A stretch of 64,000 bases of DNA from Mobula hypostoma (taxonomy: Eukaryota), in assembly GCF_963921235.1 (NCBI RefSeq), contig NC_086108.1:69194001-69258000 (forward strand). Direction: 5' to 3'. Below are positions 1 to 64,000 of this stretch, piece by piece. The position numbers were made by a program, and so were the translations under genes. How positions within the stretch are numbered: position 1 is the stretch's first letter; each line of letters starts with the position of its first letter. The notes below the pieces were generated by a model. That model did not search any database. It was not told where the DNA came from and saw only the letters and a list, made by a program, of their open reading frames with translations.

Positions 1-353
1 TCCTGTCCTCTTGAACCAGTCTGGCCATTGTCCTCTGATCTCTCTGATTAACAAGGTGTTTTGCCCACAGAACAGTCACTCACTGTATTTTTGTTCTTTT
101 GTTTTTAGCACCATTCTTTGTAAGCTCCAGAGAGTGTTGTGCATGAAAATCCCAGGAGATCAGTAGTTTCTGAAATACTCAAACCACCCTGTCATTCCAC
201 AGTCAAAGTCACTTAGATCACATTTCTCCCCCATTCTGATGTTTGGTCTGACCAGCAACTGAACCTCTTGGCCATGTCTGCGTGCTTTTATGCATTGAGT
301 TGCTGCCGCATGATTGGCTGATCAGGTGTACCATATAAAGTGGTCACTGAGTG
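1..353. mobile_element. Tc1/mariner-like non-autonomous DNA transposon, right end
   Basis: Ends caggtgtacc..aaagtggtcactgagtg followed by TA; matches the inverted left end seen at 32466. Confidence 0.7.
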
Positions 354-469
354 TATATGTACACCTATACCTGACACATGTATGCTGATATGAAAGGTGT
401 GTGTTCAGATACAAGTATAGAGTTCATAATCACAGATCAAAGGAAGTTAAGTTTGTATTTGACTCACAG

Positions 470-526
470 CTGAAAGTAATCACATCTATAATGGTCATAG
501 GAGCAACAAAGTCCAAGCTGCATTTG
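470..526 (+). CDS. Gene 1 candidate internal exon, 57 nt, phase 1-1: (A)ESNHIYNGHRSNKVQAAF
   Basis: Acceptor ttgactcacag, donor G|GTATGT, length divisible by 3, open in phase 1 like the downstream exons. Confidence 0.55.
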
Positions 527-879
527 GTATGTATGTGAAATGTCAGAATGTATATTGTAAACTTCTTGATCACCATCAAGTAAGTATCCAGAACTGAAAA
601 GGAAGGTTCTCATGATGCTACATTTCAATCCTTTAAAGCAAATATTAGCTACAAATTGAAGAAATCCAAATGTTTATTTCAAATTTCACCAACTTTCGAA
701 GTGGGATCTACTATTTAACAGCTTAAGTTAGGAGAATACATTCCAGTGCTATAATCTTCAGCCCAAAAGGACTATATATTTTGTGAAACTGGAAGAGATT
801 AAGAAGTCTGTGCATTTGATTTTCTAATTAAAAACAAGCAAAGTTAAAGTTGTGGACAAAATGTCAGTAGAAGGCCATG

Positions 880-2110
880 GGCATTGTGTACGTGGATTGT
901 GTACGTGGATTTCGTCAAAGGGACTTTGGTTCACAAGGTTAAATTGCTTGGCATTCAGGATAAAATAGTAAATTAGATTCAACATTGGTGTAACAGGAGA
1001 AGCCAGAGAATAATAGTAGGTGATTGCCTCTCTGACTGGAAACTCGTAACTAATGGTGTGCTGCAGGGATCAGTGCCAGGTCCAATATTGCTTATCATCT
1101 ATATCAGGGCTTGCAAACCGTTTTATGCCATGGACCAATAGCATCAGGCAAGGGGTCCGTGGCTTCCAAGTTGAGAACCCTTGATTTATATTAATGATTT
1201 AGATGATGAGGTGGTAAACTGCATCAGGAAATTTGAGAATGACACCAAAATTGGAGCGTAGTCGACAGTGAGTATGGCAATCAAAGCTTGCAAAGTGATC
1301 TGGACTGGCTGGAAAAACAGTCTGAAACATGGCAGATGGAATTTAATGCAGACAAGTATGAGGTGTTCACTTTGGGAGGACAAACCAGAGTAAGACTTGC
1401 ACACTGGATGGTAGGACACTGAGGTGTGTGGTGGAACAAAGGGACAGGAATTACTGATCCATAATTCCTTGAAAGTGACATCACAGGTGGTTAAGGTCAT
1501 AAGGAGAGCTTTTTGGCGCTATGGCCTTCATAACTCAGAGAACAGTACAGGAGTTGAGACGTTATGCTGAATTTGAATAGGATGCTGGTGAAGCCCAATT
1601 TGGAGTATCGTGCAGTTCTGGTCACCTACTGATGGGACAGATATCAAAAGCCCTGGAAGAGTGCAGAGAAAGTTTGCAAAGATTTTGCCAGAACTTAAGG
1701 ACCTGAGTTACAGGGATAGGTTGAATAGGTTAGATTTTATTCCCCTGAGTGCAGGAGAATGAGGGGAGATCATATAGCGGTATACAAAATTATGAGGGAT
1801 GTATGTAGGGTGAATAAATTTGATCCCCTAAAATTCCCCTTAAATATTTCACCTCTCATCTTAAACCTATGACCTCTAGTTGTAGTCTCACACCGTAGGG
1901 GAAAAAGCCTGCATCACTCAGGTGGTAGTGAGAGTGTGTAATGAATGGAAGTATGAGACACAGATTCAGTTGTAATATTTAAGAGAAATTTGGAAAATAC
2001 ATGCATGAGAGAGGAATTGAGGAATATTGTCTGGATGCAGGCAGATGGAACTATGCAAAAGACCAGGCTGCCACAGACTAGATGAGCCAAGAGCCCCGTT
2101 TCTGTGCTGG
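880..2110 (+). mobile_element. CR1 LINE, RT to 3' end, degenerate
   Basis: RT remnants (QGSV, INDLD, KFENDTK) and CR1-type 3' region; boundaries approximate. Confidence 0.85.
1105..1183. mobile_element. 79-bp hAT-type MITE nested in CR1
   Basis: Imperfect TIRs CAGGG...CCTTG; 8-bp TSD ATCTATAT / ATTTATAT. Confidence 0.7.
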
Positions 2111-2134
2111 AACTCTGTACCTCCCTCTGCAAAT

Positions 2135-3125
2135 GGATCCTTGATCTCCTCATCAGGAGGCCACAATCAGTCTAGATCAGAAACAACATCTCCTCACTGA
2201 CAAGCAACTCTGGCACACCTTAAGGATGCATGTTTAGCGCACCGCTCTCTGCTCTCTACTCTTATGACTGTATAGCTAGGCACAGCTCAAATGCCATCTA
2301 TAAATTCGTTGATGATACAACTGTTGGCAGTTTTTCAGATAGTGATGAGGAGGCAAACAGGAGTGAGAAAGATCAGCTGGTTGAGTGGAGTCACAACAGC
2401 AACCTTGCACTCAGTGTCAATAAGACCAAGGAATTGATTGAGGACTTCAGGAAGGGGAAGTATTAAGAACACATACCAATCGTTATCAACGGGTCAGCAG
2501 TGGAAAGGATGAGCAGCTTTAAGTTCCTGAGTGTCAACATGTCTGAAGATCTTTCTTAGGCTCAACATATTGATACGATTACAAAGAAAGCACACCAATG
2601 GCTATGTTTTATCAGGAGTTTAAAGAGATTTGGTATATCACCAAAGGCCAGCAAATTTCTACAAATGTACCATGGAGACCATACAGACTGGTGCATCACC
2701 ATCTGGTCTGGAGGTGATCGGCCAAGGCACAGGGGTTGGAAAAAGCTGAAGAGGGTTGTAAACTCATCCAGCTCCGTCGTGGGCACAAGCCTCCCATTGA
2801 GGACATATTCAATAGGTGATGCCTCAAGAAGGCAGCGTCCCTCACCTCCAGGACGTGCCCTCTACTCACAGAGGTACAAGAGCCTGAAAACACACACTCA
2901 TCATTTTAGGAGCAGATTCTTCCCCTGTTGTCAGATTTCTGAATGGCCAACAAACCCACAAACACTAACTTCACATTTTGCTTTTGTGTTGCATTACTTT
3001 TTTTTATATTTCTTATTGTAACGTACAGAAACTTTTTTTTATGTACTACACCATTCTGCAGCTGCAAAATGACAAATTTCACAACTTGTGTCAGTGATAA
3101 TAAACCTGGTTCTAATTCTGGTGTC
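2135..3125 (+). mobile_element. Rex1/Babar-like LINE, 3' half
   Basis: YKFVDDTTVG...NKTKELIEDFRK RT motif followed by a 3' tail. Confidence 0.85.
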
Positions 3126-3691
3126 ACCTGTTTAATATTTTCCTTTCTTTGATTTGTCAGGAGCCTTACAACAATATACAGTCCTGTATGCCTGCCAAAC
3201 TTGCGTGAATACAAATAAAACATTGGAACATTTTAATATCATCCTCACAATTCTTTTACACTGAATCGAAGTTAAACCTACCTCCATTTTTGTCTGGCTG
3301 AGAAATATTCTGATTCTTGAAATACTGTGTGTTTATATAACCATTTACATGTTGCCATAAGCGCATGTTTAAAATATTCCAATCAATTTCATCTTTATTT
3401 CTGTAAAGAACCTCTGGATTCTGCCCCATAGTCTGCCATTGATTTCAGTCATACCCCAAAATATAAAATATATTCAGAATAGAAAACAGTTGTACCTTAT
3501 TTGCACTTTCTGCTCAACGATCTGTGAAGAAAGAAAAAAAATCCAAGCTTTATTATTTAGCTGTACATGTAAAGTTGATAAATATTGATCTATTTAACGT
3601 GAAGTAAATACTTTTGATTTAAAAAGTAGTAATATGACACCAATGATGTACTTCTCATTTCTTTCCCAACTGCTGATCGAAACTGTTGCAG

Positions 3692-3769
3692 AAATTGGGA
3701 GGGTGGAAGCAATGGAAGAAGGCAGAAGAATATCTTCACCGAGCATCAATCGCCAAGACCCATATCCAG
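3692..3769 (+). CDS. Gene 1 repeat exon A, 78 nt, phase 1-1: EIGRVEAMEEGRRISSPSINRQDPYP
   Basis: Acceptor ctgttgcag after a pyrimidine-rich tract, donor CCAG|GTACTC, similar to exons at 8831 and 16405. Confidence 0.8.
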
Positions 3770-4669
3770 GTACTCTTCTGTCTTTCTGCACCTATACAAA
3801 TATTAACTTTATAACATTTATAATGTGCTTTGATAATGAGACACTTGTTCAACATTTGATTAATAATAATAGTAATATGGCTCTAAGAAGCAAACTGAAA
3901 TGTCTGCAAACACATGAAGGATTTCCAGAATTGGACATAATGAATCTTCCCAAATTTCAACATACTGCTTGGTTGACGGTTCTAGTGTTGAATAATACAC
4001 CATGTATATGCAATATATTTACTGTCCAGTTGCTAACAGGAAAAATTGATGTGCTTACTTTCTATATACATATTACAAACTCAACGTTATATGCATTATA
4101 TTAAATTGTTCACTGAAATGTACTGTATGTCAACAGAGAGTTGAAGCTACAGCTGATACTTTTTTCAGCTAGACATTATAACCCCTTAATGCAACAGTTC
4201 AAATATTGTTAAGCAGAAATGCAGTGCTGCTTAGGTTTTCAAAGGTACTAAATATTTCCAATTGCTGGTGAAAATTCTACCATATTAGTTAGCTTTGTGT
4301 TTAGGAAGGTTCTGAGAAAATTTCCATACCTGACCTATAGTGGCTCTCTTGTTGTGAAAATGAAATTATTTTTAAAAAGTATCTCAACCTCAATTTTAGC
4401 CTCAAATACAAATTATTAGTGCCCTGGACAATGTTGAAGTCAGAGGAAAAATTCAAAAAAAATCATCTGTTGAATTGCTTTCTTCTTGAACATCTACATA
4501 CAATAAACTCAATAAATGATCAGGACATTATTGAAACACTGTTTATTGCAGGTTTCTTATGAGAGCTCTTCCAGTAAGCTGGTGGAGCATGCCAATGCAA
4601 TTCCCTTTCAGGGGCCCACCAAAGGCGTTTTCTTTTCCTTTGTAAAATCTGCTTTTTCACAATTCAAAG

Positions 4670-4693
4670 ACAATTCTACTCCAAGAACTTCAG
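4670..4693 (+). CDS. Gene 1 candidate 24-nt micro-exon, phase 1-1: DNSTPRTS
   Basis: Long T/C tract ending ttcaaag; donor TCAG|GTACTG resembles the donor of exon B. Confidence 0.45.
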
Positions 4694-4714
4694 GTACTGC
4701 TGGGCTACACCACA

Positions 4715-5400
4715 GTGAGCTGTTTGTTGATTGGAGTTCCTGGATTGGTGTCGGTGGCAGAGCCAGCCGAGGTGTCAAAGGGGCCAGTCTTGACGTTGGA
4801 GAAGGAGCTGGCCAAGGTGTTGAAGGGGCAGGTCAGGATGTCAGGAAAGGAGCTGGCTTGGGTTATCGGAGGAGCTGGCCTGCCTGCAGACAGTGTTGCT
4901 GCCTGCTACTCAGAAACGTCGAAGTTGGTGGAGTATATAACCATAGGAGATCGTCTCAGACATTCCACTTGTGATCACAAGACTCTGTTGGATAGTGGGC
5001 TGTGCAGCCCTATTACCCTTGTCTGGAGAAGGGCAGATGACATGGGAGCTGGGTAGCCTCGGTTGTAGCGAGAACTAGGCCTCAAACCTCGGGCCTGCCT
5101 GCTGCTGCAGACCAGGTGAGAGACGTGGAAGCGCTACAACTGGGGCCTGGTCTCTCCCATCAGTGCTGCCCTCCTGTGTTCGAGCGGTGGAATGACAGGC
5201 TGCATTGCGTGCCAGAGGACTGTATCATCAATTGCTAGACATTGTTACACAGGGTTTTTCATTCAAGTGAATATGCTTCTTTGCTCGCTATTTTGAATGT
5301 CACTCACCATTTTGAAGTTTGCTTGCTATTTTGAATACTTCGCACCCTGGCCCCAGAAGAATGCTGTTTCGTTCAACTGTATGAACCTGATTTGATTTAG
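4715..5400 (+). mobile_element. Probable non-autonomous retroelement with GC-rich body and Rex-like 3' tail
   Basis: Tail ccctggccccagaagaatgctgtttcgtt..tgatttgattt resembles other Rex tails in the window; 5' boundary uncertain. Confidence 0.45.
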
Positions 5401-5719
5401 TATACCAAACTGAAATCAAACCTCCGTTGATTTTTCCCTGAGCTGCCTGCGGGGCTTTGCTAATGCAATAGATCTTTCAACAGAAGAGATAATAGAAGTA
5501 TTCTCTGGGAATCTCACTAGACCACTTTTGATGAAAATAAAACTAGAGTTAAAAAATCGGCACAAAGGCAAGTGAATTCAATATTAGTTAGAGCCGTAAC
5601 TAAAACACAGTTGTGTCATTTGATTGCTGGAAGTCAGTGTACCAGTGTGCATGTAACCATCAATCCAACCATGCCAAAACACCTCCTCACTAGTCAAGAA
5701 GGTACATCACATCGACACT

Positions 5720-6310
5720 TTCTGAGGACAGAGGTGTACAAGACTCCACAAATCTAATCTAAAATCTTTCTACAGGAGTACCATTGTGTGACACAGAACC
5801 TGCAAGACCCAACCAACCACAAGACCCCACAGAGGATAGTAAAAACTGTTGGGAGGATCACCATGGTCTCTCTCCCACCCCCGTCCACCCCATTTGTGAC
5901 ATTTACCAGGAGCATCGCAGATGAAGGGCCCAAAGCATTGTTGAGGATCCCTACCACCCATCCACAATCTCTTTGACCCACTACCATCAGGAAGGAGGTA
6001 CAGGAGCATCAGGACTAGGACTGCCAGACTGGGTAACAGCTTCTTTCCTCAGGCTGTGAGACTAATGAATACCCTGCCACCACCGACATCTTGTCACCAG
6101 GACAGTGAGCGGTATACTGTATTGTTTACTGTTTGCTTGTGCTGTGCACTACATGCATTTTCAGTTATATTTTATTAACTTATTTATGGTAATATTTTGG
6201 TTTACGTGCTGTGTGAGATGTATATTTTGTGGGTGCACTGTGGTTAAGAGGAAGGTTGTTTTGTTTGGCTGAATATATGTACTGTCAGATTACAATCAAC
6301 TTGAACCTGA
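5720..6310 (+). mobile_element. Rex/Babar-like LINE 3' fragment
   Basis: QRIVKTVGRIT and PSGRRYRSIRTRT motifs followed by a tail. Confidence 0.8.
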
Positions 6311-6789
6311 AACTAGAAGTCTCAAACACTGGTTCAAGAGTTCCTGAGCTGTTTTATCAATGTTAACATTTACTTTCTCTTCTGAATCTTCCTGCAGTTC
6401 TGCAACGTTGCCATTGCAAACATTCAGTTATTCCGGTCAAGAAGCTACGCATTATTAAGGCAGCTAACTCACAAATACCTTTTGAATGATACTATTCTGA
6501 ATTAAATTCAAACCCAAGTCATTCCATGCAGGCCATTGTTGATCTTGTACTTCACACAAAAGGAACAAATATGGAAGGATTTTCAATGGGTCACATTTAT
6601 AGTTATTAAAAGATATAAAGCTGCAACACACCAGTTGAAATGGGTCATCTGAACATTCAAATGGAAAGCAGCAAAAATATTTTTGGTATCACAGGATCAT
6701 GTAGTACAGGGGCGGGTCCTTCAGCTTGCGCTGTTCATGCGGACTTTTTGACCAGTCTGTACTAATCCCATTTGCCTGCGTTAGGGCTG

Positions 6790-7200
6790 TATAGAACATA
6801 GAACAGTACAGCATCATATGGACCCTTCGTTCCACGATGTTGTGCTGACCAATATAGACCTACCCCACTATTAATCTAACCCTTCTCTCCTATCCTTTCT
6901 TTTTCTTAAACTTCCCTGTGCTTATCTAAGGGTCTCTTAAATGACCCTATTGTATCAGCCTCTACCACCACCCCCGGCAGTGCGTTCAAAGTTCAAAGTA
7001 AATTTAATTATCGAAGTGCGTATATTTCACCATATACAACCCTGAGATTCATTTTCTTGTGGGCATACTCAGCAAATCTATGGAATAGTAACTATAACAG
7101 GATCAATGAAAGATCAACCAGAGTGCAGAAGACAACAAACTGTGCAAATGCAAATATAAATAAATAGCAGTAAATAACAAGAACATGAAATAATGTGATA
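6790..7200 (-). mobile_element. Adjacent CR1 3' end and Rex-like 3' tail fragments
   Basis: atagaacatagaac tail and ttcaaagttcaaagtaaattta tail, both on the minus strand. Confidence 0.65.
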
Positions 7201-8277
7201 TAATGTGGTGACCGGAACTTCATGTGGCCTATCTGGTGCTTTGTAAGGTAAAACATGATAACGTGTGAGAAGCAATCGAACTAAATTTGGATACTTCTAT
7301 GTGGCCATCTTAGTGGGTTTTCTTATCTTAGCAGCAAAAAAAAAGTGCATGTTTTTTTTTGTGTTGTGCATGCACTGAGCTGATTAACTGGGCTTTCAAT
7401 GCAGGGTATATGTATGCTGACCTGGGAGAAGATGCTGACTTTGGTTCACCTATATACCCAGTGAATTTGGCTGATTTTGTGCACAGCTGGTATTTTTCTG
7501 GTGCCTTGATGTGCTTCTAATTGGTGGTCCAAATCTCAGATCATTGTGGCTCGGTAAACCACGAGTCAGTGACATTGGGTGGCCGTTTTGTTTGTACATC
7601 TGACGATAAGCTCTCCTTCTGTGGTCTTTTCTGGGAGGTGATTATCATGAAGACAAAGAAAAAGATTGAAGGATTTGTACAAAGTTTCCTTGATGTACAA
7701 TATTCCTACTAACCTTTGGGAATGTCTCATCTGTGAATGGTCAAAGTGAAGAAAATACATTTGGGATGGTATTCGGAACTTTGAGGTGATGCATTGAAAA
7801 CACACAGATCTTTGCCAATAGCAGAAGGAGCAGATTTTCTCACAAATTATGCACTCACGCATTCTACTACCTGTTACCTGCACTAAGTGTAGAAGAAACT
7901 GTGGTTCCCACATTAGCCACTAATGGAAGGTAGAGACACATCAAGTTTATATGTCATCTGAGCATTCATAATTTATTCCACTAATTGTCATGCTTATTTC
8001 AAGTTGCATTAATCCCAGAAACATACCACTGAAAAAGCACATTAAGCATCCTGCAAGCCAACCAGTTAAAAGCACAGGATATTTAAAATATATTAAAAAG
8101 TGCAGTGAGTAAGTTACACTTTATGCTCAAAGATTTATGTATGAACAATTTAAAAATCTCACTCCTGTACTCATTTGCATGTCATATAAATCTGACAATT
8201 ATTAATATGTTTAATATGAAACTAAGTAAATATTTGAACAAATGAAGATTACACCAGTGTATATTTATCTTATTCAG

Positions 8278-8373
8278 TTGCTAATCAAAGCTCAGTTATG
8301 GAAAATGAATATACTGAAGTTGCAGAAAAAAAGGAAAAACCTTCAAGGACCAGAAGCCGAAGTCCATGTTCAG
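8278..8373 (+). CDS. Gene 1 repeat exon B, 96 nt, phase 1-1: VANQSSVMENEYTEVAEKKEKPSRTRSRSPCS
   Basis: Acceptor tcttattcag, donor TCAG|GTACTC, open frame, similar to exon D. Confidence 0.8.
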
Positions 8374-8389
8374 GTACTCCTATGTTACT

Positions 8390-8825
8390 AAAGTGCTGCT
8401 CGGACTAGAGGACATTTCTTATGAAGGTGGTTGAATGAGCTAAGGTTTTTCTCCTTGGGGCGAAAGAGGATGAGAGGTGACTTGATAGAAGAGTACGAGA
8501 TGATAAGAAGCTTAAATTGAGTGGGCGGCTGGAGACATTTTCCCAGGGTGGAAATGGCTAATACAAAGAGGGATAATTTTAAGGTGATTGGAATAAAGTA
8601 TTGGGGTATATCAGAGTTAAGTTCTTTGCACTGAGAGTGGAATGGACAGGTACATTATGGGCATTTTAGAAACTCTTAGATAGGCGTGTTGTTGATAGAA
8701 AAATGGAGAGCTATGTCAGAGGGAAGAGTTAGATTGACTTTAAGAGTAAGTTACCAGGTCGGCACAATATTGTGGACTAAAGGGCCTGTACTGTGATGTC
8801 TGATGTTCTATATTCTATGTTCTAA
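8390..8825 (+). mobile_element. CR1 3' fragment filling the intron between exons B and C
   Basis: RRMRGDLIE motif and ttctatgttcta tail. Confidence 0.8.
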
Positions 8826-8830
8826 AATAG

Positions 8831-8881
8831 CAGAGGTGGAAAGAATATCTACTAGCACCAGAAGCCAATGTCCATATCCAG
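8831..8881 (+). CDS. Gene 1 repeat exon C, 51 nt, phase 1-1: AEVERISTSTRSQCPYP
   Basis: Ends ccatatccag|GTACTT like exon A; acceptor TAG/CAG (NAGNAG) directly follows a CR1 tail. Confidence 0.6.
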
Positions 8882-9236
8882 GTACTTCTCTGCTTCACTC
8901 TATACCCACATATGCGTTAATAAAATTGTAAGTTTTGTGTACTGGCATTCGATACCTGCTCAACAGTTAGTCCATTATAAAATTTTGTTGCGTAAATATG
9001 TTCAAAGATATGATGCATATCCAAGGCTTCAGCACAATGGCTGTTACAGATACATGAACATCCATGTGAAAGCAATGGCAATATAACATGAAAATGAATG
9101 AGGAGTGACCTGGAAGATCTGCAAAGCATGCTCCTTAATGGGCAAATCAGTGAGCTTTCATATATGCAATTCAGCCCTAGCAATAGGTATTTTATTTCTT
9201 ATGAACTGTGTAACTGTGTTACATGTGTAATAACTT

Positions 9237-10215
9237 ATCCACTACTGATATCAGGCTCACTGGCCTATAATTTCCGGAGCTTATTCTTAGAGCTCTTTTG
9301 AAGCAACAGAACCACATTGGCTATCATCCAGTCCTCTGGCATCTCACTCATCGATAAGGACATTTTAAATATCCAAAGCCTCTCGCCTCTTCTGCACTTG
9401 CCTTCCTCAGGGTCCGAAGCAACACCTTGACAGGACTTGGGGATTTATCCGTCCTAATTTGCCTCAAGACAGCAAATACCTCCTCCTCTGTAATCTGTAT
9501 CAGGTCCATGACCTCACTGCTGCTTTGCCTCACTTCTATTGACTCTGTGTCCATCTTGTGAGTAATTACAGATGCAAAAAAAATCCATTGAAGATCTCAC
9601 CCGTCTCATTCAGCTCCATGCATAGATAACCACTCTGATTTTCCAGAGGAACAATTTTGTCCATTGATACCCTTTTGCTCTTAATATCTCTATAGAAGCC
9701 TTTGGGATTCTCCTTCACCTGTCTGCTAGGCCAACCTCATGCCTCCTTTTAGACCTCCTGATTTTCTTCTTAAGCATTCTCTTACATTTCTTATACTCCG
9801 CAAGTATCTCAGTTGTTCCTTCCTGCATATATCTGCTATGCACTTCCTCCTTAACCAGGGCCTCGATATCTCTCAAAAAACAAGGTTCCCTACACCTGTT
9901 TTCCTTGTCTTTTATTTTGACAGGAACATACAAACAGTGTTCTCTCAAATTTTCACTTTTGAAGGCTTCCCACTTACCAAATACATTATTGCCAGAAAAC
10001 AACCTGTCCCAATCCATAGTTGCCAGATCCTTTCTGATACCATCAAAACTGACCTTTCTCGAATTTGGAATCTGAACCCAAGGACCAGACCTATCCGTCT
10101 CCATAGTTATCATGAAACTAATAGCATCATGATCACGAGGTGCAAAGCATTCATCCGCACAAACTTCTGTCACGTACCCTGTCTCGTTCCTTAATAGGAG
10201 ATCCAGTATCACACT
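9237..10215 (-). mobile_element. CR1 ORF2 fragment (end of endonuclease to start of RT)
   Basis: LDLLL, DHDAISF and DKSPSP motifs in ORFs 9715-10212 and 9348-9554. Confidence 0.85.
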
Positions 10216-10239
10216 CTATGTATTGATTAAGGAAACTTA

Positions 10240-12700
10240 AGAAATAAAATGGACGATCTTGAAAGTCAGCTACAGATTGGCAAGTATGACGTTGTGGCCA
10301 TCTCTGAAACTTGGCTAGAAGATGGCTGCCATTGGGAGCTGAACGTCCAAGGATATATGGTGTATCGGAAAGATAGGTTAGTAGGCAGAGGGGGTGGTTT
10401 GGCCCTGTGTATAAGAAAAAATATTAAATCGTTAGAAAGGGATGACATAGGACTGAAAGGGTTGAGTTAAAAATGGTATGGGTAAAAAGACCCTAATGAC
10501 AGTTGTATACAGGCCTCCAAGCAGCAGCTGAGATGTGGATTACAAATTACAGCAGGAGATAGAAAAGGTGTGTCAGAAGGGTAATGCTAAGATAATCATT
10601 GGGGATTTTAACATGAAAGTGTCTTGGGAAAACAGGCCAGTACTGAACCCCAGGAGAGAGAATTTGTAGAATGTCTAAGAGATGGCTTTTTAGTACAACT
10701 TGTTGTTGAGCCAGGGGATCAAGGCTGTGCTGGATTGGGTGTTGTGCCATGATCAGGTGGTGATAAGAGAGCTTAAGGCTAAGGAACCCTTAGGGAACAG
10801 TGATCACAATATGATCGAGTTCACTTTGAAATTTGAGAAGGAGAAACTAAATTCCAATGTGTCGATATTTCAGTGCAATAAAGGAAATTACAATGGCATG
10901 AGAAGGGAACTGGCCAAGGTTGACTGGAAATGGACACCAGCAGGAAGGACAGCAGAGCAGCAGTGGCTGGAGTTCCTGCGAAAAATGAAAAAGTGCAAGA
11001 CAGATATATTCCAAATAAGAAGAAATTTTCAAAGGGAAGAAGAACACTACCGTGGCTGACAAGTGAAGTCGGAGCCAAAGTAAAAGTAAAAGAGAGGGCA
11101 TACAAGGAAGCCAAAGTTAGCAGGAAGATAGAGGTTTGGGAAGTTTTTTAAAACTTGCAGAAGGCAACTAAGAAGGTCATTAGGAAGGAAATGATGAATT
11201 GTGGAAGGAAGCTGACGACTAATATCGAAGAAGATACTAAAACCTTTTTTAAGTATATAAAGGGTAAAAGAGAGTTGAGGGCAGATATAGGATCAATACA
11301 AAATGATGCTGGAGATATTGTAATGAGAGATGCAGAGATTGCAGAGGAACTGAATGCGTATTCTACACAGTGGAAGACACCTGCAGTATATTGGACATGC
11401 AAGAGTGTCAAGGTAGTGAAGTTTGTGCAGTGAAAATTACAACTGAGAAGGTGCTCAGGAAGCTTAAAGGTCTGAGGGTGGATAAATCTCCTGGACCTGA
11501 TGGAATGCACCCTTGGGTTCTGAAGGAAGTAGCTGGAGAAATTGCAGAGGCATTAACAATGATCTTTCAAGAATCGATAGATTCTGGCATTGTACCGGAT
11601 GACTGGAAAAATGCAAATATTACTCCACTATTTAAGAAGGGTGGGAGGCAGCAAAAAGAAAACTATAGACCTGTTAGCCTGACATCAGTGGTTGGGAAGT
11701 TGTTGGAATTGACTGTTGGGGATGAGATTACGAAGTACCTGGAGGCACATGACAAGATAGGCCAAAGCCAGCATGGTTTCCTGAAAGGAAAATCCTGCCT
11801 GACTAACCTACTCCAATTTTTTGGGGAAATTACAAGCAGAGTGAACAAAGTAGATGTGGTGTACTTGGATTTTCAGAAGGCCTTTGACAAGGTGCTGTAC
11901 ATGAGGCTGCTTAGCAAGATAAGAGTCCGTGGAATTACAGGGAAGTTACTAGCATGGGTGAAGCATTGGCTGGTCGGCAGAAAACAGAGAATGGGAATTC
12001 TGGCTGGCTGCCAGTTACCAGTGAAGTTCCACAGGGGTCAGTGTTGGGACTGCTACTTTTGATGATGCATGTCAATAATTTGGACGATGGGATTAACAGA
12101 TTTGTGGCTAAATTTGCCGATGATACAAAGAGGTGGAGGAGTGGGTAGTGTTGAGGAAACAGAGAGCCTGCAGAAAGACTTAGATAGTTTGGGGAGAATG
12201 GGCAAAGAAGTTGCAAATGAAATACAATGTTGGAAAGTGTATGGTCATGCACTTCAGTGGAAGAAATAAATGGGCAGACTGTTATTTAGATGGGGTGAAA
12301 GTTCAAAATGCAGAGATGCAAAGGGACTTGGGAGTCATAGAAATATTCTGAATGTTAAAAAGCCTGAACAGATTAGATATGTCAGTTATTTCCCATGGTA
12401 GGGGAGTCTAGGGCTAGAGGGCACTACTTCAGAATTGAAGGACATCCATTTAGAGCAGAAATGTGGAGAAATTTCCTTAGTCAGAGGGTGGCAAATCTGT
12501 GGAATTTGTTGCCACGAGTGGCTGTGGAGACCAAATCACTGGGTGCATTTAAGGCAGAGATAGATAGGTTATTGATTAGCCAGGGCATCAAAGGGTATGG
12601 GGAGAAGGCAGGGGAGTTGGGATGACTGGAAGGATTGGATCAGCCCATGATTGAATGGCGGAGTGGACTCGATGGGCCCAATGCTCCTATATCTTATAGT
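10240..12700 (+). mobile_element. CR1 LINE ORF2 (APE endonuclease + RT) and 3' UTR, frameshifted
   Basis: YDVVAISETWL, SDHNMI, KSPGPDG, NYRPVSLTS, YLDFQKAFDKV, PQGSVLG, KFADDTK. Confidence 0.95.
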
Positions 12701-12858
12701 CTAACTTTCCTGAACACATTTCATAAATCTGGAACTTAAACTCTATATTAATTTGCACATACAGTAGATTATCTATATATTTCATGCACAGTAAAATTAA
12801 ATATTTAATTCTAACTTTCATTCTTTTATGTAAAGCTGTAATTGTATTTCCTATCCAG

Positions 12859-12948
12859 CTGGTAATCAAGGCACCATTGTAAAAAATGCAAGAGCAGAAG
12901 AGAGAAAAGAAATTATGAGTCAGATTAGAAACCAAAGTCCATGTCCAG
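12859..12948 (+). CDS. Gene 1 repeat exon D, 90 nt, phase 1-1: AGNQGTIVKNARAEERKEIMSQIRNQSPCP
   Basis: Acceptor tttcctatccag, donor CCAG|GTAAAG, open frame. Confidence 0.8.
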
Positions 12949-14626
12949 GTAAAGCAAAGCACTGATAAATCAACATTCTCAGAACTTTCACAGAACAGGA
13001 CAATCTGATTTTCCAGACCACTGTTATTCTCACATATTACACAGTAAATTTTGAAGTGAGTGTAATGGAATCAGGAAATATGCAAGCACTCTGGACCCCC
13101 CTTCTGGCTGTGTACTTGCTCATACTCTGTACATCCGGCTCACATTGCAAACGACTGAGTGAATCAGGTGCTAAACAATCAGGATTCCCAAACAATCAAA
13201 TACCATATTATCAAAGTTCAACTGTAACTCTTCTACATTATTCTATGGGTGGGACTGGGGTGTCATATTCCTATAAAGTGGTACGTATTGTGGTTTTCTG
13301 CAATGTGAAACCACTTCATCTGTGCGTATATCAAGAAAAAAAAGACATTTTGTGTTAACATTTTTTCCACACAATTTTCATGCAAACTTTTTTTAGATTT
13401 TTGGGTAGAGGTTTGCAAATTCTGCAAGGCCATACTTCCATAACCCAAATGGCCATCTGTCTGAACAATAATAAACTGTATAATATTATTGGATGTTTTG
13501 CTAATTGGTACTGCACATTTCATCAATTATGAAATTATGTGGCTTAAATAGTGGGTATAAATGTGTTCTAAAGTGGAGCAGCCAGATGAGATACAATAGA
13601 TTTTCACAAATTTGACCACATTTCTGTGTGGTTCTGATGTTAAATAGTACATGAAATTTGACTTTATATATCTGGGTATAAAACTATAATTATGTGAATG
13701 ACAAGGAGTTGCTCATTTCTAATCAGCTTAAGTTCCAGTAAAGTTATAAGACATTTGGACCCTTTACATTTTTTTAAATCCAAAAACTGACCAAATCTTA
13801 TGGTTTATGCAATGGCCTCAGTGGAAAAATCATAATTGGTACATAATTTTGAAACCACACTGACATGCACATTTTCTTGAGCAGTATCTTAGCCTCTAGT
13901 ACAAAACTGCTTGCTTTAACTTCTGTTGTTCCTTTTCAAACTATTGTACATGAAAATACAGTACTACCAGTTCAGGATTAATTATTGAGAGACTATACTC
14001 ACGAATAACTCTGTTCCATATAGTGATTCAGACAGCACATTGTTGATGTAGTACTTTCCATCATAAGGAATCTCAGTGTAAAGGCTCTGTAAACCTATTC
14101 CATGAAATGGATGTAAAAAAAGTAAAATAAGAAGAGGGAAGAGTTGGTAACAGATTTCTGTGAAAGGGTAGAAATTGACAGCAAAGGTGATGAACTTTAA
14201 GTCCTATGTGAGAGCAGGAACAAACCATTAATAGACCCAACACTGTAGCAGAGAAAGCGGTGAGGGAAGGAGCCAGTTTCACTTGTCCTACAAAAACCAC
14301 AGGCACACTGCATCCTTCCTTTAATTTGCTAAAAATGAGTGAAGTTAAAGAACAAGGTGTTCAATATGATAACAAGTTCAACCAGACACGGAATGGTGGT
14401 GGAGAGTAATGATTAGTTCTCTACCCAAAGAAGAAGTGAAGGACCCCCAGATCATCATTATGTGGGTAGAAGTATACAGACTCTGTAACATACATGTTGA
14501 AAAAGAACTGTATGGAATCAAGTAACTGGAAAATGGCAAACTAGAGGGTACCAAACTTTTTAAATCAACATTAAGTGGGCAGAGATTGGACAAAGGGGGA
14601 AAGAGTAGGCCAAGGTAAGCAGAAAT

Positions 14627-15725
14627 AATAAACACAAGAGGTTCTGCAGATGCTGCAAGTCTTGAGCAACACACACACAAAGGTACTCAGCAAGTCAGGA
14701 AGCATCTGTGGAGGGGAATAAACAGTCGACATTTCTGGTTAAGATCCTTCATCAGACCTGGAAAGGGAGGATAAGAAGGCAGGGAAGGAGAAGGAGTACA
14801 AGCTGGCAGGTGATAGGTGAGGCCAAGTGAGAAGAAGGTGGGGGGGTGGATGCAGTTAAAAAGCTGGGAAGTGATAGATGGAAGAGATGATGGGCTGACG
14901 AAGAAAGAATCTTATAAAAGATGACAGTGGACCATGGAAGATGGGGAAGGAGGGAAAGAGGGAGATGATAGACAAGTGAGGATAAGAGAAAGGGTGAAAA
15001 GGGAATAGAAAAAGAGAGAAGGAGGGAGAGGGAGAAATTACCAAAAGTTAGAGAAATCCGATGTTAAAGGCTACCCAGAAGGAGTGTGAAGTGTTGCTCC
15101 TCTAAGTTGAAATTGGCTTCATTGTGACAATAGAGGTGGCCATGGACAGACATGTCAGAATAGGAATGGGAAGTTGATTTGAAATGGGTGGCCACCAGGA
15201 GCTCCTGTCTTTTGTAGCAGACAGATTGAAGGTGCTCAATGAAGTGGTCCCCCAATCTGTCGTGTCTTACCAATGTAGAGGTGGCTGCATCGGGAGCACC
15301 ACATGCAGTAGATGACACTGACATACTTGCAGATGAAGTGTCACCTCACTTGGAAATACTGTTTGTGGCCATGAATAGTAGTAAGGGAGGAGGTGTAGCA
15401 CTTGTCACACTTGCAGGAATGTGCCAGGAGGGAGATCAGTGGGGAGGGACAAGTGGACAAGCGAGTCACGTAGAAGAAGGTCATGAAAGGAGGGGAGGAA
15501 AAGGTGTGCTTAGTGGTTGGATCCCATTGGAGATAACAGAAGTTATGAAGAATGACTGTAGGAGGATGGGGTGAGGGCAGGGAAATGGAGGAGATGCGGA
15601 TGAAAGCAACATCAATGATGGTGGAAGGGAAATCCTGTTCTTTGGGGGGGAAAAAGGAGAACATCTCAGATGCTTCAGAATGGGAGGCCAAATTCTGAGA
15701 ACAGGTGCAGTAGAGATGGAGGAAG
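14627..15725 (-). mobile_element. Penelope-like element 3' part (GIY-YIG region and terminal repeat)
   Basis: Reverse-strand similarity to the element at 25030-26100; hammerhead-like motif at 14723-14760. Confidence 0.8.
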
Positions 15726-16404
15726 AAATAAGTTCTGTTGAACAACATCAAGCTGAAACAATGAATGTACCAAAATGGTCCTGCGTATAATTTTGAGAAG
15801 ATAAAAGTGGGCTGTGTGTGCAGTTTGCACACTGAGAACAGAGACTAGGGAACTAAAATGACCAGAAGAAATGCGACTGGATGATACCTGTTGTTCAATG
15901 TAGGGTTATAGTCTTCCAATTGCAGTTCAGTTCCTATTATTGCATTCTTTATCTGAGTATGAGACTGAGTAAACGTTCCCTCCCCCCTTTATGGACAGAA
16001 AAATATTCAGTGTGGACAGAAACTAGAAAGTAAGATGATCTAAATGCTGCCATCAAGATACTACTGAAGTATTCCAATCATGTTTATGTTTATCTCAAAT
16101 GGCAGAAACACATTTCCTCTGGAAACACATGTAATGCATCCAATAAAATCATGTCTGAAGTACACAGGTTATTCAAAATGGGCAGCAATCTGAAGTATGA
16201 AACTATCCTGTAATTAGCACTTTTTTTAAAACAGAATTCTAAGAATAAGCATCAAAAATTCTAAAATCGTATGCATTTATTTAAAGTTAATAACTCAAAT
16301 CTATTTGCATAAGGTCTGTACTTGAATAAAAGAATCAAAAATACACTAATATTGTAATTGCATTTTCTTTATCATGTTTATAAATGAACCCCCCTTCCCT
16401 GTAG

Positions 16405-16479
16405 AAGAACTACAGAGTGAACAACCAATAGAAGGAAGAAGAACATCTTTATCAAGCATAAGATGTGTTCCATGTCCAG
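16405..16479 (+). CDS. Gene 1 repeat exon E, 75 nt, phase 1-1: EELQSEQPIEGRRTSLSSIRCVPCP
   Basis: Acceptor cccttccctgtag, donor CCAG|GTAGCT, EGRRxS motif shared with exon A. Confidence 0.8.
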
Positions 16480-16924
16480 GTAGCTTATCACCTTTTTACA
16501 CAGCCATCCGTGTGTTCATGCAGCACAAAATGCATTGTGCACTTTACTAATCTGATCGAGCAGCAGTTGAGTTGTATAATAATTTGGCTAGTAAATGCAA
16601 GTTCAAATATGTATAGTCACGTAAAGCACAGTCAGGATTGGGTGCAGTACATTTTTACAAACTGAAACTTTTGCCTTGTGCTTCTTAATTTTAGCAGTTT
16701 TAAAGCAGTTGTGTGAATTATTCAGCCCCTGGAGACATGAGAGGAAATGTTGATGTGTCTGCTTTTCAAGATATACAATAGTAATATGAACATTGACTCT
16801 GCAAAAATAGTTGAGTTCATGTAATGGAAAGTTTTAAAGTGCTACAATTTTCTTGTGGGCATTTAGACTCGGCTGGGTTTATAAATGTGGATAGTTGAAT
16901 GTACATTTTTATAGCTACAGAAGA

Positions 16925-18350
16925 ATATATGAAATAGAAACAAGAGTAGCCTACTTCTCCATTTCTCAAAGTTGTGAGCTTATTTTCCAGCATCATTTTC
17001 TGGCATAAATCCATCTTTCTTGGTACTTTGATGTTGGTCTCTCATTTGAATGAGCATGATAACTGAACCTCTATAGCCCGCCGATTAGAGAATTTCAAAG
17101 ACTTACCCTCTTTTGAAGAAGTGTTTTCCTGATCTGTCCTAAACAGTCACCCTTTAATCTGACACTCTTTGGTTCTGGACTCCTCGGCCAAAGGAAACAT
17201 CTTTCCTGTATGAAACCTGTTAAACTCTTCAAATTTTTCATATGTTTCCACCTCATTCATCCGATTCTAATCATTTTGGGAGTATACATTCTCAGACTAC
17301 CTCTTCTCAAACTCTTCTCGTACATCAACCCCCAACGCCACAGGAAGTAGTCTAATGAGTTGTCACTGCATCTTTGCACAGCAAATATATCTTTTAGCTA
17401 AAGAGATCAAAATTGTACATAATATTTTTAGTGCAGTTCACCAAGGGTCTATATAATTCAAACAGGATTTCCTTACTTCTATTTTCAATTGCTCTCATTA
17501 TAAATGCTGACATCCTATTTGTCCTCTCAGTTGCTTTCTGCACCTGCGGTTGGCAATTAGCACAACTGGGTCCCTTTTGAACATCACACTACCTAGTCTC
17601 TCATCTTCAACAAATGCTGTTTTACTGTTAGGTGCACTATTGTGGATCCTCTCACATTTCAGCACATAATATTCTAACTTCTATGTTCTTGCCCACTCAC
17701 TGGGCTTGCTTTAAGGCCTCTTCACATCCCCCTCTATTTTCACAGTCTCAACAGGTTTTGTATCATTGAAAGCTACTGGATATTGAAAGGCCTGAATCAA
17801 GTGGATGTGAAGAGAATGTTTCCATTAGTAGGGTGTCTAGGATTGAAGGGCACAGCTTCAGAACAAAGACCATCCCTTTCGAACTGAGATGAGGAGGAAA
17901 TTCTTTAACCAGAGGGTGGTAAGTCTATGGAATTCATGGCCTCCACGGACCTCTGTGGCAAAGTCTGTTGTATTTAAGGCAAAGGTTGATAGTTTCTTGA
18001 ATGATAAGGGACTTAATGGTTACAGGGAGAGGGCAGGACAAGAGATTTGAAAAAACTCAGCCATGATTGAACGGTGGAATAGACTTGGTGACTAAATAGC
18101 CTAATTCTGTTCTTACATCTTATGCTTTTAACAGCAAATTTGAAAATATGAGATTTGGTTCCTTCAGTCAAATTATTGATATAGATTGTGAAAAGCCAGG
18201 GCCTAATCATGGATCCCTGTTACACCAAACTTTCAACCTGATGGTTTTGTGTTAATCCATTCCATGTTGTATATCAAACCTGGAACAATGTGCTCTAACC
18301 TTGTTGACAACCTCCTGAGTCAGATCCTATCACATGTTTTTCAAAAATCC
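16925..18350 (-). mobile_element. Old CR1 fragments (minus strand) with a nested + strand CR1 3' end at ~17770-18125
   Basis: WLFTIYINNLTEG..FKFA RT motif and CR1 3' UTR similarity. Confidence 0.65.
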
Positions 18351-18679
18351 AAAAACCTACTGGCTCCATATCTACAAGTCATAACCAGGGCTCAGTTACC
18401 TCTCTGTGTTTGTCTTTTGCACATTGGTTGTTTGTCAGTCTTTGTCTGTTTATGTATAATTGTTCATTAAACTATTGTATTTCTTTTTTCCTGTAAATCC
18501 TTGCATGAAAATGAATCTTAAGGTAGTATATAGTAACATCTACATATTACTGCAATAGTAAATTTACTTTGAACATCTTCAAAGAACATTTGCGTAACGT
18601 AAGAATAATTCCAGAATTGATAGGACTTTGAAAGATAATAGCCAGAGGACTCACCATAACTAAAACCGCCTCTTTCAAG

Positions 18680-18949
18680 TATCATGTACCCCGTGACGGG
18701 TTAAAGAACCAGCAGAAATGGAAAACACTTTGGAGTCCGGTATTGCTATTAACTACAATATTTATTAGTAACTACACAATACAGTAATATAAATGCAGAT
18801 AAATCAAACAGGTTAGCAATGATTATATATAAGTAAGTGTGGAATATATAGGAAAACCAAGCTTCTTCAAGTCTAGGGGTAAATAGATACAGTTTTATGA
18901 TGATGAGTAAAGTTCAGTTCAGTTCGTGGTATTGAGTTGAGTAGTGATG

Positions 18950-18991
<42 letters not shown>

Positions 18992-19540
18992 TTTGAGTCT
19001 TCAGATGAGCTAATACCGTTGATCTTCTCGTTGTCCTCTGAAATCCTTTAAAAGTCACCTACTGTGACTTCAACAAAGGGGACCGTTTTGCTGTGGTGGA
19101 GCTATCAACCCAGGCAAGGGTTGACAACAGGGACAACTCCTCACCGGTCACTCCTTTTTCTCACTGCAAGAGCCACTGATCGATCCTCCAAAAACCCACT
19201 TTTTCTGTGGGCACTACAAAGCTCATTCAGTGTCCAAAAACATGTGCCTGAAGTCTATCATCTGACCTCCTATTTATCTCGCCGTACTGAGCATCAACTG
19301 TCTCTCAAATAACTCCTTTCTTCTCTGTCTGTGTAAGAGTGTATTAGCAGGCAAATTTCCTTGGAGAAATATAAGCACCTTGCCAAAAAAATCATAACAT
19401 CGATTGTCCATCAAATAACGCCGCCCTCGGTCACCATAGCGACTTACGAGCTGCTCAATGCTTTCTCTCTCCAACTCAGCAAAAAGTTAGTCTCAGTTCC
19501 TCCTCGTGCCTTAAAGTGACAGTCCAAAAGTTAGTCTTCA

Positions 19541-19571
<31 letters not shown>

Positions 19572-19617
19572 CTTTTCCAAACCACAGTTCATAAGGGTAA
19601 TTTAGGACCCTGTCACA
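18680..19617 (-). mobile_element. Solo LTR, ~940 bp
   Basis: Ends TATCA...TCACA, 4-bp TSD CAAG (18676-18679 / 19618-19621), minus-strand AATAAA at 18761-18766, GA/CT microsatellites. Confidence 0.7.
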
Positions 19618-19639
19618 CAAGTCACTGTTCAACGTTCAA

Positions 19640-21630
19640 AAAGTTCAAAGTAATTTTATTATTGAAGTACATATATTTCAAGTTCAAGTTTCACCATCAT
19701 TCAGCTATACCATGAAATACAGTCAAATGAAACCGCATTCCTCCAGGGACAAGATGTGAACCATAGTATAAACAGTCACATATAGCACACAATACGTATA
19801 GCACATATAATTACAATAGCAGGAAAAATATACAGTCATAAAAAATTAGCCCATGGCCTGTAAATTGATGGTGCATGGGATGTTGTCCTACAGCTATGTT
19901 TTTGCAAGACCAGCACACAGCAGTTCTCATTATGTGCTAGATGAGCTGCAGACAAATGCATTCCAGCTTGTCTTATACCAAGTGACAGGAGGGGTCAGCC
20001 TCCAGCCCACCAAGGACTCCAGCTTTCTCCCATGCCACCTGAAGTGTCTCCTCCCCTTGGGAGCTGGTGTGGATGACCCCATGCATGAGGGCCCAGTCCA
20101 TGCAACCACCAAGGCCACACAGCTCCCCTGCCGACGTATCAGTGAACCTAACTTGTAGTAGTCTACATCACCAAAGTCCAGCAGGGTCTTGTTACACAAA
20201 AAAAATCCAACACAGTCATGTGCGCAGTTTGTTGGACTACACATCACCTCTGACGCCTTCCCCCTTGGATGGCTCTAGCAGGCAACAACATGGAACACAA
20301 CTGCAGCTCCACCACCACCATTGAGCAGCTTGCCAGTGGGACAGACCTGCAGCACCTGATGTTCTCAATATCAGGCAGCAACTTGCAATCATGAAAAAGA
20401 TGCAAAGGATGCACAATTACATGTTTGTTTGGAGCCAGGGAGGCCGTTGTGACTGAGCACACCACCATCTTACCAGAAACTATAACCTACCCTGATATTC
20501 TTGTGGGCATTCACGGTAAATACAAAGAAGCACAATAGAATCAATGAAAGATGGACAAACAGCTAATGCACAAAAGACAACAAACTATAAATACAATTTT
20601 TTTAAAAATTAAAATAATAAATAAATGAGCAATAAATATTGAGAACATGAGATGAAGAGTACTTGAAATTGAATCCATAGGTGTGGGAATAGTTCAATGA
20701 TGGATAGTTAAAACTTGAGTGAAGTTTTCCCCTCTGGTTCAGGAGCCTGATGGTTGAGGGGTAATAATTGTTCCTGAACTTGGTGGTGTGGATCTTGAAG
20801 CTCCCGTACCTTTTTCCTGATGGCAGAGGTGAGAAGAGAACATGGCCTGGATGGTGGGGGTCCTTGATGATAGATGCTGCTTTCCTGTGACAGTGCTCCT
20901 TGTAGTTGTGCTCAATGGGGAGGGCTTTACCTGTGATGGACTGGACTGTATCCACTACTTTTTGTAGACTTTTCTGTTCAAAGACATTGGTGCCATCTGT
21001 CAGTATGCTCTCCAGCCCACACCTATAGAGGATTGTCCAAGTGTTAGATGACATGTCAAATCTCCACAAACTTCTGCAGTGCTTACTTCATAATGACACT
21101 TACATGCTGGACCCAGGACTGATCCTCTGAAATGATAACACCGAGGATTTTAAAGTTCTAGGGTTTAGTGAAGAGCCAATGAAATAGAGTCCAATATTAA
21201 CCTTCTCCACCTCTGATCTCCCAAAGAGGACTGGCTCATGGACCTCTGCTCTCCTCCTCCTGGTCAATAATCAGCTGCTTGGTCTTGCTGACATTGAGTG
21301 AGAGGCTGTTGTTGTGGCACCATTTAGTTAGATTTCCAATCTTCTTCCTATATGATGATTCATCACCGCCTTTGATACGGCCTACAACAGTGGTGTTGTT
21401 AGCCAACTTAAGAATGACACTGGAGCTGTCCTTAGCCTCTCAGTCATAAGTATACAGTGAGCAGAGCAAGGGGCTGGGCACACAGCCTTGTGCAACACAT
21501 GCTGATGGTGGATGAGATATTGTTGTCAATCTGGACTGAATGGGGTCTGCAGGTGAGAAATTCAAGGATCCAGTTGCACAAGGTGGCATTGAGACCAAGG
21601 TCTTGAACTTCATTGATTAGTTTTGAGTGC
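19640..21630 (-). mobile_element. Rex/Babar-like LINE with a nested non-autonomous element at ~19676-20475
   Basis: LCNWILEFLTCRP, ESILT and HPGHVLFSPLPSGKRY motifs. Confidence 0.85.
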
Positions 21631-22249
21631 AAGGGTGGCTATTTACATTCATCAACATATCCGCTAAAGCTAATCAATTCATCCAGCCAAAGCAAATTAT
21701 AAAATTGTTTATTTCCTAATAAAGCAAGCTTTAATATTTGGAAATGTTCTTGTGTTTATGTTTATAATTATTGTTATGTTAATGAACAGGAAATTAACTA
21801 AAAGCAAAACAGATCAGATTATGAGTTACAAGTATCAAAATATCAGTATTCTGAATAGAAGATCAAAGACTGAGTATAAGCAAAGCAGAAAAATTCTACA
21901 CTTCGAATTGTGACATTGAAGAAGAAAAATTCTAATTGATGAGTTCTGAATATACCATTTATAGGCACTTGCATTCATACAATGGCAAGTTTCCCATTGT
22001 AACAATTTACAAATTCTTATATTACCTGCCCACTAGGACTGTGCTTTATATGTTACATATTGGAAAGTTGAGAGGAGATGTGATAGATGTATATAAAATA
22101 AAAAGAGGTATAGAGAGTGTGGGCAAGCTGTAATATTAAAAGCAGTATAATATTAAAATTTTAAAAATGCTTCTGTGCAGAGGCATGACTGTGACAATGC
22201 AGGAGATGGAGGGTTTAGAAACACAATACTCAAAGTTTCCATATGAATT

Positions 22250-23350
22250 CTCGTTTCCACTCCAGTTTTGTGGGCTCCAGGGTGGCTGATGAGGCCAGTA
22301 TGGGAACACTGACACTTTCTGAGATGGGACAAAAGGTGCCTGACAGTGGGTTAATTATTTATAAATCTCTGTACTCCTTCCACTCCTTGCACTAGCTTCT
22401 GTGAGGTTCTCAACACCAATTTTGATGTTTTTTTCTCTGTATTGAGCAGTCATGGGATGAGAATATGAGAAGTCAAAGGAGTTGTTGTACTCTTCATGGA
22501 GGCATTGAGTATATCCTTGAGTCATTTTCTCTGCCCACCAGGTAATCTCCACCTGTGAGAGAGGTCAGAATAGTCTGGGCACACAGATGATTGGCCTGCC
22601 TAACCTGTAACTTCAATGCTGGGGCTAGTGGTCTCAGAGAGGACACTGATGTTGCTTTACTCTCCCTCCTGTGAATTCACAGGATTTTGCAGAGGGGATA
22701 TTTGTGGTGTCTTTTTAGTGCAGTAATATGCAGTCCCAATCACAGAAGCATGCAAGAAGATCGAGAATTTAGCTATCTAGTTGACCACAAGCTTTATGCC
22801 ATATCTGAGGACTTGATCTTCAAATATTCTTCTTCACAGTGATCACAAGCTGTGCTGGCACAATGAGGAATGGTAAGTTTCATCCAAGAAGTGGCTCCCG
22901 AAAGGTAGGAATTGCACAAGCTGCAATACCATTTACTTGTCCTCTGTTTAACAGACTACTTAATCTAGTATTTACCCATAAAACATAAAGGAAGCATCCT
23001 AGCAGAAAATTAATTGGACCACCTTTACATTCCTGAGAAAAATAGGCCAACATTACAACAACTGGCACAAAGGCACCTATGGAATTGAGGATATTAGCAA
23101 AAATAAATAATAAGACATGATTGGGAAGGATAGAAAGCATTCTTCTATATGGGCTATCTTAGTGAGCCCATATATCTGGTAACTTTGCCTACTATTGTAT
23201 GAATATTCCTTGCTCTGAATATTGATATGATGCTGACCTCTAATTGCAATGATTAGAATATCTGCTGTTATTAGTTTACTGGCCCATATTTTGAGACTGA
23301 CTGATTTATTTGCTCTGAACATCTCCTATGACTGCATGCTAAACCTCAAA
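22250..23350 (-). mobile_element. Highly degenerate RTE-like LINE fragment
   Basis: Weak resemblance to an RT C-terminus only; family uncertain. Confidence 0.35.
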
Positions 23351-23977
23351 ACTTATTTATAAGATCTTAATTGATCTGATATTGGTCCATTTTCATATTT
23401 TGTCTGTACCCTTCAACTTTGACTCCCTATAGACCAAAATTTCTAGCATACAACAGTAGTTTGCCCTTCTTTTCTTCCTACCAAGTGGAACCTCACTTTT
23501 CCATACACTACGCTCAATATGCTAAGTTTTTGTGAATGTTCTGAATCTGTCTATATCCCCATGCAAAATCTAGGAGCATAGAGATTTATCAAGATAAAGA
23601 TTATCTCTATATTTCACGTGTATTTCGAAATGTGTGGTGAAATGTGTCATATGCTTCTAATCAAATCAGTGAGCCCACAAGTGCCGCTACACTTCTGGTG
23701 TCACCGGGCATTCCCCTAACTCACTAACCTTAATCATATGCTTTTGGAATGTGGGAGGAAACTGTAATACCCAGAAAAATCTCCCTCTGTCATGGGGGAG
23801 ATACACAAAACACCTTACACCCAGAGGGTTGGGGGGGACGAAGAAGTGTAATCAAGCTCCTATCATTCAGCTGGTGCTGCCCCAACCGCGCACACGGTTT
23901 GTTCAGAGAGTAGAAAAAAAAGGTTGGCAATAAAAAGTTGTATTTTATACCAACTGATAAGTTGTTCTCTTTCTTAG

Positions 23978-24055
23978 ATAATCAACTGACCAAGGGAGCA
24001 GAGGAAGGTAGCCAAATATATTCAACATATGACCCATCTTTGGATTGCTGTTCAG
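23978..24055 (+). CDS. Gene 1 repeat exon F, 78 nt, phase 1-1: DNQLTKGAEEGSQIYSTYDPSLDCCS
   Basis: Acceptor ttctctttcttag, donor TCAG|GTACAC, xNQ start shared with exons B and D. Confidence 0.8.
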
Positions 24056-24114
24056 GTACACATTTGCCTCCCTACATACATGACACAATCATGCAGAACA
24101 TCATCTTTCCAATT

Positions 24115-24620
24115 AAGATCGAAAGTTCAAAGTAAATTGATTATCAAATTACATATATATGTCACTGTATACAACAGAGATTTGTTTTCCTGCAGACATG
24201 CACAGTATATCCAAGAAACACAATAGGATTAATGAAAACCACACCCAACAGAACAGACAAACTACAAACTGCAAATATAAAAGAGAAAAAAATCAAAAAT
24301 AAATATTAAGAACATGAGATAAAGAGCCCTTGAAAGTGAATGCATAGGTCGTGGGAATAGTTTGTGGTGGGGTATGTGAAGTGATCCCCTCTGGTTCAAG
24401 ATCCTGATGATTGAGGTGTAATTACTATTCCTGATCAAGGTGGTGTGGGTCCTGGAGCTCCTGCACCTTCTCCCAGGTGTCAGCGAGAAGAGAGCATGGC
24501 TTGGATGGTGGGGGTTCTTGATGACATGTTGTTTTCCTGCATCAACACTCTGTGTAGATGTGCTCAATGGTGGCGAGGGCTTTACCTGTGCTGGACTGGG
24601 CCATATCCACTACTTTTTGT
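24115..24620 (-). mobile_element. Rex/Babar-like LINE 3' fragment
   Basis: IKNPHHPSHALFS motif followed by a tail. Confidence 0.8.
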
Positions 24621-25029
24621 AGGGCTGCATATCTGTTTAACATTTGGTCAATTATAACACCATATTTTTACAACTTGCAAATATAAATGCATAGAAAATA
24701 TTAAACACATCTTGTGGTCTGTCAATGCATATTGGACCCTCTGTTGAACGTCTTAAGTTTTTAATAACTTACGGTTTCACTTGCAGTTTGCACTGCCAAT
24801 AGCACAAAGTATGAAAGTGTACACTTAGCATTATCTGGATGAAGTCTGATGACAGACAGTATTTCCTCAACGAGTTTGAATGGTGTCCAGCACTACAATT
24901 TGCACAATGTTCTTCCAGCTCCCAGTATTAATTGTGCCAAATATTTTCATCCACTTTTTGAGCTTCCATTTTTGTGAACTGGATCTTTTTGGCAAGGCAA
25001 ATGTTTATTCATCAACTCTGCTCTCAAAT

Positions 25030-26100
25030 GCATCTCTCCCATTTCACTCACATCTGCTCTCACCCCATCCTCCTAAAACCCCACTAGGAATAGGGTTCCC
25101 CTTGTCCTCACCTACCACCCCACCAGCCTCCGTGTCCAACATATAATTCTCTGTAACTTCCACCACCTCCAATGGGATCCCACCACCAAGCATGTCTTTC
25201 CCTCTCCCCCACTTTCTGCTTTCCACAGGGATCGCTCCCTACGCAACTCCCTTGTCCATTCGTCCCCTCCATCCCTCCCCACTGATCTCCCTCCTGGCAC
25301 TTATCCTTGTAAGCGGAACAAGTGCTACACATGCCCTTACACTTCCTCCCTTACCACCATTCAGGGCCCCAGACAGTCCTTCCAGGTGAGGCGACATTTC
25401 ACCTGTGAGTCAGCTGGGGTGATATACTGCATCCGGTGCTCCCAGTGCGGCCTTCTATATATTGGCAAGACCGGACGCAGACTGGGGGACCATTTCGCTG
25501 AACCCCTACGCTCTGTCCGCCAGAGAAAGTAAGATCTCCCAGTGGCCACACTTTTTAATTCCATGTCCCATTCCCATTCTGATATGTCCATCCACGGCCT
25601 ATTCTACTGTCAAGATGAAGCCACATTCAGGTTGGAGGAACAACACCTTATGTTCCATCTGGGTAGCCTCTAACCTGATGGCATGAATATTGACTTGTCT
25701 AACTTCTGTTAATGCCCCTCCTCCCCTTCACACCCCATCCCTTATTTATTTATTTAATATATTTTTTATTTTCCCCTTTTCTCTCTCTCTCTCTCTTTTC
25801 TCCCTCTGTCCCTCTCACTATAACACCTTGCCTGCTCTCCCCATCCCATGATCCTCTCCCTTCTCCAGTCTGGTATCCCTTTTGCCAATCAACTTTCCAG
25901 CTCTTAGATCCACCCCTCCCCTCCTGTCTTCTCCTACCATTTTGGATCTCCCCCTCCCCCTCCTACTTTCAAATCTCTTTCTATCTCTTCTTTCAGTTAG
26001 TCCTCACGAAGGGTCTTGGCCCGAAACGTCGACTGTACCGCTTCCTATAGATGCTGCCTGGCCTGCTGCGTTCCACCAGCATTTTTTGTGTGTGTTGTTT
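25030..26100 (+). mobile_element. Penelope-like element 3' part with GIY-YIG endonuclease remnant
   Basis: VIYCIRCSQCGLLYIGKTGRRLGDHF at ~25419-25496; terminal hammerhead-like motif. Confidence 0.9.
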
Positions 26101-26419
26101 ACAATTTTTATTTGCCCTTAAGAAGGTGATTATGAACCATCTTCTTGAGTGTCAATAGTCCTCTTGTGATGGTTAGTAAATTGTTCCAAGATTTGGATTG
26201 AGCAATGAAAAAGGAATTATAATATCTACAGAATCTAACTTGGATGAGAACTTATAGACAATGGTATTCCCACAGGCCCACTTCTCACTACTTTCCTGGT
26301 GGTTAAGCTTGTGGGGTTTGGATGTATCACTGGAATAGCTGAGGTGAGTAACTCACACAGGCGGCTTTGTACATGATGACGTTGTGCACAGTCAGTGCAG
26401 TGAGGATGGCTCCACAGAC

Positions 26420-29400
26420 TGTGTGATGTTCTTTGTGTGAGATGTGGGAATTCTGCGAGACCTCCAGCCTCCTGGATAACCACATCAGCACCAGGCGCAC
26501 TGAGCGGCAGCTGCTCAGAGAACGTGTTAAGGAATTGGAGCTGCAACTCGATGACCTTTGGCTCAAACGGGAAACTGAGGAGTGATAAGTAGGAGCTAAA
26601 GGGTGGTCATGCCTAAGCTCTGGTAGACAGCTACCTGAGTGACAATCAGGAGAGGGAACTTTATACTTTATTGTCGCCAAACAATTGATACTAGAACGTA
26701 CAGTAATCACAGCGATATTTGATTCTGCGCTTTCCGCTCCCTGAATTACAAATATTAAATATTAAAAATAGTAAAAATTAGTAAATATTAAAAATTTAAA
26801 TTATAAATCATAAATAGAAAATAGAAAAACGGAAAGTAAGGTAGTGCAAAAAAACCGAGAGGCAGGTCCGGATATTTGAAGGGTACGGCCCAGATCCGGG
26901 TCAGGATCCGTTCAGCAGTCTTATCACAGTTGGAAAGAAGCTGTTCCCAAATCTGGCCGTACGGGTCTTCAAGTTCCTGAGCCTTCTCCCGGAGGGAAGA
27001 GGGACAAAAAGTCTGTTGGCTGGGTGGGTCGTGTCCTTGATTATCCTGGCAGCACTGCTCCGACAGCGTGCGGTGTAAAGTGAGTCCAAGGACGGAAGAT
27101 TGGTTTGTGTCATGTGCTGTGCCGTGTTCATGATCTTCTGCAGCTTCTTTTGGAAATGGGCAGCCAATGCAGGGTATCCCTGTGGCCATTCCCCTCAATA
27201 ATAAGTATACTGCTTTGGATACTGTTGGGCAGTGATACCGCAGTCATCGGGTCTCTCACACTGAGTCTGCCGCTGTGGCTCAGAAGCGAAGGGAGAGAAA
27301 GGGTGATAGGGGAGTAGAGGAGTAGACACCAGACTCTGTGGATGTGATAGAGACACCTGGATGGTATATTGTCAGGGTCAGGATGCTTCAGATTGGCTCC
27401 ACAGCATTCTAAAGGGGGAGGGTAAGCAGCTAGAAGACCTGGAACATATGGGTACCAATGACATTGGGAGGAAAGGGGAGAGGTCCTGAAGAGAGAATTT
27501 TGGGAGCTTAGGTAGTAAGCTAAAGAGCAGGACCTCCAGGCTGTCAATCTCTGGATTGCTGCCTGTGCCACATGCCCGTGAGGGTAAGAATAGGATGGTT
27601 TGGCAGATGAGGGTGTGGCAGAGGAATTGGTGCAGGAGGCAGAGGTTCACATTTCTGGATTATTGGGATCTCTTCTGGAGAAGGTATGATCTTTACAAAA
27701 GGGATGGGTTTCATCTGAAACTGAAGGCTACCAATATCCTTGCAGGCAGGCTTGCTAGAACTGTCGGGGAGGGTTTAAATTAATCTGGCGGGGGATGGGA
27801 AACAGTGATAGGGCTGAGAATGGGGGTAGTTGGTACACAAGCAGAGGCAGCATGTAGTGAGACTGTCAGGAACTAAAGGGCAAAATTGCTGTCAGTGGAA
27901 TGAGTTGCAGTGTAACAAAGGGACAAAATTGAAAAGGGTGATGAATACAGGACTGAAGGTGTTATATTCGAATGCACACAGTATATAAAATAATGAAGAT
28001 AATCTTGTAGCGCAGTTAGAGATTGGCAGATATGACATTGTGGGCATCACTGAGTTGTATCCAAGGATACCTATTGTATCAACAGGAAAGACAGGTAGGT
28101 GGGGGGGGGTTGACTCTATTGGTAAAAAATGAAATCAAATCCTTAATAAAAAGAGGTGATATAGGATTAGAAGATGTAGATTCGTTGTGGGTAGTGTTTA
28201 AAATCTGCGAGGGTAAAGATATACCATTGGGAGTTATATACAGGCCTCCAAACAGTGGTCAGGGTATTGTCTATAAATTATAATGTGAGATAGAAAATAC
28301 ATGTCAAAAGGGCCATGTTGCAAAAGTCAAGGGGGATTTCAAAATGCTGGTACTTTGGGAAAAACAGGTTGGTGCTGATTTTGGATTCCAAGAGAGAGTA
28401 TTTGTAGAATGCTTATAGGATGGCTTTTTAGAGCAGCTTGTGGTTGAACCCACCAGGGGATCCGCTACTCTAGATCGGGTGTTGTGTATTGAACCAGATT
28501 TGATTAGGGAGCTTAAGGTAAGGGAACCCTCAGGAGTAGGTGATCATAACATGATAGAATTTACCCTGTAATTTGAAAGGGAGTAGCTAAAGTCAGATAT
28601 ATTAGTATTACAGTGGAATAAAGGAAATTATAGAGGCATGAGAGAGCGGTTAGCCAAAGTTGATTGGAAGGGGATGACAGCAGAGAAGCAATGGCTGGAG
28701 TTTATGGGAGCCAATCAGAAGGCACAGGATAGCTACATCGCAAAGTAGTAGTATTGTAAAGGCAGGCTGACACAACCGTGGTTGATAGGGGAAGTCAAAG
28801 CCAACATGAAAGCAAAAGTGAGGACATATAATATGGCAAAAAATAATGGGAAGTTGAACAATTGGGTAGGTTTTAAAAACCAAAAAAGGCAATGAAAAAA
28901 AAGTGTAAGATGCAAAAAGATGAATTATGAAGGTAAGCTTCCCAATCAGATCAAAAAGGATATCAAAAGGTCTTTCAGATATATAAAAACTAAAAGAAAA
29001 GTGAGATTCGATATCGGTCTGCTGGAAGTTGATGTTGGAGAGATAGTAATGGGGGACAAGAAAATGGTGGATGAACTGAATAGGTATTTTGCATTAGTTT
29101 TCACTGTGGAAGACACTAGCAGTATACCAGAAGTATGAGAGTGTCTGTGGGCAGAAGTGAGTGAAGTTGCCATTACTAGGGAGAAGGTGCTTGGAAAGCT
29201 GAATGGTCTGCAGGTAGATGGATCACCTGGACTAGTTAGGCTCCACCTGAGGGTTCTGAAAATGTACCTGAACAGATTGTGGAGGCTTTAGTAATGATCT
29301 TTCGAGGATCACTAGTTTCTTGCATGGCTCCAAGGGACTGTAAAAATGCAAATATCATTCCACTCTTCAAGAAGAGAGGGAGGCAGAAGAAAAGAAATTA

Positions 29401-30790
29401 TAGGCCATTTAGCCTGACCTCAGTGGTTAGGAAGATGTTGGAGTCGATTCTTAAAGATGAAGTTTCTGGGTACGTGAGGCACAAAATAAAATGGGCCAAA
29501 GTCAGTGTGGTTTCCTTAAGCAAAAATCTTGCCTGATCAATTTGTTGGAATTCTTTGAGGAAATACCAAGCAGGACAGACAAAGGAGAATCAGTGGATGT
29601 TTACTCAGATTTTCAGAAGGCCTTTGACAAGGTACCATCCAAGGCTCTTTAACAAATTAGGAGCCAATGGTGTTACAAAAAAAAAATACTAGCATAGATA
29701 AAGTATTGGCTGATTGGCAGGAGGCAAAGAGTGAGGATAAAGGGAGTCTTTTTTCAATTGGCTACCAGTGACCAGTGGTGTTCCACTGGAGTAAGTGTTG
29801 GGACCTCTTCTTTTTAAGTTATATATCAATGATTTGGATGATGGAATTGATGGTTTTGTGGCCAAGTTTGCAGATGATACAAAGATAGGTGGAAGGGCAA
29901 ATAGTTTTGAGGAAGTAGAGAAGCTACAGAAGGACTTGGATAGATGAGGAGAATAGGCAAAGAAGTGGCAGATGAACCATAGTGTTGGGAATGTGTGGTC
30001 GTGTACCTTGATAGAAGGAATAATAGCACAGACTATTTTCTAAATAGGGAGAAAATTCAGAAATCCAAGGTTCAAAATGACTTGGGAGTCCTCAGGCAGG
30101 ATTCCTTCGTGGTTAACTTGTGGGTTGAGTCAGTGGTGAGGAAGGCAAATGCAGTGTTAGCATTCATTTTGAGAGGACTAGAATACAGAAACAAGGATGT
30201 ATTGCTAGGGCATTTTAAGGCATTGAAGAGGCCTCACTTGGAGTACTGTGAGCTGTTTTAGAGCCCTTATCTAAGAAAGGATGTGCTGACATTGAAGAGG
30301 TCCAAAGGATTTCATGAAAATGATTCCAAGCTTGAAAAGCTTATCATATGAAGAGCATTTGGTTTCTCTGGCCTGTACTAGCTGGAATTTAGAAGTATGA
30401 GGGGAGAACTCATTGAAACCTATTGAATGTTGAAAGGCCTAGGTAGAGTGGATGTGGAGAGGATATTTCCTATAGTGAGGGATCCTAGGACCAGGGGGCT
30501 CAACCTCAGAATGGATGGACTCCATTTAGAATGGAGATGAGCAGAAATTTCTTTAGTCTGAGGGTGGTGAATCTGTGGAATTCATTATCACAGGCAGCTG
30601 TGGAGGACAGGTTATTCAATATACTTAAGATGGAGGTTGAAAGATTCTTGACAAGTTAGGGCATGAAATGTTACAGCAAGAAGGCAGGAGAATGGGATTG
30701 AGATGGAAAAAATGTGTTGGACATGATCAAATGGCGGAGCAGACTCGATGGGCCGAGTGGCCTAATTCTATAGTGTCTTATGGTCTTGAG
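26420..30790 (+). mobile_element. Near full-length degenerate CR1 (ORF1 coiled-coil/esterase, ORF2 EN-RT, 3' UTR)
   Basis: RERVKELELQLDDL; WCRRQRFTFLDYWD..YKRDGFHL; GVIYRPPN; NYRPFSLTS; KFADDTK; RPHLEYC. Confidence 0.92.
26659..27151 (-). mobile_element. Young 5'-truncated Rex/Babar LINE nested in CR1 ORF1
   Basis: Intact KKLQKIMNTAQ..LPSGRR..NSFFPTVIRLLN, many CpGs, GGAA on both flanks. Confidence 0.85.
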
Positions 30791-30794
30791 GGTA

Positions 30795-31135
30795 ATTGGA
30801 ACTGCACTCATCCAGGCAAATGCTCATCCCAGCTCCCATATTTGTTTCCATGCTCCTCCTTCCTTCTCTATCAGATTCCATCATCTGCAGCTCACTGTTT
30901 CTTCACCTGTCATCTCTCAGCCTCTCTCACTATTTCCACTCTTTTCCCTTCCATCTGCTTATTAACCCCTCCTCATCTGGATCCATGTAATGTTTCCCAG
31001 TTCTTATTCCATCCCTTCCCATGAACATTTTGTAACGCTTATCACCCCTTTATCTTTCAATCCGGATGAAAGGTCTTGACCCAAAAAGTCGACTGATTGT
31101 GCCTGACCTGTTGAGTTCCTCCAGCAGTTTATTTT
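30795..31135 (+). mobile_element. Degenerate Penelope-like terminal fragment
   Basis: ggatgaaaggtcttgacccaaaaagtcgactg and gacctgttgagttcctccagca tail. Confidence 0.65.
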
Positions 31136-32465
31136 TTATCTTCCACACTTTGTGTCGTTAAAATCACAAACCTCTGACTAATAGTATTATTGGACCACTA
31201 TCATTACAATAGGAACTAAGACAGGCAGAAAATATTTAATGTGTCTGCAACCAATGATTAAAGTTTTAAAGTCAAGAGACAAGTTATGTTACAATGCAAA
31301 ATAACAAGCAGGAATCTCAAAATGTGAACTGGAATTGGATAGTCAGAAACGTAAAAATTGTAAAACTAAAAATTAATAAAAGATGCTGATTGGTATTGCT
31401 ACCAGTGGAGAAGTGGGGGAAAGCTAAGTATAAGCAAAATGCTTAAATGTTACCTGTATTAAGTTAAATTCTTGTGCATGGTCCAAAGCTCATACTAAGC
31501 CTCAGACAACTGGTGTAATTCTTCAGAATCAGCAGCAGAGGGCAGAGGGGCTCCACTGCCCATACAACTGTTAACAAGTCCCTCTGCAGTGGAGAATTGT
31601 GGAAACATTTACCAATGAATGGGAATAGATACCATCATGAAGAAATTTGAGGTTAGGAATGATTTGTATTCATAAAAGGGAGTGGCACATTGCATTGTAG
31701 TAGGAAAGTTCAGTGAGAGCAGACTGAAAATATGAAAAGTACAGAAAAATTGTTGGTACGTGACTATCGGTAAACTCAAAATGTGATTATCGGTAAACTC
31801 AAAATGTGATGAACAGCTTTTGAATATGATACAGTGAATATATTTAATACTCTTGGTTATGAGGTAATCAGTAAAAATTAAGGAAAGTAAAAAGGTGGTA
31901 GACAGGCAGTATGGATTATAGACTATAGAAGAATTCTTATCAATAGAGAGCTTGTTCTTGAGAAGACAAAGAACCCATTTGAAGAATAAAACAAAAAGGA
32001 AGCTAGCCATTCTAATGCCATTTTTCTTTTTAAAAAATGTTATTTATTCGATATATAATTGCACATTAATCTTCCTTTAGCGCTGCAGCAGCATCTTCGA
32101 TAAAAATTAGCGAAAAGTATCATTTATTATCTGGCTTTTTCTTCCAAGAGCAGATTTCCCATTTGGTCTCCAATCAACCCCATCTTTCCTCTTACAATAT
32201 TTTCCTTATTCACAAACGAGAGAATCTGCAGATGCTGGAAATCCGAGCAACACACACAAAATGCTGGAGGAACTCAGCAGGCCAGGCAGCATCTGTGGAT
32301 AAAAGTGCAGTCTACATTTCGAGCCGAAATCTATTCATATGCCTGTGTATCATTTTAGGTTCCTAGTTATGTTTGTTGCCAGTCTTTTGTCATGTTATCC
32401 ACTACACGTATTTCCCTTTTTTCACTTTCCTTCTAAACTATTTGTAGCTGCTTGGAACTCATTTA

Positions 32466-33878
32466 CACTCAGTGATCACTTTTTTAGGCACACCTGTATA
32501 CCTGCTTGTTAATCCAAATATCTAATCAGCCATTCATGTGGCAGCAACTCAATGAATAAAAGCACACAGACATGGTCAAGTGGTTCAGTTATTATTCAGA
32601 CCAAATATCAGAATGGGGAAGAAATATGATCTAAGTGACTTAGACCGTGGAATGGTTGTTGGTGCCAGATTCAACTGAATTGAGTTGACTTTATTACTTA
32701 CATCCTTCACATACATGAGGAGTAAAAATCTTTATGTTACATCTCCGTCTAACTGTGCAATGTGCAATTTATAGTAAGTTATAATAAATAGTATGTACAA
32801 CAGGATAGTCAATATAACATAGAAATACAATTGTATTATCGTGAAGTAATCAGTCTGATGACCTGGTGGAAGAAGCTGTCCTGGAGCCTGTTGGTCCTGG
32901 CTTTTATGCTGAGGTATTGTTTCTGGGATGGTAGCAGCCGGAACAGTTTGTGGTTGGGGTGATTCGGGTCCCCAGTGATCCTTTGGGCCCTTTTTACACA
33001 CCCGTCTCTGAAAATAGCCTGAAAAGTGGGAAGTTCACATCTACAGATACACCGGGCTGTCCGCACCACTTGCAGAGTCCTGCGATTGAGGGAAGTACAG
33101 TTTCCACACCAGGCAGTGATGCAGCCAGTCAGGATGCTCGCAATTGTGCCCCTGTAGAAAGTCCTTAGGATTTGGGGCTCATACCAAACTTCAACTGCCT
33201 GAGACAAAAGAGGTGCTGTTGTGCTTTTATTCACCACACAGCCAGTATGTACAGATCATGTGAGATCCTCAGTGATGTGTATGCTGAGGAACATACAGCT
33301 GTTCACTCTCTCAAACCCAGATCCATTGATGTCAATAGGGGTTAGCCTGTCTCCATTCCTCCTGTAGTCCACAACCAGTTCCTTTGTTTTTGCGACATTG
33401 AGGGAGAGGTTGTTTTCTTGACACCACCGTGTCAGGGTGATGACTTCTTCTCTGTAGGCTGCCTTTGAGATAAGGCCAATCAATGTAGTATCGTCAACAA
33501 ATTTAATTAGCAGATTGGAGCTGTGAGTGACGACACAGTCATAGGTATACAGAGAGTAAAGGAGGAGGCTTAGGACACAGCCCTGTGGGGCACCTGTGTT
33601 GAGGGTCAGAGGGGCAGAGGTGAGGGAGCCCACTCTTACTACCTGCTGGCGATCTAACAGGACGCCCAGGATCCAGCTGCACAAGGCAAGGTGAAGGCCT
33701 GGGATAGCTAGAGTATCTCAGATGATTTCCTGGGACGTTCATGCACAACAGCCTCTGCACTTACAGAGAATGGTGTGAAAAACAAAAGAAAAATATCCAG
33801 TAAGCAGCAGTTCTGTAGGTGAAAATGCCTTGTTAATGAGAGATCAGGGAGAATAGCCAGACTGGTTCAAGCTGTCAG
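32466..33878 (+). mobile_element. Tc1-like element, left part (TA + CACTCAGTG TIR), split by a Rex LINE
   Basis: TIR complementary to the end at ~330-353; Tc1-like sequence resumes at ~33700. Confidence 0.7.
32671..33700 (-). mobile_element. Rex/Babar-like LINE 3' half
   Basis: GAPQGCVLS, IKFVDDTTLIGLI, KTKELVVDYRR. Confidence 0.92.
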
Positions 33879-35719
33879 GTCTTTTACACATTGGTTGTTT
33901 GTCCACACTTTTGGGTGCAGTCTTTCATTGATTCTATTGTGGTTCTTGGATTTTCTGAGTATGCCCATAGAAAATGAATCTCAGAGTTGTATATGGTGAC
34001 ATAAATGTATTTCAATATTAATTTACATTGAACTTTATTCTGCATCCTATACCCCTCCGGCAGAGATAGTATTTTCCTGCCCCTCTGCTTTAAGTGACTG
34101 ATGCACACAGTTATCCAGGTTCCTTTGTAAATTGACATTACCAAATTTATGGAGACATAGAAGACTGCAGGTGCTGGAATCTGGAGCAGCTCTGCAGGTC
34201 AGGCAGCACAAGGAGGAAAATGGCCAGTCAATGTTGTAGGTTGAGACCCATCTTCCGGACTATTGATTTTTGCTGCTCTTCAACCATTTTCAAATGTATG
34301 TGCATTTTAAAAAAATATTTCTGTCTTCCTGTTCTGCCTGCCAATCTGAATTACTTCACATTTATCCAAGTTACACCGTATCTGCCATGTATTTGACCAC
34401 TCACTCATTTAACCGAACTGCCTTGGAACTTTTTAAAAAATATTCCATAGCAATTATTTTGTTAGGAAACTTGAAATATCACAATTAATTTCCCAGCAGT
34501 TAAAAAATAATGTGGAAGCTTGTGAGTCATACACTTCAGTCAAAAATAATTGAAAGGCAGATCTTTTTTTTAAATGGTAAGATATTGAAAGATGGTAGAG
34601 GTCAAAGGGCCTGCAAGTCCTCAGACATAAATCACTGAAAGTTAATGTGCCACTTTTCAGAATTAATCCCATATACAGTACCTTCAGTTCTATCGTTTAA
34701 ACTAAGGTGAGTGTAAACCCAGCCTGTTTAATCTCTTTACACACACAAAACCCACCATCCCAGAAATCAGTCTGGTAATCCTTCAACTCACTCCCTTAAT
34801 TACAGGTATATTTTTCCTTAGGTGGATGGAACAGATTTTTCAGAGCTAATTCTATTACAGGACATGATGGTGGCAGCAAAACATTTAAGGGGCTAAGTGG
34901 CTCATTCTGTTCTTGTCTATCACTAATTTTTTTTCGATTCCAAACCAACGAATACATTTTTAAACAATTAAGTAAATGGTGGACGTTCGAAAGAGCTCAT
35001 ATTTATAATTAAACATCCCAAAGCACCTTTCATCCAATGCATCAATTTTGAACTGGTCACTATTACACAAGAAGGCGCAGTAGCCAATTTACATACTGCA
35101 AACTACTACTGACAGCAGATTAGATGAATGAAATTTCATCCTTTTGATGGAGGAGGAGAGCGTTGCTAAGAAGGCTTGCTTCAGTTCTTCATTGTTCCAT
35201 GGCCAACTGGAGAAGCAGTGATCATAAAAGCATAATTCCTAATTTCAAGCATTGCAGGAAAAGCTTCAAAGACTATGAACTTAATAGCACAAGGAAAAAC
35301 AAAAAAGCAGCCGCCCTTCTGTACTGCACAGGAGTATCTGCTGGATGTGTGTGTTTGGAAAGGATTAGTGGGAACATAGTGACACAGAAGATGCCCTTTG
35401 GCCCATTACGTCTGTGTCAACCATGATGGTGATTAAAACTAATCCCATTTTCTCCCATATGGTCCATCTTCTAATCCCTATCTGTTCATGTGTATACTAA
35501 AACACTTCCTAAAGGTTGCTATGGCGTTTGTTTCTACCACTTTCCCTAGCAGTGGGTTCCGGACAACTAACAATTTCTTTTCAAAGTCAAAACTGCCTCA
35601 TACATCTTTATTAAATTTTACCCTCTCACCTTAAACCCATGCCCTCCAGTATCTGATATTTGCACCCTAGGAAAAAGACAGATCATCTATCCTGTCTATA
35701 CCTCATAATTTTATATATC

Positions 35720-36465
35720 TGAACCCAATGCAATTTGCCTATTGCCACAATAGGTCTATGGTGGCTCTGATCTCACTGGCTTTTTACACTGCCTTGAGTC
35801 ACCTGGACAAAACAAATACCCATGTCAGGATGCTGTTTATTGACTACAGCTCAGTGTTTAACACAATCTTTCCTACAGTTCTTATCAAAAAGCTCCAGAA
35901 CCTGGGTCTCTGTACCTCCCTCTACCAACGGGATCCTTGACTTCCACACCAGAAGATCAGAAACACTATCTGCACCTTGCTGACAATCAATACTGGCGCA
36001 CCTCAGGGATATGTGCTTAGCCCACTACTCTTTCTACACCCATGACTGTGTGGCTAGGCACAGCTCAAATGCCATCTGTAAATTTGCTGATAATACAACT
36101 ATTGTTGGCAGAATTTCAGATGGTGACAGGAAGGCGTACAGGAGTGAGATGTATCAGGTGGTTGAGTGGTGACGCAGCAACAACCTTGCACTCAACATTA
36201 GTCAGCCCAAAGAACTGATTGTGGACTTCAGAAAGGGTAAGACAAGAAAACACACACTAGTCCTCATCGAGGGATCAGAAGTGGAAAGTGCGAGCAATCT
36301 CAAGTTCCTGGGTGTCAATATCTCTGATAGTCTAACCTGGACCCAACACATCAATGCAGCTACAATGAGGGCACAACAGCGGCTTATTTCATTAGGTGTT
36401 TGAGGAGATTTGGTATGTCACTAGAAACACTCGCCGATTTCTACAGATGTACCATGGAGAGCATT
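35720..36465 (+). mobile_element. Rex/Babar-like RT fragment
   Basis: QFAY, VRMLFIDYSSVFNTI, KFADNTT, KFLGVNISDSLTW. Confidence 0.88.
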
Positions 36466-36469
36466 CTAA

Positions 36470-37225
36470 ATTTCAAGCTGAACTCAATCATATTGTTATC
36501 ACTGTCTCCTAAGGGTTCCTTTACTTTAAGCTCTCTGGTTCATTACATAACACCCAATCCAGTATAGCTGATCCCCTGACAGGCTCAACAACAAACTGCT
36601 CTAAAAAGCCATCTCGTAGGCATTCAACAAATTCGCTCTTTGGAGATCTCAGGTTGGAGGAACAACACCTTATATTCCGTCTGGGTAGCCTCCAACCTGA
36701 TGGCATGAACATTGACTTCTCTAACTTCCGTTAATGCCCCACCTGCCTTTCCATACCCGATCTGTTATTTATTTATTATTATTATATATTTTTTTCTCTC
36801 TCTCTTTCTCCCTCTGTCCATCTCACTATACTCCTTGCCCATCCTCTGGGTTCCCCCCTCCCCCTTTCTTTCTCCCTAGGCCTCCTGTCCCATGATCCTG
36901 TCATATCCCTTTTGCCAATCAACTTTCCAGCTCTTAGCTTCATCCCTCCCCCTCCTGTGTTCTCCTATCATTTCGGATCTCCCCCTCCCCCTCCCACTTT
37001 CAAATCTCTTACCATCTCTTCTTTCAGTTAGTCCTGACGAAGGGTCTCGGCCAGAAACGTCAACTGTACCTCTTCCTAGAGATGCTGCCTGGCCAGCTGC
37101 GTCAAACCTTCCTGAACAGCTCTAGCAAACCTGCCCATGAGAATATTAGTTCCCCATGGGTTCAGGTGCAACCCGTTCTTTTGTGCAGGACAAACCTCCC
37201 CCAGAAGAGATGCCAATAATCCAAG
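36470..37225. mobile_element. Minus-strand CR1 pieces (EN and ORF1 end) interrupted by a + strand Penelope 3' end at ~36645-37100
   Basis: EFVECLRDGFLEQ..ILDWVLCNEP motif; Penelope tail with hammerhead motif at 37030-37066. Confidence 0.75.
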
Positions 37226-37804
37226 AGAAATAAACAGTAAGACAATTCAGAACTGTTTTGTCCACAGCAGTTTCAAGCATTCAGGCTTGGAGATCCCAGA
37301 AATGACCAGGAGTGAATATTAAATGATTTCACCACTTCAACAAGTTAGGTACTACAAAGAATTTGAGGTTATTGACAATAATCTTGAACATTACAATGAA
37401 AATAAAGATTGGAGGATGCAATTGTCAAAAATTGTATAAAGGCAGACCATTATCTACACTGGGTGTCTACACTGATTTTGTTCATTTACAGTCAATTGAA
37501 GGAACATGGTTGATAACCGTAGGGAACTAATATATGGTTTTATAGTACCATAGTAGTATTGATAGTGTTCTAATTTCTTCTGCATTTCATTTAAATACAT
37601 AATTTGTTACTCAGTTAAATGATAGTTTTTTTTTAATACCTTTTGAATTAGTTCCATGAAACTTCCGCTAATTGGGGCAGCCACTTGATTGTGCCAAAAT
37701 GTTCTGGTCCTATGTGTCTCAATTAACTGGAGTCTACTGTATTGCAGACAGTGAAATTATAACAGGATTTTTTTTTCTAAAATTTGTGCTTCCTTTGTCC
37801 GCAG

Positions 37805-37927
37805 CTTATGAATTCAACTGTCTAGAAGGAAGTATACCTGATGCACATGAAGATTCTGAATGTAGAACTGGGACAGTAGGACTTGGTGAACAAATGTTTG
37901 TGGAAGAATGTCAATTCCATTATCCAG
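37805..37927 (+). CDS. Gene 1 exon G, 123 nt, phase 1-1: AYEFNCLEGSIPDAHEDSECRTGTVGLGEQMFVEECQFHYP
   Basis: Acceptor cttcctttgtccgcag, donor tatccag|GTACAC (same YP|G end as exons A and C). Confidence 0.8.
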
Positions 37928-39237
37928 GTACACGATAATTCTTATAACAAGATTGCTTATCATACAGTGATAGTATTGTATACACCCACGGAGGACAAAA
38001 CAAAGACTGTAATCACCCACCTCAACTTTGCCCCTCTTGATTTTACAGCATAAACCAACATAGGCTCATGCATCAGCCTCCTATACTCCGGAGAAAATAG
38101 CCTAAATGTATTCAGTCACTCCTTATAACTCAAGCCTTCCAGTCTTAGCCACATCCTTCTGAAACTTTCCTGCACCCTTACATCCTTCCTGTAGCATTGC
38201 CTCAGAATACAAGGATGCCCTGTTAGAACAGAGATGAGGAGAGATTTCTTTAGCGAGATAGCAGTGAAGCTGTAGAATTTATTGCCACAGACAGCTGTGG
38301 AGGTTAAGTCATTGGGCATGTATAAAGAGGATGGTCTTTATTAATAAAGACGTCAAAGGTTATGAGGAGAAGGCAGGAGAATGAAGTTGAGGGGCATAAA
38401 AAAATCCTCCAATGTGGAATGGTGAAGCAGACTCGATGGGCTAAATGGCCCAATTCTGCTCCCATAAATACCAAAATCTCACCAAAATCTCGTACAGCGG
38501 TAACATGATGTCTCAACTCTTGTATTCAATACCCTGACAATGAAAGCAAACATGCCAATACACCTTCTCAATACCAACCAGGGAATATGTGCTTGTGTCT
38601 TTCATCTCTCTGTTTTACAGCACTCTCTGGTGCCCTTCCACTGAATGTGCAAGCCCCACTCTGGTGTAATTTCCCAGAATACAGTACTTTACACTTGTCT
38701 GTTCGATGTCACTGTAACTCACAATTCATCCTCAAGTTCCTACTGAGAATCACGATCATAGTAGGTGATGTTAGAACTAATACTATATGTATCCTGCAAT
38801 AATGGAGTCTGACTATATGAATAAGTGTTTATTCGCCTGAGAATGAAATTACCTCTATTTGTAACTATTTACTACAATTCTGCTGTTTTCAGTGTGTAGA
38901 TGCAATTGGAATGAGAAAAAGGGTTTATGCTTCAGCTCAGAGATCCTTCCTCAGAACTTGGAAGAGGGAAAACAAGTTATTTTTAAGTTGGAGAGAGAGT
39001 AAGGGAGAGATGGAGAGAATAAAGGTTGATAGGTGTGTCCTGGGCTCTCATGGTGATAAACTGTTGATGAAGCCATTGGTAAATGGAAACAAAGATCACA
39101 AGGGAAAGGAAGAGCCACAGAAGAATAGGCAGACATCATTGCAGAGTAAACATTGGCAGCAAAAGTAATCAAATTTTAGAATTCTTTTTGAATACAGGAA
39201 GCAGAACCAATAAACTACAATCATCAGTGTAGCAGGA

Positions 39238-39472
39238 GAGCAGGCTGGTGGTGCAGTGAGATCTGGAGCGAAGGTTCCTGAGTTCGAATCCAGGTCGGGC
39301 CACCCCCGAGCACGCTTTCCATCCGTGCTGGGTTGAGTGTCGAGCTAGCCACTCAGCCTCGTAAAAAATACAAGGGTCGAGTCAGGAACATTCGTAACGT
39401 GACCCGGTTAATCCTGACACCACGTGCCAGACAAGAATGGCTGAACGTCTGGTACGACATGCTTAAAAAAAA
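39238..39472 (+). mobile_element. tRNA-derived SINE with short poly(A) tail
   Basis: A-box-like TGGTGCAGTGA at 39249, B box GAGTTCGAATCC at 39280, A8 tail, 10-bp TSD TGTAGCAGGA. Confidence 0.88.
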
Positions 39473-40907
39473 TGTAGCAGGAAAGAAATTGGGGGAGGGG
39501 GTCTGAGTAGTCCTGAAACAAGGACAGTTCCATGTCTCCCACGGGAAGACAAATTTGGCCTCACATCTCATTAATTTATCAATTGAATGGCTTCATCACC
39601 ATGGCAAATCTATCAGAACTGTTACCATTGTTCTAGCCGTCCCTCCCCACCCTCTCTGCAATTTAAGCATACATTTTTTTTTCTTTTTCCCAGTTCAAAA
39701 GCAGGGGCTTTGAACTGAAACATTAACTTAGCTTCTCTTTCCATAGATATTGCACAGCTGCTGAGAGTTTCCAGCATCTGCATTTTTTGATTATCATCAC
39801 ATGTTGAATGACAACCAGATCATATTTTAGGTTGGCTATTTTAGTCCAGACTTCAGGTTCAATCAAGTCAATATCATACCCAAATTTGTGGGTAATTTCT
39901 TCAAAATTTAGATTAGACAATAGTTTATAAATACTCTGACTCAGTTTTTTTCCTGGGCATGTGGATTGCATGATGCTGCATCTTTATTGACCTTCTCTGA
40001 GGAAGGACAATACAAAATATTGAGTATATAACTGGGCATATGAAGCTGTCATACAAAATAATAATGTCATGGTTACACAGTACGTTATAGATGAACGAAA
40101 AGGTTCATAATTTGCTGATGTAGAGTGCATGATACAATTTGTCCTCTTTCCAAAGGATCCATGTACAGACCATTTCTATCATGTAGTAAATAAACTGAAG
40201 TAAAAACATTGATAATGTAGAGAGACAGGAACCTATCTGGGTGAATCATTACATGTGCCACTTCAGCTAATTCTGCCTGCTGCAAGCAAAATAAAAGATA
40301 AATTCTGTTCATCAGCTGCTTCGTTGTTTGGAGAGTAGATTCTATATGCCTTCCATATCACCCTTTTTCCACATAACTGTATAAAGATAACCCTACCCTG
40401 CAAGTCAATGAAATCCTTAAATCCCCTTTCTCTTTTCCCTCATTGTTGTTGCAGTGCTCTTTACAAGCAGCATTTGCCCGAGCCAGGACCTCAAAGGGAG
40501 CAACAGAGAAGTTTAGTGTCCACTCAGTACATATTGCAGCCCACTTGAGTGTTCCCCTCATCCTACAGGCACTAATTTGTGTACTAATTCCTAGAGAAGC
40601 ATTGTTAATGTCCAAAATCTACCAAACACAACTATACATGTGAATCAGGTGGCATGGGTATTTTGGGTTGAATTTCTCCATCTTTCTTGAATTGTCATAA
40701 AGTGTATGGAAACTACATTGTAATTTCTTTTAAACCAAAGGTTTAATTCTCCCAAGTTTTCAAAAAAAATGTTTAGTTTTCAAAATTTACATTCTTGGGG
40801 AAATTATTTTTAGTTGTTAATAAACATTCTGATGCACAGTGTAGAGCAAATAGAACTCTTTAGGGTGCAGACTGATTTATGCTCACAAAACGGTTTCTAT
40901 GTTTTAG

Positions 40908-41620
40908 CTTCTAGAGAGCCATCAGAAGACTGCGAATATAGTAGCAACAATGCTCCATGCCTAGATGAAGTTCAACAAACATCAAATTTTCAGTGCAAAA
41001 GTGGAGAAATTATTCTATGTAATGACACGTTTGATAACACAACCTCATCTCAGAGTTCTTACCAAGACTATCTGTCTCCTTTGCCAACTGATATTTCAAC
41101 ACCAAGATCCGAATCATCTTCACAAATGTCTTCAAGTTCAGAAATAGCTGATGATTTTGGAAACAAGTCTGAATACTCTCTAAATAGCTCAATACCAAGC
41201 GAAGCATTTCTGAACTTAATGCAGAGTTATTTTGGAAATGGAGATGATGTTAAGTCTGTGAAGATTTCAATCCTTCTGGACAATTCCCAGAGTGATGACT
41301 TAAGTAATAGCACTAATGTAAAAGAAACTACCAACAGAATTTCTTACCAAATGAATTCTCCATTATCTTCTGAAGGACATTCCGAAAAGGGACTACAAAA
41401 TAATTGTTATTTTTTGGATGGTAAAGACACCTTAGCGGATGTGGAATCATCCATGGCTTCAGTTGCAAGAAGCCATACTAGCCTTGAACCAGAGTTTAAT
41501 TCATTAACTCCCACAATGGTGATTGATTCAATTGACTGCTACTGTGCAAAGGACAAGGAACCATGTAGCAAAACAACTACAGTTAGATATATGTTTACCG
41601 ATAGTGAAACTGAAGCTTAA
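40908..41620 (+). CDS. Gene 1 terminal coding exon, ~236 aa, Ser/Asp/Glu-rich, probably disordered (ASREPSEDCEY...DSETEA*)
   Basis: Part of the longest ORF in the track (40814-41620), no TE motifs; acceptor ctatgttttag in phase 1; TAA at 41618-41620. Confidence 0.8.
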
Positions 41621-41701
41621 AATACAGTTATAGCTAAAATATACCAAATCATTGAACTGGAACCAGTTTAATTTTATGGCTTAAATAGAAATGATAAACA
41701 G

Positions 41702-41707
41702 AATAAA
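41702..41707 (+). terminator. Candidate polyadenylation signal AATAAA of gene 1
   Basis: First AATAAA about 80 nt after the stop codon. Confidence 0.5.
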
Positions 41708-44700
41708 ACTGATTTATTCTACTGACAGCCAACGGATAACTAAAAATCACTCAGTTTGACTTCTGTGTTATTCAGCCCACAGCTTGAATGCTTCTCTCGG
41801 TATTTGATAACAATACCCAGAACTCTATTGCCCGGAGCTCTGTTTTTGCTTTGCACATCACCTTCTAATTTAAAGGAATATTTTTCTCCACTTTGCTGTT
41901 AACTACATGCAAGATAAGAAGGCAAGCCAAGTTCCAAATCTGCCTTCCTTGATCCATCTTACTTCAGTTCTTCAGGATCCTGAGAAACTTGCCTGCATTC
42001 ACTTTGATAATGATGGGAGGAACCCAAAATTAATGGATGCATGCAAATACTTATTTCCCCTTATTTGTATTTCTTAGCTGTTGAAGACCTTGATCTTTGC
42101 ATTACTTCAGTAAATATTCAGTTCTGATTTTTTGATAATTCAGATTTTAGCAAACTCTAATGATCAGACAGGACTGGTTGTAATGATTCAACTAATGACA
42201 ATAAAAAAGTCATGATTGTTTACTGCCCATTTTTAATTATACTACTACATATTAAATTGAAATGTGAATTTCATTTTTGGAAAATAATGACAAATATAAT
42301 GGATAATTGTATATGAACGTGCATTTGATGAATACCCTACTTTTGTTGCCATTATTTCTTCTCTCTTTTCATTACTGGATCATCTTTATCCAATATTCTT
42401 CTGTGTTTGAGACTCTCAATGTATTGCAGCATTATAGTTCACGGAGAAACAGTAACAGGCAGACTGATGCTGTATCATCCTGTAAAATCAAATTGATTAG
42501 CATAGATTGTCTGATTTTCATAGAATAGACAAGTAAAATATTGGGTGAGCTATTTTATTCCAGTTTTCTTTCTCTTTAAATCATGTTTTAATTTGAAGAG
42601 AAGGAAATCTGAAACAAAAGTCAGAAACTGGGAAAACACAATGGATTCTCCCATTTGTAATTCCCAGTGAGGATTCACCCACTGTTGATGGTTTCATGGC
42701 TTTTGTATTCTATACCTATCCATTGGAAAAAAAACAGTAAAGATCACTGGCTGACAAGTTAAATTCATAGGCTGAGAGACCAGACATGGGCTACATTCAT
42801 ATGCCTGTTTTCCAATTGGGTAGCAGCACCCATGGGATTACTATTGCTATAGTTGTTCGGAATTTTGTTTTAAATCCTCAGAATAATTATTTTCCTTCTG
42901 CCTTTCTTCAGTAACTTCCTTAAAAAAATGTGCTTAGTATCTCCTCCTTCCCTACCACAGCAGAATAATGTCCCTGGTCAATCATTAAAATGTCATAGGA
43001 GTCCTAAGAGGGCTATATGGGAATTAGAACATATTTACAAAGGTTCTGTAACAAATGTTAGCTCAGCTAATTTTGAAAGTTACAATAGGGTTAAATACTG
43101 CTAATAAGTACTAAAACTATCTAAGGCAGCAAAAGACTTCAGACAAAGACCAGCTGTCCATAGGTTCTAACATGGAAGAACTGGCTCTTTAAGATTTTTC
43201 AAAAAGAAACACTAGTTCAGTATAGAATGTAGGAGCCCCTCTGACGTGTGTATATATAAAATACATGTCTGGAGATTGTAGAGTATATTGGTGCTGTCCT
43301 ACAAAGATAGGAGTTGTCACAGAAGGCAAAGGAGAAATTTTCATGACTCAAGATTTCAAAGTGAATTTACTCATATTTTGCCTGTTTCTAGTATCGGAAC
43401 TGAACAATGAAGACTGACAATGTCCTTTCTTAACTTGCTGCAACATCCAAAACATGGAGCATGCAGCCAATCTTTCATTTAATTACAAAATACACGATTG
43501 CTCAGTTGCACAGATATGTGAAGAACTGATGAGGTTGTTCCTTGAAACGATACCATTTTGTATCAAATAGCCAAAGGGAATTAGTGATGGAAGGGACATT
43601 TGTTGATTTTATTTTAAGATCCCTTACTTACAACAGTATAGAAAAGGACACAGCAGCTTTACTAAATGTGCCACTCTGCCACCTGTCACAGCTGGAAATG
43701 TCAGCTGTATTTTTATGGGCTCCAGCTGTCTTGCAAGTCACGAGAGACATTATAGTTACAGAAATTAAAGTGAATTCTTCCCTATTCTCTGGAAATTGTA
43801 CAATATTCAAGAACAATCTCTCCCTTACTTGTACTAAGACTGATATTCCATAATTCTCACTTTTTCGAAAACTGGACTCTTTAATCTGGAACAGCACTGC
43901 CTCGCTTATGCTGTCAATCTTTCTGTTCACTGTTGTTCTGGGCTCATTTGCTGCAAAACTTGATAATTCTGCCCCCAAAGTGACCCTCCCTCTGTGCTCA
44001 TGCCTGCTTCAGTCAGTTGCTGTGGTAGATACAGACCTGGTGAAGACAGGAAAACAGCTGACAGTAACACTGATGAAGCTAATTCCACGAGGAAAGTGCT
44101 TGCTTGATCACCAGGACCAGCCATTACCAGCATAGCACTCCCTTGGTTATGAAGGGCAGAAGGATCTGCTTAAAACCACACAGCGGCAGTACCCTTGGTT
44201 AAAATATTTGCTTATAATAAGGGCAGTTTGAGAAGAAAAAAATCTGAAAATATCAAAAATGAAATTTGACCTATTTTGATTGCTACCAACTTCAACCTTA
44301 CACTACCTTGTCTATCTTTTGAAGACTATATTGGGTTTTCAGTGCTGATTCTTCAAATGTGGTTGAAGTTCAGTCTCATTCCTTGTACACCAGCTATGCT
44401 TTTGAAAGGAGGAAATATAAAGGATAATGTGAAAGCAAGACAAGTGACATGTAGATTTCTTCCAACATAAGTACAGAATAAGCCACAATGGAAAGATATA
44501 GCACTACACTGTCCCTTTAAATGGAGCGGTTCTTGATACATGACTCTCTGGGGTTATTTAATTACCTTCATTATTTTGAATAACTACGTTACTCAAATGT
44601 TAACAAGGGTGGTGAATGTTCTACTGACAATCTCAAATAAAGATGTTCTACTGAAATTCTCAAAAGAAGAATTATGAATGAATAACTATAAAAATGATGT

Positions 44701-45024
44701 AACTCTTGATTTTTCATATATCATGGAAATAAAATGCACAGATTACCTCTGAGTACTGAACATCTCTGAAGTTTGCATGGTTATTTACTGAGAAATTATT
44801 TTTCTGCTGACACATGATTGCATTGCTAGATCTAGTTCAAACTGAACTATTAAGTTTGCTGATGTCACAACAGTGGTTGGCCTTATCAACATGTGATGAG
44901 ACGGCATACAGAAAAGAGGCAAAGTGCGTAGAATAATGGTGCAAGCACAAAAATTTGAGTCTCAACATTGAAAAAAAATTGAAAAGATAATTATGGACTT
45001 TAGAAAGGTGTAGACTGACCACTA

Positions 45025-45850
45025 TACCCCTACCATCCATGTACCTATACAAACTTCTCTTAAAGTTGAAATCAAGCTCGCAAGGCACCACTTGTGCTGG
45101 CAGTTCATTCCACACTCTCACGACCACAAGTGAAGAAGTTTCCCCTCATGTTCCCCTTAAACTTCTCACATTTCACCTTATCTCATGACCTCTGGTTGTA
45201 GTCCCACCCAGCCTCAGTGGAAAAAGCCCGTATGCATTAACCCTATCTATACCCCATATAATTTTGTATACATCTGTCAAATCTCCTCTCAATCTTCTAC
45301 GCTCTAAAGAATACAGTCCTAATCTATTCAATATTTCCTTATAACTCAGGTCCTCCAGACCCAGCAACATCCTTGTAAATTTTCTCTGTACTCTTTCAAC
45401 CTTGTTCACATCTTTCCTATACAGTAGATGGGTGATCAAAACTGCACACAATACTCCAATTAGGCCTCGCCAACGTCTTATACAACTTCAACATAACATC
45501 CCATCTCCTGTACTCAGTACTTTGATTTATGAAGGCCAATGTGCCAAAAGCTTTCTTTATGACCCTCTCTACCTGTGACACCACTCTCAACAAATTATGG
45601 ATCTGTATTCCCAGATCCCTTTGTTCTTCCATACTCCTCGGTACCCAACCGTTCACTGTGCAAGACCTACCTTGCACTTGTCTGCATTAATTTCCATCTG
45701 CCATTTTTCAGCCCATTTTTAACAGTTGATGCAGATCCCTCTGCAAGCCATGGTAGCCTTCTTCACTGTCCATTACACCCCCAATCTTGGTGTCATCTGC
45801 AAATTTACTGATCGAGTTAACCACATTATCATCCAGATCATTGAAATAGA
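45025..45850 (-). mobile_element. CR1 3' fragment
   Basis: ERVQRKFTRML..LYSLERRRLRGDL and QRDLGIQIH motifs. Confidence 0.88.
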
Positions 45851-45854
45851 ACAG

Positions 45855-46935
45855 TCAATGTAACATAGAAATGCACTCAAAGCAGAATGAATTAATCAAT
45901 CTGATGGCCTGCTGGAAGAAGCTGTCCTGGAGCCTGTTGGTCCTGGCCTTTATGCTGTGGTACCATTTCCCAGATGGTGGCAGCTGGAATAGATTGTGGT
46001 TGGGGTGACTCAGGTCCCCAAAGATCCTTCGGGCCCTTTTTTCACACCTGTCTTTGTAAATGTCCTGAATCATGGGAAGTTCACATCTACAGATGTGCTG
46101 GGCTGTCCGCACCACTCTCTGCAGAGTCCTGCGATAGAGTGAAGTACAGTTCCCATACTAGGCAGTAATGCAGCCAGTCAGGATGCTCTCAATTGTGCCC
46201 CTATAGAAACCTGTTAGAATTTGGGGGCCCATACCAAACCTCTTCAACCATCTAAGGTGAAAGAGGCGCTGTTGTGCCTTTTTCACCATACAGCTGGTGT
46301 GTACAGACCATGTGACGTCCTCAGTGATGTGGATGCCAAGGAACTTAAAGCTGTTTACCCTCTCAACCCCAGATCCATTGATGTCAATAGGGGTTAACTC
46401 ATCTTCATTCCTCCTGTAATTCCACAACCAGCTCCTTTGTTTTTGCGACATTGAAGGAGAGGTTGTTTTCTCGACACCACTGTGTCAGAGAGATGACTTC
46501 TTCCCTGTAGGCCACCTCATTTTTGTTTGAGATTGGGCCAATCAATGTAGTGTTATTGGCAAATTTAATTAGCAAATTAGAGCTGTGGGTGGCAACACAG
46601 TCATGGGTATACAGGGAGTAAAGGAGGGGCTTAGGACACAGCCCGGAGGAGCTCCTGTATTGAGAGTCAGAGGGGTGAAGGTGAGAGAGCTCACTCTGAC
46701 AACCTGCTGGCAATCTGACAGGATGTTCAGGATCCAGCTGCACAAGGCAGGGTCAAGGCCAAGGTCTCTGAGCTTCCGGTTGAGCCTGGATGGAATTATG
46801 GTGTTGAATGCTGAACTGTAGTCCAAGAACAGCATTCTCACATAAGCATCCCTCTTCCCCAGGTGTGTAAGGACAGTATGTAGAGCAGTGGCTATTGCGT
46901 CATCTGTCCAACGGTTGTGTCGGTAGGCGAACTGT
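45855..46935 (-). mobile_element. Rex/Babar-like LINE RT to 3' end, nested in CR1
   Basis: LQFAYRHNR..VRMLFLDYSSAFNTI and IKFANNTT motifs. Confidence 0.9.
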
Positions 46936-48441
46936 AGAAATGTAGGAAAAATGTTTTCCAATAACTTTCCCACAAGTGATGTCAGACTTACTGGCCTATA
47001 ATTTCCTGGTTTATGTTCTTTAAAACAGTGGAACAATATTGACTATCCTACAGTCCTTTGGTACCTTCCCTGTCACTAAGGATGATTTAAATATCTCTGC
47101 CAGGGCCTCAGCACTTGCCTCCCTTAGGGTAGCAAACACTACCTCCTCTGTAATCTATACAGGGCCCATGAAGTTGGTATTGTTTTATCTCTCTTCTATA
47201 GACTCTGTGGCCATCTCCTGAGTAAATACAGGTGCAAATAATTCATTTAAGATGTCACACTGTTTGGCTCCACACATGGATTACCATTCTGGTCTTCCAG
47301 CAGACCAGTTTTGTCCCATGCAATCATTTTGCTCTTAACATTTCTGTAGAATCACCTAGGATTCTCGTTCACCTTGTCTGCTAGAGAAACTTCATTCCTT
47401 CTTTCATAAGTGTTGTCTTGCATTTCTTATACTCCATGAGCACCTGATTTAGAAACATAGAAAACCTACAGCACAATACAGGCCCTTCGGCCCACAATGC
47501 TGTGCCGAACATGTAGTTACTTTAGAAATTATCTAGGGTTACCCATAGCTCTCTATTTTTCTAAGCTCCATGTACCTATCCAGGAGTCTCTTAAAAGACC
47601 CTATTGTATCCACATCCACCACTGTCGCTAGCAGCCTATTCCATGCACTCACCACTCTCTGCGTAAAAAATTACCCCTGATATCTCCTCTGTATCTACTT
47701 CCAAGCATCTTAAAACTGTGCCCTCTCGTGTTAGCCATTTCAGCCCTGGGAAAAAGCCTCTGACTATCCACACAATCAATGCCTCTCATCATCTTGTACA
47801 CCTCTATCAGGTCACCTCTCATCCTCCGTCACTCCAAGGAGAAAAGGCCGAGTTCACTCCATCTGTTCTCATAAGGCATGCTCCCCAATCCTGGCAAAAT
47901 CCTTGTAAATCTCCTCTGCACCCTTTCTATGGTTTCCACATCCTTCCTGCAGTGGGGTGACCAGACCAGTCCAGGTCTGACCAGGGTCCTATATAGCAGT
48001 AACATTACCTCTCGGCTCTTAAACTCAATCCCATGATTGATGAAGGACAATGCACCGTATGCCTTCTTAACCACAGAGTCAACCTGCGCAGTAGGTTCCT
48101 ACTTGCCTATAGCTGCTATGCACCTGCTCTTTGCTCTTAGCGAAGGCCTCCATATCTCTTGAAAACCAAGGATCCCTACACTTGTTATCTTTACCTTTGA
48201 TTCTGACAGGCACATACAAGCTTTGTACTCTTAAAATTTCACCTCCCACTTACTAAGTACACCTTTGCTAGAAAATAGCCTGTCCCAATCCACACTTGCC
48301 AGATCATTTCTAATACCACAAAATTGGCCTTTCTCCGATTTAGAATCTCAATCCGCAGACTAAACGTATCTTTTTTCATATTTACTTTGAAATTAATAGC
48401 ATTGTGATCATTGGATTCAAAGTGTCCCACTACACTGTCAC

Positions 48442-49686
48442 TGTCATGGTCCGGTCCATGAAGTCCGCATTCTGGTTCATGATCCGGTCCATGGACTCAG
48501 GACTCCGGGTCTTCCAGCTGTCCCTTGTTCAGTTGGGTTAATCATAGGCACCTGATTCTCATCTTGAGGCTTGGAATATAAGTAGCCTTGAGGTCGAGTG
48601 TGGGCTACTGGTTGGTCTTGTCAAGATCCCCTGGGAACAAACCGCCAGTGGACGGCTAGAGCGCCACTTGCTATTTTTAGGCCGCGTTGGAGAACCCTCG
48701 CTTCACGGAGCTGTCTTTGCGGTATGGATTGGACCGTTTCCTGGGCCAGCTTAGTGGCCGTCAGCCACTCCGAGCTAGGTAGGGATCCAGCTGTTTCCGT
48801 AGCCAGCCGAGGTTGCTGGCCGTAACTGCGACTCGGAGCAACCCCGATGCAGAGATGGAACGCCGTTCTTCGGTGTTTGTCTCTTCTTGTCCTCACCTCT
48901 GTGGGGTAAGTCAGGCTGTTCTGCTGTTGCCCTGCGGGAGATCAGTCTTGTCTTGTCCTTGCCTCTGTGGGGTAAGTCAGGCCATTCTGCTGTTGCCCTG
49001 CGGAGGATCTGTATTGTCTTGTCCTCGCCTCTGTGGGGTAAGTCAAGCCGTTCTGCCATTACCCTATGGTCGGATCTGTCCCCTCTTGTCCTTGCCTCCG
49101 TGGGGTAAGTCAGGCCGTTCTACCATTACCTGACAGATGGACCTGTCCCACCATGGTGTGGAGATAAAGTTGAGTCCCGGTTTGTCTAAGGATAAGTCTC
49201 GGCTCTATGTCTCTGTACTGTCCAGTCTCATGTTAGTGTCGTGTTAAAGATGAGTCCCGGCTCTATGTTGATGTACAGTTCCCAGTCTGTCTCCGAGCTC
49301 CAGCCTCCGCATTCCAAGACCTCAGCTTCCAGCCTTGAGCCTTGAGCCTCAAGCCTCAAGACCCCAGCCATGTCCAGTCCTGTAGCCATGTCATGTCCTT
49401 GCCTAGTTCTGGGGTCCGAACCCAAGGAAAGACCCAGGTTCTGGGTCCTTGTCCGGTCTCTGGCTCGGAGTCCAAGTCCAGGCTCCTGGTTGCAGGTTCC
49501 ATGTCCTGGTTCCGCTATCCTAGTCAAGTTCTAGCCGGGGCCCTGTATCCTTGTCTCGTCCGGGGCCTGTGTCATGTCCAGTGTCCTTTCTCCCCTTGCT
49601 TCCTTGTCACGCCTAGTCCTGTTCCTAGAACTTCAGCGTCTGTGCCTCACATTTGGGTCTGCCACCAATGCCCTCCCCGTGTGACA
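48442..49686. mobile_element. Solo LTR-like insertion, 1245 bp
   Basis: TGTCA...TGACA termini, 5-bp TSD GTCAC (48437-48441 / 49687-49691), TATA-like motif at 48577. Confidence 0.85.
48885..49130 (+). repeat. Four ~66-bp tandem units inside the LTR
   Basis: GTGGGGTAAGTC recurs at 48901, 48967, 49033 and 49100. Confidence 0.9.
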
Positions 49687-51149
49687 GTCACTTGCCCTGA
49701 CTCATTCCATAACAGCAGATCCACTGTCACACACTCTCTCATTGGGACTTCTACTTACTGATGAAGGAAACTTTCCTGAATGCATTTGACAAACTCCCAT
49801 CTAGTTACTTTACTGTATAGGATTCCCAGTCAATATGTGGAAAGTTAAAATCACCTCATAACAACCTTATTTTTCTTGCAACAGTCTGCAATCTCCTAAC
49901 AAATCTTTCCTCTAAATCCCTAGGACTGTTGCAAGGTCTGTAATATAGCTCCATTAACATGATCATACCTTTCTTATTTCTCAGTTCCACCCAGAACACC
50001 TCACGAGTCGAGTTTTTCAGTCTGTCCGGACAGAGCACTGGTGTGACATTTTCCCTGACAAGTAACGTCACCCCTTCTTCTTTAATTCTCCTCACTGTCA
50101 TGTCCAAAACAATGGAACCCCGAAATATTGAGCTGCCATTCCTGCCCCTCCTGCAACCATGTCTCACTAATGGCTACAATGTCACAATTCCAGGTGTTGA
50201 GCCATGCCCTGAGATCACCCACCTTTCCTACAATACTTCTTGCATCAGTCTATGAGATATGACAGGTCAAGTACCTATTGAAATATTTCTTAAATGTGAT
50301 TAGTGTTTCTATGTTGACCACCCTTTCACACACTAAATGCAGATCCCTACCAACCAAGTTCCTCTCTAATCATTGCACTTTAAATCTGTGACATTTAGTT
50401 ATGCTTCAAAAATTAGGTCTGCTGTATAAAGGTTTTTCATGATTTTATATACAGATATTTGTTGTCAAGTAGTGGTAAACTTATTTTGAATGGAAAAAAG
50501 ATTGACAATACCATTTTAGTATCTCGTTCACAATACATAAATATTATTGCAAAGTAGTAACATCTTGATATAAAATACAGTAGGTCCACTTAATCAAACC
50601 CTACACAGGAACAGACTGCACAAACTATTACTGGCTCCTTAACAAACAATAACCACTGGAAATACTCTGCACTAATCAGGTTAACCAAACCATTTGTAAT
50701 TTATTTTGTGTACTGGCAGATGAGACGTTAACTGAATTTGTGAGCCTCCCAAAAAAAAGGTAAAAGGAGACGAAAAAAAACTGTTCCTAGTAATTTGATG
50801 ACATAATGATTTTATCGGCATTATGCACTTGAATTTGAATATTTGATGCACAACTTCCAAGAATATGGCGATTCTACAGCAATTATGCAATTTGCAAAAT
50901 GATGTGCAATTTTGGTTGCCCCACACCTTCTGAAGGGCAAAATTGCTTTGGAGAGGGACTTCACCAGCACATTGCCTGGGGGGGGGGGGAGCACTTAAAT
51001 CACAAAGAGAGACTGGATGGACTGGCTTTGTTTGTCTTGAAGTGGAGGAGGCGGAGATGGGGCCTGATAAAGGTATAAAGAATTATGAGGGACATAGGTA
51101 GGAGAGAAGAATGAAAACTTTCCCAACAGAGGAGTTAAAAATCAAAATT

Positions 51150-52220
51150 AAATTTATTATTGCTGACTTAATGATGTGAAATGTGTTGTTTTGCGGCAGC
51201 AATACAGTGCAAGGGCATAAATTACTAAAGTAAATGAATAGTGGAGGAAAAGCTGAGGTAGTGTTCATGACGTCATCAGATCATACAGAAATCTGGTGGA
51301 ATGGAGTAACTGTTTCTGAATTGATGAGCAGGGGTCTTCAGGATCGTGTCCAGGGAGAGAGGTGGTGCAGCATTTTTTAGTAATGGGGAAAGGGCATGTC
51401 CGGGATGGTGAAGATCCTTGCCGTGCTGCATTTTGAGTTGCTGCGTCTTTAAGAACCACTTGTGGTGTAGAGGCTTCTGCCTCAATAGAACTGGCTGCAT
51501 CTACACTACTCTGCAGCCTCTTGAAATCCTATGCACTGGAGCTTCCATATCAGTGTGTGATGCCACTAGTCAGAATGCTCTCCGCCATGCGTTTATACAA
51601 ATTGGTAAGACTTTGGCAACAAATCTTATCTCCTCAATATCTAATGAAGTAAAGATACAGGTGTGCCTTCATTTTGATTTGCATCAATGTTTTGGGCCCA
51701 AGAGTGATTCTCCAGGGTGTTGACACCCAGGAAGTTCCAACGCTGACCACTCAATGAGTACTGGTGTGTGTTCTCCTGACCTGCCCCTCCTGAAGTCTGC
51801 AATCAATTCCTCGGTCTTGGCAACATTGCGTGTGAGGTTGTTGTTGCAACACCACTTAACCAACCCACCTCACTCCTGTATACGTACTTGTCGCCATCTG
51901 AGATTCTACCTCACTCCTGTATACGTACTTGTCGCCATCTGAGATTCTACCTCACTCCTGTATACGTACTTGTCGTCATCTGAGATTCTACCTCACTCCT
52001 GTATACGTACTTGTCGCCATCTGAGATTCTACCTCACTCCTGTATACGTACTTGTCGCCATCTGAGATTCTACCTCACTCCTGTATAAGTACTTGTCGCC
52101 ATCTGAGATTCTACCTCACTCCTGTATAAGTACTTGTCGCCATCTGAGATTCTACCTCACTCCTGTATATGTACTTGTCGCCATCTGAGATTCTACCTGT
52201 ATCAGAGGTGTCTTTCACAA
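51150..52220 (-). mobile_element. Degenerate Rex/Babar-like LINE
   Basis: KDLHHPGHAL and KTEELIADFRR-like motifs on the minus strand. Confidence 0.75.
51867..52194. repeat. Minisatellite, 8 x 41 bp (ACCTCACTCCTGTATACGTACTTGTCGCCATCTGAGATTCT)
   Basis: Head-to-tail copies at exact 41-bp spacing, few substitutions, no spacers. Confidence 0.97.
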
Positions 52221-52469
52221 ATTTACAAGAGTTTAGGGAGATTAGAGACATCAATTTATGATAAGGAATAAGAGGTTCAAAGGGAATCAAGTACCTGGGT
52301 GAATAGGATTAGTGGAGGTGGGGATTTGATGGATGGCACAAAATTGTGGATCAAAGAGTGATTTGAGCTGTGCGATTCTATGACAGTGTTACCATCAGTG
52401 AAGGAAGTGAACCCAAGTGCAGGACACCAACACGTAGGTAGTATTAACAGAAGATGTTTATTAACAGTT

Positions 52470-53250
52470 GCAGTGTATGATAAAGTGTATGGTCATCAAC
52501 TTGGTGGAAGAAATAAATGGTCAGACTATTTAGATGGGGAGAGAATTCAAAACGCAGAGATGCAAAGGGACTTGGGAGTCCCTTGTGCAAGATACACTAA
52601 AGGTTAACCTCCAGGTTGAGTCAGCGGTGAGGAAGGTGAATGTAATGTTAGCGTTGCATTCATTTCTAGAAGTACAGAATACAAGATCAGGGACATGATG
52701 TTTCGGCTCTATAAGGCACTCATGAGACCACACAGAGTATTGTGTGCAGTTTTGGGCTCCTTGTTGTAGAAAGGACATACTGACATTGGAGAAAGTTCAG
52801 AGAAGATTCACAAGAATGATTACAGGAATTAAAGGGTTACTGTCTGAGGAACGTCTGGCAGCTCTTGAGCTGTATTTCCTGGAGTTCAGGAGAATGAGGG
52901 GGTATCCCATAGAAACATTCCAAATGTTAAAAGGCCTGAACAGATTAGACATGGCAAAGTTATTTCCCATGGTAGGGGAGTCCAGAACAAGAGGGCACGA
53001 CTTCAGGGTTGAAGGACATCCATTTAAAGCAGGGAAATTACTTTAGTCAGAGGATGGTAAATCTGTGCAACTTGTTGCCGTAGACGGCTGTGGAGGCCAA
53101 GTCATTGGGTGTATTTAAGGCATCAAAGGGTACAGGGAGAAGGTGAGGGAGTGGGGATGACTGGAAGAATTGGATCAGCTGATGATTGAATGGCACAACA
53201 GACTCGATGGGCCGAATGGCCTGCTTCTGCTCCTATATCTTATGGTCTTA
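52470..53250 (+). mobile_element. CR1 3' fragment, same subfamily as 10240-12700
   Basis: QFWAPCCRKDILTLEKVQRRFTRMI and a near-identical 3' UTR. Confidence 0.9.
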
Positions 53251-53989
53251 TAGGTGCTCAGGAGGATAAAGTACAGTAAAGGCCAAGGAACCACTTTAGG
53301 GAGTTGGTGTAAGGACTGGACATCGTCACAGTGGCTCCCCACAATGTAGGGCATTGGAGGAAATGTCTCAGAGATGAAGAGCACGGCAGCGCCAACGTGT
53401 CCTCAAACTGGAGAGGGACTAGGTGTGACTGTATGCCAATCCACATCCAAATACTACTACTCCACAGCGACTGAAAAAAAAGGACAAAATATGTCGCTTC
53501 TTACACATTTCTGGTTACTCATTTTTCCCCTCACATAGATTCCTTAAGAGCGAGTTTTATTCCACACCTCAAAGTTTTGGGCTGTGATTTGTGAATTCCA
53601 TAAGGACAAATTTCCATTTACCGAACACGGGGGTCTCCTCTACTTTCTGTCAGCTGATACCTTTACAGAGAATATTAATTGACATTCAAGGTACAGTATT
53701 CCTTCTGTAACTCTACGCACAGTGACTCCACTTTCTCGTTGTAACAACACCGCAGTTTGACCAGAAGAAGCTGCATTTCAGAATTAGAATCAAGTGTATT
53801 ATCACTGTCTTTAAACCTGTTCTGCAGTGGCAGTACTGTACAAAGATAAATTTACTGTAACAAGGAACAGTTCAGGAATCGTTCACAAATCTGATGGCGG
53901 CGGGTAAGAATCGTTGAGTGTGGGTCTTTAGGTTCCTCTACCTCCAGCCCAACGGTAGTAACGGGATGGTGATGGATACCGCGTTCTTC

Positions 53990-54380
53990 GGGCACCGCTG
54001 CTTGAAGATATCCTCGATAGTGGAGAGGGCTGTGCCCGTGATAGGGCTAGCAGTGAACAGCTTTTCGTGATCTGTGTCAAACTGAAACGATGCATGCTTG
54101 CGTGAGGAGTTTCACGTTGCTGAACTCGCTTCCTCTTGTTTGCCTTTCGCCGGTTGTGCACTTCTCCATCACAACAGCTGGGAACGGGCATTTTTCCGCC
54201 CGCCCCGAGTGAGCACATCGGCCGGCGTCAGACCCCAGACGTCGCGAGACCGACACCCACATGTCACAAAAGGTTTACGTGCGGGAGGTTTGTGAAAGTT
54301 TCTCCGGGGGGTAGGGAACGAGTGAGGTCGCCTCTCTCCATGGCGATGAATTGTTTCGCTCAGTTTCCGGGGGGGTGAGG
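53990..54380 (+). promoter_or_regulatory. CpG-rich promoter and candidate first exon of gene 2 (possible donor AAG|GTTTAC at 54272/54273)
   Basis: High local CpG density in a CpG-poor window; overlapping GC boxes 54196-54205, ETS-like CGCTTCCTCTT 54127-54137, IRF-like AAACTGAAAC 54079-54088, TCGCGAGA at 54242. Confidence 0.6.
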
Positions 54381-56045
54381 AACAAATGCTATCTGACCCT
54401 CAAAAATGATGCCCTAATGCTTCGCTTGTCCCTGTTGATCAAATGCTGTTAATCTTAAAGCAGTTGTTTCTTTGCATCTTCATCCTTGAGATTAGCCAGA
54501 ACCTGGCGTCGGTGAAGAAAACCAATACAGACACCGGCATAGGTAGGAGGTCTCAGCAATTGTTAACTGTTGAACCGTTACTCATCGGCAGGTTCCGTTG
54601 TATTTCTAATTTATAATTTAAATAACGTTCCCATTCCTTGCCTTTAATTTCCGAGATACAGAACGTAGTATCTGCAGCAGTGCTGTTCAAATATCTTGCT
54701 ATAGAAACTGGATTTAATTGTTTATTCAAAAGCATTCGTCCCAATCCCTTTCAATATGTTGATTCCTTACCATATGGGACATTACAGACATAAACTCATT
54801 TATTCCTTGTTGGGATTTTTATGGAATGCAAAGTAACATTGTATTGTGGCCAGAACAGTTTATTGCATTTATCAACTGCTAATACAAATGGAAATTTTGT
54901 CTCGGAGGTTGGAGATCCTGCCTTCGGCTTTGTGGTCTCAAAGCTCTACGAAATCCATCCCTCTCTTCATTTTTCTGCATTCACTCCACCTCATTGATCA
55001 ACTTTTTGTTTGCCATTCTAACTTCTCCATTGCCTTGGTGGTAATTTGTGTCTGATTTTACTTTTTCAGATTTTCTTGAGGCATTTTGATGTTGCAGACA
55101 CCCAGTTCATCCTCACTTGCCATGTATTTGTGTTTAAGTAGGAAGTCCATTGATAACTACAGATTGTCCAAGGCTTGGTAATGAGCCAAATTCCTTTAAA
55201 GTGGAAGGACCTCCCTTGATAGTACCAAAACCACTTTTAACTCAATAACTTACTACAATTTTTTCTGTATTAATTTAGTTCTTCACAGTTTAATTTCTTC
55301 ATCTTCCTTTCGCTCATCATTGGTAGTTGTAATTTCTTGGGGACTTAGTATTTAGGAATAAAGATTATTTATAGAAATTAAAATATTCTATAACATTGTA
55401 ATATAATTAGAATAGAGGTTCTGGTTAATAACTTTGTACAATCCTCACAGTGAAAGACTCTAAAATCCTGCAATTAATAAAAGATAATCAAGAAATAACA
55501 AAAAATGGCTGCATTTTTGGTAAATAAGCTTGTTTTATGTGACCTGCCCGTCAGAGGTGATACAAGTTGTCAGTCTGCCGTCTGTCTGAAAAATTTAATT
55601 TGCTGTTGGGTACTTATCCCACACATTGCCCTTGCCTTACGTAATAGGGTTGTGCACATCCCTTATAATCATCTTACCTGTCCCAGCAAAACACATTTTA
55701 TCACTTGAGTTTTCAACTACTAATATCCTTTCGTCCTCGTTGACAATACATGATTAGTCTTCTGTCCATTCACTGTAACATCCCAGAAGGTAGTAATGTT
55801 TATAGCTGCTTAAAAAATACCCTGGTGTTGAGCTCAATCTATGATGGTACCAGGCAATGAAAGCCTTTGGTGATTTGAGGTAAGAGTTTTCAATATTGTA
55901 ATCTCTTACATCTGAATTGGGACAAGACTTAGACTGGGATGCGATCTGGGATAATGCTGCCGGTGCTTTGAAAAACCCAAATCATCGGTATATACACTTG
56001 AAATCTTGTCAGAGCGTATTTAACACTGAGAATTGGACATCAAAT

Positions 56046-56666
56046 CTAAAAGAATCTAAAGAAAGCAGGATCTCCCAGTGGTCACACATTTTAATTCCAC
56101 GTCCCATTCCCATTCTGATATGTCTGTCCACGGCCTCCTCTACTGTCAAGATGAAGCCACACTCAGGTTGGAGGAACAACACCTTATATTCCGTCTGAGT
56201 AGCCTCCAACCTGATGGCATGAACATTGACTTTTCAAACTTCCGCTAATGCCCCACCTCCCCCTCGTACCCCATCCGTTATTTATTTATATACACACATT
56301 CTTTCTCTCTCTCTCCTTTTTCTCCCTCTGTCCCTCTGACTATACACTTTGACCATCCTCTGGGACCCCCCGCTTTTCTTTCTCCCTGGGCCTCCTGTCC
56401 CATGATCCTCTCATATCCCTTTTGCCTATCAACTATCCAGCTCTTGGCTCCATCCCTCCCCTTCCTGTCTTCTCCTATCATTTTGGATCTCCCCCTCCCC
56501 CTCCCACTTTCAAATCTCTTACTAGCTCTTCTTTCAGTTAGTCCTGACGAAGGGTCTCGGCCCGAAACGTCGACTCTTCCTAGAGATGCTGCCTGGCCTG
56601 CTGCATTCACCGGCAACTTTGATGTGTGTTGCTTGAATTTCCAGCATCTGCAGAATTCCTTGTGTA
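56046..56666 (+). mobile_element. Penelope-like 3' fragment nested in the L1
   Basis: Similar to 25525-26100; 10-bp TSD GACATCAAAT (56036-56045 / 56667-56676). Confidence 0.9.
56540..56575 (+). ncRNA. Minimal type I hammerhead ribozyme motif (Penelope-associated)
   Basis: AGTC-CTGACGA-A-GGG.tctcgg.CCC-GAAAC-GTC-GACT; core nucleotides and stems I and II intact. Confidence 0.75.
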
Positions 56667-59163
56667 GACATCAAATGGGACTGGTTCCTGACTCACATTG
56701 CTCATTTTCCCCCCATGGCTCTTTTATACATGTTGTATGGGAATGTCCAGGGGTTTTTGGTTTGTGGGGGGAGGTTATCAGTACTCTTACAGAACTAACG
56801 GGGGTACAATTATCAATGGACCCCACTGTACATCTTCTAAATGATGACTCTCACCTTTCCCTTACGGAAAAAAGACGCAAAGTTTGGCTGGCAGGCCTGA
56901 CTGCAGCTAAGAAGATTGTAGTCCAGCATTGGAAACTTCCCCGTGATATTTCAAATATTCACTGGCTTCGGAGCTTTTTGGACATTTCTTACCTGGAACT
57001 TTCATCAGCAAGAGTAAATGATGCACGACCAAACACAATCTTAATGTGGATAAACTTGATATCTAACTTAAAAGATCTTTTGTTAAAATAGGAATGCTTT
57101 GTCTGTGTATGCACTACTATTCAGTTGATTGGTGGAGGGAAAAGGGATGGGGGGAGAGAGGGGTGGAGGGGTGGAGAAGGGGTGGGCATGATGAAGAGGT
57201 AGAGGGGAGCTGGTGATGAAGGCGGGGGGATGGGTGGGTTCAACAGTCAAAATGTAATTGGCAACTGGTTGTATTGAATGTAATTTGTTGGTGTTGCAAC
57301 AAAAAATTAGTAAAAAAAATTGTAATCTCTTTGTAACTGTGTTCTCATAGGTATGTCATGAATTAATTTAGCTCCCTGTCTGTGTATACTGTATAAATTA
57401 TATACTGTATATGATTTTTTTCATTTATCTAAATCCATGCAAAATATACTACAATTTATGGAGTTCTGCTCACTAATGTATGGGTGTCAAATCTAATGAA
57501 ATTTAAGATATTTTCAAATGTGTGAGCAGTACTCTAAATCAGTGCCTAAACCAGTTACAATATTATGTCCAAAGCATTTCACTATTAATAAATTTGATGA
57601 GATTTCTTAATATTCTGCCTAGTTTTGGTTGCCTTGTGTGTTTAGTAATACAAAAACTCTGGAAAAGGACATAGGAGGATGAAAATAATTATATTTAGCT
57701 TAAAATGCACTAGTTGGATTTAGTATTCAGAAAGAAATGATTAGAGGGGTTCAAAAGTATATAAACACGGCATTCATATTATATAGCATAGGGAAATGCA
57801 GATAAATTATCCAAGGAGGTAACAAGTGTGTCAAATTCTCCTTTTAAAAAGCTGTTAAGATGAGCCATTTGTAGTGATTACTTAGTGTGTGACTTAAAAA
57901 GAGAACTCGGCCTGTTTGGGCAAAGATCACAGCATAAAAAGGTATTTGGAATAGTAAGTAAGATAGTCATTGTGGTCTCTTTAATCACTGTAGAAATTCC
58001 CAGACTTAAAAGGGCTGTGGGGTTTTATTTCAGTAGTTGCAGGTGGACTGATATGAATAAAAACATCAAATCTAGAAGCAGGCGAATGCTATTTGGCGAC
58101 TTGTGCTTGTTCCAGCATTCATTAAGATTATGGCTGATTTTTTTTGTATCTCAGAGCCTCTTTCTTGCACAAACCCCAGATTCCTTCACTTCCTTCATAT
58201 ATAAAAAGTCAATCCATCTATTCTGAAACGACTGAGTGTTTGATTTTCATAGCCTGCTGTGATAGAGAATGCCAATGATTCATGAATCTCTGGGTGAAAA
58301 AATGAGATTGAATGCTGTCCTATGGGATCAGAGTTTAGTCGTATTGAAAATCTGTTTGATGGAAGTGCTATGTATCATCATTGATAAGGACGGTAACGAA
58401 GTTGTACAATAGAATTTATTTAGCTCCCACCACCCGCTTACACGTCTAGATTGTGATCACTTATCATTTTCTAAATGGAGCACTTCCTAACCTGTAATCC
58501 CCACCTGAAGTCATATATACCAAAACGTGTTTCATCTTCTTGTTTTTACTGATTATGAGAGCCAGTAAATAGAATTAATTGGTAATTGTTTTGCCTTGAG
58601 TACTGGGGAAAAGGAAAGTGCAGCAATGAAAGAGATGGCTTTCATGCCAGCGGTATTGTTTGGGCACAACTCCCCTTCTTCCTTGGGACAGAAGTAATTG
58701 CTTTGCAAGTTCAGATTTGCAGTGGAGTGGGAAGTGGGATGCAACCACAAATGGGACAGAGATTCTCTAAGTTATTCAGAATGGCCATTACAATGGTGTA
58801 TTTTATGAATTTCTGAATGTCTATTACTATTGTGTATTTTATCAATTCTCAGTGGACCCACTTTCTACAACCTGTACTAACACATTAGGGTACTCATGAG
58901 AGAGACCAACCCATGAAATAGTGGAAACTTTTGATAATTGGCTGAATCTTGCCACATATCTTAATAGTTGTTCAAATCTAAACTACTGTAAGTGATTAAA
59001 TGATTAAACTGCTAAAATCACATCTGACCAGAATTACTTAATATCTTAATAACTAATCCCTTAGAGAACTTCATTCAAAGGAACGTGCTTTGATTGTAAT
59101 GTGGGATTAAGAATTCTGCTGTTGAAATATTAAAATGTATTCCCACTTGTATTTTCTTTCCAG

Positions 59164-59341
59164 ATTTGTTTGAAACTAGAAGTGCAGCCATGTTTAAAAT
59201 TGTGTCTTTTGACACACCAACCGGTGTAGTACTTGCAATAACCTTTGCAAGCAAAGTGAAAAGTAATTACCAAATTGATTGGAAGGCTGTGCAGACAGAA
59301 CACAGGGAACGGATACTAACAACAGATATTGAACAATGCAA
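59164..59341 (+). CDS. Gene 2 exon with probable start ATG at 59190: MFKIVSFDTPTGVVLAITFASKVKSNYQIDWKAVQTEHRERILTTDIEQC; product not recognised
   Basis: Strong acceptor ttttctttccag, Kozak-like gcagccATG, open frame, donor GTAAGT (phase 2). Confidence 0.75.
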
Positions 59342-60633
59342 GTAAGTTTCCTCTAGAGAGAGAGATTCTATAGAATATTTCTGTGTATTAGAACACTCCA
59401 TTTCATCTCAGAAACATCTTGTGACAGCTACACCAGTGACTTTAATTGATAGAGTGAAAATAAAATTTAATTGCCAGTTTAAAAGCTGATAAATAAAATT
59501 GCCATCAATTACAATTAACCTGTTGAAATTGCTTTGCCTATTGATATGAATGGAAAAATATTGAAAATATGTTGCAAGTCTTGATGTGTAATGTTAATAT
59601 TTAGTCTGGCCTTTGGTAATCTACTAATATTCATGCAGAACTTATAAGCATTGTCATAATTTATTTTCATAGAACAATGATATCTTTCCCATGGAAGAAA
59701 AGAATTTATCTGGAAATGGAGGAATAAATTTTGGAGTGGATAGATTTGTTGAGAAAACTAATGACAATTTATGATATTTTTAGGAATGTGAGTTTAGTTT
59801 TTCTTTTCACCAGTAGTAAATTTGGTCAGTTTTTTTTTACAATACATTAGAAATGCTAGTACTCAATGTGGTGGATGGAGTATCAATTTAAAAATGTGCT
59901 TCTTGCTTGGATAGCATTGAGGCTGATTTCATCCATGTACTTTTTAATGGGATCTGAATGTTTCTGAAAAGATCAGTTTGTATTCCTGTTTAGAAGTTAA
60001 TATTCAACTTTGATCTCAAAAGTCCCACTGATGAAGGTTCTCTCACAGTGGCATTAGCTGAAAAAAACCAAGATTTGAATGAAGGAACAGCAATTCTATT
60101 TCTGTCAGGATGGTATATAAATTGGGAGGAGAATCTGCAAGTGATAATGTTATGTCACACTCTTGACCTGTGCTTTGAAGAGAGATGAAAGAAAAGAGAA
60201 TTAGGTGGCCCTTACTGCAAAATACATAATTTCTGAACTGTTCCCAAACCAGATTGTTAACAAATTTGTCTGGTTAAATCTCGGATCAATCCAGGATGTA
60301 GAGTGGGGGAGATCTAAGAGAAGTGGGTATACTGTCTTGTTGCTGATAGTTAGAACATGGGGCCTCAGTGTCATGAATGTTATTTTCCAAAACAGTTCAT
60401 GCCCAGATGTTGCTGAATTGCCTAATTATCTGAGAATTGCTGGCTCAAATTAAATGTTCTGCACTCATATGCAAAAATCCACATTTTGACCTTATGGTGG
60501 AGGGATTGTCATTTGAAGATCCAACTGAAATGGTTGCTCCTTTTGGCTGGATCTCATGAACTGTTGCTGTGGTGTCCAAGGCCTGAGTAAATTTTCTTCC
60601 AACAACTACTGCCTTCTCCATTTATGCTACATA

Positions 60634-61298
60634 GGAGAGGAGAAGATGGTGGCGCGACGCAGCTCGCAGCGGCCACTCCGGTGGTGATGTCTGTTATCTG
60701 TCAAGTAGGGTGCTGTGCACAATCCTGATTTGATGGAGACAGACGTGAGAGCACGGAGGAACATCTGGTGAAATTTTGAAATGCCTGCTTCACTGCTGAT
60801 GCTACTGTGTGGTCCGAAATCTCCGGAGGGGAAGGCCCCAAGTCCTCGGCTTTGCTTGTTGCTTGGCGGCTGGGGCGGGGTCAAAGTGCTCGGCAGAGGA
60901 TGGTGCTCAGTGTCGGAGGACTAGTCAGAGGCTCGAAGTTTTCAGACAGACTCCGAGTCCGCTGCAGTCAGGTGCTACATTGGCAAGTTTGCGGCGCTTG
61001 GAGGTTCATGGCAGGGAGAGTTTCTCCCTTCTACCATCTGCGTGAGATGATGAGGCTGTCGGGCCTTTGAGACATTTTTTACCGTGCCCATGGTCTGCTC
61101 TTTATCAAATTATGGTATTGCTTTGCACTGTTGTAACTATATGTTATAATTATGTGGTTTTGTCAGTTTTAGTCTTGGTTTGTCCTGTGTTTCTTGTGAT
61201 ATCATTCTGGAGGAACATCGTATCATTTTTAATGCATCCATTTTTAAATGACAATAAACGAGGACTGAGTGTCCTCATAATCTAGTAATCTAATCTAA
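60634..61298 (+). mobile_element. Non-autonomous retroelement, GC/CpG-rich 5' end with AAGATGGTGGCG, Rex-like tail and (TAATC)n end
   Basis: ctggaggaacatcgtatcattt..gacaataaa tail and terminal microsatellite; no coding motifs. Confidence 0.7.
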
Positions 61299-62679
61299 TA
61301 TGACTCCAACCAGAAGAGCTTTGTCCCCCAAAATTTCCATAGATCTATATGTTTTTTCAGGGGTCTTTGAAGTATCACATGACCAAATAATACCTCAATG
61401 AAAATGGCAATCACATTCATCACTCTCAAATTCATTTCTTTTGTTCATAAGGCCTCAAGTTTTTAGGTTTTGATGGAATTCATACTGAGCATCTCTAAAC
61501 AGCTTATTGATGTGGAAGCGAAGCTTGGAAGTCTTGTTAGTGACATGTTAATCTATGTGCTGATGATAGACAATATAGTTATTATGAGCAAATTAATCAG
61601 ATTGGATTTGTCTTGCTCTATGTAGATGGAGCATACTTAGGCATATTACCATATCATTAGATGGATACTAATTTTGTAATTGAATTTGATGTGCTGCAGA
61701 TTAGCTTTGCTGGAGGTGGGCCTTGGATAGAAACTGAGATAAATGATAGTACTTTTGGCTGTTTTGTCTGACAGAAAATGTTTCAACTCATCTTTGGATT
61801 CACATGACATGACAATATGAATTCTGCCAAAGGACCACATTGTAGCTTAGTGTTAGGAATCAATATGCATACATTTTTAAAATTTGACTCACTCAAGCTG
61901 CTAATACAACGTAGCAGTTGGTATCTGCTCTCTCAGAAACCTCTAAATCCTTCCCAACGTCAGGTATTCAACTGGTCAAGATTCTACATCCTAATGAATT
62001 ATTTATAAAAGTTTGTCAGAACTTGTACTTTGTGTTCCCCACTACCATTTATAAAACCCTGGTGCTTATAAGCTGATTGTGGTCGCTCCTGTCATGGATA
62101 AATGCATCTGTGACAGGTTGGATGTTCTCTGCTTCTCTCACAACCTTTGGCCTAATTAGGTATCAGTATTCTTCACCTGGTTGGCTGATGGTGTGAGGAT
62201 CCCCAAGCTGAGGTCATTGTATATATAATAAGCATAATTAATAGAAAAAAATGGAAATGTAGCAATTAGTGAGGAGGGTGTTCTTATGCTTCTAGAGTGT
62301 ATAGGTGGGTGAAATTGGTAGACATGTAGCAAACTAATCCAGAGGAATTCAAAAATCAATCATTTTGACAAGAGAAGTGAGGAAGGTGACATACATTGTT
62401 ACGGTGTTAATGGGTGGATAAACAAAAATTTGGGGTGCAAATTGCTCAAAGTTTTAAGAAGGTTGGTAAAGCTCTTGAAAATAAACAGAGGGGAATTTGT
62501 GATTTATAAATGGAATTGGAAGAACAAAGACAAAATTGTTATAAAACTTTATAAGTCACTAACTAGGGTGCAGTGCTTTGTCCAATTCAACACACAACTT
62601 TCAGAAGGAGATAATAATCTTTAAGGGAGCACTGACAATAGCAGATGAAGCAGTAAATTGGATTTGACATTGGCTCTGT

Positions 62680-63125
62680 AGGAAAGCCAGAGACTGGTAG
62701 AGCAGATGATTGCCTCTAACTGGAAGCCTGTAACTTGTGGTATGCCGCAGGGATCGGTGCTGGGTCTGTTTGCGGATGGCACCAAGATTAGGATGTAGTG
62801 GACAATGATGAAGTCTATCAAAGCTTGCAGTGGGATCTGGATGAGTTGGAAAACTGGGTGAAAGGTGAAATGTTTAAGGGGAACATGAGGGGAAACTTCT
62901 TCACTCTGAGAGTGTGAATTGAGCTACTAGTGGAGGTGGTGGATGCGGGTTTGACTTCAACACTTGGGAGAAGTTTTGATAAGTACATTGCTGGGGGTGG
63001 TAGGGAAGGCTATGATCCAGGTGCAGTTTGATGGGACTAGGCAGAATAATGATTTAGCATGGACAAGATGGGCTGAAGGGTGAAGGGCCAGATTATGAGC
63101 TGTAGTGCTCTATGACTCTATGTGA
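62680..63125 (+). mobile_element. CR1 fragments with internal deletions
   Basis: PQGSVLG and FADGTK motifs followed by a 3' UTR tail. Confidence 0.75.
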
Positions 63126-63519
63126 GGGACTTGGTCTGTGATGATAGCATTATTGGAGAAACAGTTTTTAATGTAGGGAAGCTAAGGGAGATGCAAACAA
63201 AGGGTTAAAAGTTGATTTGATCTGGAATTCACTAACTGTGATGTGGGTGATGATTTTGTTTGCGGTTGAAGGAAACTGGATTTATTCTTAAACTGGAAAG
63301 ACCTGCTGGCTATTCATACCATCTTGTACAGATAATTACTGATCATTTGGAGTTCTCTAACATTTTCTGTTTTAATTTTGGTTTAAATCATCTATTTCTG
63401 GTTTCTTTCTAAGAAAAAGTGGTGAAAAAGTCTCATCTTAAACTAGACAGTCCCCTAGATAGAGCTATTAAATAACTGGTCCGTGAATGGACAGCAGTGA
63501 CAGGTACAGGTAATGGAGC

Positions 63520-64000
63520 GGACAGTGGGTTTGTGTTCTGCCATTGGGAAACAATGGCCACAGACTCCGGTCTCACCCTCACCGAAATCCCCAACAGATA
63601 GCAAAAGCTGGTTCCATCTTGTCATAACATTTCCGTGGGATCTTTTCATGCTGCTGTGGATCGCTGCCATATCTCTCAATTTAATTTTTTCCATTGCATC
63701 AGAACAGTAACCCAGCCCACATAATTGTGGTTTCTTTGATTTCAGTAAAGAACAAATGACACATTGTGCACAGGGATTTGCCAGCATCATTGTCTTCCCA
63801 TGTTTGTAGGCTGCTACTGACTATACTCATCTAACTGTAAAGGCTTCCCTTTAAACACCTCAATCTTTTCATGAGCAGAAAAGGTTTCCATTCCCTGTGT
63901 GAAGTTTATCGTGAACAGTGGGAGAAGTTTCTTCCGGTGAATGTCACCTTTCTGGGGAGCACACATGACTCTTCCATCAGGCAGGCAGACTTCCTGATAG
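63520..64000 (+). pseudogene. Degenerate PIF/Harbinger (HARBI1-like DDE_Tnp_4) transposase, runs off the window end
   Basis: GSFHAAVDRCHISQ..HCIRTVT, ATDYTH, FMSRKGFHSL (63868-63897) and GSTHDSSI; contains a stop codon and frameshifts. Confidence 0.8.

Follow-up and report, generated by a model that had tools for sequence, protein, structure and literature searches.

What gene is encoded by the small, frame-preserving exons strung along a 64,000-nucleotide stretch of the genome of the devil ray Mobula hypostoma (the window), and how did so many of them come to lie in a row? The gene, which a preliminary description of the window had considered hidden, is already annotated in RefSeq as LOC134354888 (here gene A; eight isoforms, XP_062920394-401), and it is a real elasmobranch gene that is uncharacterised and unstudied. 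Within the window, the RefSeq gene has the same exons except those of 57 and 24 nt, and it is not a well-known gene. Taken together, the evidence leans towards a 19-exon elasmobranch membrane-protein gene whose tail has grown by copying of exons flanked by phase 1 on both sides (class 1-1), and which is likely a co-orthologue of mammalian C1orf185. Its start lies ~54 kb upstream, and the window holds its 3' half.

Orthologues of gene A are found in rays, skates and sharks (LOC129700943, LOC116977805, LOC119964595, LOC127568721), and a profile search of 1.84 billion proteins, weighted on the last exon, matched eight, all of them elasmobranch by name. Large protein database searches returned no match outside elasmobranchs, none of 1583 candidates was a shorter relative of the gene A alignment (A1), a Pfam scan of the last exon assigned no family, and an Atlas search with the tail core gave no usable match. 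None of six LOC identifiers was mentioned in the literature searched, paper searches found nothing on the gene, and the passage in PMC6625096 is a bare gene list only.

An N-terminal domain had been expected upstream of the window, and the exons there encode a short N-terminus without a predicted signal peptide, one EGF module and one transmembrane (TM) helix. The EGF module (PF00008; 28.1 bits, cut-off 21.5) has six Cys and occurs in six of the seven members of alignment A1. A single hydrophobic peak is present in 5/5 gene A proteins, and the product is predicted to be a single-pass membrane protein. The 19 coding exons comprise five asymmetric exons (the first, the TM exon of class 1-2, one each of classes 2-0 and 0-1, and the last) and 14 symmetric 1-1 exons, namely one EGF exon and 13 tail exons. 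A conserved first exon was found here at contig position 69139791, and the Mobula RefSeq models use a different one, at contig position 69151451. AlphaFold was confident at the helix only, with pLDDT < 50 for 693 of 760 residues, which, given a shallow alignment of seven sequences and an EGF module that was also left unresolved, is weak evidence that the tail is disordered.

The gene order at this locus is FAF1, CDKN2C, gene A, gene B, RNF11 and TTC39. The product that we name RNF11, from what we take to be its N-terminus and PY motif, was confirmed to contain a RING-H2. Gene B is a tandem paralogue adjacent to gene A, with the same EGF-TM-tail order. The extracellular domain at its N-terminus, to which the second coding exon contributes, belongs to no Pfam family. 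Against PDB sequences the gene B profile matched generic EGF entries only, and the AlphaFold model of gene B had a mean pLDDT of 33. Similarity between the last exons of the two genes was not significant pairwise (70/1000 shuffles scored as high) and weak between profiles (probability 16.7, P 0.0015). Readings of gene A as a LAT-like immune adaptor or a mucin were dropped in view of synteny and architecture.

The new finding is that gene A and gene B fill the CDKN2C-RNF11 slot, which in humans is held by the testis-specific C1orf185. The order CDKN2C, C1orf185, RNF11 appears in a human gene listing (PMC4263743), five coding exons of C1orf185 in a supplementary file (PMC8750304 supplement), and testis-specific, spermatid-stage expression in two mammalian studies (PMC4502369; PMC8750304). 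Without its 1-1 exons, gene A has the same count of five, with the helix in the second, and guides against exon 2 of mouse C1orf185 (4930522H14Rik), as given in the supplement, translate to FMAAGA and FLICKR (PMC8750304 supplement), peptides compatible with the gene A helix, which ends in Cys and basic residues. Mammalian C1orf185 was represented in the comparison by short guide and primer peptides, and the analysis yielded no sequence match between it and the ray genes. Based on synteny and exon count, gene A and gene B are probably co-orthologous with mammalian C1orf185; because two paralogues occupy the slot, one-to-one orthology cannot be assumed. PF15842 (DUF4718), which we take to be the C1orf185 family, matched no gene A or gene B protein or fragment scanned with HMMER, whose filters drop weak matches, and a PF15842 search of the Mobula genome found nothing, nor did its controls give a match.

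C1orf185 differs from gene A in length (199-230 aa, the longest isoforms here having about 620-910 aa), in having five exons, which leave no room for the EGF module and repeat cassettes, and in being a single gene in the human listing rather than one of a tandem pair. It is reasonably probable that C1orf185 is the stripped remnant of a jawed-vertebrate EGF-TM gene of which sharks and rays kept a pair, with 1-1 cassettes gained and lost by lineage on a five-exon skeleton. The pair would consist of a gene B with signal peptide, uncharacterised extracellular domain and EGF, and a signal-less gene A with an optional EGF; mammals would have no cassettes, the devil ray ~ten copies of a single exon, sharks a different repeat and skates an intra-exon Cys-rich repeat. 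If the link to C1orf185 holds, an orphan mammalian sperm protein would be traced to the first jawed vertebrates, in an ancestral EGF-bearing form, and a remark in a preprint, made from unpublished data, that linkage of C1orf185 and Cdkn2c is not conserved even in vertebrates would be contradicted (bioRxiv 10.1101/2024.05.26.595977). If a mammalian counterpart of gene B survives, and only then, this paralogue might also give a clue to the fertility of the mouse knockout.

Alternatively, gene A and gene B may be an EGF-TM pair retained in elasmobranchs, acting as juxtacrine ligands or as adhesion or signalling receptors, with C1orf185 having entered the slot separately. This possibility, which is considered doubtful, draws on the confinement of all matches to elasmobranchs, the DUF4718 result, five tail tyrosines that are invariant in 7/7 aligned proteins, and the Atlas neighbours of the N-terminal 130 residues, which were tomoregulin-like (0.91) and pro-neuregulin-4 (0.89) clusters. 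Neuregulin-4 and other EGF-family precursors likewise have a short N-terminus, one EGF, one helix and no signal peptide. However, ErbB ligands and neuregulins space Cys1 and Cys2 by seven residues and carry an Arg before Cys6, whereas the gene A module has neither, its Cys spacing being of Notch type (4-5-11-1-8) with Leu or Phe before Cys6, and it is encoded by one skippable 1-1 exon. In models of two species this exon is dispensable, the helix occurring without EGF in 1/10 Heterodontus and 15/16 Narcine proteins, which is a poor fit to a ligand. The exact syntenic slot and the five asymmetric exons, as many as C1orf185 has, also count against this possibility, and co-orthology with C1orf185 is the reading preferred here.

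Within the window, the preliminary description had assembled the tail from nine short stretches and a last exon (Table). All nine match their description in length, AG/GT ends and a frame that is open in phase 1, eight of the nine end in YCAG/GTA, and together they join positions 40908-41620 in frame, with a single stop, at the end. The residues PYP, PCP or PCS, said to precede the split codon in most cases, do so in five of the eight YCAG/GTA exons. Seven of the nine stretches and the last exon recur letter for letter in RefSeq isoforms, those of 57 and 24 nt do not, and the 33-nt exon had been overlooked.

Table. Features of gene A and gene B in the window (isoforms, number of the eight RefSeq isoforms that contain the exon; z, repeat-family score)
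Feature	Position	Strand	Length (nt)	Isoforms	z	Remarks
r6, repeat cassette	3692..3769	+	78	8/8	5.4	phase 1-1
r7, repeat cassette	8278..8373	+	96	8/8	7.0	phase 1-1
r8, repeat cassette	8831..8881	+	51	5/8	7.2	second acceptor 8834; absent X4, X5, X8
r9, repeat cassette	12859..12948	+	90	6/8	5.9	absent X6, X7
r10, repeat cassette	16405..16479	+	75	8/8	4.1	second acceptor 16408; 1/3161 background sites as high
r11, symmetric exon outside repeat family	22840..22872	+	33	8/8	-1.1	flanked by cag and gtaagt
r12, symmetric exon, at most distant repeat member	23978..24055	+	78	7/8	1.9	absent X8
r13, penultimate symmetric exon	37805..37927	+	123	8/8	2.8	
Last coding exon, Ser/acidic	40908..41620	+	713			100% match to P0001, 59-64% to orthologues
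AATAAA, candidate polyadenylation signal	41702..41707	+				first after stop codon
Candidate exon	470..526	+	57	0/8	-0.6	outside repeat family
Candidate exon	4670..4693	+	24	0/8	1.0	outside repeat family; in dispersed repeat
Gene B first coding exon, predicted signal peptide	54443..54542	+				ATG 54443; matches P0070 N-terminus
Gene B second coding exon	59164..59341	+				73% to P0063; single match in genome

The 57-nt stretch lies in unique DNA and has good splice sites; it has no support as an exon and may at most be a minor one, and its repeat-family score gave no support to its being a decayed repeat copy. The 24-nt stretch sits in a dispersed repeat, with a 73% match over 154 nt at another place in the region, and is probably a pseudo-exon. 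Chance alone yields many open symmetric pseudo-exons (positions 1-40900 hold 54 on the plus and 47 on the minus strand), and the introns are 48% repeat-masked (self-BLAST of 464 kb). Contigs of four runs compared with positions 1-20000 of the window were dominated by repeats, with no exon junction among the 15 joints listed. Exon r13 is kept across sharks and rays, at 43-51% identity in six orthologues, and among orthologues the core of the last exon is 68-81% and its C-terminal motif 85-90% identical.

The suggestion that the gene grew as phase 1-1 exons were duplicated in tandem was borne out. Ten of the 13 tail exons share a common 3' end (z 4.1-7.9, a level reached by 0-1 of 3161 background sites), and r3, r4 and r5 are alike well into their introns, at 80-85% identity over 407-674 nt; the gene A tail was lengthened by tandem copying of one small 1-1 exon, to ~ten copies. 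The expectation that exons would be more conserved than flanking introns failed for these youngest copies, which diverge as fast as introns do (77-85% identity in r3/r4/r5 exons versus 65-85% in introns), and r4 and r5 differ by 6 synonymous and 15 non-synonymous changes. Between species, repeat exons are 7-31% identical, versus 63-90% for the TM exon. From the three exons r3, r4 and r5, we infer that the repeat exons drift nearly neutrally. Tandemly duplicated symmetric exons that encode disorder, and are often alternatively spliced, are likewise noted for calpastatin and MAP2 in a paper on class 1-1 exons and the disordered proteins made of them (PMC3632108); in comparison with these, the gene A repeats bear no sign of conserved functional modules and are part of the tail of what is predicted to be a membrane protein. 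Exon duplication is a familiar mechanism and RefSeq already annotates the gene, so the finding is modest as written; the locus offers a clean natural series for frame-preserving exons multiplying without visible selection on sequence.

The cassettes had also been likened to the variable exons of CD44 and CD45, that is, to a regulated combinatorial isoform code. Gene A does resemble those genes in having consecutive exons that can be skipped in frame, in a protein predicted to cross the membrane once: all 13 tail exons have a length of 3n and phase 1 on both sides, and nested skips occur in the models of Heterodontus (38-115 aa) and Narcine (27-55 aa). Skipping without frameshift is therefore present in models, but in Mobula it involves 3/13 cassettes across eight models. 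Furthermore, CD44 and CD45 variable exons are regulated and encode an extracellular stalk, whereas the gene A cassettes evolve fast and follow the helix on its predicted cytoplasmic side. Because three exons diverge like introns and only 3/13 cassettes are skipped, a code of this kind is unsupported and must be regarded as improbable.

The net charge around the helix is -2 to 0 before it and +2 to +5 after it (6/6 proteins), which predicts a cytoplasmic tail, C-terminal to the helix, whose composition is 15% Ser and 5% Cys. That composition and the missing signal peptide would also suit a type II protein (N in, C out) with the repeats as an extracellular glycosylated or disulphide-linked stalk, but this is very improbable in view of the positive charge after the helix, of the six-Cys EGF before it, which requires an oxidising compartment to form, and of paralogue B, for which a signal peptide is predicted and whose domain order is the same. 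With a cytoplasmic tail, the helix would be a signal anchor of the reverse type (N out, C in), ending in a Cys cluster that might be palmitoylated, and partners in the cytoplasm could bind the conserved core of the last exon and the C-terminal motif. The repeat exons would form a length-tolerant Ser/Thr/Pro/Cys spacer, and their nearly neutral drift is proposed to arise because any 1-1 copy preserves the frame. The product may act at the male germ-cell membrane, a role drawn from the C1orf185 link only. Downstream of gene A, a CpG island at 53.7-54.5 kb adjoins the first coding exon of gene B.

The gene (gene A) is not hidden, as the preliminary description had it, because RefSeq already annotates it as LOC134354888 of Mobula hypostoma, which the last exon matches at 100%. 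This exon occurs once in the Mobula genome and matches orthologues in Leucoraja, Amblyraja, Narcine, Scyliorhinus and Heterodontus at 59-64%. The protein search that had been proposed thus led to an annotated gene with elasmobranch orthologues, but none of these is characterised; the literature searched yielded no mention of the six LOC ids looked up and no paper on the LOC134354888 gene or on shark C1orf185. Gene A is a real, annotated but uncharacterised gene. Two Logan contigs (2903 and 2839 nt) each encode a complete skate-type protein of 893 aa, differing from the Leucoraja model by 4 and 7 substitutions, which, at the level of sequence, indicates a spliced transcript of the orthologue in a skate. 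When contigs of four runs were compared with the Mobula window, no exon junction was found among the joints listed, repeats having swamped the comparison.

All nine small exons proposed earlier and the 713-nt last exon are present in the sequence, with AG/GT ends, lengths divisible by three and an open phase 1, and together they form a single open frame of 460 codons. Within window positions 1-40900, however, 54 plus-strand and 47 minus-strand candidates pass a similar filter; such features alone carry little weight, so each exon has to be backed by independent evidence. Seven of the nine are used by the eight Mobula isoforms, which are predicted RefSeq models of 16-19 coding blocks ending at 41620, but the 57-nt and 24-nt exons appear in none, and a 33-nt exon present in all eight had been missed.

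Features of gene A and its surroundings (window positions, negative values lying upstream; L007, L013-L014 and L027 are contig pieces)
Feature	Position	Length, phase	Basis or remark
CpG-rich promoter-like stretch	L007:5500-5700		upstream of conserved first exon
Conserved first coding exon	-54209 to -54116 (L007:5791-5884)		conservation with skates; in-frame stop just upstream
First exon of RefSeq models	from -42549		
EGF exon		141 nt, 1-1	PF00008
Transmembrane exon		97 nt, 1-2	after EGF exon
Two exons after transmembrane exon		133 nt (2-0), 109 nt (0-1)	
Tail exons (r1-r13)		13 exons, all 1-1	between 109-nt exon and last exon
Tail exon r11	22840-22872	33 nt	
Last exon	40908-41620	713 nt	
Gene B (downstream paralogue)	54443-59341, on to G000:C50:69299820		
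LTR-like long ORFs	L013-L014, about -131400 to -129000		between FAF1 and CDKN2C
hAT transposase remnant	L027:7186-8437		PF05699

Upstream extension in search of an N-terminal domain, as had been advised, reached the EGF and transmembrane exons. The conserved first exon is absent from all eight Mobula RefSeq models, whose own first exon differs and lies 11.7 kb downstream, and the annotation probably gives Mobula an N-terminus other than the ancestral form. The CpG-rich stretch contains a candidate CRE-like element, TTACGTCA. The protein has a single hydrophobic helix and no predicted signal peptide, and the charge bias around the helix favours N out, C in (six of six proteins). AlphaFold was confident solely at the helix, which, with an alignment of seven sequences, is weak evidence of disorder; the composition (15% Ser) agrees with disorder. 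Forms that keep the helix but lack the EGF occur naturally, as 1 of 10 proteins in Heterodontus and 15 of 16 in Narcine; in one of them the conserved first exon is spliced straight to the helix exon. The EGF exon is found in none of the 16 Narcine models (P0005, P0006, P0032-P0045), judged from which it may have been lost in this electric ray. ErbB ligands are recognised by Cys spacing, on which membership of gene A was rejected.

The proposed growth by tandem exon duplication was borne out. A common 3' block (z 4.1-7.9) marks ten of the 13 tail exons, of which five lie upstream of the window and five within it; of 3161 donor-like background sites, 0 or 1 reach such scores. Membership is marginal for r13 (z 2.8) and r12 (z 1.9), and r11 does not belong, nor do the 57-nt and 24-nt candidates. 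Moreover, the similarity of r3, r4 and r5 extends into their introns, with alignments of 407-674 nt at 80-85% identity (maximum score 35 in 200 null trials). For these three, the suggested comparison of exon with intron conservation gave 77-85% identity in the exons and 65-85% in the flanking introns; between r4 and r5 there are 6 synonymous and 15 non-synonymous differences. On these three exons, the pattern suggests drift. When compared across rays and sharks, as had been proposed, copy number varies: the ten-repeat profile finds five copies in each skate, three in Narcine, one in Heptranchias and none in Scyliorhinus, Heterodontus, Pristiophorus or two gene B proteins. Heterodontus has a variable middle of 77-192 aa, against 269-313 aa in Mobula and 345-452 aa in Leucoraja. 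In sharks the repeated unit is another one. A Cys-rich decamer array specific to skates is a second, independent kind of expansion; in the skate proteins P0023 and P0031 this Cys-Leu-Asp-Pro-Cys array lies within one skippable 107-aa block (P0023 residues ~510-630).

In-frame skipping exists, but is limited to 3 of 13 cassettes, each skipped in at least one of the eight Mobula models; three acceptors shift by 3 nt. The analogy drawn with CD44/CD45 variable exons was rejected, as the tail is predicted to be cytoplasmic and its exons are poorly conserved. The array is instead an added case of an established class, in which disordered proteins carry symmetric exons duplicated in tandem (PMC3632108). 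Between species, the last-exon core is 68-81% identical, the C-terminal 20 residues 85-90% and the repeats 7-31%. Membrane anchoring would fall to the helix, leaving a small, optional EGF on the outer side, and the last-exon core and C-terminal 20 residues would act as functional ends on the cytoplasmic side; the repeats would serve as a Ser/Thr-Pro- and Cys-rich spacer that can vary in length, since further 1-1 copies do not shift the frame. We infer that the gene A protein may be palmitoylated, have partners and play a germ-cell role.

Upstream of gene A lie FAF1 and CDKN2C, the latter called among CDK-inhibitor chains (p18 124.7 bits vs p19 113), although multi-repeat ankyrins outscore p18 by summing repeats. 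Downstream are an RNF11-like gene (RING-H2 confirmed), presumably RNF11 on the basis of its N-terminus, and then a TTC39 gene. DUF4718 (PF15842), which we take to be the C1orf185 family, gave no match in the gene A/B proteins and fragments scanned or in the genome, where no control gave a signal either, and sequence and profile searches with both genes gave no hit outside elasmobranchs. Leaving out the 14 symmetric exons reduces gene A to five exons, the number of coding exons in C1orf185; in gene A, the second of these carries the helix. The peptides encoded by mouse C1orf185 exon-2 guide sequences, FMAAGA and FLICKR, are compatible with the gene A helix end. Published work gives the human order as CDKN2C, C1orf185, RNF11 (PMC4263743) and describes C1orf185 as testis-specific, with five coding exons, 199 aa and a fertile mouse knockout (PMC8750304), a mouse mRNA peak coinciding with elongating spermatids (PMC4502369) and a protein found in bull sperm (PMC10629479). 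Against the link stand the negative DUF4718 scans, the lack of hits beyond elasmobranchs and a preprint that calls C1orf185-Cdkn2c linkage not conserved in vertebrates (bioRxiv 10.1101/2024.05.26.595977). On balance, we consider it reasonably likely that gene A is a co-orthologue of C1orf185.

Gene B, between gene A and RNF11, encodes in order a predicted signal peptide, an extracellular domain, an EGF, a helix and a Ser/acidic last exon. The strand-rich extracellular domain (~100 aa) matched no Pfam family and is 73% identical between ray and sawshark; AlphaFold gave no confident fold for the gene B protein. Its EGF is the sole other genome match to that of gene A (58%; 36 candidates scored), and the EGF-TM profiles of the two genes align with very high confidence. 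The search with gene B yielded ten relatives, nine of them named and all of these from elasmobranchs, and the catshark ids are consecutive (LOC119964594, LOC119964595). The Pristiophorus japonicus model P0063 joins gene A, minus its last exon, with gene B into a protein with two EGF-TM units; this could reflect either genuine read-through or two genes merged in annotation. Long ORFs that resemble the gag/protease of a Gypsy-type LTR retrotransposon lie between FAF1 and CDKN2C, and a hAT transposase remnant lies between gene B and RNF11.
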